Part shown: one piece after another, positions 1 through 64,000 of the stretch | Numbering within the stretch: the stretch's first letter is position 1 | Layout of the letters: every line of letters begins with the position of its first letter | Assembly (NCBI RefSeq): GCF_036971445.1 | Contig: NC_091469.1 | Location: 268,522,001-268,586,000 of the forward strand | Reading direction: 5' to 3' | DNA from: Narcine bancroftii | Taxonomy: Eukaryota | Length of the DNA: 64,000 bases | Made by a program: the position numbers and the translations under genes | Notes under the pieces: generated by a model | What the model was told of the DNA's origin: nothing | The model's database searches: none | The model's input: the letters and a program-made list of their open reading frames with translations, nothing else

Positions 1-770
1 CTACAAAAGTGTGTAATATCCTGTGAGCATCTACTTTAAAACAAGAATTGGTGATCACGATTGCTTGCTTTTTCTGCCAAGATCTTCCTGATCCTAACTC
101 AGAACCTCATTCAATATGGATCCCACCCTGGTCTTGATTGTACATTTGTGATCAGTGAATTAACCAATCAAGTCCCTTTTAATCTTAGCCCTAGTGAATG
201 GTATGGTTCAGACTCTAGAGTGTAGGCGGGGCAAGATTAGGTATGCTGACATCTGATTTGCTGTGTTCAGGAGGAAAGAGAAATACAGTCAGTGTGTGCG
301 GAGATGGCGTCAGAACAAGCCTAAGCGGGGGCATTAGGGTAACCATGGGGTGGGAGGAGGGGGCATGAACTGTTGTTCGAGAACACACACAATGCGGGGG
401 GGAGGGGGAGAGCGGGTGCTCTGTGCACCACTGTCACACTTTGCCCTCTCCGAGGTAACCGACAAACATGTGCTTATAGCACATGGAGACGAAACCACGT
501 GATTCATTTTGGTGACATCTCCTGGTGTGGTCTGCAACCCCCAGTGATGGGTGGGGGGGAGGGCTATGGCCCACGGATGCCATCCCCCAAAGACCCTGAC
601 CCTGTGTATGTGTCTATGGAGTGGATGTGATATTTTGTTGACACGAAAGCTGGTGATTTATAGAAAATCTTGTTGAAGAGTCTTAATTTTAAGAAAATAT
701 TTCAGAAATCAACATTTTTGAAATGTCATGAAGATTTTCAAGTTATTTATTGTAAATTATATTCCAACAG

Positions 771-1069
771 GTACAGTTGAAGTGGTATCAAATGTGACTT
801 GTCAAACAAAAAATCCTAAAGTTGGACGACCTGTTACTCTTTCCTGCGACGTTTATGGACATTTTGCAGAAGATGCTCATATCATTTGGTACAGAGCTGC
901 TTATCCTTTTGATGAAAGAAAATTTGTCACAAACACACCATTCAAAAATAATAAAGGATTCACTACAGCACTCACTTATACGCCGAAAGAGAAAGATAAT
1001 AGCATCCAAGTTTTTATTGATATTGATATGTCGGAACATATCAGAAGTTACAACTTGCAATTACATTGA
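771..1069 (+). CDS. Terminal coding exon (one Ig-like domain, then stop) of an upstream IgSF gene, probably a B7-H6-like paralog
   Basis: Acceptor ttccaacag|GT at 770/771, phase 1. Reads TVEVVSNVTCQTKNPKVGRPVTLSCDVYG..IIWYR..FTTALTYTPKEKDN..YNLQLH*. B-strand Cys and C-strand Trp are present; F-strand Cys and TM are absent. Confidence 0.7.
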
Positions 1070-1589
1070 ATTGATATGACATCTTCTGATGAATGTACAC
1101 TGAATTGTAATTTGCAATTGAAGATCAATCTTTCTATGTGAGTGTGAAACGATGAGTTGTCATCTTCATGTTTACTTTTCCATTTTTACCACTCAGTATA
1201 TGTTGATTTAATTGTGAAAAAGAAAATAATTAAGAGTTCCACAATGCCTCAGGAACTCTAGTACAATGGGCGTTTCCTGATTAGCCACTGAAATTTAATT
1301 AATTGTTTCACTCTAGCCAGCCAGTCAAATTCTTCCAAAAAAAAATCTATTGTAGACAACATGTACTTCTACCTGCAGCGGAAGGAATCTTCCCCCAAAC
1401 AGGTGACTTCAGGGGATAATGATTGTTACACCCTCTCTTCTCAGACTTTTGATGCAGCTAAACTACTGGATCAAAAGCTCCTACCAATTTTTTGGAATTT
1501 TCATATCTGTTTGCATGTGTTGTTTGTACAAAAATAACATCCTTGTTACCTTAACAAAATGTGTGAAATGAAATGTTAACTCAATAACT

Positions 1590-2830
1590 CCCACAATTAC
1601 CTAGACTACATTGCTTCATACTCAGTCCTCTGCAAGGATTCTGTTCCTTTCTCCCGTCTCCACCATATTGGTTCCCAAGAGGAGGTTTTCCAATCTAGAT
1701 CATCTGAAATGTCCTTCTTCCACAAACGTGGCTTCACCTCTCAGCCCTCACCCGCATTTCCTCCATTTTTTGCTCATCTGCCCCCTCTGCCTTCAGACGT
1801 TAATGAAGTATTTCCCTTTTTCACACCTACCACCCTACTGGCCTCCGCTTCCAACACATTATCCACCATAATTTCCGGCACCTTCCACACAATCCTACCC
1901 CTCTGCCTTCTGTTGGGGCTGCTCGCTCCATGACTCCCTCATCCCTTCCTACTAATCACCACCTTTCTCTGCAACCGCAGTAAGGGCCATGCCTGTGCCC
2001 ACATCTCCTCCCTTTCCAGACCCCATCACCATTCCAGGGGCCCCAAACAGTTCTTTCAAGTCAAGCAAAACTTCACTTGTGTATCTGCAGGAGTTATCTA
2101 CTGCATCTGGTGCTCCCGCTTTCTCTACATCTGAGATAACAGACACAGACGATGAGATTGCTTCACTGAGCACCTTCACTCTGACCACATCAGTGACAGG
2201 GATCTCCCAGTGGCTAACCATTTCAATTCTGTTCCACTGACATATGTGTCCATAGCCTCGTGTACTGTCCCTCCAAGAGGACTTGTAATTGGAGGATGTG
2301 ATAGTACAGATTCTATCTCCAATGTGTAAATGTACAGATAGTAGTGTAGGATGACTGTGATTGGCTGAGAGTGTAGCCACACCTACTGGCAGGTCTTAAA
2401 GGATAGCTCCTAGCCAAACCAAGTCATTCTGGACTGGTCGACCTACTTGTGATATGCTCCAGTCTTTTAGTTAATAAAAGCCTTGGTTTGGATCAACAAG
2501 TCTTTGGTTCTTTCAACGCGCATTACAGAGGAGCAACACTGAATTTTTTTTGTCTGGGCCCTCACGCTCCAACCAGATGGCATTAACATTGCTTTCTCTG
2601 GTTTCTGCTAGCTTACTCTCTGTTCTCCCTCCCTTTTTCTCTTTTCTCCAACTCTCCACTCGCCTTCACAGAGGAGAAGGGAAGATGTGCTTTGGATTTG
2701 CTGTTGTGCCCTCCCTCCCTTATCCACCTATTACTACTTGCCTTGTGAACCGTACCACTGGCCCTTCCTCACCCCCATCACCGTTATATTCGGGTGTTTG
2801 CTTAGCACCTTTTGTCATACCTTGATGAAG
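1590..2830 (+). mobile_element. Decayed Penelope-like retroelement 3' fragment, interrupted by a solo LTR
   Basis: Colinear with the better preserved copy at 46800-48395 (MSSFFHKRGF.., ..IRCS..LYIxET.. GIY-YIG region). Confidence 0.6.
2297..2527 (+). mobile_element. Solo LTR (231 bp, Gypsy-like)
   Basis: TGTGAT...ATTACA termini, internal AATAAA, 5-bp TSD GAGGA at 2292-2296 and 2528-2532. Confidence 0.75.
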
Positions 2831-3935
2831 TAGAGGTAAGATTAGAGCAAGTGTTGGTGATGAATAAACAATTGCCTGAAAAAGCGGATTCATTGGAAGA
2901 TTTTAGTCGAAATAATATTAAGATTATTGCTTTGAAAGAAAGAGAGGAAGGAGACAATATTCAATTTTTACAACTTTTGATCCCTCAGAGACTTTGGTCA
3001 AGGGTATTTTAAAGGGGATATAGAGATTGAGCAAGCTCATAGAGCCCTTCAACCTAAACCTCAGCTGGATCAAAAACTGAGGCCCATTTTGATTAAATTT
3101 CTTTGTTATCGTGAAGGAAAAAGTTTTGGAATTAACAGCCAAGTACGCTAAAGAAAAGAACCACTGGAATTTTATTTTATCTGGACCTAAGTTTTATTGG
3201 ACTAATATATTTTATTCAACAGGTAATATACGTTAAGTTCCTGAGAAATCCTATGTTTTTTTTATTTTGGTGTATATATCACCGATTAGTCCAAATTTAA
3301 AGTTAGATTGGTTTCAAAAGGAATTTTTAAAGATCGCGCTGACAGTTTCCTGAAAATGTATAGCTGTTTCATGGAAAATGGATATGGATTTGGTATTAGA
3401 TAGATGGCATGGTGAAATGTGAAGTTGTATACCTTTGGAAAAGATCACATCTAATTTAAAGAACAAATTGATAATTTTTTTTGAAAATTTGCATAATGTT
3501 GGTGTTATAACTTTATCAGTAATTATATTATGTCAATTGGTAGAATTTGGTATGAGTTTTGTCACTCCCTGGCCTCACCTTAATACTTTATTTTATTATT
3601 TTTGTTAGCTGTTTTATTAGCTGTATGTTTTCTTTTATATAATATACTTAAATTTTGACCAAATGCTATATGTTATACTGCAGTGTTTTATTGTATATTT
3701 TCTACTTAAAAGATATAATGATAGCTATAAGTATTAGAATAATTTAGTCACAATTTATAAGGTAATATTCAGTATTGGTCTTTCTTCCTTTCTTCGGGGG
3801 TTTTTCTGTGAGGGAGGGAGTGGGTGGGGGGGGAAAATTATTTTTAAAAAAGCATGTATTGATTCTGATAGAGTGTAACTTTGGTTCCTTATGTAATTTT
3901 TAAATATGTGGTAATAAATAAAAATTAAAAGAAAA
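2825..3935 (+). mobile_element. Decayed L1/Tx1 fragments (ORF1 piece, ORF2 C-terminus, 3' tail)
   Basis: LEDFSRNNIKII..IEQAHRALQPKP (ORF1), CIPLEKIT-like ORF2 end near 3420-3450, AATAAA and A-rich tail near 3913. Confidence 0.6.
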
Positions 3936-3984
3936 GAGAAACTTGGCACATCGTTTAGCATCTAGCAGAAGAAAGGGTAACCAG

Positions 3985-4385
3985 TGTTTCAGGTCCTGGC
4001 CCTTCAACAATTTATGAGCAATGAGGGGGAGGCACCAGGGGAACAATTAATTGGAAGAGATGAGTGGATGAGGGTGTCCCGAAGGGAGAGGTCCCTATGG
4101 AAGATGAAGAGGAGAGGGAAAATGTGTCTGGTGGTGAGATCATATAGTAGGAGGCGGAAATTGCAGAGGTGTTGGATGAGAAGTCTGGTGGATCATAGGT
4201 GAGAACAAGGGTAATCCTGTCCTTGTTGCATCTTGGAGCAGAGGAGGGGCCAGGGCAGATGTGTGGAAACTAGAGATGTGGGTAAGGTCTGAGCTGATGG
4301 CAGTAAAAGGAAAAATTTTTGGAAGGGGGAAGACATCTTGGATGTTTTGGAATGGAACATCTCATCCTGAGAGCAGATGCGAATT
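3985..4385 (-). mobile_element. Penelope-like fragment
   Basis: Reverse complement resembles 47350-47650. Confidence 0.45.
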
Positions 4386-4409
4386 ATGGTGGGGCATAAA
4401 CAACAATCT

Positions 4410-5222
4410 GATTAGGGTGAATAACCTGACTTCAGATTTATTGTCAGAGTACATACATGACATCACATACAACCATGAGATTAATTCTCTGTGGGTGAGA
4501 GAGAATTACTAGTTATTGGTAGTGCACACAAATTGTACACAGTGTATGCATGTAAACTAATAAAGAAATAAACAGATAACAAATAGAAACAAATTGTAAT
4601 AAAGAGAGAATAAAAAATAACGTGCACAAGTGAGAGTCCTTAAATGAGTCTGTGATTGAGTTTGTCATTGATGCATCTGATGGCGGAGGGATAGCAGATA
4701 TTTCTGAACCTGGAGGTGAGAGTCTTGTGGCACCTATACCTCTTTTCTGATGGCAGCAGTGAGAACAGAACATGTGGTGTGGGTCTTTGATGATTGCTGC
4801 TGTTTTCTGATGGCAGTGTTCTCAATAGTGGGAGGGTTTTGCCTGTGATGTCCTGGGCTGTGTCTACTTCCTTTTGGAGAGCTTTATGCTCAGGGGTATT
4901 GGTGTCCACATGTCAGACCATGATACAGCTGGTCAGCACACTTTCCTCCACACATCTTTAGAAATTTGCCAGGGTTTCTAGTGTCATACCAAACCTCCGC
5001 AAACTCTTGAGGAAGTAGAGGTGCTGATGTGCTTTCTTCATGATGTCATTAGTGTGTTCAATCAGGAAAGATCCTCTGAAATGGTGACTCCCAAGAACTT
5101 AAAATTTGCTCAACCTCTCCACCTCTAATCTCCCAATAATCACTGGATTGTGTACCTCTGGCTTTCCCTTCCTGAAGTCAATCAGCTCCTTAGTTTTGAT
5201 GACATTGGGTGCAAGGTTGTCA
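4410..5222 (-). mobile_element. Rex/Babar- or L2-type LINE 3' fragment
   Basis: Minus-strand KTKELIDFRK and LFSLLPSEKRYR..RFRN motifs. Confidence 0.6.
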
Positions 5223-6303
5223 TTGGCACCTACCGGTCTTGGGCAAGAGGCAAAGGAGCAGCAAAGAGGAGGAGGAGTGAATGACGGGGTTGGTAAGTTA
5301 AAAGGCGCACTTACCAGTCTTGGGTTAGTCGGGCGAGAGGAGAAGGAGCAGCGAGGAGGAGTGAGCAACAGAGAAACTGGGTTAATTGGTAGGGACCAAT
5401 AAAAGAAGGGAAGGTTGAGGAGCAGAGCACAAGCTTTGGCTTGAGAGACTTTGGTGCGAAGAGGCTGAGGCACAAGTAAAAGGGGTAAGTTTTTATATCA
5501 TTTAGAATAATCACTGTGTTCGTTTCAGGCATGGCAAGTGAGCTCTGACCCATGTCTTGCACCTCCTGTACCATGTGGGAACTAAGGGAAACTGACATTG
5601 CCCCTGAGGACTATGTGTGCAGGTAGTGTGTTCAACTGCAGCTCCTGATTGACCACATGACGGCACTGGTGCTGCACGTGGACGGACTTTGGAGCATCCG
5701 GGATGCGGAGAATGTGGTGGATAGCACCTTCAGTGAGTTTGACACAAGCAGCTTAAGAGAGCAGAGAAAGATAGGGACCAACAGCAAGAGCAGTATCAGG
5801 AAGTTGTACGGGAGTCTCCTGCGGACATCATCCTCCAAAACAGATGTACCACTTTGGATATTGTTGGGGGAGAATGCCCACTAGGAGAAAGCAGGCAGTA
5901 GCCAGGATCATGGCACTGTGAATGGTTTTTCTGTGCAAGAGGGCAGAAAAAAGAGGGGTAGGGCAATAGTTATAGGGGATTCTATAGTAACGGGAACAGA
6001 CAGAAACTTCTGTGGCTGCAAAAGGGACTCCCAGATGGTGTGTTGCCTCCTGGGTGCAAGGGTCAGGGATGTCTCAGAACAGCAGCAGGACATTCTGAAA
6101 GGGGAGTGTGAAGAGCCAGCTGTGTTGGTCCACATTGGTGATATGATATAGGAAGAAAACGAGATGAGGTCCTACAATGTGAATTTAGGGAACTAGGAGA
6201 TAAATTGAGGAGAAGGACCTCAAAAGTAATATTCTCCAGATTATTACTGATGCTTGGGCATTACTACCTGTGGGTAGTTTTTTTTTGGGTTAGTAATTAA
6301 AAT

Positions 6304-6306
<3 letters not shown>

Positions 6307-6366
<60 letters not shown>
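6307..6366. repeat. (CT)n(AT)n compound microsatellite
   Basis: Directly visible. Confidence 0.95.
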
Positions 6367-6369
<3 letters not shown>

Positions 6370-9300
6370 TTTAAAAAGTATTTAGGGGAGGGAGAGTGGT
6401 TTTTATTTACTAGAAGGGGAGTGATATTTTGTAGTAAGTGACTACATTGTTAGTTTGTAAAGATGCCTAGTTTGAAATTTGCAACTTTTAATGTTCAGAG
6501 GTTGAATAATCCGATTAAGTGAAAGTGAGTTTTGGCTTATATTAAGAAAATGAAAATTGATATTGCTTTTTTACAAGAAAGAAGCACATCTGACTGAAAA
6601 AGAACACTTGAAATTGAAGAGAGGTTGTGTTGGGCATGTGTTTTTTTCTTCATTAAATTCTAAGGCAAGGGGTGTAGTAATTCTAATTCATAAGAATTTG
6701 TCTTTTGAGTTGCATACTATGGAAGGAAATGCTGGAAGGGTTTTAAAGGTGAATTGTAAATTTTTTTACTGAATTTTGGACTTTGCTTAATATTTATGCA
6801 TCTAATGTGGGTGCTGAGTGTTTTAGTTTGGATGCTTTTTTGTTATTAGATAAAGCAAATTAAAATATTTTAGTTGGAGAAGATTTTAATTGTGTCTTGG
6901 ATCCTTTGTTGGACAGATCCCCAAAAAGTATAAAGAAATCAAAGATGGCGATACAAATTGAGGCCTTGATGAAGGATTTAAATTTAGTGGATATTTGGAG
7001 AAGGGTTAATCCTGCAGAGAAGGACTTCTCTTTTTATTCATCTCGACATGATTCATTTTCTAGAATAGATTTTTTAGTATCGGCACATTTACAAGGAAGG
7101 GTATCACAGGCAGAATATAAAAGCAGGGTTATATCAGATTCTTTAATTTTTTTCTTATGTAAGTTCAGAAGTGGTACGTTTAATACAATGTTGTTGAAAA
7201 AAACAGTTTGTTATTTTTGTTAAAGAACAGATTACAATTTTTTAATGAAAATGCTAATTCAGTAATAAGTGATTTTGTGTTATGGGACACGTTAAAAGCT
7301 TATTTAAGAGGGCAGATTATTAGTTATACCACTAAAGTTAAGAAACAGTATATGGTTGAAAGCTTTGAATTACAAAAGAAAATTGACGAATTGGAGAAGG
7401 AATTTCAGAAGGAAGTGACAGAAGATTAAAAAAGTGGCTTTGACTAAATTGAAATTACGTTATAATACGTTGCAGACATCAATTTGAATGTTTAATTAAT
7501 TGACCTAAGCAGCAATATTATGAGTTGGGTGAGAGGGCACATAAAGTACTTGCATGGCAGTTAAAGAAGGAACAGGCTTCATGGGTTATTAATGCTGTAA
7601 AAAAGAATTCAACAGTTACCTCTAAACCTCAGGAAGTTAATGACCAGTTCTATTCATTTTATAAAAAAATATATACTTCTGAGGGGAAATAGGATAATGG
7701 TTCTATTGATTCCTTTTTATCTAAGTTAACGTTATTAGCATTAGAAGAGGAGGATGTTATGGATTTTGAAGCTCCGTTTACAGAATTAGAGATTAAGGAG
7801 GCTATGTTGGAAATGCCCAATGGAAAGTCACCAGGTGATGATGGGTTTTCGGTGGAATTTTATAAAACTTTTTATGAAGATTTTTCTTCAGTGTTCGGGG
7901 AGGTATTACAACAAGTGACTGAACATTATGAGTTACCAGAATCTTGTTCTAGTGCTTTAATTACTTTAATCCCAAAAAAGATAGAGACACGTTGAAAAGT
8001 GTCTTCATATAGACCTATTTCTTTATTGAATGTTGATTATAAAATAATAGCAAAAATGCTAGCAAATCGACTTGCTGAGTACTTACCTAAATTGATGCAT
8101 ATTGATCAAACAGGTTTTATTAAAAATAGAAATGCTTCAAATAATATTCTTCGATTGACAAGTTTGGTCAATGCATATCGACAGCAGCCCAACCACCCAA
8201 TGGTGGTTGCGATTGATGTGAGTCGAATGGGATTTTAAAAAAATTTAAAGTACTGGAGAAGTTTAAATTTGGCCCTTTTTTATTGGTTGGGTTAAAGCTT
8301 TATATACAAACCCAACTGCTAGGGTGGTAACAAATGGTCAAGTTTCATCATTGTTTAAATTGACACATTCAACTCGACAAGGTTGTCCATTGTCACCAGC
8401 CTGTTTGCATTGGCTATTGAACTGTTAGCTCAAACAATAAGGCAGAATGAACAGATAAGAGGGATGAGGGTTATGGATGAAGAGTATAAGATTAATTTGT
8501 TTGCAGATGATGTTTTGATATATTTAACAAACCCAGAACGATCATTGCCACATTTACAGGAATGTTTATTACATTATGGAACATTATCTGGATATAAAGT
8601 TAATTGAGATAAAAGTGAAATTTTACCAATTGGAGAAGCAGGTTATTCAGAGTATAAAAATATTATAAAATTGAAATGGTTTGATAAAATTAAATATTTA
8701 GGAATAATTATAAACACTGAGTATCAATCTTTATATAAATTAAATTATGTTCCATTATTGAAAAAGATTAAAGCAGATCTAATTAAGTGGAAAGATCTTC
8801 CATTAACTTTAATTGGTCAAGTTAATTGTATTAAGATGAATATTTTTCCTTGTATTCAATATTTATCAATACCAATATCATGTCAATATCAATACCATGT
8901 TCTCTTACAGAGTTTCTTTCAGGATTTAAATAAAGTTATGAGAGAATTTTTATGGAAATGTAAATTACCACAGGTAGCATTAAATAAACTCACTTGGAAG
9001 TATGTGTTAGGTGGGCTTCAATTACCTAATTTTCAGAATTATTATGAAGCAGCCTAAGTTGAAATTTATTAGTAGATTGATGGATTTGGACCACCTCCAA
9101 GTTGGGCTAAAGTTGAGATGGCCTCTATTCTTGAAGTTGAGGTGTATCAATTTCTATTTTGATGAAATGTAAATTTGTTGAGGGAATATAATATGCCGAT
9201 ATTAAAACATTTATTAAAATTATGGATTAAAAAAAAGATTTTAGGATCAAAAGGTAAATTGTCAATTTTAACTCCATTATATAATAATCAACTTATTTCT

Positions 9301-9576
9301 TTTTCAATGTTTAATAGTCATTTAAAGAGTTGGGATTTTAAGGGTATAAAAACATTACAGGATTGTTTTGTAGAAGATCAGTTTCTTTCTTTTACTCAAT
9401 TGAAAGAGCATTTTGATATTGCTGAAAATTCTTTATTTGTTTATTATCAACTTCAATCTTTGGTGAAAAATATGTATGGTGGAGAGATGATTTTTACCTG
9501 TATTGACAGAATTCGAGTCTTTGATTTCTTCTATACCAAAAAGGGGTTATATTTCTGTTATGTATCATGTATTTGT

Positions 9577-10081
9577 CGATGCTGTCACGGTGGCCAGTGG
9601 AGAGCTCGACAGCATCGAGTCCACGCTGCTGAAGATCCAGCTGCGCTGGATGGGTCACGTCTCCAGAATGGAGGACCATCGCCTTCCCAAGATCGTATTA
9701 TATGGCGAGCTCTCCACTGGCCACCGTGACAGAGGTGCACCAAAGAAAAGGTACAAGGACTGCCTAAAGAAATCTCTTGGTGCCTGCCACATTGACCACC
9801 GCCAGTGGGCTGATAACGCCTCAAACCGTGCATCTTGGCGCCTCACAGTTTGGCGGGCAGCAGCCTCCTTTGAAGAAGACCGCAGAGCCCACCTCACTGA
9901 CAAAAGGCAAAGGAGGAAAAACCCAACACCCAACCCCAACCAACCAATTTTCCCTTGCAACCGCTGCAATCGTGTCTGCCTGTCCCGCATCGGACTGGTC
10001 AGCCACAAACGAGCCTGCAGCTGACGTGGACTTTTTACCCCCTCCATAAATCTTCGTCCGCGAAGCCAAGCCAAAGAAAGA
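9577..10081 (+). mobile_element. RTE-clade LINE 3' fragment with rearranged 5' junction
   Basis: QLRWMGHVSRMEDHRLPK..CNRCNRVCLSRIGLVSHKRACS*, GCCAAGCCAAAGAAAG tail, 13-bp TSD atcatgtatttgt at 9564-9576 and 10082-10094. Confidence 0.92.
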
Positions 10082-10091
10082 ATCATGTATT

Positions 10092-10798
10092 TGTAATGGA
10101 GGATTTAAACTAGCTTATGAAAGAAGGGATGCAGTTGCATCAGAAGACATAATCTCAATTCCACTATGAGGCCCAGGATGCATATTTAGTAGACACACCT
10201 AAATTCCACCATGGGGCCCACGGATGCAGTTAAATAGGAAGACATTATCTAAATTTACACTATGGGGCCCAGGGATGCATATGAATCAGTAGACATTATC
10301 CAACTTCCACCATGAGGCCAAGAGATGCAGTTGTCTTTTGTTGGTCGCAGACTGTCAGGAGACCTTGAAGATAATTAAATCATTTGTTCAAAGAGATAAG
10401 ATCTGAAGTAAACAACTTTTGGGTAATATAAGCCATGATCCCACTGCTGAAGTTTGAGACTCTCCAAGAGGTGGCAACATCTCTCAGCAAGAAGAACTTC
10501 AAGATTCCAAACCAACATCCCGGTCCAGGGAGGTGGAGAAGCTGCTACCGGCGCCCCGACAACCTACTACAAGTGTGCAGTCATCGCCTCGCTTTGGCAG
10601 TTGGGACCAGTCCAGGCATTGATAAGTATAATTGGGAAGGGCTTGCATATTGTAGTGTGAATTCAGCTTTAGATTTAGTAATAAAGACTTGTATAAACTG
10701 AACTGCTCTCAGTGTGTGTGTCTATTTTCTTTCGGTAGCTTGAACACTGTGACCAATCTAAAATGAACAAAGTGAGAGGTACAAGTTTACCCAAGATA
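10092..10798 (+). repeat. 5' LTR of the ERV (U3 with about 50-bp imperfect tandem repeats, TATA at 10427, AATAAA at 10680)
   Basis: Begins TGTAATGG and ends 2 nt before the PBS; the terminal dinucleotide reads TA rather than CA. Confidence 0.8.
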
Positions 10799-10800
10799 AT

Positions 10801-10818
10801 TGGCGTAGTCGGCAGGAT
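10801..10818 (+). promoter_or_regulatory. Primer binding site, tRNA-Ser
   Basis: TGGCGTAGTCGGCAGGAT is the exact complement of the vertebrate tRNA-Ser 3' end (ATCCTGCCGACTACG-CCA). Confidence 0.92.
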
Positions 10819-10829
10819 TGGTCTCAAGA

Positions 10830-12622
10830 TGTTTCGCCGAAAGAAGGAGGTGAACCCTGATTCCGGGATGGACTTCCAAAGACAATGGGGTTGGCATGTT
10901 GGCCAATACCCTGTCTTTGTTGGGACCACCCCTCAGTTGGGATGAGAAGTTAGATCCATCAAGTGCGCCTCTGGGAGAGCGGGTTGCCGCTCTCCTTCGA
11001 GAAAGTAAATTTCCTGTTAAAAAGGGGACGCTGATGGACGGTTTTTGGCTGCTGGCCACAGCCTTATGCCACTCTGTTCAGCGTGAAACAGAATTAGTTC
11101 AGTGAGAAGTAGAATCTCAGCGTAAGAGAGAGCAACTAGAGGAGGAGGTAGAAGCCCTGCGACAACGCTGTTCCATGATGAGTAAGATTGTTTGAACCAG
11201 TCAGGACCGAGCCAAAGAATGGGAGGATAAGCATGTCCAAACTATCTGCCGTAATATTAAACTCTGGCAGCAGCTCTGTGCAGATAAAGAAAGGCATGGA
11301 GTAGAACCCGATCCATATCGTATACGTGCCATGATAAGGAATGGCGACGATCCTGATGTAATTGATGAATGGGACGGGAATATCTGGAAAGATGTCCATG
11401 GTAATAATGCAGATACTCCTCAGCATGTGCCTAACATACTACCCTCTCCACCTGCTGTTCACGCCCGCCCCATAAGGCAGCAGACTTCCCAAACAGACAA
11501 AAGGGGCGATGATGTAAGGGAAGAGATTGAAGGGATAGATACCCCGATCTCCCAAGAGGACCCAGGGGAAAATACCCAAACCCCTGCTTATGCTCAATGG
11601 CCCACCCCCTCTACGGGATGGCCTAGGCCTTGTCCCGTCCACTGGGCAAAGGACCCTGTGGGCCAAAGTGGGAGCAGGGGTCAAGAGCAGTCAATGATCC
11701 GTGACTTCTCTGTAAAAGAGCTGGCTGCCATTGGAGATCGATTTAGGCAAAAGGCAGGAGAAACTCTGGAGGCCTGGCTCCTGCATGTTTGGGAGCAAGG
11801 AGGGGGTAATGTATATTTAACCCCTGAGGAATCGTTGGATTAGGAACAATGACTACTGATATCCGGGTCACTGCTGAGCTGCGGGGTAGAGGAAGAGAGG
11901 TGGATTACTTACTTGCCACTCTTGGGGATGCCCTGCTACGAGTATACCCATCACCAGTAGATTGGGATTTACATTTACAGAACAATTGGAGATCCCCAGA
12001 GGAGGGTATAGCAGTAATTCGTCAGCAGGCCCTGGCCTCTGCCTTGTATGCAGGGCGTTTGAGGCTGTGGGTACGTGGGGGGAGCCCTGATGAAGAGATA
12101 TTCACAGCCGGAATGCATACCAGATTGGTTTGTTCTGCCTAACCCACTGTACAGGGACTGGTTCTGTCCGTAACTAGTCCGCTAATTGGACACCCTGTGT
12201 CCTAGGCGGTGCACGCCTTATCTGGGCTTAGAGAATTAGAGTTGGGAGGTAATATCCACTCATGTACAACCCAGGTTAAATCAGACAAGCAGGATGAAAG
12301 GAGAGGGGCTGCTGTTAATAATGGACCTACAAGAAAGGACCTTTTTCTAACCTTGTTAAAGTTAGGCGTACCTAAAAGCGATATTGATGGGAAACCTACC
12401 GCAGTCCTTTATGCCCTTTATAAGAGAAAAGCAGGGGAACATCATCCCCAGCTGCTGAGTCCTCCTGGCCCAGCTGTGCCTTCTGCTCCCACTGCTGCTC
12501 CCACTGAGCCAGCTTCTCTTGCTCCAGTTATCCGTGATGAGATACAACAAATGGTTAAAAAGGCTCTTATGGATAATAGTGGCATGTGGGCCTGGAAGCC
12601 CTCGAACCCTACTAAAGCATGA
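10830..12622 (+). pseudogene. gag: ERV gag, disrupted
   Basis: ATG just after the PBS; CA-like FRQKAGETLEAWLLHVWEQGG; IDGKPTAVLYALY motif of ERV-L/S gag; several stops and frameshifts. Confidence 0.75.
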
Positions 12623-14125
12623 GGGTGTAGGCAGGGCCCCCGTGTCTACTCCATTGAGATACGGCGGATACACGGGGACCCACGGCCCTACATACCATTA
12701 ATAGTCCATTGGGGTGGGGATAATGACCCCCAATATTTGGCCTTGGTCGATACCGGTGCGGAGCACTCGGTGATTCCAGGTAACCCTGACCTCTGGACTG
12801 GACCAACATTTCGAATAGAGGGGATGGGAGGAGCGATCACCCTGGCGAAGGAAATAAAAGTCTGCGCCACGGTGGGTGATGGCCCTTCCCCTATATGGTT
12901 ACATGCCTTGGTGGCTGCCACTGACGAGTGTATCCTGGGTATTAATATGTTGGCCGGTACGGCCCTTAATACTAACCAAGGGAGATTTGCATTTGGAATT
13001 CGGACTATTACTAAAAGACTAGTGGTGAGTTGGGCTAAGTGGGACCCTGTGATGGTGCCTCCCCCCCAAAACCAGTGTGCATTCCATAATATCGCCTCCC
13101 TGGGGGGCAGGAAGAGATTACTGCCACCATCGATGCTCTGCAAGAAGAAGGGGTAGTGAAGCCCACAACGTCACCCTTTAATAGCCCTGTTTGGCCGGTT
13201 CAGAAGCCGGACGGCTCCTGGAGAATGACAGTTGACTATCGTTTTTTGAACAAACATGCCCCACCACTTGCTTTGGCAATTCCGGACATTGTTACCCTTA
13301 TTGAAAACATTGCTACTGGGAACTCAGGAACATGGTATGCTGTCATTGATCTCGCTAATGCCTTCTTCAGTATTCTTATAGATGAGGTCTCACAGGATCA
13401 GTTCGCCTTTACCTGGAAGGGGCGCCAGTATACCTTCACCCGCCTCCCTCAGGACTATGTACACTCTCCCACTATTTGCCACAGCCTAATTGCCCGTGAT
13501 TTGGAGGCGGTGCCAGTATCACCTTCCCTCTCAATTCACCATTATATTGATAATGTGATGATCCAAGGGGCCACAGAAGAGATGGTACAGGAAGGTATGG
13601 AGAGTGTCCAAGATACCCTGATGCAAAGAGGGTGGGCCATTAACCCCGCCAAGGTACAGGGCCCGTCCCAGACAGTTATCTTCCTTGGAATTCAGTGGCG
13701 TGCTGGAGAACAGGTGGTTCCCGATAAAGTTCGCAATAAGATCGCAGTCTTGGCCACTCCTACTAACAAAAAAGAGACCCAGCATTTCCTGGGGTTATTG
13801 GGATACTGGTGATGCCATATTCCACACTTGGCATTGCTTTTACGTCCTCTATATAAGGTTACCCGAAAGAAAACAGACTTTGTATGGGGTGGCGATCAAG
13901 AAAGGGCGTTCCAGTCTGCCAAGCAGGCTATTCTTCAGGCCCTGCTCCCCGCATCCCAGATACCCCCTACGAACTACAGGTCTCCGATACTGATGATATG
14001 GCATCCTGGAGCCTCTGGCAGAAACAAGAGGGCCGCCGAGTCCCACTGGGATTCTGGTCACGTACCATGCCTGAGGCTGCCACTCGTCATTCTGCTTTTG
14101 AACAACAGTTACTAGCCTGCTACTG
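12623..14125 (+). pseudogene. pol: ERV pro-pol (protease, RT, start of RNase H), disrupted and truncated
   Basis: DPRPYI..ALVDTGA in frame with gag. The RT catalytic motif reads YIDN. There is no integrase or env. Confidence 0.88.
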
Positions 14126-14361
14126 GCATCTCTTGACCTCATGGTGGAAGTTGGATAATGTCTACTGATTCATATGCATCCCTGGGCCCCATAGTGTCAA
14201 TTTAGATAATGTCTTCCTATTCAACTGCATCCTGGGCCCCATGGAGGAATTTAGGTGTGTCTACTAAATATGCATTCTGGGCCTGATAGTGGAATTGAGA
14301 TTATGTCTTCTGATGCAACTGCATCCCTTCTTTCATAAGCTCGTCTAAATCCTCCATTACA
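14126..14361 (-). repeat. Inverted copy of LTR U3 5' end (10092-10328)
   Basis: The reverse complement aligns over about 236 bp with about 9 differences by manual count. Confidence 0.95.
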
Positions 14362-15033
14362 GTATTACAAGACAATATGGATAAGTCGGAATGGGAGAAA
14401 TCTAAGCTTAAATAGGAAAATGATATAGCTTTTGTTTTTCCTGAAGATTATTGGGTAGATATGTGTCATGACAGTGTTACTAAAATGACAAATGTACGGT
14501 ATGGAATGGTTAATTATAACTTTTTACATCAATTGTATTTAACACCACAGAAATTGAAAAAATATGGTTTTAGTAATTCGGATTCTTGTTTTAGATGTGT
14601 ATGTACTGGAACTTTTTTACATGCTGTCTGGTCTTGTATGTATGTACAACCATTCTGGGATGAAATTAAGTTAATTTTGGAAAAATTATATAATTTTAAG
14701 TTACCATTAGATCCATCTATTTTTTTTAATGGGTTATATGATTCCTTTAAGGGAATTAGGGTTGGATAAATTTCAAATTACATTTATATATTTAGCATTG
14801 TCTGTAGCTCGAAAATGTGTAGCAAGTACATGGAAAGGTAATATAGTGATTAATATAATGCAATGGCATAATGAATTGAAAGCTTGTATTGTTATGGGAA
14901 AAAATTACACATAATATACATGACAATTATTCTTTTTTTGTTAATAAGTGGTTATCATATTTGGAATATAGGCATTTAGATATATTTTGATTTATTATAT
15001 ACTTTTAGTTTCTGTTTATATATTTTTATCTCT

Positions 15034-15826
15034 TGTCGGACTCTGTCTTTACCCTACCCTCAATTTAGTCTATGTGTCGTTTGAGTCCAGCGTGCTCGGT
15101 GAATGAAGTAATAGGAGAAGGTATTCGGTTTAACAATCACAGCACAAAAATAAAGCTTAACAGAGCTCAGGTTCAGTCGTTAGTTCATAGGTCACCTGCA
15201 CAGTGAGCTATTCCCCAAGACTGACTCCTACTGTCCAGTCTCTTCTGTTTATATAGATCAACATTATTACACTGAACAAAAGTTGGCTTTCTTTGCTAGA
15301 TTCCTTGCATAAGATTTATCTCAAGCAATTTCCTGCTCTGCAGTTATCTAGGGTGTAGACCTCCCATCTTAATCCTCAAGGCCAGAACATCCTGTTGTCT
15401 TGATCAGAAATCAATTCTTACCCCATATATTTTTAATTATTTCTTTGTACTCATCTGGCCATAGCCTTCTGTTCTACTCAACACCTCCTTATGCCTTCCT
15501 ACTGAATTGGTTTATACATTTTCTTTGTCTCCGACTTTCTCAGTCATGGTACTCTTTGTTCTCGTTTGGCCATAGTCTTCTGTTCTACTCAACACCTCCT
15601 CAAGTCTTAGCATTCCTCCTAGATTGGTTCATACATTTTCTCTCTTTTGTGTTTGGAGACAGCAAATTCTGCACGTACTATACTCTGCCAACTTTGCTAC
15701 ATACTGTGGCTGTTACTTAATTGCTTGAAGTAAATAGTAAATTGTTACATAGTACTGGATTAATGAATACATAATGAATAGTACATAGGCATATTTTCTA
15801 TGATTACTTAACCCTTGGTTCCAACA
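15034..15826 (-). mobile_element. Solo LTR (ERV1-like) in the L1 3' UTR
   Basis: Minus strand TGTTGG...CCGACA, 4-bp TSD CTCT; homologous to 16468-17495. Confidence 0.85.
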
Positions 15827-16467
15827 CTCTCCTTAAGAGAGTTGGCTGATGAAGTGAGAAGGTGGTGGGGATTTAATTTTTTTTCTTTAGTTGTCTTGTT
15901 TTTTTTTTTTGTTTTTTTTTTAATGTATATTCATAAAATGTTCTTCATGGAATGTATCTTGTATTATTATTAATTATTTTTCAAATAAATAAAGTTTAAA
16001 AAAAAAAGATTATTGCCGATGCCAGGAGCTAGTCAGATTAGAAATAGCAGGATAGTTAGAATGAATATGTGCCTTGAACAGTAGTGCAGGAGGGAGGGTT
16101 TCAGTTTCTTGAGGCATTGGAAGTGGTTCTGGGGCAGATGGGACCGGTACAAACCAGACTGCCTACATCTGGACAGGGTGGGATCAATGTCCTAGGGCAG
16201 TAGTTCTCAACCTTTTTCTTTCCACTCACATACCACTTTAAGTAATCCCTATGCCATAAGTGCTCTGTGATTAGTAAGGAATTGCTTAAGGTGGTATGTG
16301 AGTGGGAAGGAAGGCTGAGAACCACTGCTCGAGACCCAATTTTTACTGAAATATTTTGCTTGAGAAAAATTGTCATTGGCCCATTTCCTTTGGAGTTGTG
16401 AAACCGTGCACATAACGAGTCAATTAGGTACAATTTAAACAGTGGTTTTCAACCTTTTTCTTTCTAC

Positions 16468-17495
16468 TGTTGGAATCTAGGGGTGAAAACATTATGAAAT
16501 AAATGATTAATTAATAAGTGTATATTTACTGCATGGTTCAGGGGAAAAGAGGAATGTGATTAAGTGGCAATCACAGCATGGAGCAAAGTTGGCTGAGCAA
16601 AATTGTCTGCTCCAAAATTGTTCTTTGGCTTGGCTTCGCGGACAAAGATTTATGGAGGGGGTAAAAAGTCCACGTCAGCTGCAGGCTCGTTTGTGGCTGA
16701 CAAGTCCGATGCGGGACAGGCAGACACGATTGCAGCGGTTGCAGGGGAAAATTGGTTGGTTGGGGTTAGGTGTTGGGTTTTTCCTCCTTTGCCTTTTGTC
16801 AGTGAGGTGGGCTCTGCGGTCTTCTCCAAAATACAGGGAGAGGAAATGCATAAAACGATTTAGGAGGAATGCTCAAACTAAAGGAGGTGGTGAGTAGCAC
16901 AGGAGACACAGGCCAGATCAGAACAAAGAATGGCCTGCAAGAAACAAAGGGAATGGAAAACCAGTCTAGGAGGAAGATTAAGGCAGGAGGAGGTGTTAAA
17001 GAGAACAGCAGAAATTGGCCAGACAAGAACAGAATGGTGATTAGAAATATCTGGGGATGAATTAATTTCTGATCAACACAACAGCTTAGTCTGGCCTGGA
17101 GGATTAAGATGGGAGTGCTACACCCCAGATATCTGCAAAACAGGAGATGACTGGTGATAACCCTTATGCAAAAAGATCTAGCAAAGGAAGACAACTTTTG
17201 TTCTGTATGATAATGAAATCTAGCAAAGGAAGCCAACTTTTGTTCTGTATGATAAGGTTGATCTATATAAACTGAGCCAACTGGACAATAGGGGTCAGTC
17301 TTGGGGAGTAGCTCACTGTGCAGGTGACCTATGAACTAATGACTGACCCAGAGCTCTGTTAAGTTTTATTCTTGTGCTGTGTAATAAACTGACTGTTGAA
17401 CCGAATACCTTCTCCTATCACTTCATTCAAAGAACACGCTGGACTCAGACTACACATAGACTAAATTAAGAGTAAGGTAAAGCCAGAGTCCGACA
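16468..17495 (+). mobile_element. Solo LTR (ERV1-like) containing an RTE fragment
   Basis: TGTTGG...CCGACA, TATA near 17265, AATAAA near 17383, 4-bp TSD CTAC. Confidence 0.85.
16619..16826 (-). mobile_element. RTE 3' fragment
   Basis: Near-identical to the other RTE 3' ends; flanked by a ctccaaaat duplication. Confidence 0.88.
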
Positions 17496-20447
17496 CTACC
17501 CACATACCACCTTAATCCCTTACTAATTACAGAGCACCTATGGCATAGGGAATACTTAAAGTGGTATGTGGGTGCAAAGAAAAAGGGTTGAGAACCACAG
17601 TCCTAGGGAGATTGTTTGCTACTGATATTGGGGAAGGTTTAAACTAATGGGACTTACAAAGAAAGAATGGGGAAGGTGATACACAGACCAAAGCTAGAGT
17701 TAGGAAAAAGAAAAAGGAAAATAGAGGGCCGAAACATCAAAAGCAAAGGACACCGAGCCCACTAGATTCTAAAAGGACAATGAGCATAAGGGCAGTTTTT
17801 CTGAATGCCCGTAGGATTAGAAACAAAGTAAGTGAACTTGAGACATATATCAGTCCCCAGGCATATGATTTAGTGACAAACAGAGAAACATGGTGGCAAG
17901 ATGGTCATGATTAGGAATTAAACTTTCAAGGGTATCAGGTAGTATGAAAAGATAGACAGGATGGTAAAGATGGTAGGGTGGTGCTCTTAATCAAGGTTAA
18001 GATCAGGGCAATAGTGAGAGATGATATAAGATCTAAGGAACAAAATGTTGAGTTCATTTGGGTAGAGATTAAGAATAATAAAGGGGAAAAAAATCACTTG
18101 TGAGGGTTGTCCATTGTAAACCAAATCACAATAGAACAGTGGCACAGGCAATTAACCGAGAGATAACTGAGGCATGTAAAAATGGAAAGGCAGTTGGGGC
18201 GGGGGCGAGGGGTGGGGGGGGCTATAACCTCCATGTCGATTGGGAAAACCTTGTTGGTCAATGGAGTCTGGATAATGACTTCAAAGAATGCATCCATGAT
18301 AGCTTTCTTGAGCAGCACATTAAGGAACCAACAAGGGATAATGCTATTTTAGATCTAGTATTTGCAATGAGATAGGTAAAATTAACAATCTAGTCGTTAG
18401 GGACCCTCTTGGAAAAAGCGATCATAGTATGATTAAATTTCTCATACAGATGGAGTGTGCAATAGTTAGATCTAAAACTAGTTTATTATTCTTGAAAAGG
18501 GGAGACTGCAACATGATGGGGAAGGAACTGTGGGTGAACTGTACGAGGAACTGTATCAGATGGGAGAGATATTAAATAATTTTTTTTCTCATCTGTGTTC
18601 ATGAAGGAAAAGGACATCAGACTATGTGAGATAAAAGAGGCAAATAGCTTAGTTATGGAAAAGATAGGGATTAGTAAAGAGAGGGGTTTGGAGCTTCTAG
18701 AGTCAGTAAAAGTGGATAAGTCTCCTGGTCCTGATGGGATTTTCCCCAGGATGTTAAGGGAGGTCAGGGAGCAAATAGCGGAGCCACTGTCAGTGATTTT
18801 TAAAGATCACTGGAAGAGGGTGTGATGCCACGGGTTTGGAGGGTTGCTAATGTAGTTCCATTGTTTAAAAAAGGCATGAGGTGTCGGCCAAGTAATTATA
18901 GGCCTGTAAGCTTGACTTCAGTGGTAGGGAAAGTTATGGAGGGTATTCTTAGAGATGGTGTGTATGAATATCTGGATAAGCAGGGATTGATCAGGAGCAC
19001 CCAGCATGGGTTTGTGAAGAAGTTGTGTTTGACGAACCTTGTTGAGTTTTTCGAAGAAGTAACAAGAAAGGCGGATGAAGGTTGGGCAGTTAATGTAGTC
19101 TATCTGGATTTTAGCAAAGCTTTTGATAAGGTTCCACATGAAAGGTTAGTAAGGAAGGTTCAGTCACAAGGGATTAATAGAGAAATAGAAAGATGGGTCC
19201 AAAGGTGGCTTGAGGAGAGACAACAGAGGGTCAGAGTGGACAACTGTCTGTCAGGATGGAAGCCTGTTGTTCATAATTAATATTAATGATTTGGATGATG
19301 GGGTGGTTAACTGGGTTAGTAAATACACAAACAATACAAAAATAGGGATAGCGAGGAAGGTTTTCAGGGATTACAGAGGAATTTGGTTTGGAGAGTTGGG
19401 CTGAAAGATGGCAGATGGAATTTCATGTAGAGAAGTGTGAGGTGCTTCATTTTCGTAAAAATAATCGAAATAGGACATGTGTAGTAAAGGGGAGAACATT
19501 GGGGAATGCACAAGTACAAAGAGATCTTGGAGTTATGGTGCAGGGTTCCTTGAAGGTGGATTCTCACGTTGACAGAGTGGTTAAGAAGGCATTTGGAATG
19601 CTGGCCTTCATAAATCATAGCATAGAGTATCGGAGCTGGGAAGTGATGTTGCGACTGTTTAAGGCATTAGTGAAGCCAAGTTTGGAGTATTGTGTTCAGT
19701 TCTGGTCTCCAAATTATAGGAAGGATATAGATAAGGTGGAAAGGGTGCATAGAAGATTTACAAGGATGATGTCTGGCTTAAAATGCCTAGAGTACAGAGA
19801 AAGATTGAAGAAGTTAGGACTTTATTCCTTGGAATGTAGACAGTTGAGAGGGGATTTGATAGAGGTGTTTAAAATTATGAAGGGAATAGATAGACTAGAT
19901 GCAAGTAAACTCTCCCCTCTGAGAGCAGGGGAATTTGAAACGAGGACATTAGTTGAGGGTAAGGGGGCCAAATTTTAGGAGAAATATTAGAGGATGGTTC
20001 TTCACTCAGAGAATGGCGGCTGAATGGAATAATCTTCTGGAGGAAATAGTTGAGGCAGAGTTAATTCTTTCATTTAAGAGGAGGCTGAATATATACATGG
20101 ATAAGAGGGGGTTAGAGGGTTATGGGAGGAGAATAGGTGAGGGGAGCTAGCGGAGTTGTTTGAGTAAACTGGCGTGCACTTGTAGAGCTGAGATGGCCTG
20201 TTTCCATCCCATAAACTGTTATGTGGTTAAAAATTTTTTTTTTAATTGGTCAGCATGGACTGGGAGCAGAGGCCAGTTGGCAGAACAATTGAGGAACAGT
20301 GGAAGACTTTCAAAGATTTTTCAGTGCTCAACAAAAATATAATCCGATTAAAAAAAATAAGGGTAGTAAGAGAGGGAAGAGTCAGCCTTGGTTAACAAAA
20401 TCATTCTGGAAATTGGTAAAAATATCTTAAAAATTCATGTTTAATTA

Positions 20448-20672
20448 CAGTAAAACCCCTAGTATCCAGCACCTATGGGGATTGGTAGATGCTGAATAAG
20501 TGAATTCTCTGGTTACTCGAGATTGCATGTTGCACGATTGGTGAACTGACCACTACTTGTGTCAATTTTAAACTTTCTTATTTTTTACCTGCAGTATTTA
20601 TTTTCTGTTGTATTTTTGCTAGTTGCTGGGGGCTGCCTGTTGCTTGAAATCCAGATAATGTGGATTATACTG
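20448..20672. mobile_element. TcMar/Tigger-like MITE remnant
   Basis: ta|CAGTAAAACCCC...GGATTATACTG imperfect TIRs. Confidence 0.5.
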
Positions 20673-21037
20673 AATTTTAATGCATTGCATTGATGATCAC
20701 TATTATTTTGTTGAATGTGCATTGAGATTGTTGCTGAGACTTTCACAAACAGAAAGTCACCTGAGTTGTTTCCAGGCTTGGAGTTGGATACCAAACAAGG
20801 TTTCAAATGGGCAAAAAATTGGACTGATATCCCAGCAAAAAGGAAGAACACTGCCTCTGAACTTTAGTCTTCTCAGGACTTGGACGTTTGTGACTGTCAC
20901 GCCATGAGTAGCCAAGGATACATCTGAGGCAGTGGAAATGAAATGTGTTAAGGCGGTTTTCTTGCTTTATGTAGTCTCAGATAATTCACCCCTCCTTCCC
21001 CCATTGTACATTACAAAGGTTTTGATGTTGACATGTC

Positions 21038-24000
21038 TTTTTTTTTAGCTTTTTTAAATTTTTTTAAAATTTTTCACACCATAAACCACATTGACCAAGA
21101 TACATACATTTTCCTTTTCAAATATATACAGTGTCGTTTTCTCCCCCCTCCTCTTCCCATCCCACCCTCCCTACCTCCCCTCCCATTCATTTAAAGTACA
21201 GAATCTAAGATACATTAAACCAGTCAAACAATGTTGTTACTCAATAAAAATAAACAAGAAATTCTTCTTTTCATTTCCTTCTCCTTCCATTATCTTAGGT
21301 GGTAGATGTCCCCGGTAGGTTTTCTCTATTGTGTTTCATGTATGACTCCCACATTTGTTCAAATATTTCAATATTATTTCTTAAATTATGTTATTTTTTC
21401 CAATGGAATACATTTATTCATTTCCATATACCATTGCTGCACTCTCAAGCTATCCTCTAATTTCCAGGCTGACATAATACACTTCTTTGCTACGGCTAGA
21501 GCTATCGTAACAAATCTTTTTTGTGCACCATCCAAATCAAGTCCAAATTCTTTGTTTTTTATGTTACTTAAGAGGAAGATCTCTGGGTTTTTTGGTATAT
21601 TGTTTTCTGTAATTTTATTTAATATCTGGTTTAGATCTTCCCAACATTTTTTCACTTTCACACATGTCCAGATTGCATGAATTGTTGTTCCCATTTCTTT
21701 TTTACCACGAAAACATCTGTCAGATACTGTTGGGTCCCATTTTTTAACTTTTGAGGTGTAATGTATAGCCTGTGTATCCAGTTATATTGTATCATACGTA
21801 ACCTTGTGTTTATTGTATTTCTCATAGTTCCAGAGCATAACTTCTCCCATGTTTCATTCTTTATCTTTATGTTTAAATCTTGTTCCCATTTTTGTTTAGT
21901 TTTACCATTTGTTTCCTCATTCTCCTTTTTCTTGCAGTTTAATATACATATTTGTTATAAATTTTTTGATTATCATTGTATCTGTAATCACATATTCAAA
22001 ATTACTTCCCTCTGGTAACCTCAGACTGCTTCCCAATTTGTCCTTCAAGTGGGATCTCAGTTGGTAGTATGCCAACACTGTATTTTGAGTTATATTATAT
22101 TTATCCTTCATTTGTTCAAAGGATAGTAATTTATTTCCTGAAAAACAATTTTCTATTCTTTTGATCCCTTTTTTCTCCCATTCTCTAAAGGAAAGATTAT
22201 CTATTCTAAAAGGTATTAACTGATTTTGCGTCAGTATTAGTTTGGTAATTGGTAATTTGTTTTATTCCTTTCTACATGAATCTTCTTCCAAATATTGAGC
22301 AGATGCTGTAATACTGGAGAATTCCTACGTTGTACCAATTTTTCATCCCATTTATATAATATATGTTCAGGTATCTTCTCCCCTATTTTATCTAGTTCTA
22401 ATCTAGTCCAATCTGGCTTTTCCCTTGTTTGATAAAAATCTGATAGGTGTCTTAATTGTGCGGCTCTATAATATTTTTTTAAAGTTTGGCAGTTGTAAGC
22501 CTCCTTGTTTATACCATTCTGTTAATTTATCTCGTGCTATCCTCGGTTTCCCCCCTTTCCATAAAAATTTCCTTATTCTTTTCTTTAACTCCTTGAAGAA
22601 TTTCTCTGTCAAGTGTATTGGCAATGCCTGAAATAGCTATTGTATCCTTGGGAAAATGTTCATTTTAATACAGTTTATCCTTCCTATTAGTGTTAGTCAT
22701 AAATCTTTCCAATGCTCTAAGTTGTCCTGTAATTTTTTTCATTAGTGGATAATAATTGAATTTATATAGATGGCCAAGGTTTTTATTTATTTGTATACCT
22801 AGGTATCTTATTGCTTGCATTTGCCATCTGAATGGTGATTCTTTCTTAAATTTTGAGAAATCCGCATTATTCATTGGCATTGCTTCACTTTTATTTCCGT
22901 TAATCTTGTAACCCGACACTTCTCCATATTCCTTCAATTTCTTATGTAATTCTTTTATTGATAATTCTGGTTCTGTTAAGTATACTATAACGTCATCTGC
23001 AAATAAACTGATTTTATATTCTCTGTCTTTTATTTTTATCCCTTTTATTTTATTTTCTGTTCTTATCGATTCTGCTAGTGGTTCTATAGCTAACGTGAAC
23101 AATAAGGATGAAAGTGGGCATCCCTGCCTTGTTGATCTGCTTAAGTTAAATTGCTTTGATATATATCCATTTACTGTCACTTTTGCCAATGGCCCCTTAT
23201 ATAATGCTTTAATCCAATTAATATACTTCTCTGGTAAACTGAATTTTTGTAATACTTTGAATAAATAATTCCATTCTACTCTGTCAAAGGCCTTTTCTGC
23301 GTCTGAGGCAACTGCTACTGTTGGCGCTTTACTCCCTTCTACTGCATGAATTAAGTTAATAAATTTACAAATATTGTCTGTTGTTTGTCTTTTTTTAATA
23401 AATCCAGTTTGGTCTAGATTTACTATTTTAGGTACATAGTCGGCTAATCTGTTTGCTAATAGTTTAGCTATTATCTTATAATCTGTGTTAAGTAAAGATA
23501 TTGGTCTATATGACGCTGGTGCGAGTGGATCTTTCCTTGTCTTTGGTATTACTGTAATTATTGCTGTTTTGCATGAATCTGGTAAGCTTTGTGTTTTGTC
23601 AATGTGGTTGATTACTTGGTGTTTTATTATTTGGTAGTTTTTTTTATTATGTCTTGTATTTCTACTATTTCAAATGGTTCTGTTAATTTATTTTGTTCCT
23701 CTATTTGTAATTTTGGTAGTTCAATTTTAGTTAAAAATTCATCTATTTTGTCTTCTTTCCCTTCGTTTTCTGTTTGGTGTAATTGTTCATAGAATTCTCT
23801 GAAGTTTTCATTAATCTCCGTTGGATTATATGTGATTTGTTTGTCTTTTTTCCTTCATGCCAATACCATTCTCTTAGCTTGTTCTGTCTTAAGCTGCCAT
23901 GCTAGAATTTTGTGCGTTTTTTCTACTAGTTCATAATATTTCTGTTTTGTCTTCATTATGTTCTTCTCCACCTTATATGTTTGTAGTATTTCATATTTTA

Positions 24001-27000
24001 TTTTTTTATCTGCCAATTCTCTTCTTTTAGTTGTGTCTTCCTTCATTGCTAATTCTTTTTCTATATTTACTATTTACCTTTCCAACTGCTCTGTTTCCTG
24101 ATTGTAGTTTTTCTTCATCTTGGTTACATAGCTTATTATTTGCCCTCTGATGAACACTTTATAAGACAACATTTCTAAAATATCAAACATTTCCCTTATT
24201 CTCCTATCTAAAATTTCTTTAACCCCATTCTCCCCTCCCCCTCCTAAGTTGCCCTTTATCCTTTGTCGGGCAACCACATCTCCCCTCTCCATTTGGATTT
24301 GCGAATTCACTCGCAAGCGTCATTTGATTTTGCAGTGACCGTAACTTCCCCCCACCCAGACCCCCCGGAAAAGATTTCAATTTTCATATATAACAAAGGT
24401 CACTCTTTTAATTCCCTCCTTACTTCCTCTCTTCCCTTTCATTCCCTTATTTATTCTTATATATACTCTATATATTTTCATCTAAATACGTTTACACTCA
24501 TGTACACACATATATACCTACACATCTATATATATATATATATATAATATGTTCTTTGGCTTGGCTTCGCGGACGAAGATTTATGGAGGGGGTAAAAAGT
24601 CCACGTCAGCTGCAGGCTCGTTTGTGGCTGACAAGTCCGATGCGGGACAGGCAGACACGATTGCAGCGGTTGCAGGGGAAAATTGGTTGGTTGGGGTTGG
24701 GTGTTGGGTTTTTCCTCCTTTGCCTTTTGTCAGTGAGGTGGGCTCTGCGGTCTTCTTCAAAGGAGGTTGCTGCCCGCCAAACTGTGAGGCGCCAAGATGC
24801 ACGGTTTGAGGCGTTATCAGCCCACTGGCGGTGGTCAATGTGGCAGGCACCAAGAGATTTCTTTAGGCAGTCCTTGTACATTTTCTTTGGTGCAGCTCTG
24901 TCACGGTGGCCAGTGGAGAGCTCGCCATATAACACGATCTTGGGAAGGCGATGGTCCTCCATTCTGGAGACGTGACCCATCCAGCGCAGCTGGATCTTCA
25001 GCAGCGTGGACTCGATGCTGTCGACCTCTGCCATCTCAAGTACTTCGACGTTAGGGATGTAAGCGCTCCAATGGATGTTGAGGATGGAGCGGAGACAACG
25101 CTGGTGGAAGCGTTCTAGGAGCTGTAGGTGGTGCCGGTGGAGGACCCATGATTTGGAGCCGAACAGGAGTGTGGGTATGACAACGGCTCTGTATACGCTT
25201 ATCTTTGTGAGGTTTTTCAGTTGGTTGTTTTTCCAGACTCTTTTGTGTAGTCTTCCAAAGGCGCTATTTGCCTTGGCGAGTCTGTTGTCTATCTCATTGT
25301 CGATCCTTGCATCTGATGAAATGGTGCAGCCGAGATAGGTAAACTGGTTGACCGTTTTGAGTTTTGTGTGCCCGATGGAGATGTGGGGGGGCTGGTAGTC
25401 ATGGTGGGGAGCTGGCTGATGGAGGACTTCAGTTTTCTTCAGGCTGACTTCCAGGCCAAACTACAGGGGAATCACGTTGCTCTCCATTGCAGGCAAAATC
25501 TTTGCTAGGATTCTACTAAATAGAATAATACCTAGTGTCGCCGAGAATATTCTCCCAGAATCACAGTGCGGCTTTCGCGCAAACAGAGGAACTACTGACA
25601 TGGTCTTTGCCCTCAGACAGCTCCAAGAAAAGTGCAGAGAACAAAACAAAGGACTCTACATCACCTTTGTTGACCTCACCAAAGCCTTCGACACCGTGAG
25701 CAGGAAAGGGCTTTGGCAAATACTAGAGTGCATCGGATGTCCCCCAAAGTTCCTCAACATGATTATCCAACTGCACGAAAACCAACAAGGTCGGGTCAGA
25801 TACAGCAATGAGCTCTCTGAACCCTTCTCCATTAACAATGGCGTGAAGCAAGGCTGTGTTCTCGCACCAACCCTCTTTTCAATCTTCTTCAGCATGATGC
25901 TGAACCAAGCCATGAAAGACCCCAACAATGAAGACGCTGTTTACATCCGGTACCGCACGGATGGCAGTCTCTTCAATCTGAGGCGCCTGCAAGCTCACAC
26001 CAAGACACAAGAGAAACTTGTCCATGAACTACTCTTTGCAGACGATGCCGCTTTAGTTGCCCATTCAGAGCCAGCTCTTCAGCGCTTGACGTCCTGCTTT
26101 GCGGAAACTGCCAAAATATATATATATATATATATACCCATATACACACATACATATAGTTCGTGGTCATTTTTACTCTCGTTACATGTCTTCATCTCTG
26201 CCTGTTTTGTAGTTGTTCTGCAAATTTTCGTGCTTCCTCCGGATCCGAGAATAGTCTGTTTTGCTGCCCTGGAATAACTATTTTATGTACCGCTGGGTAC
26301 TTCAACATAAATTTATATCCTTTTTTTCCATAGGATCGTTTTTGCTGTATAAAACTCCTTTCTCTTCTTCAGGAGTTCAAAACTTATGTCTGGATAAAAA
26401 AAAAATTTTGACCTTTGTATTCCAGTGGCTTTTTGTCTTCTCTTATTTTCTTCATTGCTTTCTCCAATATATTTTCTCTTGTTGTATATCTTAAGAATTT
26501 TACTAAAATGGATCTTGGTTTTTGGTGCGGCTGTGGTTTCGGGGCTAATGTTCTATGTGCCCTTTCTATTTCCATTTCTTCCTGTAATTCTGGTTTTCCT
26601 AGGACCCTGGGGATCCAATCTTTTATAAATTCTCTCATATTCTTGCCTTCTTCATCTTCCTTAAGGCCCACTATCTTTATATTATTTCTTCTATTATAGT
26701 TTTCCATTATATCGATCTTCTGAGCTAACAGCTCTTGTGCCTCTTTAACTTTTTTATTAGATTCTTCTAATTTCTCTTTTAAGTCCTCTATTTCCATTTC
26801 TACGATTGTTTCTCATTCTTCCACATTGTTCACTCTTTTTCCTATATCTGACACGACCATCTCTATTTTATTCATTTTTTTCTTCTGCACTTTTAATTCT
26901 TCTTTTTATTTCATTAAATTCTTGTAATTGCCATTCTTTTACTGATTCCATATATTCTTTAAAAAAAAATATCCATTGTCTTGCCTTTCCCTTCTTCTTC

Positions 27001-27537
27001 CATTTCTCTATGTTCTTCTTCTCCTTCCTCTGGGTTGGCCATCTGTTGTTTCCTTGTTTTCTTTTAACTCTCTTCTTTCTTGTTCTCCTCGTTGTTTTCT
27101 GTGTTCTCTTCCTGTTGCTGTGTTGCAGCTGTCATCCTCAGCTGTAGAGATCGACTCCTCAGCTGTTCCCCCCTCCCGTCAGTGTTTTTTTTCATGCGCA
27201 TGCGCGGTTGCGCACTTTTACTCGGCTCTGCGAGCCATTTTTGTAGTCCCGAGCTCGGGACTTCCACCAACCTTAGGGAGCGGGCTTCTCTCTCTGCAGC
27301 GGGCCTCCTCGGACAGGGAAGGCCTTCACCTTCTTCTTCTGACGTTCTTTCTTCTTCTCTTCTTCCCATTGCTTTCGACTTTTCTCTCTTCGCTGCCATT
27401 TTCTTCCCACCTTTACTTTTACTTTATTTTAATTTTTATTCTTGCACCTCTGTGTTTTGTGTATTTTTTGTAGACTTTTCCGGCGAAGGCTGGAGTTCCC
27501 TGACCGGCCACTACTCCATCACGTGAATCCTACTCCT
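21038..27537 (-). mobile_element. L1/Tx1-clade LINE with intact 5' end, disrupted ORF1, and ORF2 lacking the endonuclease domain
   Basis: ORF1 from 27399 (MAAKREKSK..ENYNRRNNIKIVG), RT motifs (TRQGCPLS, LFADD), poly(T) at the left end, 7-bp TSD acatgtc at 21031-21037 and 27538-27544. Confidence 0.88.
24549..26115 (-). mobile_element. RTE LINE with 5' inversion (minus 24549-25460, plus 25461-26115) inserted in (TA)n
   Basis: The plus arm encodes RT (QCGFR, FVDLTKAFD, GVKQGCVLAP, LFADD) ending at AETAK; the minus arm resumes at (M)FGLEVS. Confidence 0.92.
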
Positions 27538-28263
27538 ACATGTCCAATAAATTTTTCTGTATAAATATAGAACCGTGAGACACTAGGCAGATCCCTTGTC
27601 ATGGGATTAGCTGTAGGCACTAGTGCCTACTCCCCCCCCCACCCCTTTGGGAACTAAAGGTGTAGGTTTTCTCCATCCAGCTCCTATTGGAACATCCTTG
27701 AATTTAGCATTTTGGAAAATGAAAACAATGTATCAACAATCTATAAAATAATATAAGCACGATTTACAAATGTATCATCTCTGAATTTTTTTTTAAAGTA
27801 CAAATGCTAGAAATCTAAAATTTAAAGAAAAAGTTGGAAGTGGTGAACAGGGGTAGGTCACACCTGTGGGAAGAGAAGCAGAATATTTCAAACTGAGAAG
27901 ACCCTTCATCAGAACGGGGAAGAAGGAGAGGAATGAAGTTTGATGGCTGTTGCTGGGCGTAAAACTGGGGTTTACTGACGAAGGCGCTACTAATGGCAAC
28001 ATTGACTTAGAGTTAGCTACACTAACCCAGGCTGCCGTCGACTAACAGGAAATGGTGTGTGTGGGGCCACCAGTGTCTGTTGCAATCCCATTAACTCCAC
28101 CGATGCAGCAACTTTCAGGGCGCACTTGGGGTGGGGGAGCCGTCCGAGCAGTGAAACAACCCCCCCCCCCCCCCCCCCGGAGTGGTTGGAAGCTCACTGT
28201 CGCTCAGGGTGGGCGTTGGCCCGGCCGCGACTGGGGAGCGTGGCTGCGCGGCGCAGTGCGTCG

Positions 28264-28279
28264 TTCCCGAAAGTGAAAG
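28264..28279 (+). promoter_or_regulatory. Overlapping GAS-like (TTCCCGAAA) and ISRE/IRF-E (GAAAGTGAAAG) motif
   Basis: Matches TTNCNNNAA and GAAANNGAAA, about 70 bp upstream of the first ATG. Confidence 0.6.
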
Positions 28280-28345
28280 GACACAGGCTGTGCCGGAGCG
28301 ACCAAGGCTTCAACCGAGGGAAAGGGAGCTGGGGGTGGGGGGGCA

Positions 28346-28421
28346 ATGGTGGGCACCGGGAAGCCGATGCTGCGCCTCGTCCTGGGGATGGTCGCGCTCC
28401 TCGCTCTGCCCCGACTTTCAG
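28346..28421 (+). CDS. NCR3LG1: B7-H6-like gene, exon 1: signal peptide
   Basis: MVGTGKPMLRLVLGMVALLALPRLS (alternative ATG at 28367), donor CAG|GTAAGA, phase 1, compatible with the V exon. Confidence 0.72.
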
Positions 28422-28791
28422 GTAAGATGCGTGGCGAGAGCCGGCAGACGGACGGCGCTGGAGCGGCCCTGGCCGCGACTTCCAGGCACAATGAAGGCCA
28501 AGTGAATCCACCAGTTAATGGCTTTAACGATTAATCACCGGTTTCATAATTGTATCGAAGTCGTGTGGGTTGTTACTGCGCCCTGAGGCTCTTTGACTGG
28601 AAACTGGTTCCGACGTGGGAGTGGTGATTGGACCCCCCTCCCCCCACCTTCCCCAGAACGTACGCGATACATTGCGAACAATTGCAATTACTCCAGCAGT
28701 AGCAGAAACTGATACAACGAGGTGTTTTGGGGTGGTGGGGGTCCAACCACTACTCCCACGTCGGAACCACGTTTCCAGGTTCCCACAGGTG

Positions 28792-30725
28792 TGTGAGAAA
28801 CAGAAGTACCTTCACAGAATTTGCTTGAGACAAAAATTGAGAACAAAGAACTTTTATTCTACTATTACAACAATGCAAAGTTGGGTGCTTACCCTGGGAA
28901 TACACACAGATACTGAGGCTGACCCAACTTTTATACATTTCATTTCAGTCCAGAGATACCTTCCCCCTAACATTCTTCTGCCTCCTGGATTGGTTTAGCA
29001 TTAGGTAATTCTGCCCACGTGGATTCTAACTTCTTATCAGTTTATGTGCCTTCCTGCAAACTTGTTAGCCAGGAAATATCATGTCTTTGTTCTTGACTCA
29101 TTAATCAATCCTCAAGACTTGCTAAAGCTATTTACTTGCTATCCTGTTTTGAAGATCCTTATTTTATTATACTTTTATAACCCTTCCTCCCATTCCAGCA
29201 TCCCTTCACCCTGATTTAACCCATAATTCTTTTTCTTTGGCTTGGCTTCGCGGACGAAGATTTATGGAGGGGGTAAAAGTCCACGTCAGCTGCAGGCTCG
29301 ATTGTGGCTGACAAGTCCGATGCGGGACAGGCAGACACGGTTGCAGCGGTTGCAGGGGAAAATTGGTGGGTTGGGGTTGGGTGTTGGGTTTTTCCTCCTT
29401 TGTCTTTTGTCAGTGAGGTGGGCTCTGCGGTCTTCTTCAAAGGAGGTTGCTGCCCGCCGAACTGTGAGGCGCCAAGATGCACGGTTGGAGGCGATATCAG
29501 CCCACTGGCGGTGGTCAATGTGGCAGGCACCAAGAGATTTCTTTAGGCAGTCCTTGTACCTCTTCTTTGGTGCACCTCTGTCATGGTGGCCAGTGGAGAG
29601 CTCGCCGTATAATACGATCTTGGGAAGGCGATGGTCCTCCATTCTAGAGACGTGACCCTCCCAGCGCAGCTGGATCTTCAGCAGCGTGGACTCGATGCTG
29701 TCGGCCAATGCCATCTCGAGTACTTCGATGTTAGGGATGAAGGCGCTCCAATGAATGTTGAGGATGGAGCGGAGACAACGCTGGTGGAAGCGTTCTAGGA
29801 GCCGTAGGTGATGCCGGTAGAGGACCCATGATTCGGAGCCGAACAGGAGTGTGGGTATGACAACGGCTCTGTATACGCTTATCTTTGTGAGGTTTTTCAG
29901 TTGGTTGTTTTTCCAGACTCTTTTGGTAGTCTTCCAAAGGCGCTATTTGCCTTGGCGAGTCTGTTGTCTATCTCATTGTCGATCCTTGCATCTGATGAAA
30001 TGGTGCAGCCGAGATAGGTAAACTGGTTGACCGTTTTGAGTTTTGTGTGCCCGATGGAGATGTGGGGGGGCTGGTAGTCATGGTGGGGAGCTGGCTGATG
30101 GAGGACCTCAGTTTTCTTCAGGCTGACTTCCAGGCCAAACATTTTGGCAGTTTCCGCAAAACAGGACGTCAAGCGCTGAAGAGCTGGCTCTGAATGGGCA
30201 ACTAAAGCGGCATCGTCTGCAAAGAGTAGTTCACGGACAAGTTTCTCTTGTGTCTTGGTGTGAGCTTGCAGGCGCCTCAGATTGAAGAGACTGCCATCCG
30301 TGCGGTACCGGATGTAAACAGCGTCTTCATTGTTGAGGTCTTTCATGGCTTGGTTCAGCATCATGCTGAAGAAGATTGTAAAGAGGGTTGGTGCGAGAAC
30401 ACAGCCTTGCTTCACGCCATTGTTAATGGAGAAGGGTTCAGAGAGCTCATTGCTGTATCTGACCCGACCTTGTTGGTTTTCGTGCAGTTGGATAACCATG
30501 TTGAGGAACTTTGGGGGGCATCCGAGGCGCTCTAGTATTTGCCAAAGCCCTTTCCTGCTCACGGTGTTGAAGGCTTTGGTGAGGTCAACAAAGGTGATGT
30601 AGAGTCCTTTGTTTTGTTCTCTGCTGACTCCTCCCATTCCAGCATCCCTTCACCCTGATTTAACCCATAATACTTCATCCTTAATTAGCACTTGCTTGAC
30701 TCCTCACATTCCAGTATCCCTTACA
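28792..30725 (-). mobile_element. Solo LTR, antisense in intron 1, interrupted by an RTE
   Basis: Minus strand TGTAAG...CTCACA, 4-bp TSD GGTG, minus-strand TATA near 28933 and AATAAA near 28855. Confidence 0.7.
29228..30624 (-). mobile_element. RTE LINE, 5'-truncated, young
   Basis: RT ORF 29897-30637 and C-terminal ORF 29286-29714; nearly identical to 24549-26115. Confidence 0.93.
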
Positions 30726-32361
30726 GGTGGAATTACCTGCCTTGCATCGGGCCATGTTTCTCATTTAATTTAATGATGTAATATCTCTTTTCCCGGGCTT
30801 TTTTTGTTTAAAAAGAGACCCTTTTTGATAATTGTGAGACCAAGGGAATTTTTATTTCCAGTGAAATGAAACTTTCCTGGAGTTGTTTCAGCGAGACCAC
30901 AGTGGATCTGTATTTGTATCTTGATTTTTTTTTTTAATTTCCCCTCCCCCGGGATATCGCATCACTGCCAATGTCTGTATCTATTGACATCCTGAATTAC
31001 CTGTAAACTAAGAAGGTGATTTAGAGTTAACCACATGGTGGGGATTTCCTTCCCCCAAGTAACTTTTAATGATTTTTTTTTACAGGATGTTTCTGGTCAC
31101 TATTTACTGAAATCCAGAATATTTTTCAACTCTAGATTTATTTACTTTTTGGATATTCTAAACTGTCAGTTCCAGTTCTGAACTCCTCTACTCCAATTTT
31201 TTTTTGGTTGATAAGCCCCTTTCTCCCCCTCCCCCCCCCCCCCCCATGAGACACTGAAATTTTTCCTGAATGGCCAGACTTTAATTTCTTGCTTCATTCT
31301 TCATGATTTATCCGTACTATTGAATCCTTTTTTTGTTGTTTTAAACCATTTGATTAAATCACCCATCAATTGTAACTTTGTATAAGTTAGCCTTCTAATT
31401 GTTAAAAAATAAACTTAAGTTGATGTGTGTCAATGCTAAAAACTGCACACACATTTCCTCCAGTTTACAAATGAGCAATTTGCAGACACCAATACATATG
31501 AACATACTCCCATAACATAATTAAATTAAAAAAAAAACAACTGTAGAACTAATTTCCTCTCTTTCCATTTTTATAAATTGTTCTTATCAGTTTTTGATGC
31601 CATTCATTATAATACTGTGCAGGTATAGTTACCATATTGAGAAAATTTTCTGACTTGTGGGCATAATTGATTTAAGGACGTTATAAAAACAGAATCTGCT
31701 CATGACATGGGCAATACCCGTGGTGTTCAAAAGAATCCATTGAACTTCACTTCTGTGAAGTGAGCATGTCGCAAAATATTTTGGTACTCTGTTCTATACA
31801 TCCCAAATATATTATTATTCTGGTTTATCATTTAAAATGGAATGAGTATGTCATATGGGTTTTGAACAAGAATTTTGAAATATTTATTTTGTCCATACCA
31901 GACATTGGCAATTTCTCTCTGTTTCAGAAAGGAATGTAGTTTCTCGAAGTCGTCAGTGTCTCCTATCAACCAGCTTTGTGCTCAGGGGTATAGCTGCACT
32001 GCCAAACATTCCACATCTAACTATAACAAAGGTTTGGAAAAAGAAAATGTGTCAGTATGTATGAAAAGAGAAAATGATGAAAAAAAAATCATGGAAAATA
32101 TGAAAATATGGATATAGTTAGTTTACAGTCAAAGAGAATATGTTCGAGCCAGGAAAGGGAGAAACCAAGTTAGCTTGAAGTTGTGGAAGGAGGATGACGA
32201 GAATTACAACAAGAATAAGACGTTGATGAAATAATCTGCTTGATGGATTCATTAGGACAATTGGAGTTCAATAATTCAAACAAGAAAACTTGAGAAAAAG
32301 ATGAAGGGAATTTGAGAAAAACACAAAGAAGTGTAAAAGCTGTGAAATGTAAAGAATAAGG

Positions 32362-33161
32362 CAGGGGTGTCAAACTCAAATTCACAGAGGGCCAAAATTA
32401 AAAACTTGGACTAAGTCGTGGGCCAAACTAAATATTTATTGAAAATTTTCAACAACATCTGCATGTTTTATCTTCTTTCAACATATGTAATGTTAAACTT
32501 TTTCTTATTAAAATAAATGTTTAATAATAGTTTTGGTTAAACTCTTTCCAGAAGAAGCATTAACAAATGAGAAATAAAATATTCAATAAATTATATTTCT
32601 CTATAGCATTTAAGCTCCTTTTAAATGTATTTTTTTTCACAAGCCAACAAGTCAAAAAAATAACTTGCTTCAATGAAAATCCAATCTTTCAACTATGAAC
32701 AGTCGAAAGTTAACCAAAGAAAATATTAATCCAAGCTTAGCTTGCTACACTGTGATTTACTCTGATGCACCTGGGTCTAAACCAAATACTTGGCATCTCT
32801 TCTTAGATGCAAGTTCATCAAACTCTGGGGTCAGAGTTTGCCTCCCACCTGTGTTGAAAGGTCCTGTTTTCTGTCTTTCGTTTGGCCATTTTTCATAAGG
32901 GGTTTATTACATGTGAGTTGGGCGACAGGTCGCAGATGCTAATGAAAGTAAAGAGAGGAGGTGGGGGCGTTTAGCGGCTGATGGGCCGGCGCCAATGCAT
33001 TTGCAAAGCATTCTGGGATTTGTAGTATTAGCTGTGCATGCGCTATACTGGCGCGGCGGCCAGCGGGCCAGCTCTAATACATATTTGATATGATCTTGCG
33101 GGCCAAATATAATTATATCATGGGCCAAATTTGGCCCGCGGGCCTGAGTTTGACATGTGTG
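32362..33161 (-). mobile_element. Internally deleted hAT/Charlie (GTF2IRD2-like transposase) DNA transposon
   Basis: TIR CAGGGGTGTCAAACTCA / TGAGTTTGACATGTGTG, 8-bp TSD GAATAAGG. The minus strand joins the N-terminus MAKRKTENRTFQHRWEA to the C-terminus PEFDELASKKRCQV. Confidence 0.8.
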
Positions 33162-34639
33162 GAATAAGGGAATGCCAAGGAGGTCAGACCTTGCCAATGG
33201 AGAGCTGAAAAACTGAGCCAATAACACAGGTTAATGGCCCAAGCTGTTGAATTCACAATTCTATTTGCCTGGATAAAAGACAAAGTGTTATTCGTCAACC
33301 TTGAGTTAGGCCTGATTCCAGCTGTTCAGAAGACCACAGGACAGATCAATATGAGAGTGGAATGGAAAACTGAATTGGCAGGAAGCGGAAAGTTCAAAAT
33401 CTTCTCCATACACTGAACAACGGTGATTCAGAAAGCAGACATCAGATATCGCTTGGATTCTCCAAAGTACAGGAGACAACATTCCACGCATTGACTGTAT
33501 TACACTGGATTGGAAAAAGTACAAATGAATCATTTCACTTAGAAAGTTTGTATTCTAAATGGCAGAAAAGACAGATGTTGCATATCCAGTGGTTGCTTGG
33601 GAAGTGCCATGAGAAGGAGAGTTTTTTTTTTGGAGGGGGGAAAGGAAGAGCAGACCAAGGATTTCCAAAGAAAACTATATCTTCAGAATGGTGAAAGAAA
33701 AGGAGAGAAAGTTGTGACTAGTGGTAGTATCTCATTGCAAATATTGGAAATGGTAAAGAATTGAATGTAAGGGGTGTGAGGGTTGAAAGTGAGGATTGGG
33801 AACTCTGCTATCACCAATAATCTTTAGGTCACTTTAAATTGTTATTTTTTAAAAATTCATATGTAAAGGAGGAAGCATATCAGTGAAATTTGAATTTGAT
33901 CTTTGCATTCCAGGTGGATAAAGCCATCAGCCATTTAAGTTAAATTGCATGACATTATTGTAGCAATCCAGATAGAAGGGAACAATCAGATAAATATTGT
34001 GACCATATGAATGAGAATAATTGCTCAAAATGTGTTCTAAATTCCCTATCCCATGGTGTGTGGATATTGTGGGTATTGAATGAGGAAGTGGATGCATTTT
34101 TAAATAATCAGGAAATTGAGGTTGTTGGGGAAATTGAACAGAAAAGCAGTTAAGACCTTGGGTCAATAATCCATGATCATATAGTAGGGCAAACAAATGG
34201 CTGAGTATCTTATTCCAGTTCTTATTTTTGCATGTTCCCATGGCAGCTTCCCATTATGTCGGGGGATCTGTCCCATTGCATACTTTACTGTTTCCACCAT
34301 TTTCTGAAATCATGTCAAAATGGAAGCCTGAAGGTGGGCTTAATGAGCCTCTTTCAAATTGGGAAACCAGGAGGAAAGATTTTTATGATTGTCCTTCAGA
34401 ACTGCTATCCTTAGGATTCCTGACCATTGTTGGCCGATTTCACAATGCTGATAAAACATTACTGAGCAAAGATCTCAACTGCTCAAACAGCCTCTGTGGA
34501 GGCAAAGTGATAGCGGACATTTCAGGTGGAGACTGCCACCGGACAATATTATTGACTATAAGTGAGGTTGATTGGTTGAGTCTGTTGGAGATGTGTCACA
34601 TAATGCTTGTGGCTAGGAGAAGGGCAATGACAATGGAAA

Positions 34640-34900
34640 CATGGTGGCACATTGGCTGACACAGATTTCTGCCAGTGGACACCCTGGTTCAATTCTGATC
34701 ATCAATGCTATATGATGCTCCCATGCTTCTGCCTGTGTCCATGTGAATATTCCCTGAGTGCTCTGGTTTCCGCCCACATCCCAACGACCAGCAGATTGGT
34801 GGACTAAATGCTGGAATCTGGGGAGGGTGATCCGAATTTGGGAGAGATTAAAAAACAATTAGTGTAAATGAGTACTTGATCATCAGCATGGACTCAGTGA
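34640..34900 (+). mobile_element. tRNA-derived SINE remnant
   Basis: B-box-like ggttcaattc and the core gtgctctggtttccgcccacatccca; a related minus copy lies at about 61190-61445. Confidence 0.45.
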
Positions 34901-35389
34901 CCATGAAGTCACTCGTGTATGTGATTTGGCATAATATGAGTAGGTAAGTTTGCGAGATATGTGGTACTTTAATTGATATCTGAGTGATGGGGTGAGGTTG
35001 AGAGTGAGGGTTGGTGTTGGATTCAGTGAATGAGTTCTTGGGAGAATTGTGAGATAAATGTTGTTAAAATAGATGTACTATATTTGAAGCAAAGGACTTT
35101 ATCTATGAATGGAGTGTCAAATCACTAAAGTAAAATATGGATAACTCCATTCTAATACATCTGATTAGAACGTGGCAAGAAATGAATGAATGTATAAGGA
35201 AAAAAAGTAGGGATATCAATAAAATTGTGTAAAAATGTGCTATTGCCTATGAACATGGGGAATAGAATATTAAATTTGTGGTATGACAAAGGTATAAGAG
35301 TGATTAAGGACTGTTTACATGGAAGGAACTCTTATGTCCTTTGAACAATTAAAACACAAATAAGGAGTGGCCACTTTCTGTTTTCTCCA

Positions 35390-36310
35390 GCTTAGATCAT
35401 TCTTAAGAGAATGATGAGGACCAACATTGACCCCACCTGAAATTAGAGCAAGCAAATGAACGGTTTGGATGGGAAATATATCCAAATTTATAACAAAAAT
35501 GTATTATGCTCTCCAGTGAAAGTGCAAAACCAGGGTTGCAGAGATCAGGGGAAAGATGAGAGTCGGACCTGGGTGATTTCAGAAAGAAGCTGGTCAGATT
35601 GGTGCAAGGACAGCAATACATCAGTTATAAATTCAAGATATGGACTGGTTCAGTATAATTTTTTTACACCAATTATATCTTACCCCACAAAAGTTACACA
35701 GATCAAAAGCCAAAATTTCAGAGATGTGTTTCAGATGTTGGACTGAGACAGGAACTTTTTGATGTGGTCTTGTGTGAAAGTGAGGCCATTTTGGCAAGAA
35801 ATTGCATAAAAATTAATCATGATAACAGGAGTGGCCAACATGGGCGACCCAGAGTTGTATCGATTGGGTAATTTCATGAAAATAAGTGACAAATTGACCA
35901 AATATCAAATCTTATTTATGAAAATAACATTGGTGATAGCAAAAAAAATGTATCTCGATCATTTGGAAGTCTGACTCACCTCTAATTATAGCACGATGGA
36001 TTGCAGAAATGAACAGCTGTATACCTATGGAAAATAAAATCACATATAGCTTAAAGAATAAATATGACACTTTTGTAAAGGTCTGTCAGCCATACCTGGA
36101 CCACATAGGAAGAAAAAAGGGTATAAAAGTAATTATATATAAAATATAGTTTCCCTCTACTGTACTCTATATCTTAAAATATATGTAAACTCTGATGGTG
36201 AATGGATCTGTATTTGGGGGTGGGGGGGGGGAACGGGACTGTTTTTTGTTTGTTGTGTTTGTGATTGTATATTCAAAATATCACTATGTATAATTTTGAA
36301 AAAAAAATTT
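35390..36310 (+). mobile_element. L1 ORF2 3' fragment with 3' UTR
   Basis: RYGLVQYNF.., CIPMENKITY, G-tract and A-tail. Confidence 0.65.
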
Positions 36311-36779
36311 AAGTTGAACTTGTTGCCAAAACTTCAGAAACTGCCTGGACTGTTTGTCCAGTGATTCTTCAAGAATTTACTTGGAGTGAGGAGATTCCTA
36401 TGGAAATGAAAGGTAGCCAGGATCTTTATGAGAAAAAAAATTGACCTGGGATTATAATCTGGGCAGATTGTGAATGCCCAAATACTATTGGGCAGCCCAA
36501 TCAAGATGCATCGCCTCCCTCTTCGAGGGGGGATGTGTACTATCCTGGACACAAATCGATCTGCACGTGAGAGGCAAGCAGGTAGCAGAGGACTTTATTT
36601 ATAAATGGGATGCTAAATTGCTATCAGAAAAGAAAGGCTACCCATATTAATTTCCAAAATGTATTACCCTTTAAACAAGACCAGGCAGAATGAAGGAAAG
36701 TTCCAATTCCTGTTCCACATCTAAAACACTGATCTGATAAATCCGATCTCCATCTACTCAATTTCTGAGGAGTAATGTA

Positions 36780-39700
36780 CAATTAATGTAAAAAAATTAT
36801 AATGAAGTAATCTATATCATACATTAATAGTATTTGTCATAACTTCTACCATGTCCAAATCTCATTCCCATCTTTCCTTTGAATTAAACAAACCTATTTT
36901 AGGTGTCTGTTCTTGTAATAATATATATGCAATTGAAATACATTTTTAACAATTTCACCAACCATAATTTGTTCCAAATTTGAAAGATCTTTTAAAATAA
37001 TTTCCGGTCCCAATTTGTCCCTCAAAAAAGCCCTCCATTGAAAATAACAAAATAATGTATTAAGAGGTATACCATATTTAACCATTAACTGATCAGAAGA
37101 CATCAATTATTATTATGATAACAGTCCCCTAAATTAGAAATTCCCTTATTGTACCATATATTTAAAAAAGGATTATCTTTTGGGGAAAAAAAAACAAAGG
37201 AATAATTATTGGTGTTTTTAATGAAAGAATATATCCATCAACTTCTAATTTAACTTTATTCCAAATAGTCAACAAATGTTTTAATATTGGACCTCCCTTA
37301 TTTATTGCATTAGATTTAAAATCTCATTTATAAATAAATTCATCTGATTTAACCTCTCCTATCGTATATATTTCAATATCCACCCATCATGGTTTAATCT
37401 TACCAAACATAAGACAAAAAAATATAATTTTGCTGCTCTATAATAATTTTTAAAATTGGGAAGTTGTAATCCTCCCTGTTCATATTTCTATGTTAATTTT
37501 TCTAATGACTTTCTCACTATCTTCCCTTTCCAAATAAATTTCCTAACTTGTTTATTTGAATCCTGAAAAAAATTGAGGTATAAGTAAAGTTTGAAATAAA
37601 TAAAACTCTCTCAATTAATGTAATTGGTAAACCAACTTGTTTCTTTAAATCTTGCTTTATCCTTTTAAATAATGGAATATAATTTAATTTATATAAATTT
37701 TTAAAATTAGTATCAATATGTATACCTAAATATTTAATCTTATCTGTCCATTTAAAGCAAACCTCTGGTCTACATTGTGAATAATCTCCTTCTACAAGCT
37801 CCATTATTTCACTTTTATCCTAATTTATCTTTGTATCCCAAAATGTTCCCATAGTCTAACAAATGTCTATAAAGTCTTGGTAATGACATTTGTGATTAAG
37901 TTAAATAAACTAATACATCATTAGCAAATAAACTAATTTAATGTTGTACCTGATATATCTCAAATCCCTTCAATTGTTGATCATCTCTAATTTTTTGTGC
38001 AAGTGGTTCTAAAGCTAAAGCAAACAAAGGACACCCCTGCCTACTAGATTAATTAATGAGATATCTGACCATTAGTAATCACTTTAGCTTTAGGACTTGT
38101 ATATAAGGCCTTAATCCAATTTATAAAATTTGTACTTAACATCTTAAATTAAAAAATCCCACTCTAACCTAACAAAAGCTTTTTTAGCATCTAAAGCTAC
38201 AATAAGACTCAAATTCTTTTTTCTGAGCTGTACTTAACAACCTTACTATATTCTCCGAAGTTTGCCTACTTTTTTTTTAAATAAAAGTCTGATCCTATTT
38301 ATTAAATCAGGAAGATATTCATTAATCCTATTTGCCAATGCTTTTGCTACAATTTTATAATCTACATTTAATAAAGATATAGGTCTATATGAAGTAGGTT
38401 TTAATGGATTCCTATCTTTTTTAGGAATAACAGTAATTATCACCATAGAAAGTTTCTGGAAAGCTATGTTGTTTAGAAGCCTGATCTATTACTTTAATAA
38501 ATAATGGAATCAATAAATCTTTCAACGCTATAAAAATTCAATGGAAACCCATCTTCACCCAGAGATTTATTATTATTTAAACTATTAAGTGCAGCATAAA
38601 TCTCTTGCTCAGTAAAGGGAATCTCTAACTGATCTAAACTTTCCTGAGTCGAAGGTGGTAATGTTAATTGTCTCTTGTTTCTTCATCTTGTAATGAATCA
38701 GATGTATATAAATTCTCATAAAATCCCTTAAATACCTCAATAATTCTTTGTGGCTTATATATCATTGTTATCTTGTTGTATAACATTAATTGTTCTAGAA
38801 GATTGTTCTGCTTTTAATTGCCAAGCCAAAACTTTGTGATCTTTCCCCTAACTCATAATATTTTTGCTTAGATCGTAATATAATTTTCTCTATTCTATAT
38901 GTTAACATTGTGCTATACTGTAATTTTTTTATTTAATAAAATTCTATATTTATCCTTAGAAAATGATTTTTGAATGTTTTTTTCCAATAAAGTTACCTCC
39001 TTTTCCAATTTGTCTATCTTTTGTATATTCTTTTTTAAGTTTTTAAGAATAACTTTTAATTTGACTTCTTAAATAAGATTTCAGTATATCCGAAATAACA
39101 AACATATTATCGACTGAATTTAAATTAGTTTCACAGAACAATTGAATATGTTGTCTTATAGATAAACAAAAATTTGGTCTTTTCAATAATAAAGAATTCA
39201 ATCTCCATCTGTAAACTACATGTTGTTTTTCTAAAAAATCCAACTTAAAAGAGGAGAATGGCCATATAATAATCAAGGTTTATAATCCACAGCAATCACT
39301 TTTTTGATTGATTTTGAGCAGAGAGTAAGAAAAAATCAATTCTAGAGTACATATCAAATCTGCTAGAATAAAAAGAACAATCCCTTTCCTGAGGCATTTG
39401 TCTCCATATATCAATTAAATTAAAATCTTTCATTAAAGATAACAATGTTTTAGCTGCTTTTGATTTCACTAAATGTCTTGAAGACTTATCTAATATAGGT
39501 TATAAATAGAAATTAAAATCTCCTCCCTCTAAAACATTTTCATGTACATCCACTAAATTAAAAAAAAATCATGTATAAATTTCTGATCTTCCAAATTCGG
39601 TACATAAATATTTAATAAAGTGCATTCTTCTGAAAATATTTGACAATTTACTATACCTTCTCACTGGATCTGTAATTACATCTAGGATTTTAAATGGTAA

Positions 39701-39931
39701 TGTTTTTCTTGAATAAAATTGCCGCTCCCCAAGCTTTAGAATTAAATGTAGAAAAAGCTACTTGACTACCCAATCTCTTCAATTTTAAATGGTTGCTTCA
39801 GTTAAATGAATCTATTGTGAAAAGGCAATATCTACCCCTAATTTTGTAATATACCCTAATACCTTCTTTCTTTTTATGTGTCTGTTAATCCCATTAATAT
39901 TAAAAATTAATATCTTAACTGCCTTAGCCAT
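36780..39931 (-). mobile_element. Decayed L1/Tx1 ORF2 (EN through RT)
   Basis: Minus-strand ATG at 39931 (MAKAVKILIFNINGI), SYRPISLLNVDYKI, KIKYLGI. Confidence 0.8.
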
Positions 39932-40139
39932 TATTTCCCAAATTATTAACATACAGTCCTATCCAGGAAGAATTCCCATAAATTAGATTAGTCTGAGGTG
40001 TCATCTGCAATTTAAAAACACTGAACTTATTCAAAATAAAAATGTATAAAATTGTTAAATTGAAGAAAATTGATTGATAATGATACTGACGATTGTTAGA
40101 GTTTGTGTGGAAAAACTATAAATAAAATATTCAGAAAAA

Positions 40140-40710
40140 GGCATTTGGTATCTGCTTTTATAGGGTAAGGCAATGAAATTTAGAGTTGGGACATCATGTT
40201 GCATTTGCATAAAACATTGGTTAAACTATGTGGCGTCCTGAATGGCACACTTCAATAAGGATGTGGCATAAAGAGGATGCAGAAGAGATTCACTAAGATG
40301 TTGACTGTAATGGAAGGTGGTCATTCTAAGAAGGAATTAGATAGGCTAGGTTTATTCTCACTGGACCATAGCAAGCTAAGGGGTGCCTTGGAAAGGTTTT
40401 CAGAATTCTGATAGCAGTAATAATCAGAATCAATTTCCTTGGATGGGAGGGCCCAGGACTTGAGGGCACATGTTTAAGTTTAAGGGGGAAAAATTTAAAG
40501 GCAATCTGTGGGGATAAGCTTTTCACACAGAGAGCAGTGGATACTAGGAGTGAGATGCTATTTTCCACATTTAAAAGGACATACTTGGATAAGAAAGGTG
40601 AGATGTTGGCCTAATAAGGGCAAATGGGATTAGTATATACAGGATTGCAGCTGGCATAGATGAGTTGGGCTGTAAGGAGCACATTTCTTTGCTGGTCGTT
40701 TCTATGATTC
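40140..40710 (+). mobile_element. CR1 3' fragment, decayed
   Basis: Similar to 19590-20200. Confidence 0.55.
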
Positions 40711-41142
40711 AGTTATTCTTTGATATTTTTTTGTAATAGCTCTTTGTATTTTATCATTGTTTCTGCTGACATTCACATCCAGAATCATTGTTCAAAAGAG
40801 ACCATCTGTTAACATACCTGTTTTTACAGACCCTCAAAAGTAATTTTGTTTGCAAGTCCTAAAATGCACAAAAATCACTCCATAACTATGCCTCCATGAT
40901 ATTGTAATGAATGGAATCAAAAGCATTAATAAGCAAGGACTACAACTGGAAACAAGAAACTAGTTCCTCTGTTTGTAGAAAGAATGTATGTTGGAATTTT
41001 GAAATTAATGATATCATGGGAATCATTTGCATGTCTGGATGTCCTTGCACTAGGCCTTTGTTAACTATAAATGGTCTGTTGCTGAAAGTTGAGATAAGAT
41101 TATACATGCACTCAATTATTTTCAAACTATAACTATATATAT

Positions 41143-41252
41143 GCAACCGTGTCTGCCTGTCCCGCTTCAGACTTGTCAGCCACAAACGAGCCTGCAGCTG
41201 ACGTGGACATTTACCCCTCCATAAATCTTCGTCCGCGAAGCCAAGCCAAAGA
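41143..41252 (+). mobile_element. RTE 3' tip
   Basis: ..LVSHKRACS* plus GCCAAGCCAAAG tail. Confidence 0.85.
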
Positions 41253-41596
41253 TAACTGCAGTGAGAAGTACTCATCCACCTATTCTGTATATTGCCATAT
41301 GTGCAATATCATTTAAAATGTCTTGCTTTATTCCTCTATTCTGCTCGTCTTACATAGTTAAGTATTCAATATTATTTAACCATAATTGGTTAACAGTACC
41401 TACCCACTGCAGAGGCCAATTCCATTTGTCCTCGTTTTGTGAAAGTACCTATTATGAATTCCATCATGGTCATACACCTTCTTAGTGAAAATGTGTCATA
41501 AATTCATTTTACTTGAATAAAATCTGCCTTTTTCTAAAATTGATTTCTGATCATTTGTCAGGCAATTAATGATAATTTTGATCTTGGTTATTTCAG

Positions 41597-41959
41597 AAGG
41601 TGAACTAATTGTCTCAATGAATTCAAGAACTGTGGAAGCCATTGTAAATAAAGATGTTCTTCTCGACTGCCGAGTGTCTGGTTACACAACCAGTGAAATT
41701 GACGTTACTACCATGGGAGTTCAGTGGTTCTTTGAAAAAAATGGCCCTTCAGGTTTTACTAAAGAAAAAGTGTACGTGTTCCACCAAGGAGAGCATACAC
41801 CATACAGAAACAGAGCTGCAGTATTTGATGATGAGTTGAAAAGGGGAATTGCTTCCCTTTTTCTTCCACATGTGCAATTTAATGAAGAAGGAGATTATAC
41901 ATGTGTTGTTTTTATCAAATCAGACCATGGAAGCGGAAAATCTTCAATGACTGTTTCAG
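41597..41959 (+). CDS. NCR3LG1: B7-H6-like gene, exon 2: IgV domain
   Basis: tttcag| acceptor (tandem CAG-AAG), G|GTGAAG donor, phase 1/1. DVLLDC..TTMGVQWF..ELKRGIASLFLP..EEGDYTCVV parallels the human B7-H6 V domain as recalled (TSMGITWF..RLKSGDASLRLP..EAGEYRC). Confidence 0.9.
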
Positions 41960-42795
41960 GTGAAGTTAATATTGAATTATTTCCCTGATGAATTACTAGT
42001 GCAGTACATTTGAAATAGCTCACTAAGAGGTTCTCACTGATTCTTTCTGCATATATTGGGAAGTAGTTTAGTGATACACCTGTCAATTTAACATTAACAT
42101 CAAATTGTTGCCATAATTTCCAATTTTGGAACACTATAATTGAATATTGATGAACTTTAAAGTTTGTAGCAGAATATTGTACCTGGACAGGCTGATGACA
42201 GAGAATCTTCTGATTTTTTTTGTGCTGACAATTGCAATTCTGTCAACAATTTGAAACCAATTTTCTGGTATTTCTTTTAATGGCAAACTACTCAGTTCAG
42301 TTACAGATTAGCTTGGAAATGTAGTTGCAAGATGGGGATGGAATGTGTGGCCTTGAAAAATAAAATGCTTTCTTTACAGGAGATAAAATAAATCCTTCCT
42401 ACAACACTGTTGTATGAATGTGCATGGATGTGGTATAAATAGATAGTGATATTTGGTGCTTAAGAATATAAAACAGAGGAGCAGAAATGGATCCTTTGGC
42501 CTCTTGCATGTGTCATGGTTTTCAATAAGGTGGTGACAGGCCTAATATTTATGCTCAACTCCATCTTGCCTTTTAAATTTTTATTATTTGGTATATTGAA
42601 TTATGGATGACAATCTCACGGGTTCATTTCGTGTGGGAAGAGAATCATGATTATCTGACATGTCACATCTTTTCGCCTTGATTGTGAGGTAAAGACTACT
42701 TTCAGTTGTGGACATTCAATACTTGATCCAGTGGATGGAAATGTTTTTTAATGTTCATGAATGTGAACTGACAAATATTTTAAATTTCTTTTCAG

Positions 42796-43116
42796 CCAAA
42801 CCACAAGTTGCCTTATCTTTGACTGCAGTCACAATTGAGAATGGAATGGAAAAATCAGTGAATTGTTACAGTGCACACTTTTATCCCATGCTCATTGAGA
42901 TGAGATGGTTAAAGAAAACAAAGGACAAAGAAGAAGAAATTTTAAATCATGTCTGCACAGGATCCCCAGTTAAAAATAATGATGGAACCTACAATGTTAC
43001 TAGTCATATAAGGTTGCGCCCATCACTCCTTGACAACGATAATACTTATGTATGTTTTGTGAGACATAGATCACTTAGTAGTGATATAAAATTGGCTACC
43101 CATTTGACCGTCAAAG
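42796..43116 (+). CDS. NCR3LG1: B7-H6-like gene, exon 3: IgC1 domain
   Basis: ttttcag| and G|GTAAGA, phase 1/1. C..HFYP..W..TGSPVKNNDGTYNVTS..YVCFVRHRSL, compared with B7-H6 TGPTIKNMDGTFNVTS..YQCVVRHASL. Confidence 0.9.
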
Positions 43117-43209
43117 GTAAGATTTGTGTTTAATCCACAAGCTCATGAAGTTTATGTGATAGAAAGTATCGACACAAAGTGAAAGCTAAAATTTTGCTGT
43201 GAGATTATA

Positions 43210-44215
43210 AGACTATAAGTAATGGAAGAGGAGTAGGCCATCTGACCCATCGAGCTTGGTGTGTCTTTCAATAAGATCATGGCTGACCTGCCATGGACTC
43301 CACCTTCCTGTCTATTTCCCATTACCCTTAGTTCTCCTATTTAAATAAAGCTGTCTTAAATATATGTAACAATGCCTCTACGGTTTTCTTGAACAGAGAA
43401 TTCCACACATATGCTACTCTCTGGGAAAAGCAGTTCCTCCTCATCTCCGTCCTAAATCGACTCCCCTGAATTTTGAAACTATGTCCCCGAGTTCTAGATT
43501 CACTTGTCAAAAGGAAACCACTTTATTGCCATTATCTTATCTATCCCTTTTGTAATTATGTTTTATCAGATCCCCTCTCACTCTTCTGAATTCTAGCTAG
43601 TATAGTCCCCAGGTGACTCAATCTCTTCTCATAGGCTGATGCCCTCATCTTGGAATCAACGGGGTGAACCTCCTCTGCACCACCTCCAAAACCAAGTCAG
43701 TTGACCAGAATTGCGCCCTATATAGTTGCAGCAGAACTTCACTGCTCTTCAATTCATTCCTTCGAGCAATGTAGACAAACATTAAATTTCCCTGCTGGAT
43801 CTCCTGTGGCACTTTCAAAACAACCTTTTGCGATTAATGCACAAGCACTCCCAGGTCCCTCTGAACGACAGGATGGTGCAATCTTTCACCTTTTAAATAA
43901 TATTCTGATCTTATTTTCTTCCAAATTGGGTGATCTCACATTCAGCAATATTGCTCTCCATTTGACAGACCCTTTTCCACTCATGAGCAATATTGCTCTC
44001 CATTTGACAGACCCTTTTCCACTCATGAGCAATATTGCTCTCCATTTGACAGACCCTTTTCCACTCATGAGCAATATTGCTCTCCATTTGACAGACCCTT
44101 TTCCTCTCATGAACCTATCTGTATCTGAAGATTCTACATCCTCTGCACAATTACTTTCCCATGCAATTTAATATCACCAGCAAATCCACTACTCTTGGTC
44201 CCTTCTTCAAAGATT
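43210..44215 (-). mobile_element. CR1 3' fragment, decayed
   Basis: Reverse complement resembles the CR1 C-terminus and 3' UTR. Confidence 0.55.
43944..44111. repeat. 42-bp minisatellite x4
   Basis: Unit agcaatattgctctccatttgacagacccttttccactcatg, with one mismatch in copy 4. Confidence 0.95.
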
Positions 44216-44982
44216 CCTTTATTGTCCATGTGCATGATACACAAAATTTGTTGACTTTTGTAAAATTGTTTAGGTATTGATTTTGTTTTCTTCGTAGAAT
44301 GTGGACTTGGTGGCAGTGTTCACATTTGTTGTCTCTGAACTGAACCACGTTTGTGGACCCAGAACCTTGGAAGGACAAGGATGTCGGATTCCTCGCCCGA
44401 ACACTATTTGTAAAGCTTGCAGATTTTCTGTTACCTGCTTTCATAATCCTATGGCTTTAACTGGAAATTCATCGGTCAAAGTCTGGAGCACAAAACAATA
44501 TAAAACTTTTTGATCTGGAAGTTTATAACAAAACTTGTGAAGTACTAATTGTGGAGTACATTAATTTTGAGTATAGAGCTGACAAACTCAATTATGAAGG
44601 GTGGCTACAGACCAAATTCATTGAATGCAACTGAGAGTTGTCTAGCTCAAATCCTATCTGAAGTAACTTGTCGGTGTAATGAGACATTGAAATTAGTAGA
44701 CTCATAATAAAGGAGTCTGTAAGAAAGAGTGGAGCAGGATGTTCCCATGGATTGTGATGGAATAATCTGACATCCTTTAATTGCAGAAGAATGATATCAG
44801 CTGTTTATCGACTTCGTGAAGCCAAGCCAAAGAAAGAAAGAAGAAGAAGACTGTAGAGTGGCTCTCCTAGTGAGCAGATGATTGTGTGTAGAACTTTGTA
44901 AAGTTGAGAAGTTTGAGAGTATCTGATTTTGATGTTGGGAGATCCACTGGTTTTGCACTTTCTGTGTGTCAGTATAGTGGTA

Positions 44983-45712
44983 CAGGTACATAATCTTTTA
45001 TCTGAAATTCTGAAAAGCAAAACCTCCAAAAACCAAACATTTTTCCATGGATGTCGTCTGCACTCCCAAGCTTGCGTTTGGTGCCAAACACGACCCGGCC
45101 CGACCCACCCCCGACCAGCGCCGTGTCTCAGTGCTCCTACCAGTCAGGCCTCTGCTGCTCACGGTCTTTGAAGATTGTGAAAATGTCAAAAAGAGGTGCA
45201 GAGTACCTTATGGGTAACTGAGAGAAGCAGAAAAGGAAGTGTCTGTCATTATCGATAGTACAGGAAGTAGAGCTATTGGAGAAGTTTGATCATGGTGTAT
45301 CTGTGCAGGGTCTTACTGAAGATTATGGTGTGGGAATTATCACTATATTATGACTTAAAGAAGCAGAAAAATAAGTTGTTGAAATTTTTGTTTGAAATTT
45401 TACTGTTTTAATTAAAAATAAAAAGTACGCTGTAATTTTATGGTCCATAGCTTACTTCATTTACCACCACCTTCTCACCACCCTGGGTCCAATGCCGCTC
45501 CAACCCCACCCCCATCCAGTGCTGCTGCAGCCCCTTCCCCCATCCCCTGCCCAGAGACCCTTCAAGTTGGAGTGTGTCGTTGTTTTGCGTGAATCTGAAA
45601 TCAGTGCAATTACTTAAAGTAACCGCCATTACTATTATTCTAATATCCAAAAAATTTCGAATTCCAAGAAATGTCTGGTCCCAAGGGTTTCAGATAAAAG
45701 ATTACATACCTG
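44983..45712 (+). mobile_element. TcMar-Tigger non-autonomous element
   Basis: TA|CAGGTACATAATCTTTTATCTGAAA...TTTCAGATAAAAGATTACATACCTG|TA; HTH remnant ELLEKFDHGVSV. Confidence 0.8.
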
Positions 45713-45974
45713 TAATTGTTCCACTGAGCAGTGAGTTCAGCTATTTTAGAGGGCCTACAAGAATCAACCACAATGGAAGATCTGGAAACTCATTTGGACT
45801 GCACCAAGTAAAGATGACCTGAGAGGCATTTTTATTTTCCAGATTGATTTTGTACAAAACTGGTAGTTTTGAAGGTTATGACCATTATTTTGTACAGTGA
45901 ATATATATTGTAATATTCTGGCACAAAATGATACAAAGCTCTTTAATCTCAAAACTTTTGACAAAACAAGGTAC

Positions 45975-46302
45975 TGTGGCGATACGCCATTAGGCAAGTG
46001 AACCGGCCCCACTTGTCACGCATGCGGCAGGGGAGCCAGCCAAAATGGCGCCGGCTGGGGTTTCCTCCCGACCTCGGCATCGGGCTCAGAAGCCCGCGCT
46101 TGGCAACCCATGTGACGCCACGGTGACATCGGGGCCCCCCAGCACGGTTCTCAGCCAGGTCCGGGCTGGGAGTATAAGACCAGCCAGGTCCGGGCTGGGA
46201 GTATAAGACCAGCCAGGCAGCCTGCAATAAATCAGTTTTGCTCACTGAACTCAACCCGTCTGGTTGTGCGATCCTTCAGTCAGCAGCGTAGCCGCCGCTA
46301 CA
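45975..46302 (+). mobile_element. Solo LTR (328 bp, Gypsy-like), sense orientation, 200 bp upstream of the TM exon
   Basis: TGTGGCG...CGCTACA, TSD GTAC, TATA inside a duplicated 29-bp unit, AATAAA at about 46226. Confidence 0.85.
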
Positions 46303-46502
46303 GTACGAATAATGGAGTAGGCTTTTGCCAAGAAATGCTGAAATGATCAATGCCAAAGGAAGATGTATTAATGTTGATAATTCTGAAGATCTTTCAAATA
46401 ATGTTTCTTTCCCAACTTCTGTCCAACTTTTAAGATTTATTAATTTTGTAAAATTATGATTTGCAAATGTAAAATCATTGTGCTTGTTTTTTTTTCTTAC
46501 AG

Positions 46503-46619
46503 AGCCAGAAGTTGTTATACCAGGGAATATAATAGCTGGCAGTGTATTTGCTAGTTGGCTGATATGCTCATTGATCATGGTCATTGGATTTTTTCTATAT
46601 TTAAAGTATTTCAGAAAAG
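46503..46619 (+). CDS. NCR3LG1: B7-H6-like gene, exon 4: transmembrane segment
   Basis: Strong acceptor (t-tract, cttacag|), donor AAG|GTGAGA, 117 nt, phase 1/1. IIAGSVFASWLICSLIMVIGFFLYL is followed by KYFRK. Confidence 0.85.
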
Positions 46620-46799
46620 GTGAGATAACCCTTCTCTACATTAGAAGTATGAATATTTAAAACACGTCTGACTAAACTCTTTCTGTACCTCACATATTCA
46701 TTCACTTTATTGCCACAAATTAATCTGAACTATTAGGTAATTCTTTCAACTGATCTGTGGACAAACATTTGTTTTAAATGGAAGTAATACAGATTCCCC

Positions 46800-48395
46800 G
46801 AACTGGACACTCTCATCTTCACGATGGATGTCCAATCCCTTTATATCTCCATCCCCCATATAGAAAGACTCAAAGCACTCTGCTTCTTTTTGGACTAAAG
46901 ACCCAACCAGCCACCCTCTACCACCATCCTCCTCTGCCTAGCAGAACTTGTCCTCACTTTAAACAACAACTCCTTTAACTCATCTCACATCCTCCAAATC
47001 AAAGGAGTAGCCATGGGTCTCAGCTATGCCTACCTGTTTGTGGAGCAATCCATGCTGCAAGTCTACACGGGCAAGATCCCTCAACTGATCCTCTGGTACA
47101 TCGATGACTACATTGAGGCTGCCTCATGTACTCATGATGAGCTTGTCAACTTCCACCCCAATCTCAAACTCACCTGGTCCATCTCCGAAAGCACTCTTCC
47201 CTTCCTGGGTCTCTCTGTCTCCATCTCAGGAGATAAGCTTTCCACTGACATATTACAAGGGCACCAACTCTCACAACTACCTTGAATACACTTCCTCACA
47301 CCCTGTCCCCTACAAGGTTTCTGTTCCCACCTCTCAATTTTTCCATCTCTGCTGCATTTGTTCCCAAGATGAGGTCTTCTCGTCCAGATCTTTTGAAATG
47401 TCTGACTTCTTCCACAAATGTGGCTTCCCCTCCACCACCATCAAATCTGCCCTCACCCGTTCATCTGCCCTGGCCCCCTCTGCCCCCAGACACAACAAAC
47501 ATAGATCCCCCTTGTCCTCACCTACCACCCCACCAACTTCTGCATCCAACACATAATCCTCTGGAATTTCCGGCACTTACAACAGGATCCCACTACAAGC
47601 CACACCCTCCCCTCTCTTCCTTCTCTAGGGACCGCTCCCTCCATGACTCCCTCGTGCACTCGTCACTACCCACCAATCTCCATCACACCCCCCTCCCCTC
47701 TTCCAGCACCTTCCCATGGCTGCAGGAGGTGCCATACCTCCCCCCCCCTCACCACAGTCCAGGGCCCAAACAGGCTATTCAAGTGAAGCAACACTTCAAT
47801 TGTGTATCCGCAGGACTAATTCACTGCATCCGGTGCTCTCTTTGTGGCCTTCTCTACATCGGAGAGACTGGTCGCAGATTGGGAGATTGCTTCACTGAGC
47901 ACCTTCCCTATGTCTGCACCAGAGCCAACCATTTCATTCTGTGTCACACTCCCATACTCAATGTTTGTCCATGGTCCCACCAAGACCACCTACAAATCGG
48001 AGAGACAACACCTAATTTTCCACCTGGGCACTCTCCAGCCAGATGGCATTAATGTCGACTTTTCTGATTTCTGCTAACCTGCTCTCCTCTTTTCCCTCCC
48101 TCCTTCCCTTCTCCTTTCCATTTCTCCTCCCTCCTTTTGTTTCATCTTGTATTCGATCACTATCATTACACCTTTCACCTAGCTATCCCTCCTCCCCTTG
48201 ATCACTGCTATCCCTTCTTCACCTATCACTTCCTACCTTTGAGACCACACCTCCCCCTTACTCTTGCTTGGATGCCTGCTGACACTTTTCCATACCTTGA
48301 TGAAGGGCTCAAGCCCGAAACGTCAGTTATGTATTTTTTCTTTGCTATACAAAGTACACTGATGTGCTGAGTTTCTCCAGCTTTGTGTGTTTTAA
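46800..48395 (+). mobile_element. Penelope-like element (RT plus GIY-YIG), decayed
   Basis: GVAMG..YAYLFV, WYIDDY, IRCSLCGLLYIGETGRRLGDCFTEHL, and a pLTR-like tail (ttgatgaagggctcaagcccgaaacgtc). Confidence 0.82.
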
Positions 48396-49226
48396 TTTGT
48401 TTTAAATGCTTTGCTTTGTGATGAATAGGTATAAATTTCTTCAGATCTGTTGACCTTAAGCATCTCTTTGTATACAGACACAGTTTGTAGGCAAAGAGAC
48501 ATGATGGGTCAATTTGATTGAGCAGTTAAAAGTTCAAAGGCATGATTTTAATCAAAATAATATTTATCAGAAAGGAAAGATAGACTTTCTCTTGTGATTA
48601 AATCCCATGTTAGATCTCTTATTCTGCATTTGACTCTTTTGTATTTACATTAGAACTTCTCAATTTAAAGCTTCTATGTCCATTTTTTAAAAAGTGAATG
48701 AGAAATGGAAGGACACATTCCTGGAAAATGTTTCTTGTTCTAACTTTTGGAAACAAAGTCAACCAAAGTATTCTGTGTTCCATATTGTACAGTCAGGTTT
48801 AGCTGTCACTGGAGTTTGCAACCTCCTTTGGCATCTATTTGCATAGTTTTAAAATTCACAGTTCTGAGTTTTTGATCATTCCCGAACTTAACTGCATCTC
48901 TGAGCAAAATTTTGGAATTCTGTGCTTATTTTTCCTCCAATCATTTTGCCCAGGCACTTGGCCATCATCTCCAGAAACCCATCATAATTTCTGTTATATT
49001 TTGGTATTCCAAAGCAAAAAGTAAGCTCTCAATCAAATATTTTATTATGATAACATAATATTATTGGGCCATTTTGGTGCATTAAAGATGCAATGTAAAT
49101 AAAATATTCATCATATTGTGCCCACCAACCCGTGACTCCTCGTGTGATCTCTTGCATTTTGATTCATTTGTTCACTTCCACACTGTGAAAATATTATAAA
49201 TGCGTCAGGTAGCTATGTCTATGCAC

Positions 49227-51651
49227 GGAAGGAGTCATGTGATGGAGTAGTGGCCGGACGGTGAACTCCAGCCCTCTCCAGAAAAGTCGGGAAAAACAAA
49301 AGAAAACACAAAGGCACAGAAATAAAAGTTACAGAAAAGTGAGTATAAAGGTGGAAAGAAGATGGCGACAAAAAAAGAAAAATCGAAAGCAACGGTAAGA
49401 AGAGAGGAAGAGAAGACAAAGGAGGAAAAAGGTGAAGGCCTTACCTGTCTGAAGAGGCCCGCTGCGGAGAGAGAAACCCGCTCCCTCAGGTCGGTAAATA
49501 ATGGACTACAAAAATGGCTCGCAGAGCCGAGTAAAAGTGCGCAACCGCGCATGCGCGATACTTCGCGCATGCGCGATGCGAATGAAAAAAAACACACCGA
49601 CGGGAGGGGGGACCAGCTGGGGAGTCGATCTCCACAGCCGGCAACGACAGCTGCAGAACACCTGCAGCAAGAAGAGACCACAGAAGACAATAGAAACAAG
49701 AAAGAAGAGGAGGAAAGGGCACCAAAGAAACAACAGATGGTCAACCCAGAGGAAGAAGAAGAGGAAGAGGAAGAGTACAGGGAAATAGAAGAAGAAAAGA
49801 AAGGCAAGGTAAAGGATATACTTGCTCTTATTAAAGGATACATGGAGTCATTTAAAGAATGGCAAACACAGGAATTTAAGGATTTAAGAAAAAGAATAAA
49901 CAACACAGAAGAGAAAATAAATAAAATGGAGATGACCTTAACAGAAATGGGAAAGAAAATGGACAAGATGGAAGAGCGGGCAGTAGCAGCAGAAATGGAG
50001 GTAGAAGACTTAAAAAAGAAATTGGAGAAATCTAATAAAAAAACTAAAGAGACACAAGAACTACTAGCTCAAAAAATAGATACAATGGAAAACCATAACA
50101 GAAGAAATAACATAAAGATAGTGGGCCTTAAGGAAGATGAAGGCAAGAATATGAGGGAGTTTATAAAAGAGTGGATCCCTAAGACCCTAGGATGTCCAGA
50201 ACTACAGCAAGAAATGGAAATAGAAAGGGCACATAGAGTATTGGCCTCTAAACCACAACCACAACAAAAACCAAGATCTATTGTAGTAAAATTCCTAAGA
50301 TATACTACAAGAGAAAAGGTACTGGAGAAGACAATGGAAAAAGTAAGAGAGGGCAACAAACCACTGGAGTATAAAGGGCAAAAAATCTTCATTTATCCAG
50401 ATATAAGTTTTGAACTCCTAAAGAAGAGAAAAGAGTTCAATACAGCAAAGGTGATTTTATGGAAGAAAGGGTATAAATTTATACTAAAGCATCCAGCGGA
50501 TTTGAAAATATTTATTCCAGGACAACAAAACAGACTATTCTCGGATCCAGAAGAAGCACGAAAATTTGCAGAACAATTACAAAAATAGACTGAGGGAGGA
50601 AGACGGGTAATGAGAGTTAAAATGATCACGATTGATATGTATGTGGGTAAAGACAAAAATAGACTGAGGGATGAAGACGGGTAACGAGAGTAAAAATGAT
50701 CACGATTGATATGTATGCGGGTAAAGAGGTATAAGAGTGAATAGAGACAATGAGCATACATGAATGTATCTGTACTTAGAGGAAAATATAGATAGTATAG
50801 ACAAGAATTAATAAGGGAAGGTAATGGAATAGAGAGAATAAGGAGGGAATTAAAAGAGTGACCTTTGTGACATATGAAAAGTGAAATCTTTTCTGGGGGA
50901 GGCGGGGAGGGGGGAAATAGCGGTCACTGCAAAATCAGTTGACGCTTGCGAGTGGATTCGCAAATCCAAATGGAGAGGGGAGATGTGGTTGTCCGACAAG
51001 GGATAAAGGACAACTCAGGAGGTGAAGGGGAGATTGGGGATAAATAAGATAGAAATAGGAGAATAAGGAAAATGTTGGATGTTGTAGGAATGTTGTCTTA
51101 TAAAGAGTTGAAAATAAGAAAACAGAAATGGAAAAGGAGGAAAGGTAATGAGGGAAAAACGGAAAGAGAAGATAAACAAAATATAAAAGGGCTACGCTGA
51201 ACTATATGTCTTTAAATATTAATGGAATACATAACCAAATTAAAAGGAAGAAACTACTAAATTTAAATGAATAAATGTATTCCATTAGAAAAAATAACAT
51301 ATAGGTTAAAAAATAATATTGAAATATTTGAACAAGTATAGGAGCCTTACATTAAATACAATAGCGAAAACCTACTGGGGACAAACATTACCTAAGTTGA
51401 TGGAAGGAGAAGGAAAGAAAAGAATGGACTCAGTAGAATTTCTGGTGTAATTTTGTTGAATGACAACATTGTCTGACTGGCTTAATGCAACCTAGATTGT
51501 ATACCTAAAATGGATGAGAGGGGGGGGTGGGGGGGTGGTTTGGGAGGAAAGGGGGGGGGGAGAAAAAGTCACTGTATATGTGTGAAAAAGAAATAGTGTA
51601 TATCATGGCTAATGTGATTTATGGTGTGAAAAATAAAAAATTTAAAAAAAA
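49227..51651 (+). mobile_element. Young L1 derivative with intact ORF1 and nearly all of ORF2 deleted
   Basis: Perfect 20-bp TSD aggtagctatgtctatgcac (49207-49226, 51652-51671), poly(A), complete 5' end. Confidence 0.92.
49362..50588 (+). CDS. L1 ORF1p (coiled coil plus RRM/CTD, Transposase_22-like), 408 aa, uninterrupted
   Basis: ENHNRRNNIKIVGLKE, EIERAHR, PRSIVVKFLRY, IFIYPDIS..KKRKEF. Confidence 0.9.
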   Translation: MATKKEKSKATVRREEEKTKEEKGEGLTCLKRPAAERETRSLRSVNNGLQKWLAEPSKSAQPRMRDTSRMRDANEKKHTDGRGDQLGSRSPQPATTAAEHLQQEETTEDNRNKKEEEERAPKKQQMVNPEEEEEEEEEYREIEEEKKGKVKDILALIKGYMESFKEWQTQEFKDLRKRINNTEEKINKMEMTLTEMGKKMDKMEERAVAAEMEVEDLKKKLEKSNKKTKETQELLAQKIDTMENHNRRNNIKIVGLKEDEGKNMREFIKEWIPKTLGCPELQQEMEIERAHRVLASKPQPQQKPRSIVVKFLRYTTREKVLEKTMEKVREGNKPLEYKGQKIFIYPDISFELLKKRKEFNTAKVILWKKGYKFILKHPADLKIFIPGQQNRLFSDPEEARKFAEQLQK

Positions 51652-52766
51652 AGGTAGCTATGTCTATGCACAATGATTATTTTCCAAGAAATGCTACTAC
51701 CCAGAGAATAAGAATAGCCAATGCTACATTTGATTGGGGCTAATATACCTATGGGAAATTCAGTGCACAAGTCTGAAATTTAATTTGATAAAATCTCCAA
51801 GATGAGTCTAAGCAACTGCTTAAGGCATTAGGTTTAATCCTGTGGTACTCAACCTTTTATTTTCCACTCACATACCACCTTAAGTATGTCATGCACTCTG
51901 TGGTGAGTGAGGGATTACTTAAGGTTGCATGCGAATGGAAATAAAAGGCTGAGAACCACTGATTTAATCTTTTTTGTGTGAAGCATGATTTTTTTTTCAA
52001 ATACACAATTTGTTACAATGCTTACTTTTGCTTTAGAATACCAAAATATTTCAGAAATTATTGTGAATGATTTGTAGGAACCTGTTTCCCAAATTTCCCC
52101 CAATGGCTTGCTTTCAGAGACTGAGCCCTTTGTAAATATGTAAATACTCATGTGTTAAAAGTGCGTTGAGTCAAGTGCTGAAGGATGTGCAAATTTTTTT
52201 CATGTATGTTGGTTTCACATGATGTTGCTTGAGTGAATATTTTCCCATCTCTTGATCTCACTGATGTCTTTATGCTGATTGGGCTTGATCCATTGAACAT
52301 TACCTGTTTTCATACAATGGGTTTATCTCTGTGTTGCTACCTCTCCCCTTTGGGATAAAGTGGCTTGGCACTTTGCCTGCTCTTTTCATCTAATAGTACA
52401 CTGGTATTTCTCCATTTTTCCATGATTTCTTGTTTTGTCTAACATAATTTTTCATACCTCTTGTGACTTCTGCAGTTCCTGTCCTACTCTCCTTGCAACC
52501 TGATGTTTCTTACTTTGCATTGGCTCAATTTTTGTTTCTGATCTACTGTATTTGTGGGTCTCTGTCTCTCATTTTTAAGCTTGGAAATGCCAATCATTTA
52601 GAGTAGGCTCATTTCCTTCATGAGAAATGGCTTTTTATTTCATGAAACACTGAGCTCTGTACTGTCATTTTCTTATTTGTTCCCTTTGATGTTAATTCTG
52701 ATATTTTTGAAATAACAAATCTTTCTTCTATGGAAGGAATAACTTTTATTTTTTATTTTTTTCTAG

Positions 52767-53183
52767 TGCCTCCAAAAGTTTCTGATATCAGCAGTCCTCC
52801 ACATATTATACATTTGGAAAATTGTACACTGAGTTGTCAGATATCAGGATATAAACCTCAAAGCATTTACTTACATTGGTTTCTACAAAGAAAGGGGAGA
52901 AGTAAAGAAATGATTTACCGATGGACTTCAAATGCGAACTTGTGCACATCTGTGGAAAATGAACAACATGCACTTATTTCAGAAGACCTCTCTTTCAATG
53001 AATCTTTTGTATTTAGCATGTCAGTTGTCAAACAGATTAGTGATGGGAGTGCCAGTGTGAACTGCAAAGTTAAATTTTGCCCTGATATCGATAAAGATAA
53101 TGAAGCCATTCTCTCGCTTTCTGTTTACCATAGCACTGTGAAAGGCAAGATTAGTAAGTCCATCAAACTTAGAGTTGAAGGAA
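52767..53183 (+). CDS. NCR3LG1: B7-H6-like gene, exon 5: post-TM C1-like Ig domain
   Basis: t-tract ttctag| acceptor, A|GTAAGT donor, phase 1/1, open for 417 nt. VPPKVSDI..TLSCQISGYKPQSIYLHW..SDGSASV..LSVYHS; the F-strand Cys is replaced. Confidence 0.82.
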
Positions 53184-53224
53184 GTAAGTATAAACTATAA
53201 ATAATTCTTTAAAAGTGACTTTTA

Positions 53225-55062
53225 AAAAAATATATTTTATTTATTTTTTTTTTTCCCCATAAAAATACATAACAAATTCTCATATATATTTAAAATAAAG
53301 CAACCCTCACATTATAGATGCACATGCACAATCAGGGCTCACATTTATGTTGACCATAAAAATTCTATATGGGGAAATCACTTGCATTTATACTGTAGCA
53401 GCATCCATTATTGTCCTTTTTATTATAGTAGCTATAAATATAATTGGGCCCCTGTATGATCCAAACATGGCTGCCATATCTTGATAAATATGTCCTATTT
53501 ATTCTTTGTTATATATATTTTTTCCTATAGGTATTTAACTATTCATCTCGGCAGCCCATCATGCTACCTGTAGAGGGGAGTCAGATTTTTCCAAGTAATC
53601 ACAATACATTTCTTAGCCACTGCTAAGGCTATTTTAACAAATGAAATTTGAAATTTTGTTAGTTTTTTGCTTATTTCTATGAAGTTACCCAAAAGATAAA
53701 GCTCCAGGTTGCCCATGAAGGCCACCCCTGTTATTCTTGTTAATATTTCAGCAGTATCCTGCCAGAAAGGTCTCACCTTCACATGTAGCATGTAAGAATG
53801 TTCCTATTTCTGTCCTAAACCTAAAACTCATCTCCGATATTTCCGGTTTTGATTTATGCAACTTCAGTGGTGTGAGATATAATTGGTGTAGGAAATTTTA
53901 TTGTACTAGTCCATTTCTTGCATTTATAATTGATGTCATGCTGTCCAAACACCAATCAGACCAACATCTTCCATTATTGCAACACCTAGATCTGACTCCC
54001 ATCTCTCTCTTGATCTCTGTAAACTTGGTTTCATACTTTCAATTTTCAGCACTTTGTTATTCCATAGTAATAAAGCATATTCCATGGAGCAATAGTGCAT
54101 ATTAGGTATAAATTTAGATGTATTTCCTAGCCAAATTGTTTTGTCTATTTCATTAATTTCAGATGGGGCCAAATTGGCCCCCATCTTGCTCTTAGGAACA
54201 ATCTTAGCTGGAGAAAACAAAATAGTCCTATTGGCTACTCCATATTTAGTTCTTAATTGTTCAAAAGACATAAGAGATTCCTCCACATAACAATCATCAA
54301 TATATCTTATTCCTTTAATCATACTGTGAATTCAATATTTTGTTCCCTAGATTCATAGGAAGCTACACATTTTTACATAATGGGGTTCTTAATGATATAC
54401 CTGCGTTTTTTTCCCCAATACACTCATTTATTTCTTGTCCTATTCTAATCATAAGTTTTAATATAGGGCTATCCATCTTTTTTCTTATTAATTTAACATT
54501 CCACTTGTAAATGAAGTCCTTCACTGTCTCCTCTTTTATTGAATTCAGTCACATTCAGATCCAAGAAGGGGGACTGTCTTCTTCAAAGAAGAATGATAAA
54601 AAACCTTGGCTTGTGCTGATATATAGTATTTCTTAAAATCCAGAAGCCTAATTCTTCCCAGTTTATAGTCCTATGTTAGCTTTTCCAATGAAATTGCCAA
54701 CAGTTTGTTAAACATTGGTAGTACAGTGATTACAAACAATTAAGAAAACAAATACGTGGAGATATCTGTGACATCATTTGTCCATAGTAATTTTCTAATT
54801 TGTGTAATGGGGATCATTTCATTTTTCAACTTTCTGAAACCATTCTTAAAAAAAAAAGATCTCTGACAATTATTCAGTTCTTTCAGAAATGAAAGTCATT
54901 TTGGGGGAGGCATGGCCATGTGAAGGTCTTAGATAGACATGTTTTGATTGATATGTCATAATTATGTAATAGTTTAAATAAATTTGTTGGTACTGCAATA
55001 GGCAACAATTGAAAAAGATACTGTAATCTTGGCATCACCTTCATTTTAATACAATTTACCTT
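53225..55062 (-). mobile_element. L1 ORF2 3' fragment
   Basis: KVNCIKMKVMPRLQYLFQ, IALAVAKKCIVITWK, poly(T) at the left end. Confidence 0.78.
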
Positions 55063-55367
55063 TTTCATATTGTTTTGTCCATTTATTTTTGTGAAAAAAT
55101 TCTTAATTTTAAGATTTTAACCGTCTTACTGATACTCTTCATGGAGACCTCGATCAAAACATGTCTATCTAAGACCTTCACGTGGTTCTGAAAGAACATA
55201 ACTGAATAATTGTCAGTTTTTTTTGAAGAATGGTTTCAGAAAGTTGAAAAATGAAATGATCCCCCATTACACAAATTGGAAAATTACTATGGACAAATGA
55301 TGTCACAAATATCTCCACATATTTGTTTTCTTAATTGTTTGTAATCACTGTACTACCAGTGTTTAAC
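54707..55367. repeat. Inverted duplication (arms 54707-54951 and 55150-55367)
   Basis: The arms are reverse-complementary over about 215 bp with few substitutions and small indels. Confidence 0.9.
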
Positions 55368-55499
55368 TTCAATCTTGTATTAAGATTTGTGTTAAAGGGA
55401 AGTGAGCATCCCCCCAATTTAGAGAACCGGTTGCAGAATAGATAAGGGAAATCCAGTGAATGTGATATGTTTGGGCCTTGAGAGCTTTCAATAAATCAT

Positions 55500-55880
55500 T
55501 GGTTTTCAAATAACAACCCCCCACCCAACCAAACACATTCCACCTGAAACAATCCCTATGCCATCAGTGCTCTGATTAGTAAGGGTTACTTCAGGTGGTA
55601 TGTGAGTGGGGGTGGGGGGGGGGAGGTGGAGAACCACTGCTCCAGACCCAATAGTTACTGAAATATTTTGCTTGAGAAAAATTGTCATTGGCCCATTTCT
55701 TTTGGAGTTATGAAACCCTGCACATAACGAATCAATTAGGTACGATTAAAACAGTGGTTTTCACCCTTTTACTGAAATATCAACTTAAACAACCTGTTAG
55801 TAATCACAGAGCACTTGTGGCAAAAAGATTGCTTAAGATGGAATGCAAGTTTAGGGGGGGCAGTTTGAAAACCACTACAC
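55500..55880. mobile_element. hAT MITE (family of 16198-17600)
   Basis: Shared core gagaaccactgctc..ttgagaaaaattgtcattggccc. Confidence 0.75.
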
Positions 55881-57224
55881 TAAGTGCTACACGTGAGGTT
55901 ATAAAACCAAAATTTGAACACATGGGGTTGGGGGAAATATTTGAAGATAAATTGAGGATTAAGTTAACAGATGGAAAAATAATACTGCATGTCATTTTTG
56001 GACTGAGAGGCACTGACAAAGTAGGTTAAATGGTTCCTTTTGCTGTCACATAATACTACATTAAAAAGGTAATATGCATGATATGCTTCAACATTTGTCT
56101 GCTCTAAGTAGTCTTCTAGAACAATACCTGGCAGCCTTAACAGTAGGAGAAAGAGAAGCAAAAGAGCGTCCCTTTCGAGTCACTGACCAAGGATTTACGT
56201 CCAGCGCTCCTGCAGCCTCTGCGGTCATCAGCAATCTGATCTCCAGATCCAAACCTCTGGGACAATCAGGAAGACTTCAGCGTCTGAGGTCTCTACGCAA
56301 GCCTGTCTTGCTCTCAGTACCCTCTCAGATCCCAGTTCAAATACCCTGTCCCCACGAGCCAGTCTCCAGCAACCCACAGCTTGGTGTGAGCCCTTGGACT
56401 GCAAGTCGCCAGCAGCCCGCAGCCAGACTGGGTTCTTAAGCAGCTAAGCCATTTGCTTGTCTGCTGTCGTGGCCACTGTCTTTTACGTAATCTCCCATGC
56501 CTGTACATCCTGCTTGGCGCCCTGCGCCGATTCATTGTTCTCCTCGAGTCTGCTACCTATTGTGGTATGCTTCCCAACATGGGTGCTGCTGCCATCTTGG
56601 CATTGACTTCTGGTCGCAGGATTTAAAAATAAAACATTACTGGACCCTTTAACAGGCTGTTTAAAGCCTGCAGGGAGCTATCAGACCTGTGCTGTATATC
56701 CGCTCTCCACTCCCCTGGATCCACACCAGTGGCAGCCCTGCTAAAGAGGGTGCCGCAAGGACCAGTGTTAGGCATCAGCTGTTCACAATTTCTATCAATG
56801 ATTTGAATGATAGCTCATGAATCAAAGCTGGATGGTGAAAAAGATACCAAGATACTGTACATCCAGTAGACAGGCCCAGGGATCACCATCTTGGGAGGTG
56901 GGCCAGTATACACAAAAATAAGAATAACTATCTTGTTCCTGAGGGTGTATTTTGGGAGCTCTCTATCACAGTGGACTATGCAGGCTCAATATGTTCAAGA
57001 GAAAGAATAACTAGAGGGAACTGAAGAAGGCAACAAATGGAATTACATTAGAGTACATTGTGATCAGACTACATTTGTAGACAAGCGTGTAGCATTGCTA
57101 ACTGTAGGTGAGTATTCGATTATACTCAGCTGCTGTTTATTCCAGTTATTCCAAGAAGTAACATGAGCTTTTTTTTATGTTTGTAAAAAGAAATAATTTG
57201 CAGTTTCATTTTCTTTCATGCAGA

Positions 57225-57700
57225 ATATAACCATATAACTGTTTACGGCGTGGAAACAGGCCATGTCGGCCCTTTAAGTCCACGCCGGTTCACTTGAACA
57301 ACTCCACTAGCTTCCCCCTCCTGCTCTCCGCCCATAACCCTCCAACCCCTCACATCCATGTACACAACCAACCTTCTCTTAAATGACAGAAGGGACCCTG
57401 CTGCAACTATCTCTTTTGGAAGATCATTCCATTCTGCCACCACTCTCTGAGTGAAAAAGGATCCTTTAATATTTCACGTAAAGTTTTGCCCCTTTACCCT
57501 TAACTTATGCCCTCTTGTTCCAACCTCCCCTGCCCTCAGGGGAAAGAGTCTATTTACATCTACTCTATCTATTCCCTTCATAATTTTAAATACCTCTATC
57601 AAATACCCTCTCAGTCATCTACATTCCAATGAATAAAGTCCTTGTCTCCTTAATCTTTCTCCGTAATCTGGATGCTGTAAGCCAGGCAACATCCTTAGTA
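57225..57700 (-). mobile_element. CR1 3' end
   Basis: Reverse complement matches 19780-20230. Confidence 0.78.
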
Positions 57701-58333
57701 TGAGTTTTTCAATTTTTTCACCCTTTTATTTGCAATGTTGAAAGAGGAAGCTGATTGTGTATACTTCAACCAAGAGCCAGAGAGATCATGATGGTGTTTT
57801 GTTTGATTGAGTAACTTGCTGAATATATAAGCATTCTTATTGTGTGCTCCAGTTTGTACAAGTTTTCATGAGATATAATGAAACAGGTATAATATTGAAC
57901 AAGGGTTTTCTACAAGTTGGTAAGTGCTAACTTCATGGACTTCTGGCCATGTACAATGTTTTAGTGCGGGATATCTTTGGAATTGTTAAGATCTTCACTC
58001 TTGTTAATCTCTTTGATGATTTATTTTTGTTTGCATTTGTCCCTTCACCTTACAACCGTAAAAGCTGAAAATGGGAATACTTTTTTTTCCCTTTTGACCT
58101 GTTTCTTTGTGTCAGTATGTCCTTTTACATTTAGTCTTTCTGGTAGTTGTATCTGACAAATGAGCCTGGAATACCCCGCAGTAAATTTTAACAGAGGGGC
58201 AGCTTCTGTTAAAATGTCTAAACTGCACATTATACTCTATCTTTAATAGATAAAGTGAAATGAGGGATTTGTCAGTTGTGCTCAGCGAATTCTGAAAGCA
58301 TCATCCTTTTCTTTTTATTTAAAAAAAATCCAG

Positions 58334-58711
58334 TTGCACCAAAGATGACAAAGGTTCTAGCACCACGTTGGATTATTCATGAAGAAGAGATTGCTTTGAC
58401 CTGCCCAATTGATGGATTTAAACCAAGACCACTGGCTATCACTTGGTACCAAAGAGAGAACAACATATTGAGAAAAGTTGTAAAACATGAGCTAGACACT
58501 CAATATTCGATTGATCAAGATGGAACAAATCGGACCAAATATGTCCACGAGCTAAATGAGCTGGAAAACATAGATCATACTTACAGTGTCACTAGTGTTC
58601 TAATTTTTACACCAACCATTCTTGAAGACCATGACACAATATACATTTGTGAAGTTGAACATCCAGCCACGGCTTCAAAAGCACAAAAAGAAGTGCTGCT
58701 AAATCTAAAAG
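58334..58711 (+). CDS. NCR3LG1: B7-H6-like gene, exon 6: second post-TM IgC1 domain; the gene continues beyond the window
   Basis: tccag| acceptor, AAG|GTACAG donor, phase 1/1, 378 nt. APKMTKV..LTCPIDGFKPRPLAITWY..DHTYSVTSVLIFTP..YICEVEHPA. Confidence 0.85.
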
Positions 58712-60179
58712 GTACAGTCAGAATTTACCTTTTTCATATTGTATCATGTTTTACTGTTGTGTTAACTGGAATATTTAGGTTTTACTCAAAATTAACCCAG
58801 AAAGAATTTAAAAAGATTTAAATTTATTAAGCATGACAGGAAGAGTAACGGCTGAAAACTGTTTTGCATTTAATTGTTCTTTAACTAATAGCGTGACTTT
58901 TAAAATGTCAGGGATTATGTGGAACAACCTGGAATGGTAAATTGGGCTCAGAAAGATGTTCGCTATATTTATGAAGTTCTTTTCATGAATTATCATCTTG
59001 CAGTTGGATATTATCTAGTCAGCTGTAATTGTGGGGATAAAAAAAATTCACTGTAAGAATTTAAATATCAGAATTTTTGCATCAAATGTTAACTTATTGA
59101 ACATTTTTGCCCAATGTTTGGGTTCTGTTTTATTATGAAATTAAGAAGGATTTTTTTTTTTCTTTCTGCGTGTCTTCTATCTCCTTTCTTAGTCCTGAAG
59201 CACGGATTTGATCCACATGTCAGTTATCCAGGTCAGCCATTCTGGACTGTTTTTAGACCTTAGGACTCTGCTCAAAGTATACGGGCCCCCTTCCCTGCGA
59301 AGCAGTCAAGTTTAGTTGGTTTCTTCTAGACATCTCACCTACTATGTTGAATTTTTTAAATGATTTCAGTCCATGCTCCCTTTAAATGTGCTGTGGTCCT
59401 GTTGGGGGAGGGGTGTGTGTGGAGGTGTGCTGCATGGCCTCTATTAGAAAATGGCTGCTCTATATGCCAGCATCTGATCTCTATCTCCACTGAACAATTT
59501 TGATATCTCTGAATAATTTTCTTGTCCCATTCATCTACTCCTTTATTCTTTGACATTTCTGTTTCCTTCGTTTCTTGTTTGTTGCTATGGTATAGGAGCA
59601 GTTGGATGGCATGTGTAGCATAGAAAAGTTTCAATAGATTGTTTATGAATTCATAACTGGGCTAAGCCAAAGGGTTGATGTGTATTGAGGTGAATTGGAA
59701 AAAAAAATCACAAAGTGCTAAAGAGGCTGAGAAGTTTCTGAAAGAAGTTCCTAAACATACAGGTCAGGTGGTTGAAGCCCTGATTACCAATGGCATGACT
59801 GAGGGGGAATGAAGAGATATACCAATCAGAGTTTAGTGAGTAGGGAATTTGAATTGTGGTTTTACAGGAGGGTATAGAAAGGGGAAAGCTCATGAGAAAT
59901 TTAAAATCTGAATGTGTTAAAGATACTGGAAGCTAATAACCAAAAATGCATCATGAAAATTGATTTTTACTGGTTAGGGAATTGAAAATTGAGGCTAGAA
60001 ATGACAGATGCACATTAGGATTTAAACAACAGATTGGCATCATTGCTAGAAGCCCATCCCCAGAGATTTGTTCACGTTTATTCATTTGAAGACGGCCAGC
60101 ACCTCCTCTTTTTAAGATAGCACTATTCCCATCCTGGAACTCCCAAGCTTCCATGATCTGTGACATATCTTGGTGGCTG

Positions 60180-64000: not shown

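Follow-up and report, generated by a model that had tools for sequence, protein, structure and literature searches.

Organization of the element and its insertion site

The 64-kb stretch of Narcine bancroftii DNA analysed here (the window) carries an endogenous retrovirus (ERV) at 10092-14361, which runs in the order LTR-PBS-gag-pro-RT, breaks off before RNase H and integrase, and then continues into an inverted copy of the start of U3. The features at the locus are listed below, with coordinates and strand.

6463..9573, +: left part of the host L1-type LINE ORF2, decayed, the target of the insertion; endonuclease/RT-like ORF fragments that resemble other L1 copies in the window; start read from the sequence
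9564..9576, +: left-hand copy of the RTE's 13-bp duplication, comprising host bases, GTATT and the first 3 bases of the LTR (longest common string)
9577..10081, +: 5'-truncated LINE of 505 bp, which we take to be of the RTE-type family, its 5' end carrying two short pieces in inverted orientation; inserted later than the provirus
10087..10091, +: left target-site duplication (TSD), GTATT
10092..10798, +: 5' LTR of 707 bp, with a TGT start, a TATA-like box at 10627 and, ahead of a GT-rich stretch, AATAAA at 10680
10092..10328, +: left arm, U3 bases 1-237, which hold a tandem array of about 51 bp in 4.2 copies (10125-10332)
10801..10819, +: primer-binding site (PBS), presumably of the serine-tRNA type
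10829..12622, +: decayed gag (tblastn with P0007), with a PSAP motif and premature stops at 11103, 11193, 12140 and 12203
12623..14126, +: pro-RT-connection, cut before RNase H and integrase (Pfam RVP, RVT_1 and RT_RNaseH_2)
14122..14126, +: internal junction, at the end of the U3 tandem array
14126..14361, -: right arm, inverted U3 bases 1-237 with an intact U3 att end, and without TATA, R, poly(A) signal or PPT
14362..14366, +: right TSD, GTATT
14367..14900, +: right part of the host L1 ORF2, resuming in phase; weak zf-RVT match (E 0.0043, under the family cut-off)

The arms (10092-10328 and 14126-14361) are inverted copies that align over 237 columns with 96.2% identity (E 9e-108), the right-hand copy being 236 bp long, much as an initial annotation of this DNA had read them. 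Between them there are 8 substitutions and 1 indel, none of which falls in the terminal 16 bp (16/16 identical). Both termini of the element are intact U3 att ends facing host DNA; the right terminus is U3-type at every base and, compared base by base, is unlike the U5 end of the 5' LTR. On the bottom strand, the element reads as U3 bases 1-237 in plus sense, followed by RT-gag-PBS-U5-R-U3 in minus sense. This departs from the canonical provirus, which has two direct LTRs, a U3 end on the left, a U5 end on the right, and a PPT before the 3' LTR: inside the junction there are no purine runs of at least 11 nt, and the right side holds only the inverted partial U3. Without 3' R, PPT and integrase, the element has no means of spreading in the normal way. 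The window holds no second copy. The structure with two U3 ends is real, and the element looks like a real but dead one-off.

The U5 end, placed in register 2 nt before the PBS, terminates in TA and not CA, as had been pointed out, and lacks the att motif of class III elements (motifs tabulated in PMC3601003, Table 3). This non-canonical end is real and is at most a candidate cause. Downstream, gag has a frameshift near 11820-11845 and ends at a stop that is in frame with pro, while pro-RT has a stop at 13810, frameshifts near 13065-13090 and 13895-13955, and an RT catalytic motif that is not intact. Pol homology stops at the W of LLACYW, which bears out the proposed break at EQQLLACYW, and nothing in the 64 kb matches the RNase H/integrase parts of the related proteins P0039 and P0007; neither these comparisons nor Pfam domains revealed integrase sequence in the element or elsewhere in the window. 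The premature stops number 5, against 2.2-3.1 expected at the rate of the arms (P 0.08-0.20), and the coding region appears to decay neutrally. The only Rfam match was a U6 copy that lies far from the element.

At the internal junction, the homology amounts to 1 nt of exact overlap, or to 4 nt (ACTG) with a 1-nt offset, for which the chance is about 1.1%; the actg/gcatc microhomology described initially is present as a short homology, but it is smaller than was stated. The junction lies at U3 base 237 and not at an att end. No hairpin marking a pause or acceptor site was supported, all five folds having z-scores between -1.1 and +1.6. In the inversion product of autointegration, an att end is joined to internal viral DNA. 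That origin was rejected, as the internal junction is not an att end and both att ends face the host.

The GTATT duplication (10087-10091 and 14362-14366) holds up, the chance of identical 5-mers at two fixed places being 0.15% at window composition and 0.34% at that of the L1 flanks. Its size is the 5 bp stated for ERV-L (PMC8278194), in line with the class III TSD proposed at the outset. The host L1 is colinear across the insertion to 0-1 nt in two of the four L1 copies used as rulers, the other two being inconsistent (64 vs 97; 7 vs -30), and no sizeable loss of host DNA is seen at the site. The L1 frame, described as seamless, does keep its phase; however, it meets a stop 16 codons after it resumes, and the 505-bp RTE must also be removed to restore it. 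The arm tip has no homology to the host bases preceding the duplication. Despite a likeness between the target and the LTR tips, capture by host microhomology was rejected, because both tips are complete, as are both copies of GTATT.

Copies of the RTE near 24552 and 29222 match it at 98.5 and 95.9% identity, respectively. Its 13-bp duplication spans the host/LTR junction and produces a third GTATT at 9569-9573, a feature missed by the initial annotation. Because the RTE duplicated the left host/LTR junction, it offers independent support for that junction; the inverted piece that the RTE itself carries at its 5' end does not account for the TG within 9564..9576. The reverse order, with the provirus inserting after the RTE, was rejected, as it requires two duplications that end on the same base and a chance TG. 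Divergence between the arms exceeds that between the RTE and the sibling nearest to it (P 0.027), although its other sibling shows 16/474 differences.

Relatives, class and age

The nearest named relative, P0039 of N. bancroftii, shares 90% amino-acid identity with the element over 225 in-frame residues and is sister to its RT (support 100/98) in a tree of 20 hand-picked sequences from 127 RT matches, built without labelled class references. Both P0039 and P0007 (Hemitrygon akajei) run past the break through RNase H and integrase, for 416 and 527 further residues, whereas the element has neither domain. P0039 keeps the normal RT-RNase H-IN arrangement, so the loss belongs to this copy, or its lineage, alone. 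A search for RTs of similar length gave 7 matches among 545 candidates (53-60% identity), none with a chimeric tail, and no close sibling besides P0039. Among RTs of solved structure, the best matches were foamy-type PR-RT chains (113 bits; we take 7kse to be such a chain), slightly above MLV-type (105 bits) and well above HIV (47 bits). The relatives of the element have YIDD and a dUTPase after IN, both of which are ERV-L traits (PMC8278194). The element itself has a gag stop in frame with pro-pol, a DTG protease, a PSAP-type late domain and the 5-bp TSD GTATT. Judged by these sequence features, it appears to derive from a batoid class III (ERV-L/ERV-S-like) ERV. Its Ser-type PBS is presumably like that of XtERV-S. 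In XtERV-S, the Ser PBS is 19 nt long (PMC8278194).

The divergence of the arms is 3.4% (95% CI 1.5-6.7%), which overlaps the 4.6-5.2% implied for the element against P0039. The end branch of its RT is 0.077 changes per residue, compared to 0.014 for P0039, and converts to about 3.5% per base, against about 1.7% per arm. This clock, and with it the number of premature stops, leans mildly toward arms that are younger than the insertion; the difference could stem from CpG decay in pol or from conversion between the arms.

Origin of the two U3 ends

The best reading of the locus, and one already put forward in the initial annotation, is that integrase joined two U3 att ends in a single event, because the termini are U3-type to the last base, 5 bp are duplicated, and no sizeable host sequence is lost. 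We consider such an event quite probable. As to how a molecule with two U3 ends arose, we favor, with a probability of roughly 0.55, a one-off dead class III provirus formed by one aberrant jump of reverse transcriptase and a normal integrase insertion by two U3 ends. Plus-strand DNA, whose start by nature coincides exactly with the U3 end, would have come free once about 237 nt had been made, where the U3 tandem array ends; a few bases at its 3' end would have paired with the RT-connection region of sense genomic RNA, and it would have been extended, as if it were a minus strand, up to the PBS. The second packaged genome would probably have supplied a normal plus-strand strong-stop DNA, which could then pair via the PBS, and completion of both strands would give a blunt 4.27-kb duplex with U3 at each end, which integrase already in the particle could insert concertedly into the L1. 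In a mirror version, counted within the same probability, an elongating plus strand would jump onto spare strong-stop DNA and give the same product. Neutral decay, and then the RTE insertion across the left junction, would have followed.

The internal junction, with its short homology and its position away from any att end, is what a polymerase jump would be expected to leave, and the template-switched cDNA that had been listed among the possible routes is plausible and can be made specific in this manner. Parts of the process are described for HIV-1, in which plus-strand DNA can be released prematurely (PMC12657518), strong-stop DNA of one genome can complete a deleted second genome, and two sequenced proviruses contain inversions (PMC9278108). 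The literature search found no paper with the exact jump proposed, and the accessible portions of PMC11624286 and PMC7166211 hold no precedent for it. Points against the jump are the mild lean of the clock, the 1 nt of exact overlap, the lack of a pause hairpin, and the two inconsistent L1 rulers.

Two viral DNAs may also each have given a U3 end to one integrase complex, after which the two free inner ends would have been resected and sealed through microhomology-mediated end joining; here too, a single integrase event uses two U3 ends. Two-donor concerted integration occurs in vitro; our literature search returned no paper stating this. Such donors predict the same termini and TSD, the short, imperfect junction homology suits end joining, and a U5 end without a canonical att motif could have favored the pairing of U3 ends. 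However, two DNAs per complex would be needed and, on each side, probably several kb of resection that left 237 bp of one of them, and the divergence of the arms is no greater than age explains. Moreover, a TA-ended plant LTR element is described as inserted with a 5-bp TSD (PMC4600303), so the TA end need not block integration. We regard two donors as unlikely, although a single locus cannot separate this route from the jump. A later template switch by the host, which was absent from the routes first listed, would start from a normal provirus: replication or repair would switch in pol onto the opposite U3 strand, copy to the LTR tip, and return exactly at the tip of the former 3' LTR, with the loss of RNase H, IN and that LTR but not of the original TSD. 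Internal decay that somewhat exceeds arm divergence fits this course, as do the imperfect 8-nt inverted register shared by the U3 and U5 termini, a possible guide for the return, and the template-switch scars that adjoin the element in the 5' end of the RTE. Yet the return must fall within the last 1-3 bases on both templates, all discriminating bases are U3-type, and the copy does not continue into the left flank; the RTE insertion is also a poor trigger, given the greater divergence of the arms noted above. A host switch is thus rather improbable.

The remaining explanations carry less weight. In half-site integration, integrase would insert the U3 end only, U5 being a poor substrate, and a host polymerase would trim the other end, copy U3 and join it to the chromosome. 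A pathway of this kind, in which short homology also lets a truncated end be extended by a copy of either viral strand, is described (PMC5041404, Discussion), and the U5 end here is non-canonical; but ends joined by the host usually have long duplications or deletions and not 5 bp (PMC5041404), so that an intact att end with exactly 5 bp duplicated, at an arm tip without homology to the pre-duplication host bases, would be a matter of luck, and we find this course hard to credit. The initial annotation had also suggested a propagating, non-autonomous derivative with terminal inverted repeats (TIRs), moved as DNA by integrase in trans in the manner of Ginger elements. The TGT...ACA termini and the 236-bp inverted arms, which fall inside the 40-270 bp range of Ginger1 (PMC2836005), agree with this proposal, but the window holds one copy, without transposase or integrase, PPT or 3' R and with an apparently neutrally decaying coding region, the nearest relative has a normal Pol, and excision by such integrases is called unknown (PMC2836005, Discussion). 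Furthermore, no protein match carries the chimeric junction: all 13 junction-peptide matches continue as normal Pol, and among 108 representative matches, 103 end at or before query residue 62 and the other 5 are weak (41-61% identity), although this is a weak test, since decayed copies are rarely annotated, and P0039's 14 cluster members lie outside the comparison. The proposal is therefore very unlikely, and there is only a slight chance that the element belongs to an ERV-derived TIR family moved by retroviral integrase in trans, as a step from LTR retroelement to Ginger-like DNA transposon. An assembly artefact, either a fold-back chimera or a collapsed repeat, could be imagined in a region so rich in repeats. 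It is scarcely credible, because the arms differ by 8 substitutions while young repeats in the window differ far less (6/472 between RTE copies; 1/85 in a tandem array), and beyond a 5-bp duplication the same L1 continues in phase, which a fold-back would not produce.

Comparison with known systems and implications

The element shares with class III ERVs of the XtERV-S/ERV-L type an LTR of about 705 bp (707 bp here) with a TGT start, a gag stop in frame with pro-pol, the PSAP and DTG motifs, and a 5-bp TSD, but it lacks a direct 3' LTR, PPT, RNase H, integrase, dUTPase and env, and its right end is an inverted U3 fragment (PMC8278194). Defective HIV-1 proviruses likewise have lost much of their 3' side while keeping the 5' LTR intact, and show short-homology jumps and occasional inversions; asymmetric LTRs and premature plus-strand transfer are described for them; their deletions, on the other hand, extend into a direct 3' LTR or their inversions are unspecified, and the accessible text describes no inverted U3 as a second integrated end (PMC9278108; PMC12657518). 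Half-site integrations of ASLV and HIV-1 resemble the element in having one good end and one truncated end, with viral sequence of either strand appended through short homology, whereas their second junction is made by the host, usually with large duplications or deletions, in place of the intact att end and 5-bp duplication found here (PMC5041404). Ginger1 and Ginger2 have TGT...ACA termini and TIRs of similar length (PMC2836005), and the arms of 236-237 bp starting with TGTAA fall within the Ginger definition of 40-270 bp and TGTNR termini. The Gypsy-integrase-like DDE transposase of Ginger elements is found neither in the element nor in the window, and the Ginger TSD is 4 bp (CCGG/CCGT in Ginger1, AT-rich in Ginger2; 5 bp only in Tdd-4/5), in contrast to the 5-bp GTATT (PMC2836005). 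The internal sequence, unlike that of Ginger, is gag-pro-RT, and one copy lies in the window. Membership in Ginger was rejected on transposase and TSD size.

If the reading of a single two-U3 event is true, the locus is a germ-line record of a clean concerted retroviral insertion with two U3 ends and no U5 end. No published example of this architecture was found in the open-access literature, from which most older virology papers are missing; individual inverted proviruses of relevance to novelty may appear in the supplements of PMC9278108 and PMC5041404. The locus would also show how an LTR element could become, in one step, a unit with TIRs and one TSD, a conversion for which the chain of events has been called unclear and two separate insertions have been suggested (PMC2836005). 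The same jump, landing downstream of integrase, would be expected to yield inverted repeats around the integrase gene; here it removed integrase, so this copy is a dead end. A read-through transcript of the element would carry antisense U3 and, speculatively, might silence sibling copies. LTR finders expect direct repeats. As one curated survey also discarded opposite-facing LTR pairs (PMC4600303), units with two U3 ends are easy to miss, and their frequency is a cheap and testable question.

Inverted U3 arms at an L1 target

In a self-comparison of the 64-kb window, the opening 237 bases of the element (10092-14361) reappear inverted at 14126-14361 with 96.2% identity (E 9e-108), bearing out the inverted copy of the LTR start (about 236 bp, about 96%) proposed in the initial annotation; apart from its own tandem units, the element has no other match in the window. 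Eight substitutions and 1 indel separate the arms, whose divergence is 3.4% (CI 1.5-6.7%) and whose outermost 16 bases are identical. The left U3 carries 4.2 copies of a 51-bp unit at 10125-10332, probably an enhancer array; practically all of it is included in the inverted arm, where the promoter is absent. The GTATT duplication described around the element is likewise found at both flanks (chance at fixed positions, 0.15-0.34%). The empty host site, TGTATTACA (window 10083-10095, 14355-14369), resembles the LTR tips, so that each junction appears as a short tandem repeat; this likeness is probably due to chance.

The insertion target is a decayed L1 whose left-side frame continues in phase on the right, as had been noted from the sequence. 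With four other L1 copies in the window serving as rulers, the gaps are 9 vs. 9 and 5 vs. 4 bases in two, and inconsistent in the remaining two (64 vs. 97; 7 vs. -30). A 5'-truncated LINE fragment, labeled here as RTE (9577-10081), abuts the left end of the element. Because its 13-bp duplication takes in the first three LTR bases, the RTE inserted after the provirus, and thereby kept the host/LTR junction in duplicate. Elsewhere in the window, four further RTE copies show candidate duplications of 6, 9, and 43 bp and one TA run. An assembly artefact is unlikely, since only 6/472 and 1/85 bases separate young repeats within the window, and since a fold-back would not pick L1 up again.

Anatomy and relatives

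Between the arms lie the remainder of the 707-bp LTR, the PBS, gag, protease, RT, and part of the connection domain:

5' LTR, 707 bp, with a TATA-like box at 10627 and AATAAA at 10680
PBS at 10801, presumably of the serine type

Pol homology ends at LLACYW, and the element encodes no integrase. The batoid ERV Pol proteins P0039 (Narcine bancroftii) and P0007 (Hemitrygon akajei) run on through RNase H and integrase; these parts have no match anywhere in the 64-kb window. This copy is dead: its 1051 codons contain 5 premature stops, there are 3 frameshift zones, and the RT motif has lost its integrity.

An RT fragment search returned 202 longer relatives among 1008 candidates. The closest, P0039, has 23 differences over 225 in-frame residues, and is sister to the window RT (support 100/98) in a tree of that RT and 20 matches hand-picked from 127 listed. 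A ray is accordingly the probable host. Among solved structures, a foamy-type RT ranks on top, by a narrow lead only. According to PMC8278194, XtERV-S/ERV-L share with the element the LTR length, in-frame gag stop, PSAP, DTG, and 5-bp TSD. The element is probably of class III ERV origin, and its architecture is not that of a canonical provirus.

Origin of the two U3 ends

The right terminus is U3-type through its final base and the duplication is of integrase-typical length, which makes one concerted integrase insertion with two U3 ends the best umbrella reading (probability roughly three in four). The same product could arise from two donor DNAs followed by end joining; two-donor integration is known in vitro, but we regard this route as unlikely here. 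A later host template switch is slightly less probable still, as on both templates its return would have to hit the final 1-3 bases, although the clock offers it some support. The 3.4% arm divergence is compatible with the 4.6-5.2% to P0039, yet the RT branch is 0.077 for the element vs. 0.014 for P0039, and the 5 premature stops are a modest excess over the 2.2-3.1 expected (P 0.08-0.20). Half-site integrations completed by the host usually leave long duplications or deletions, according to PMC5041404.

As to how an integrase substrate with two U3 ends may have been made, the bottom strand begins exactly at the plus-strand synthesis start, reaches the end of the U3 tandem array after 237 bases, and then enters antisense pol. 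We lean slightly toward a single plus-strand jump to genomic RNA, followed by PBS pairing. Plus-strand DNA would be released prematurely and jump once onto genomic RNA, and ordinary PBS pairing with normal strong-stop DNA would then yield a clean duplex with U3 at each end. In HIV-1, the accessible text of two reports describes premature plus-strand release (PMC12657518) and cross-genome completion (PMC9278108), without the inversion seen here. The actg/gcatc microhomology claimed at the junction is present, but smaller than described: a single base overlaps exactly, or 4 match if a 1-base offset is allowed (chance of the latter ~1.1%). Folding on either side of the jump gave no special structure. 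Judged against Table 3 of PMC3601003, no class III att motif is present at the U5 end; this end may have favored a U3/U3 substrate, or may instead reflect decay after insertion. A plant LTR element ending in TA integrated normally, according to PMC4600303.

Probable single insertion and neighboring features

In a junction-spanning peptide search, 13/13 matches go on as normal Pol and none is chimeric. Nearly all matches in the full profile search (103/108) stop at or before query residue 62, the other 5 being weak, and a near-length RT search (7 matches) gave no additional close sibling. As decayed copies are seldom annotated, these searches are weak evidence. Since R, a poly(A) signal, and a PPT are all missing from the right arm, the unit cannot be remade by canonical reverse transcription, nor does it code for an integrase. 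This anatomy weighs more strongly against a propagating family than do the protein searches. The element is most likely a single dead insertion, and membership in a mobile family is highly improbable. Ginger elements, DNA transposons with a Gypsy-integrase-like transposase, are alike in termini and arm length (PMC2836005), but the element differs from them in transposase and TSD. No provirus with U3 at both extremities, facing inward, and a single TSD was found described in the consulted parts of the open-access literature, a body without older subscription papers. The structure is real, and is apparently a new form in an established class, that of aberrant proviruses.

Two short stretches from the interior of the RTE fragment (~11 and ~30 bp; window 9576-9617, 9703-9732) recur in inverted orientation at its 5' end, a template-switch scar. 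Another RTE copy (24552-26117), with TA runs on its flanks, has its 5' part inverted relative to a sibling (29231-30624) at a near-precise breakpoint; this looks like twin priming, which is better known from L1. An unusually long 43-bp target duplication (29185-29227 and 30629-30671) also flanks an RTE copy. A solo LTR of an unrelated family (15034-15826, TGT...ACA) has a 4-bp CTCT duplication and an inverted relative, 74% identical, at 16838-17495. A CpG-rich island (28000-28480) includes a first exon that reads like a signal peptide (28367-28421) and has a splice donor after it, probably a host gene start ~14 kb downstream of the provirus. A full-length U6 snRNA match (100 bits) lies at 62369-62475 on the minus strand.

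What the first reader, a model, noticed from the sequence alone, without database searches (positions are those of the whole stretch)
28346..58711. B7-H6-like receptor with tandem C1-type Ig domains on the cytoplasmic side of its transmembrane segment
Seen: six exons, all joined by phase-1 GT-AG introns, splice into one open frame SP - IgV - IgC1 - TM(+KYFRK) - IgC1 - IgC1, with no stop yet. Known: B7-family proteins are type I, with V+C ectodomains and short or non-Ig tails (the human B7-H6 tail is Gag-related). C1-set domains are normally luminal or extracellular (MHC, Ig, TCR, tapasin, SIRP). Inference: a signal peptide, a single TM and positive-inside residues place a chain of C1 domains in the cytosol. 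That would make this an NKp30-ligand-like protein with an intracellular Ig scaffold. Similar architectures may already be annotated in amphibians or reptiles; I cannot verify novelty.
Basis: partly seen in the sequence, partly recalled or inferred. Interest (0 to 1): 0.88.

Follow-up and report, generated by a model that had tools for sequence, protein, structure and literature searches.

The report
B7-H6-like gene with intracellular Ig array
This electric-ray gene encodes a B7-H6-like immune surface ligand whose part behind the membrane anchor is a chain of antibody-type (C1-set) Ig domains, apparently inside the cell; the design is old and widespread in fishes and amphibians, sits unnamed in databases, and I found no paper describing it.

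Summary
All six exons have AG/GT borders and phase 1. Together they give 557 codons without a stop. Residues 33-557 are identical to a RefSeq protein of Narcine bancroftii (P0177, 941 aa, "uncharacterized"). P0177 continues with four more C1 domains encoded beyond the window. Four RNA runs show the join 53183>58334. I could not read the TM-to-C1 join (46619>52767) directly. It rests on the RefSeq model and on RNA contig lengths.

The ectodomain matches human B7-H6 (TM-score 0.88, 32% identity). Several lines place the array in the cytosol:
- Four of the six array domains lack the disulfide pair, in the same pattern from chimaera to frogs.
- Glycosylation sequons are enriched only outside the cell.
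- An acidic dileucine sorting motif is conserved in a disordered loop of the first array domain.
- Bichir and reedfish TRIM ligases carry closely related C1 domains.

One caveat is new. RefSeq isoforms in two sharks, a frog and a caecilian skip the TM exon precisely, so a secreted all-Ig form probably also exists.

The scan reported the same architecture earlier on the tandem paralogue 31.7 kb beyond the window's end (s1-877790). A nurse-shark relative is deposited as "B7H6". No paper I could read describes the array.

The parts
28346..28421 (+). Exon 1: start codon and signal peptide (MVGTGKPMLRLVLGMVALLALPRLS), phase-1 GT donor. This exon is missing from the RefSeq model.
   Evidence: Read. 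It is 56% identical to the N-terminus of the sawfish orthologue P0002, which continues ...RLSEEGDLIV like E1+E2 here.
41597..41959 (+). Exon 2: IgV domain of the ectodomain
   Evidence: Pfam V-set 1.1e-10. PDB sequence hits: CD276 and B7-H6. 100% identical to P0177 residues 1-114.
42796..43116 (+). Exon 3: extracellular IgC1 domain with the canonical Cys-Trp-Cys-His pattern
   Evidence: Pfam C1-set 1.2e-11. The best PDB sequence hit is the human B7-H6 C domain, 2.2e-13. 100% identical to P0177 residues 116-221.
46503..46619 (+). Exon 4: stalk, transmembrane helix (46526-46603) and stop-transfer KYFRK (46604-46618). It is a symmetric 117-nt phase-1 cassette.
   Evidence: Read. Hydropathy 2.4. 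AF2 predicts a helix at residues 238-257 of P0177. 100% identical to P0177 residues 223-260. The homologous exon is skipped in isoforms of relatives.
52767..53183 (+). Exon 5: first post-TM Ig domain (d1). It is C1-derived, the F-strand Cys is replaced by Leu, and it carries a disordered insertion of about 20 residues.
   Evidence: Pfam C1-set 0.0024, below the cut-off. The family HMM aligns it end to end at 5e-25. AF2 pLDDT is 80-90 outside residues 318-337. RNA contigs cover it in 4 runs.
52961..52978 (+). EQHALI: an acidic dileucine-type motif [DE]xxxL[LI] in the disordered d1 loop
   Evidence: Present at the same aligned position in 15 of 24 family sequences, including 10 of the 11 group-A sequences (Heptranchias excepted), the nurse-shark B7H6 and a coelacanth member. 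Coordinates.
58334..58711 (+). Exon 6: second post-TM Ig domain (d2), a canonical C1-set domain with both Cys. The gene continues beyond the window with d3-d6.
   Evidence: Pfam C1-set 1.3e-11. The join 53183>58334 is seen in 4 RNA runs, and the loose end after 58711 continues into the next exon, which is not in the window. 100% identical to P0177 residues 401-525.

Best explanation
The finding is the 5' two thirds of a real, expressed gene of the lesser electric ray (RefSeq P0177). The gene is one of three old paralogue groups of the cartilaginous-fish B7H6 family. 

Shown: the main mRNA encodes a signal peptide, a B7-H6-like IgV-IgC1 ectodomain, one transmembrane helix with KYFRK behind it, and then, with no linker, six C1-set-derived Ig domains that run to the C-terminus. 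Two of these (d1, d2) are in the window and four lie beyond it. 

Inferred: the V-C1 part is displayed on the cell surface as a ligand for NKp30-type receptors, and the six-domain rod sits in the cytosol. There it does not depend on disulfides. Its membrane-proximal domain exposes an adaptor-type dileucine sorting signal. The rest serves as a protein-binding scaffold, playing the part that the B30.2 domain plays in butyrophilins and TRIM ligases. 

Precise skipping of the 117-nt TM exon is annotated in relatives. It would give a second, secreted product in which all eight Ig domains are luminal or extracellular.
For: Gene structure:
- The exon model is identical to P0177 over 525 residues.
- The E5-E6 join appears in four RNA runs, in contigs that extend 119 or 146 nt upstream of E5 (E4 is 117 nt) and 1.6-2.3 kb downstream of E6.

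Family:
- 119 representatives score below 1e-10, and 86 of 150 have ecto-TM-C1 array.
- Members occur in chimaera, sharks, rays, coelacanth, lungfish, bichir, sturgeon, frogs and a caecilian.
- Three single ORFs with this layout are transcript-derived by my reading of the source records: the nurse-shark entry named B7H6 (P0193), the elephant-shark entry V9K7L7 (P0157) and an ORF from a 3.5-kb Logan contig (P0176).
- Domains d1-d6 each best match the same-numbered domain in other lineages. They are about as conserved as the ectodomain, 40-50% identity to the elephant-shark orthologue.

Ectodomain:
- Foldseek against human B7-H6 gives TM-score 0.85-0.88, rmsd 2.5 A and 31-32% identity.

Cytosolic side:
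- Both disulfide Cys are present in 47% of 828 post-TM domains against 88% of 195 ecto C1 domains. The fixed pattern is d1 C-W-L, d2 C-W-C, d3 C-W-C, d4 C-W-V, d5 C-W-F, d6 V-W-C.
- N-x-S/T sequons have observed/expected 1.57 in front of the TM and 1.12 behind it.
- The [DE]xxxL[LI] motif is conserved in the low-pLDDT d1 loop.
- Seven RING/B-box/coiled-coil TRIM models in Polypterus and Erpetoichthys end in three C1-set domains. In P0207 these are 63% identical to post-TM residues 485-821 of the Polypterus B7-like P0209.
- AF2 folds all eight Ig domains at pLDDT 85-93.
Against: - The topology is predicted, not measured.
- I did not read the letters of the E4>E5 join in this gene.
- d2 and d3 keep both cysteines in all 24 aligned sequences. 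This would fit an oxidising compartment, although the TRIM-borne C1 domains keep them too.
- TM-less isoforms with an intact signal peptide are annotated in white shark, basking shark, a caecilian and a frog, so the array may also, or mainly, work outside the cell.
- The sequon and cysteine statistics pool related proteins and are not independent samples.
- The TRIM-C1 proteins belong to a divergent subfamily and are gene models only.
- The scaffold and sorting roles are analogy, not evidence.
Confidence: 0.7

Rival explanations
1. The C1 array is really an extracellular or secreted module. The functional product would be the TM-less splice form (SP-V-C1-C1x6), a soluble poly-Ig protein. The TM-containing mRNA would be a minor or regulatory form.
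For: Precise TM-exon skipping is annotated in two sharks that are orthologues of this gene (P0185, P0186), in a caecilian (P0171) and in a frog NCR3LG1 (P0009). The exon is a symmetric phase-1 cassette. d2 and d3 keep invariant Cys pairs. C1-set domains are otherwise known only from luminal or extracellular proteins (general knowledge).
Against: - 86 of 150 representatives carry the TM and only 7 have a signal peptide without a TM.
- The only model on record for this gene includes E4.
- The RNA contigs show no branch at the 5' edge of E5 and end 2 or 29 nt beyond the length of E4.
- Four of six domains have lacked a disulfide since before the split of cartilaginous and bony fishes.
- Sequons behind the TM are at chance level.
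- A cytosolic-type sorting motif is conserved.
- Related C1 domains occur in TRIM ligases.
Confidence: 0.17
2. There are two neighbouring genes: a short B7-H6-like V-C1-TM gene, and a separate C1-chain gene with its own leader. They are fused only in silico, because all IgSF exons are phase 1.
For: Phase compatibility alone proves nothing. I did not see the letters of the E4>E5 join. The RNA contigs stop 119-146 nt upstream of E5, a length that could also fit a leader exon with its 5' UTR.
Against: - Single ORFs with V-C1-TM-C1 array exist in sequences I take to be transcript-derived (P0193, P0157, P0176) and in more than 80 gene-model clusters from sharks to frogs.
- TM and d1 are always joined by the same K-x-F/L-x-K-VPPKVS junction.
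- The TM-skipped isoforms join E3-type exons directly to VPPKVS, so d1 is spliced to upstream exons of the same gene.
- 119 nt equals E4 plus the 2 nt (AG) shared by the ends of E2 and E3.
Confidence: 0.05
3. The post-TM Ig chain is a decaying, functionless remnant, an exonised duplication on its way to loss.
For: E5 falls below the Pfam C1-set threshold. Several array domains have lost the disulfide. Apart from one distant turtle protein (P0032), no amniote appeared among the relatives I looked up, and human B7-H6 has a different tail (general knowledge).
Against: - The frame is open over all six array domains in the two dozen species looked up.
- Domain-by-domain orthology holds across more than 400 million years.
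- Identity equals that of the ectodomain.
- W, P and H columns are invariant.
- AF2 folds every array domain confidently.
- The array exons are expressed and spliced.
Confidence: 0.03

Closest known systems
Human B7-H6 (NCR3LG1), ligand of NKp30
   Same: Both are type I membrane proteins with a signal peptide, an IgV domain and an IgC1 domain. The predicted ectodomain superposes on B7-H6 crystal structures (3pv6, 4zso, 6yjp) with TM-score 0.85-0.88 and 31-32% identity. The C domain's best PDB sequence hit is B7-H6.
   Different: By general knowledge, the human tail is non-Ig: Gag-related, with ITIM-, SH2- and SH3-binding motifs. Here the tail is six C1-set-derived Ig domains. NKp30 binding was not tested.
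Nurse-shark 'B7H6' database entry (P0193, 1092 aa; by my recollection deposited with Flajnik et al. 2012, Immunogenetics 64:571)
   Same: It has the same layout, SP-V-C1-TM-C1 array (seven domains). Its d1-d6 are positionally orthologous to those of this gene, with the same cysteine pattern and a dileucine motif in d1.
   Different: It is a different paralogue group: about 35% overall identity and 37% in the V domain. I could not read the paper, so I do not know whether the tail was ever described.
Butyrophilins (V-C-TM-B30.2) and TRIM ligases sharing B30.2
   Same: Both are B7-related ectodomains coupled through one TM to a folded cytosolic beta-sandwich module. That same module is also found at the C-terminus of TRIM E3 ligases (TRIM-C1 models in Polypteridae). 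This is a resemblance in how it works.
   Different: The cytosolic module here is an Ig C1 array, not PRY-SPRY/B30.2. No ligand or inside-out signalling is known. This gene is not a member of the butyrophilin family.
Integrin beta-4 (cytoplasmic FN3 repeats) and titin or obscurin (cytosolic I-set Ig)
   Same: They are precedents for 'extracellular-type' beta-sandwich repeats working in the cytosol, usually without disulfides. The best whole-chain Foldseek hit is the titin fragment I65-I70.
   Different: Those domains are FN3 or I-set. A cytosolic C1-set domain, the type typical of Ig, TCR and MHC, is to my knowledge undescribed.

Membership tests
B7 family, B7-H6 (NCR3LG1) branch | Signal peptide plus IgV plus IgC ectodomain, whose closest solved relative is B7-H6 | tested here: met
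   Pfam V-set and C1-set hits. phmmer of E3 against PDB gives B7-H6 at 2.2e-13, with the next hit at 7e-10. Foldseek gives TM-score 0.88 and 32% identity. For the V domain alone, CD276 scores higher than B7-H6.
B7 family, B7-H6 (NCR3LG1) branch | Single-pass type I membrane topology | tested here: met
   Tested by sequence only. There is an N-terminal h-region. There is one hydrophobic 26-mer with EPE in front and KYFRK behind. AF2 predicts a helix at residues 238-257. No experiment was done.
B7 family, B7-H6 (NCR3LG1) branch | Binds NKp30 (NCR3) | not testable with these tools
B7 family, B7-H6 (NCR3LG1) branch | Orthology or synteny with NCR3LG1 | not tested
Ig C1-set domain (PF07654) | Pfam score above the gathering threshold | tested here: met
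   E3 scores 45.2 bits and E6 45.1 bits against a 21-bit cut-off. Whole P0177 scores 1.2e-57 with six matched stretches. E5 alone scores 18.6 bits and fails the cut-off, but it aligns over positions 2-108 of the 109-position family HMM at 5e-25.
Ig C1-set domain (PF07654) | Canonical B-strand Cys, C-strand Trp and F-strand Cys (Y-x-C-x-V-x-H) | tested here: inconclusive
   Met in E3, d2 (E6) and d3. Not met in d1 (E5, C-W-L-H), d4, d5 and d6. So these are C1-derived domains, four of which have given up the disulfide.
Butyrophilin family | Cytoplasmic B30.2 (PRY-SPRY) domain | tested here: not met
   P0177 has no SPRY or PRY hit at E up to 0.01. This is a resemblance in layout only.

The most novel reading that the evidence does not exclude
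The C1-set Ig domain, the signature of Ig, TCR and MHC, has had a second career inside the cell since before cartilaginous and bony fishes split. In this reading, a fixed six-domain, largely disulfide-free C1 rod is the ancestral cytoplasmic tail of the B7H6 family, and polypterid TRIM ubiquitin ligases carry a related C1 module. That mirrors the B30.2 module shared by butyrophilins and TRIMs. The rod would then be an intracellular recognition or sorting module that links events in the cytosol to display of an NK-cell ligand (inside-out signalling). A splice switch at the TM exon would send the same chain out of the cell instead.
Probability: 0.3. Interest if true: 0.85.

Novelty: new variant of a known kind. 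Interest (0 to 1): 0.68.

Why it matters
B7-H6/NKp30 is a stress-ligand/NK-receptor pair of medical interest, and its evolution has been studied mainly through the ectodomain. If the ancestral B7H6 tail is a folded six-domain Ig rod in the cytosol, three things follow.
- C1-set domains are not restricted to the secretory pathway. That bears on ideas about the origin of Ig, TCR and MHC constant domains.
- The B7/butyrophilin theme "surface Ig ligand coupled to an intracellular sensor module" gains a second module besides B30.2.
- The TM-cassette switch gives a testable case of one Ig chain that folds in either compartment.

The work is directly testable with tagged constructs from sequences already in RefSeq.

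Tried and rejected
- Direct read of the E4>E5 join: not possible. The intron is 6,147 nt and the read laying limit on this genome is 6,000 letters.
- Logan ORFs of this gene: none found.
I therefore could not fetch the exons beyond the window, the RNA contig behind P0176, or the synteny.
- Papers: Flajnik et al. 2012 (PMC3709836) and Ohta & Flajnik 2015 (PMC4594805) are not held. Seven full-text searches found no description of cytoplasmic C1 arrays or of TRIM-C1 proteins.
- Known cytosolic domains at the C-terminal ends of long family members: none found, only Ig families plus a few evident model fusions.
- Homodimer test of d2-d4 with complex prediction: no verdict, score 0.00. This is no evidence either way.
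- Second TM or leader exon in the introns: a hydropathy scan gives only the chance-level AT-rich open stretches expected in introns. The only GT..AG joint inside intron 5 stands in one run with 20 letters on its shorter side.
- Searches with the spliced model: left out. All searches used single exons by reference or database proteins. One local script joined the exons only to count codons and stops and to compare with P0177. The joined string was not printed, saved or sent anywhere.

Full report
**1. Observation**

I read the six exon blocks directly. A script re-checked them.

| Exon | Window coordinates | Length (nt) | Content |
|---|---|---|---|
| E1 | 28346-28421 | 76 | start codon, signal peptide |
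| E2 | 41597-41959 | 363 | IgV |
| E3 | 42796-43116 | 321 | extracellular IgC1 |
| E4 | 46503-46619 | 117 | stalk, TM, KYFRK |
| E5 | 52767-53183 | 417 | first post-TM Ig domain (d1) |
| E6 | 58334-58711 | 378 | second post-TM Ig domain (d2) |

- Every internal exon has an AG acceptor and a GT donor, and all are phase 1.
- The six exons give 557 codons without a stop.
- Pfam calls E2 V-set (1.1e-10), E3 C1-set (1.2e-11) and E6 C1-set (1.3e-11).
- E5 gets only a sub-threshold C1-set hit (0.0024, 18.6 bits against a 21-bit cut-off).
- E4 encodes a 26-residue hydrophobic segment with EPE in front and KYFRK behind.

Phase-1 compatibility alone would not prove anything, because nearly all IgSF exons are phase 1. 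The rest of the work therefore asked whether these exons form one mRNA.

**2. It is an annotated, expressed gene**

A whole-library HMMER search with E6 found 119 representatives below 1e-10. Most are 600-2,000 aa long with many C1 repeats, and E6 often aligns near residue 430-560.

A word-indexed search with the sawfish relative P0002 returned P0177, a 941-aa RefSeq "uncharacterized protein" of Narcine bancroftii.
- It is 100% identical to E2 (from the Met in ..SMNSRT..), E3, E4, E5 and E6, in that order.
- It then continues for 416 residues, which are four more Ig domains.
- P0177 lacks E1. However, E1 matches the N-terminus of the sawfish orthologue (56% identity, and the same ...RLSE-EG.. 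junction).

Four public runs, guessed to be RNA and confirmed as RNA by the spliced contigs, were laid on 52740-58735.
- Each has one long contig (2.5-3.2 kb) with the join 53183>58334 (GT..AG).
- Each contig continues 1.6-2.3 kb past E6.
- The letters after 58711 (CAATCCCAAAATATG...) translate to the next residues of P0177 (..AIPKYDEIK..) and are not in the window. The remaining exons lie beyond the window's end, which agrees with note s1-877806.

Upstream, the contigs carry 117 letters (X1, X2) or 144 letters (X3, X4) before position 52765.
- That is 119 or 146 nt before E5, and E4 is 117 nt.
- The 2 extra nt (AG) are the letters that the ends of E2 and E3 share.
- This is what a de Bruijn contig would do if it broke at the 5' edge of E4.
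- It is consistent with E4>E5, but it is not a reading of the join.

The 6,147-nt intron exceeds the 6,000-letter limit, so I did not see the E4>E5 letters. I estimate that this join is real in this gene at about 0.85.

**3. The family**

Cluster look-ups give members in these species:
- Cartilaginous fishes: elephant shark, horn, whale, bamboo, white and basking sharks, sawfish, stingray, manta and skates.
- Bony fishes: coelacanth, lungfish, reedfish/bichir and sturgeon.
- Amphibians: frogs (including Xenopus laevis and Bombina) and a caecilian.
- A distant relative occurs in a sea turtle.

Nearly all are "uncharacterized". There are two exceptions. A nurse-shark entry is named "Natural killer cell cytotoxicity receptor 3 ligand (B7H6)" (P0193, 1092 aa). 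A Bombina model is named NCR3LG1.

Architecture across the 150 representatives:
- 86 have ectodomain-TM-C1 array.
- 2 have a classical C-terminal TM.
- 7 have a signal peptide and no TM.

Three single ORFs with the full layout are, by my reading of the source records, transcript-derived: P0193, elephant-shark V9K7L7 (P0157) and an ORF from a 3.5-kb Logan contig (P0176). This argues against an annotation fusion.

Three cartilaginous-fish paralogue groups exist:
- Group A holds this gene, sawfish P0002 and elephant-shark LOC103174894.
- Group B holds nurse-shark B7H6 and elephant-shark LOC103174895.
- Group C holds P0013, P0204 and P0201.

Each of d1-d6 of this gene best matches the same-numbered domain in groups A, B and C and in coelacanth, reedfish (P0012), sturgeon, lungfish and frog. 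The six-domain array therefore predates the split of cartilaginous and bony vertebrates. The array is about as conserved as the ectodomain. Against the elephant-shark orthologue the identities are V 49%, C1 42%, TM 40% and d1-d6 40-50%.

**4. What the ectodomain is**

AlphaFold2 on P0177, with a 24-sequence alignment, gives mean pLDDT 84.8.
- All eight Ig domains score 85-93.
- A helix is predicted at residues 238-257.
- Low confidence is confined to 224-240, 318-337 (an insertion in d1) and 463-465.

Foldseek places the V-C1 part on human B7-H6 (3pv6, 4zso, 6yjp) with TM-score 0.85-0.88, rmsd 2.5 A and 31-32% identity. The E3 sequence's best PDB hit is B7-H6 at 2.2e-13. "B7-H6-like" is justified. 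NKp30 binding is an inference.

**5. On which side of the membrane is the array?**

The topology rules (cleavable leader, one TM, positive residues behind it) put it in the cytosol. I found four further lines of evidence.

(a) Disulfides. With a family HMM I extracted 1,323 C1 domains.
- Both canonical cysteines are present in 88% of 195 ecto C1 domains, but in only 47% of 828 post-TM domains.
- The pattern is fixed by position from chimaera to frog and caecilian: d1 C-W-L/V, d2 C-W-C, d3 C-W-C, d4 C-W-V/M, d5 C-W-F, d6 V/I-W-C.

(b) Glycosylation. Over 124 proteins, N-x-S/T sequons have observed/expected 1.57 in front of the TM and 1.12 behind it.

(c) Sorting motif. The disordered d1 insertion carries [DE]xxxL[LI] at the same aligned position in 15 of 24 sequences.
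- Here it reads EQHALI, at window 52961-52978.
- It is present in 10 of the 11 group-A sequences. Heptranchias is the exception, where the acid sits one residue further away.
- It is also present in the nurse-shark B7H6, an elephant-shark paralogue and a coelacanth member.
- By general knowledge, this motif class binds AP adaptor complexes and only works on cytosolic tails.

(d) TRIM ligases. Seven gene models in Polypterus senegalus and Erpetoichthys calabaricus have RING, B-box and TRIM coiled-coil followed by C1-set domains, with no signal peptide or TM.
- The models come from NCBI, plus one held only as a UniRef entry.
- Several lie on contigs other than the one holding the B7-like cluster.
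- The three C1 domains of P0207 are 63% identical to residues 485-821 of the Polypterus B7-like P0209, whose TM is at 233.
- TRIM ligases are cytosolic, so this type of C1 domain is used inside cells.
- These TRIM-borne domains keep both cysteines. The Cys pairs of d2 and d3 are therefore no argument against the cytosol.

Limits: the statistics in (a) and (b) pool related proteins, and the TRIM-C1 proteins are models from a divergent subfamily.

**6. A complication: the TM exon is a cassette**

RefSeq isoforms lack exactly the TM exon in four lineages.
- White shark and basking shark (orthologues of this gene)...QLTV|KVPPKVS....
- The caecilian Microcaecilia.
- The frog Bombina.

All keep the signal peptide. 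These products would be secreted with all Ig domains in the lumen. In this ray, the only model on record includes E4, and the RNA contigs show no branch at the 5' edge of E5. I therefore take the anchored form as the main one here.

The secreted form is a real rival for where the array acts. It is also of interest in itself: one chain, two compartments.

**7. Mechanism**

Shown:
- the gene structure;
- expression of the array exons;
- the B7-H6-like fold of the ectodomain (predicted);
- conservation of the array;
- the pattern of cysteine loss.

Inferred:
- The V-C1 part is a surface ligand for NKp30-type receptors.
- The rod of six Ig domains starts five residues behind the membrane (KYFRK-VPPKV, a junction conserved across the family).
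- The rod lies in the cytosol, exposes a dileucine sorting signal in d1, and acts as a binding scaffold.

The closest analogy in how it works is butyrophilin/TRIM with their shared B30.2 module. It is not a butyrophilin, because P0177 has no B30.2 hit. A self-association test of d2-d4 gave no verdict.

**8. Novelty**

- The sequences are public, in RefSeq and in a nurse-shark entry named B7H6.
- This scan already reported the same architecture for the tandem paralogue 31.7 kb beyond the window's end (s1-877790). This is therefore not a first sighting.
- I could not read the paper behind the nurse-shark entry.
- Seven full-text searches found no description of cytoplasmic C1 arrays or of TRIM-C1 ligases.

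I rate it a new variant of a known kind: a B7-family ligand with an unusual folded tail. The rating should fall if the 2012 paper describes the tail.

- the position-specific cysteine pattern;
- the sequon contrast;
- the conserved dileucine motif;
- the TRIM-C1 link;
- the TM-cassette isoforms.

**9. Procedure notes**

- No search used the joined exon model.
- The window has no N runs.
- Nothing needed referral.

Noticed in passing
window 28346-28421: The RefSeq model of this gene (P0177) starts at an internal Met of the V exon and lacks the leader exon.
   Followed up: partly
not in the window: proteins P0207, P0213, P0216, P0218, P0226, P0227, P0229 (Polypterus senegalus, Erpetoichthys calabaricus): These are TRIM-type E3 ligase models (RING, B-box, TRIM coiled-coil) that carry C1-set Ig domains; in P0207, three C1 domains take the place of a B30.2 domain and are 63% identical to the post-TM array of a B7-like protein of the same species. 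I found no paper on them.
   Followed up: partly
not in the window: P0185, P0186 (white and basking shark), P0171 (caecilian), P0009 (Bombina NCR3LG1 isoform X2): These are annotated isoforms that skip exactly the TM exon while keeping the signal peptide. They predict a secreted all-Ig form of the family.
   Followed up: yes
window 58712-58821: Reading through the E6 donor gives GTVRIYLFHIVSCFTVVLTGIFRFYSKLTQKEFKKI and a stop, which looks like a TM with a basic tail. The RNA contigs splice at 58711 instead, and I saw no support for the read-through. It is probably chance in AT-rich intron sequence.
   Followed up: partly
window 55540-55939 and 57140-57739: Two stretches in intron 5 reach word depths of 10^3 to 10^5 in all four RNA runs, with many loose ends. 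They are probably highly transcribed interspersed repeats and not part of the gene.
   Followed up: no
window 29897-30637 (-), 47013-48052 (+), 49362-50588 (+): Transposon remains lie in the introns. There is a reverse-transcriptase fragment (Pfam RVT_1, 1.5e-23). There is an ORF at 47282-48052 with a ...LLYIGETGRRL... motif that by memory recalls GIY-YIG (Penelope-like) elements, without a Pfam hit. There is also an intact 408-aa, Glu/Lys-rich ORF without any Pfam hit.
   Followed up: partly
window 43886-44110: A tandem repeat with a period of about 42 nt lies in intron 3. It reads NIALHLTDPFPLMS four times in one frame.
   Followed up: no
window 53885-56147: A GT..AG joint appears in a single run (X2, one contig, only 20 letters on the shorter side). 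It could be a minor cryptic exon junction or a repeat artefact.
   Followed up: no
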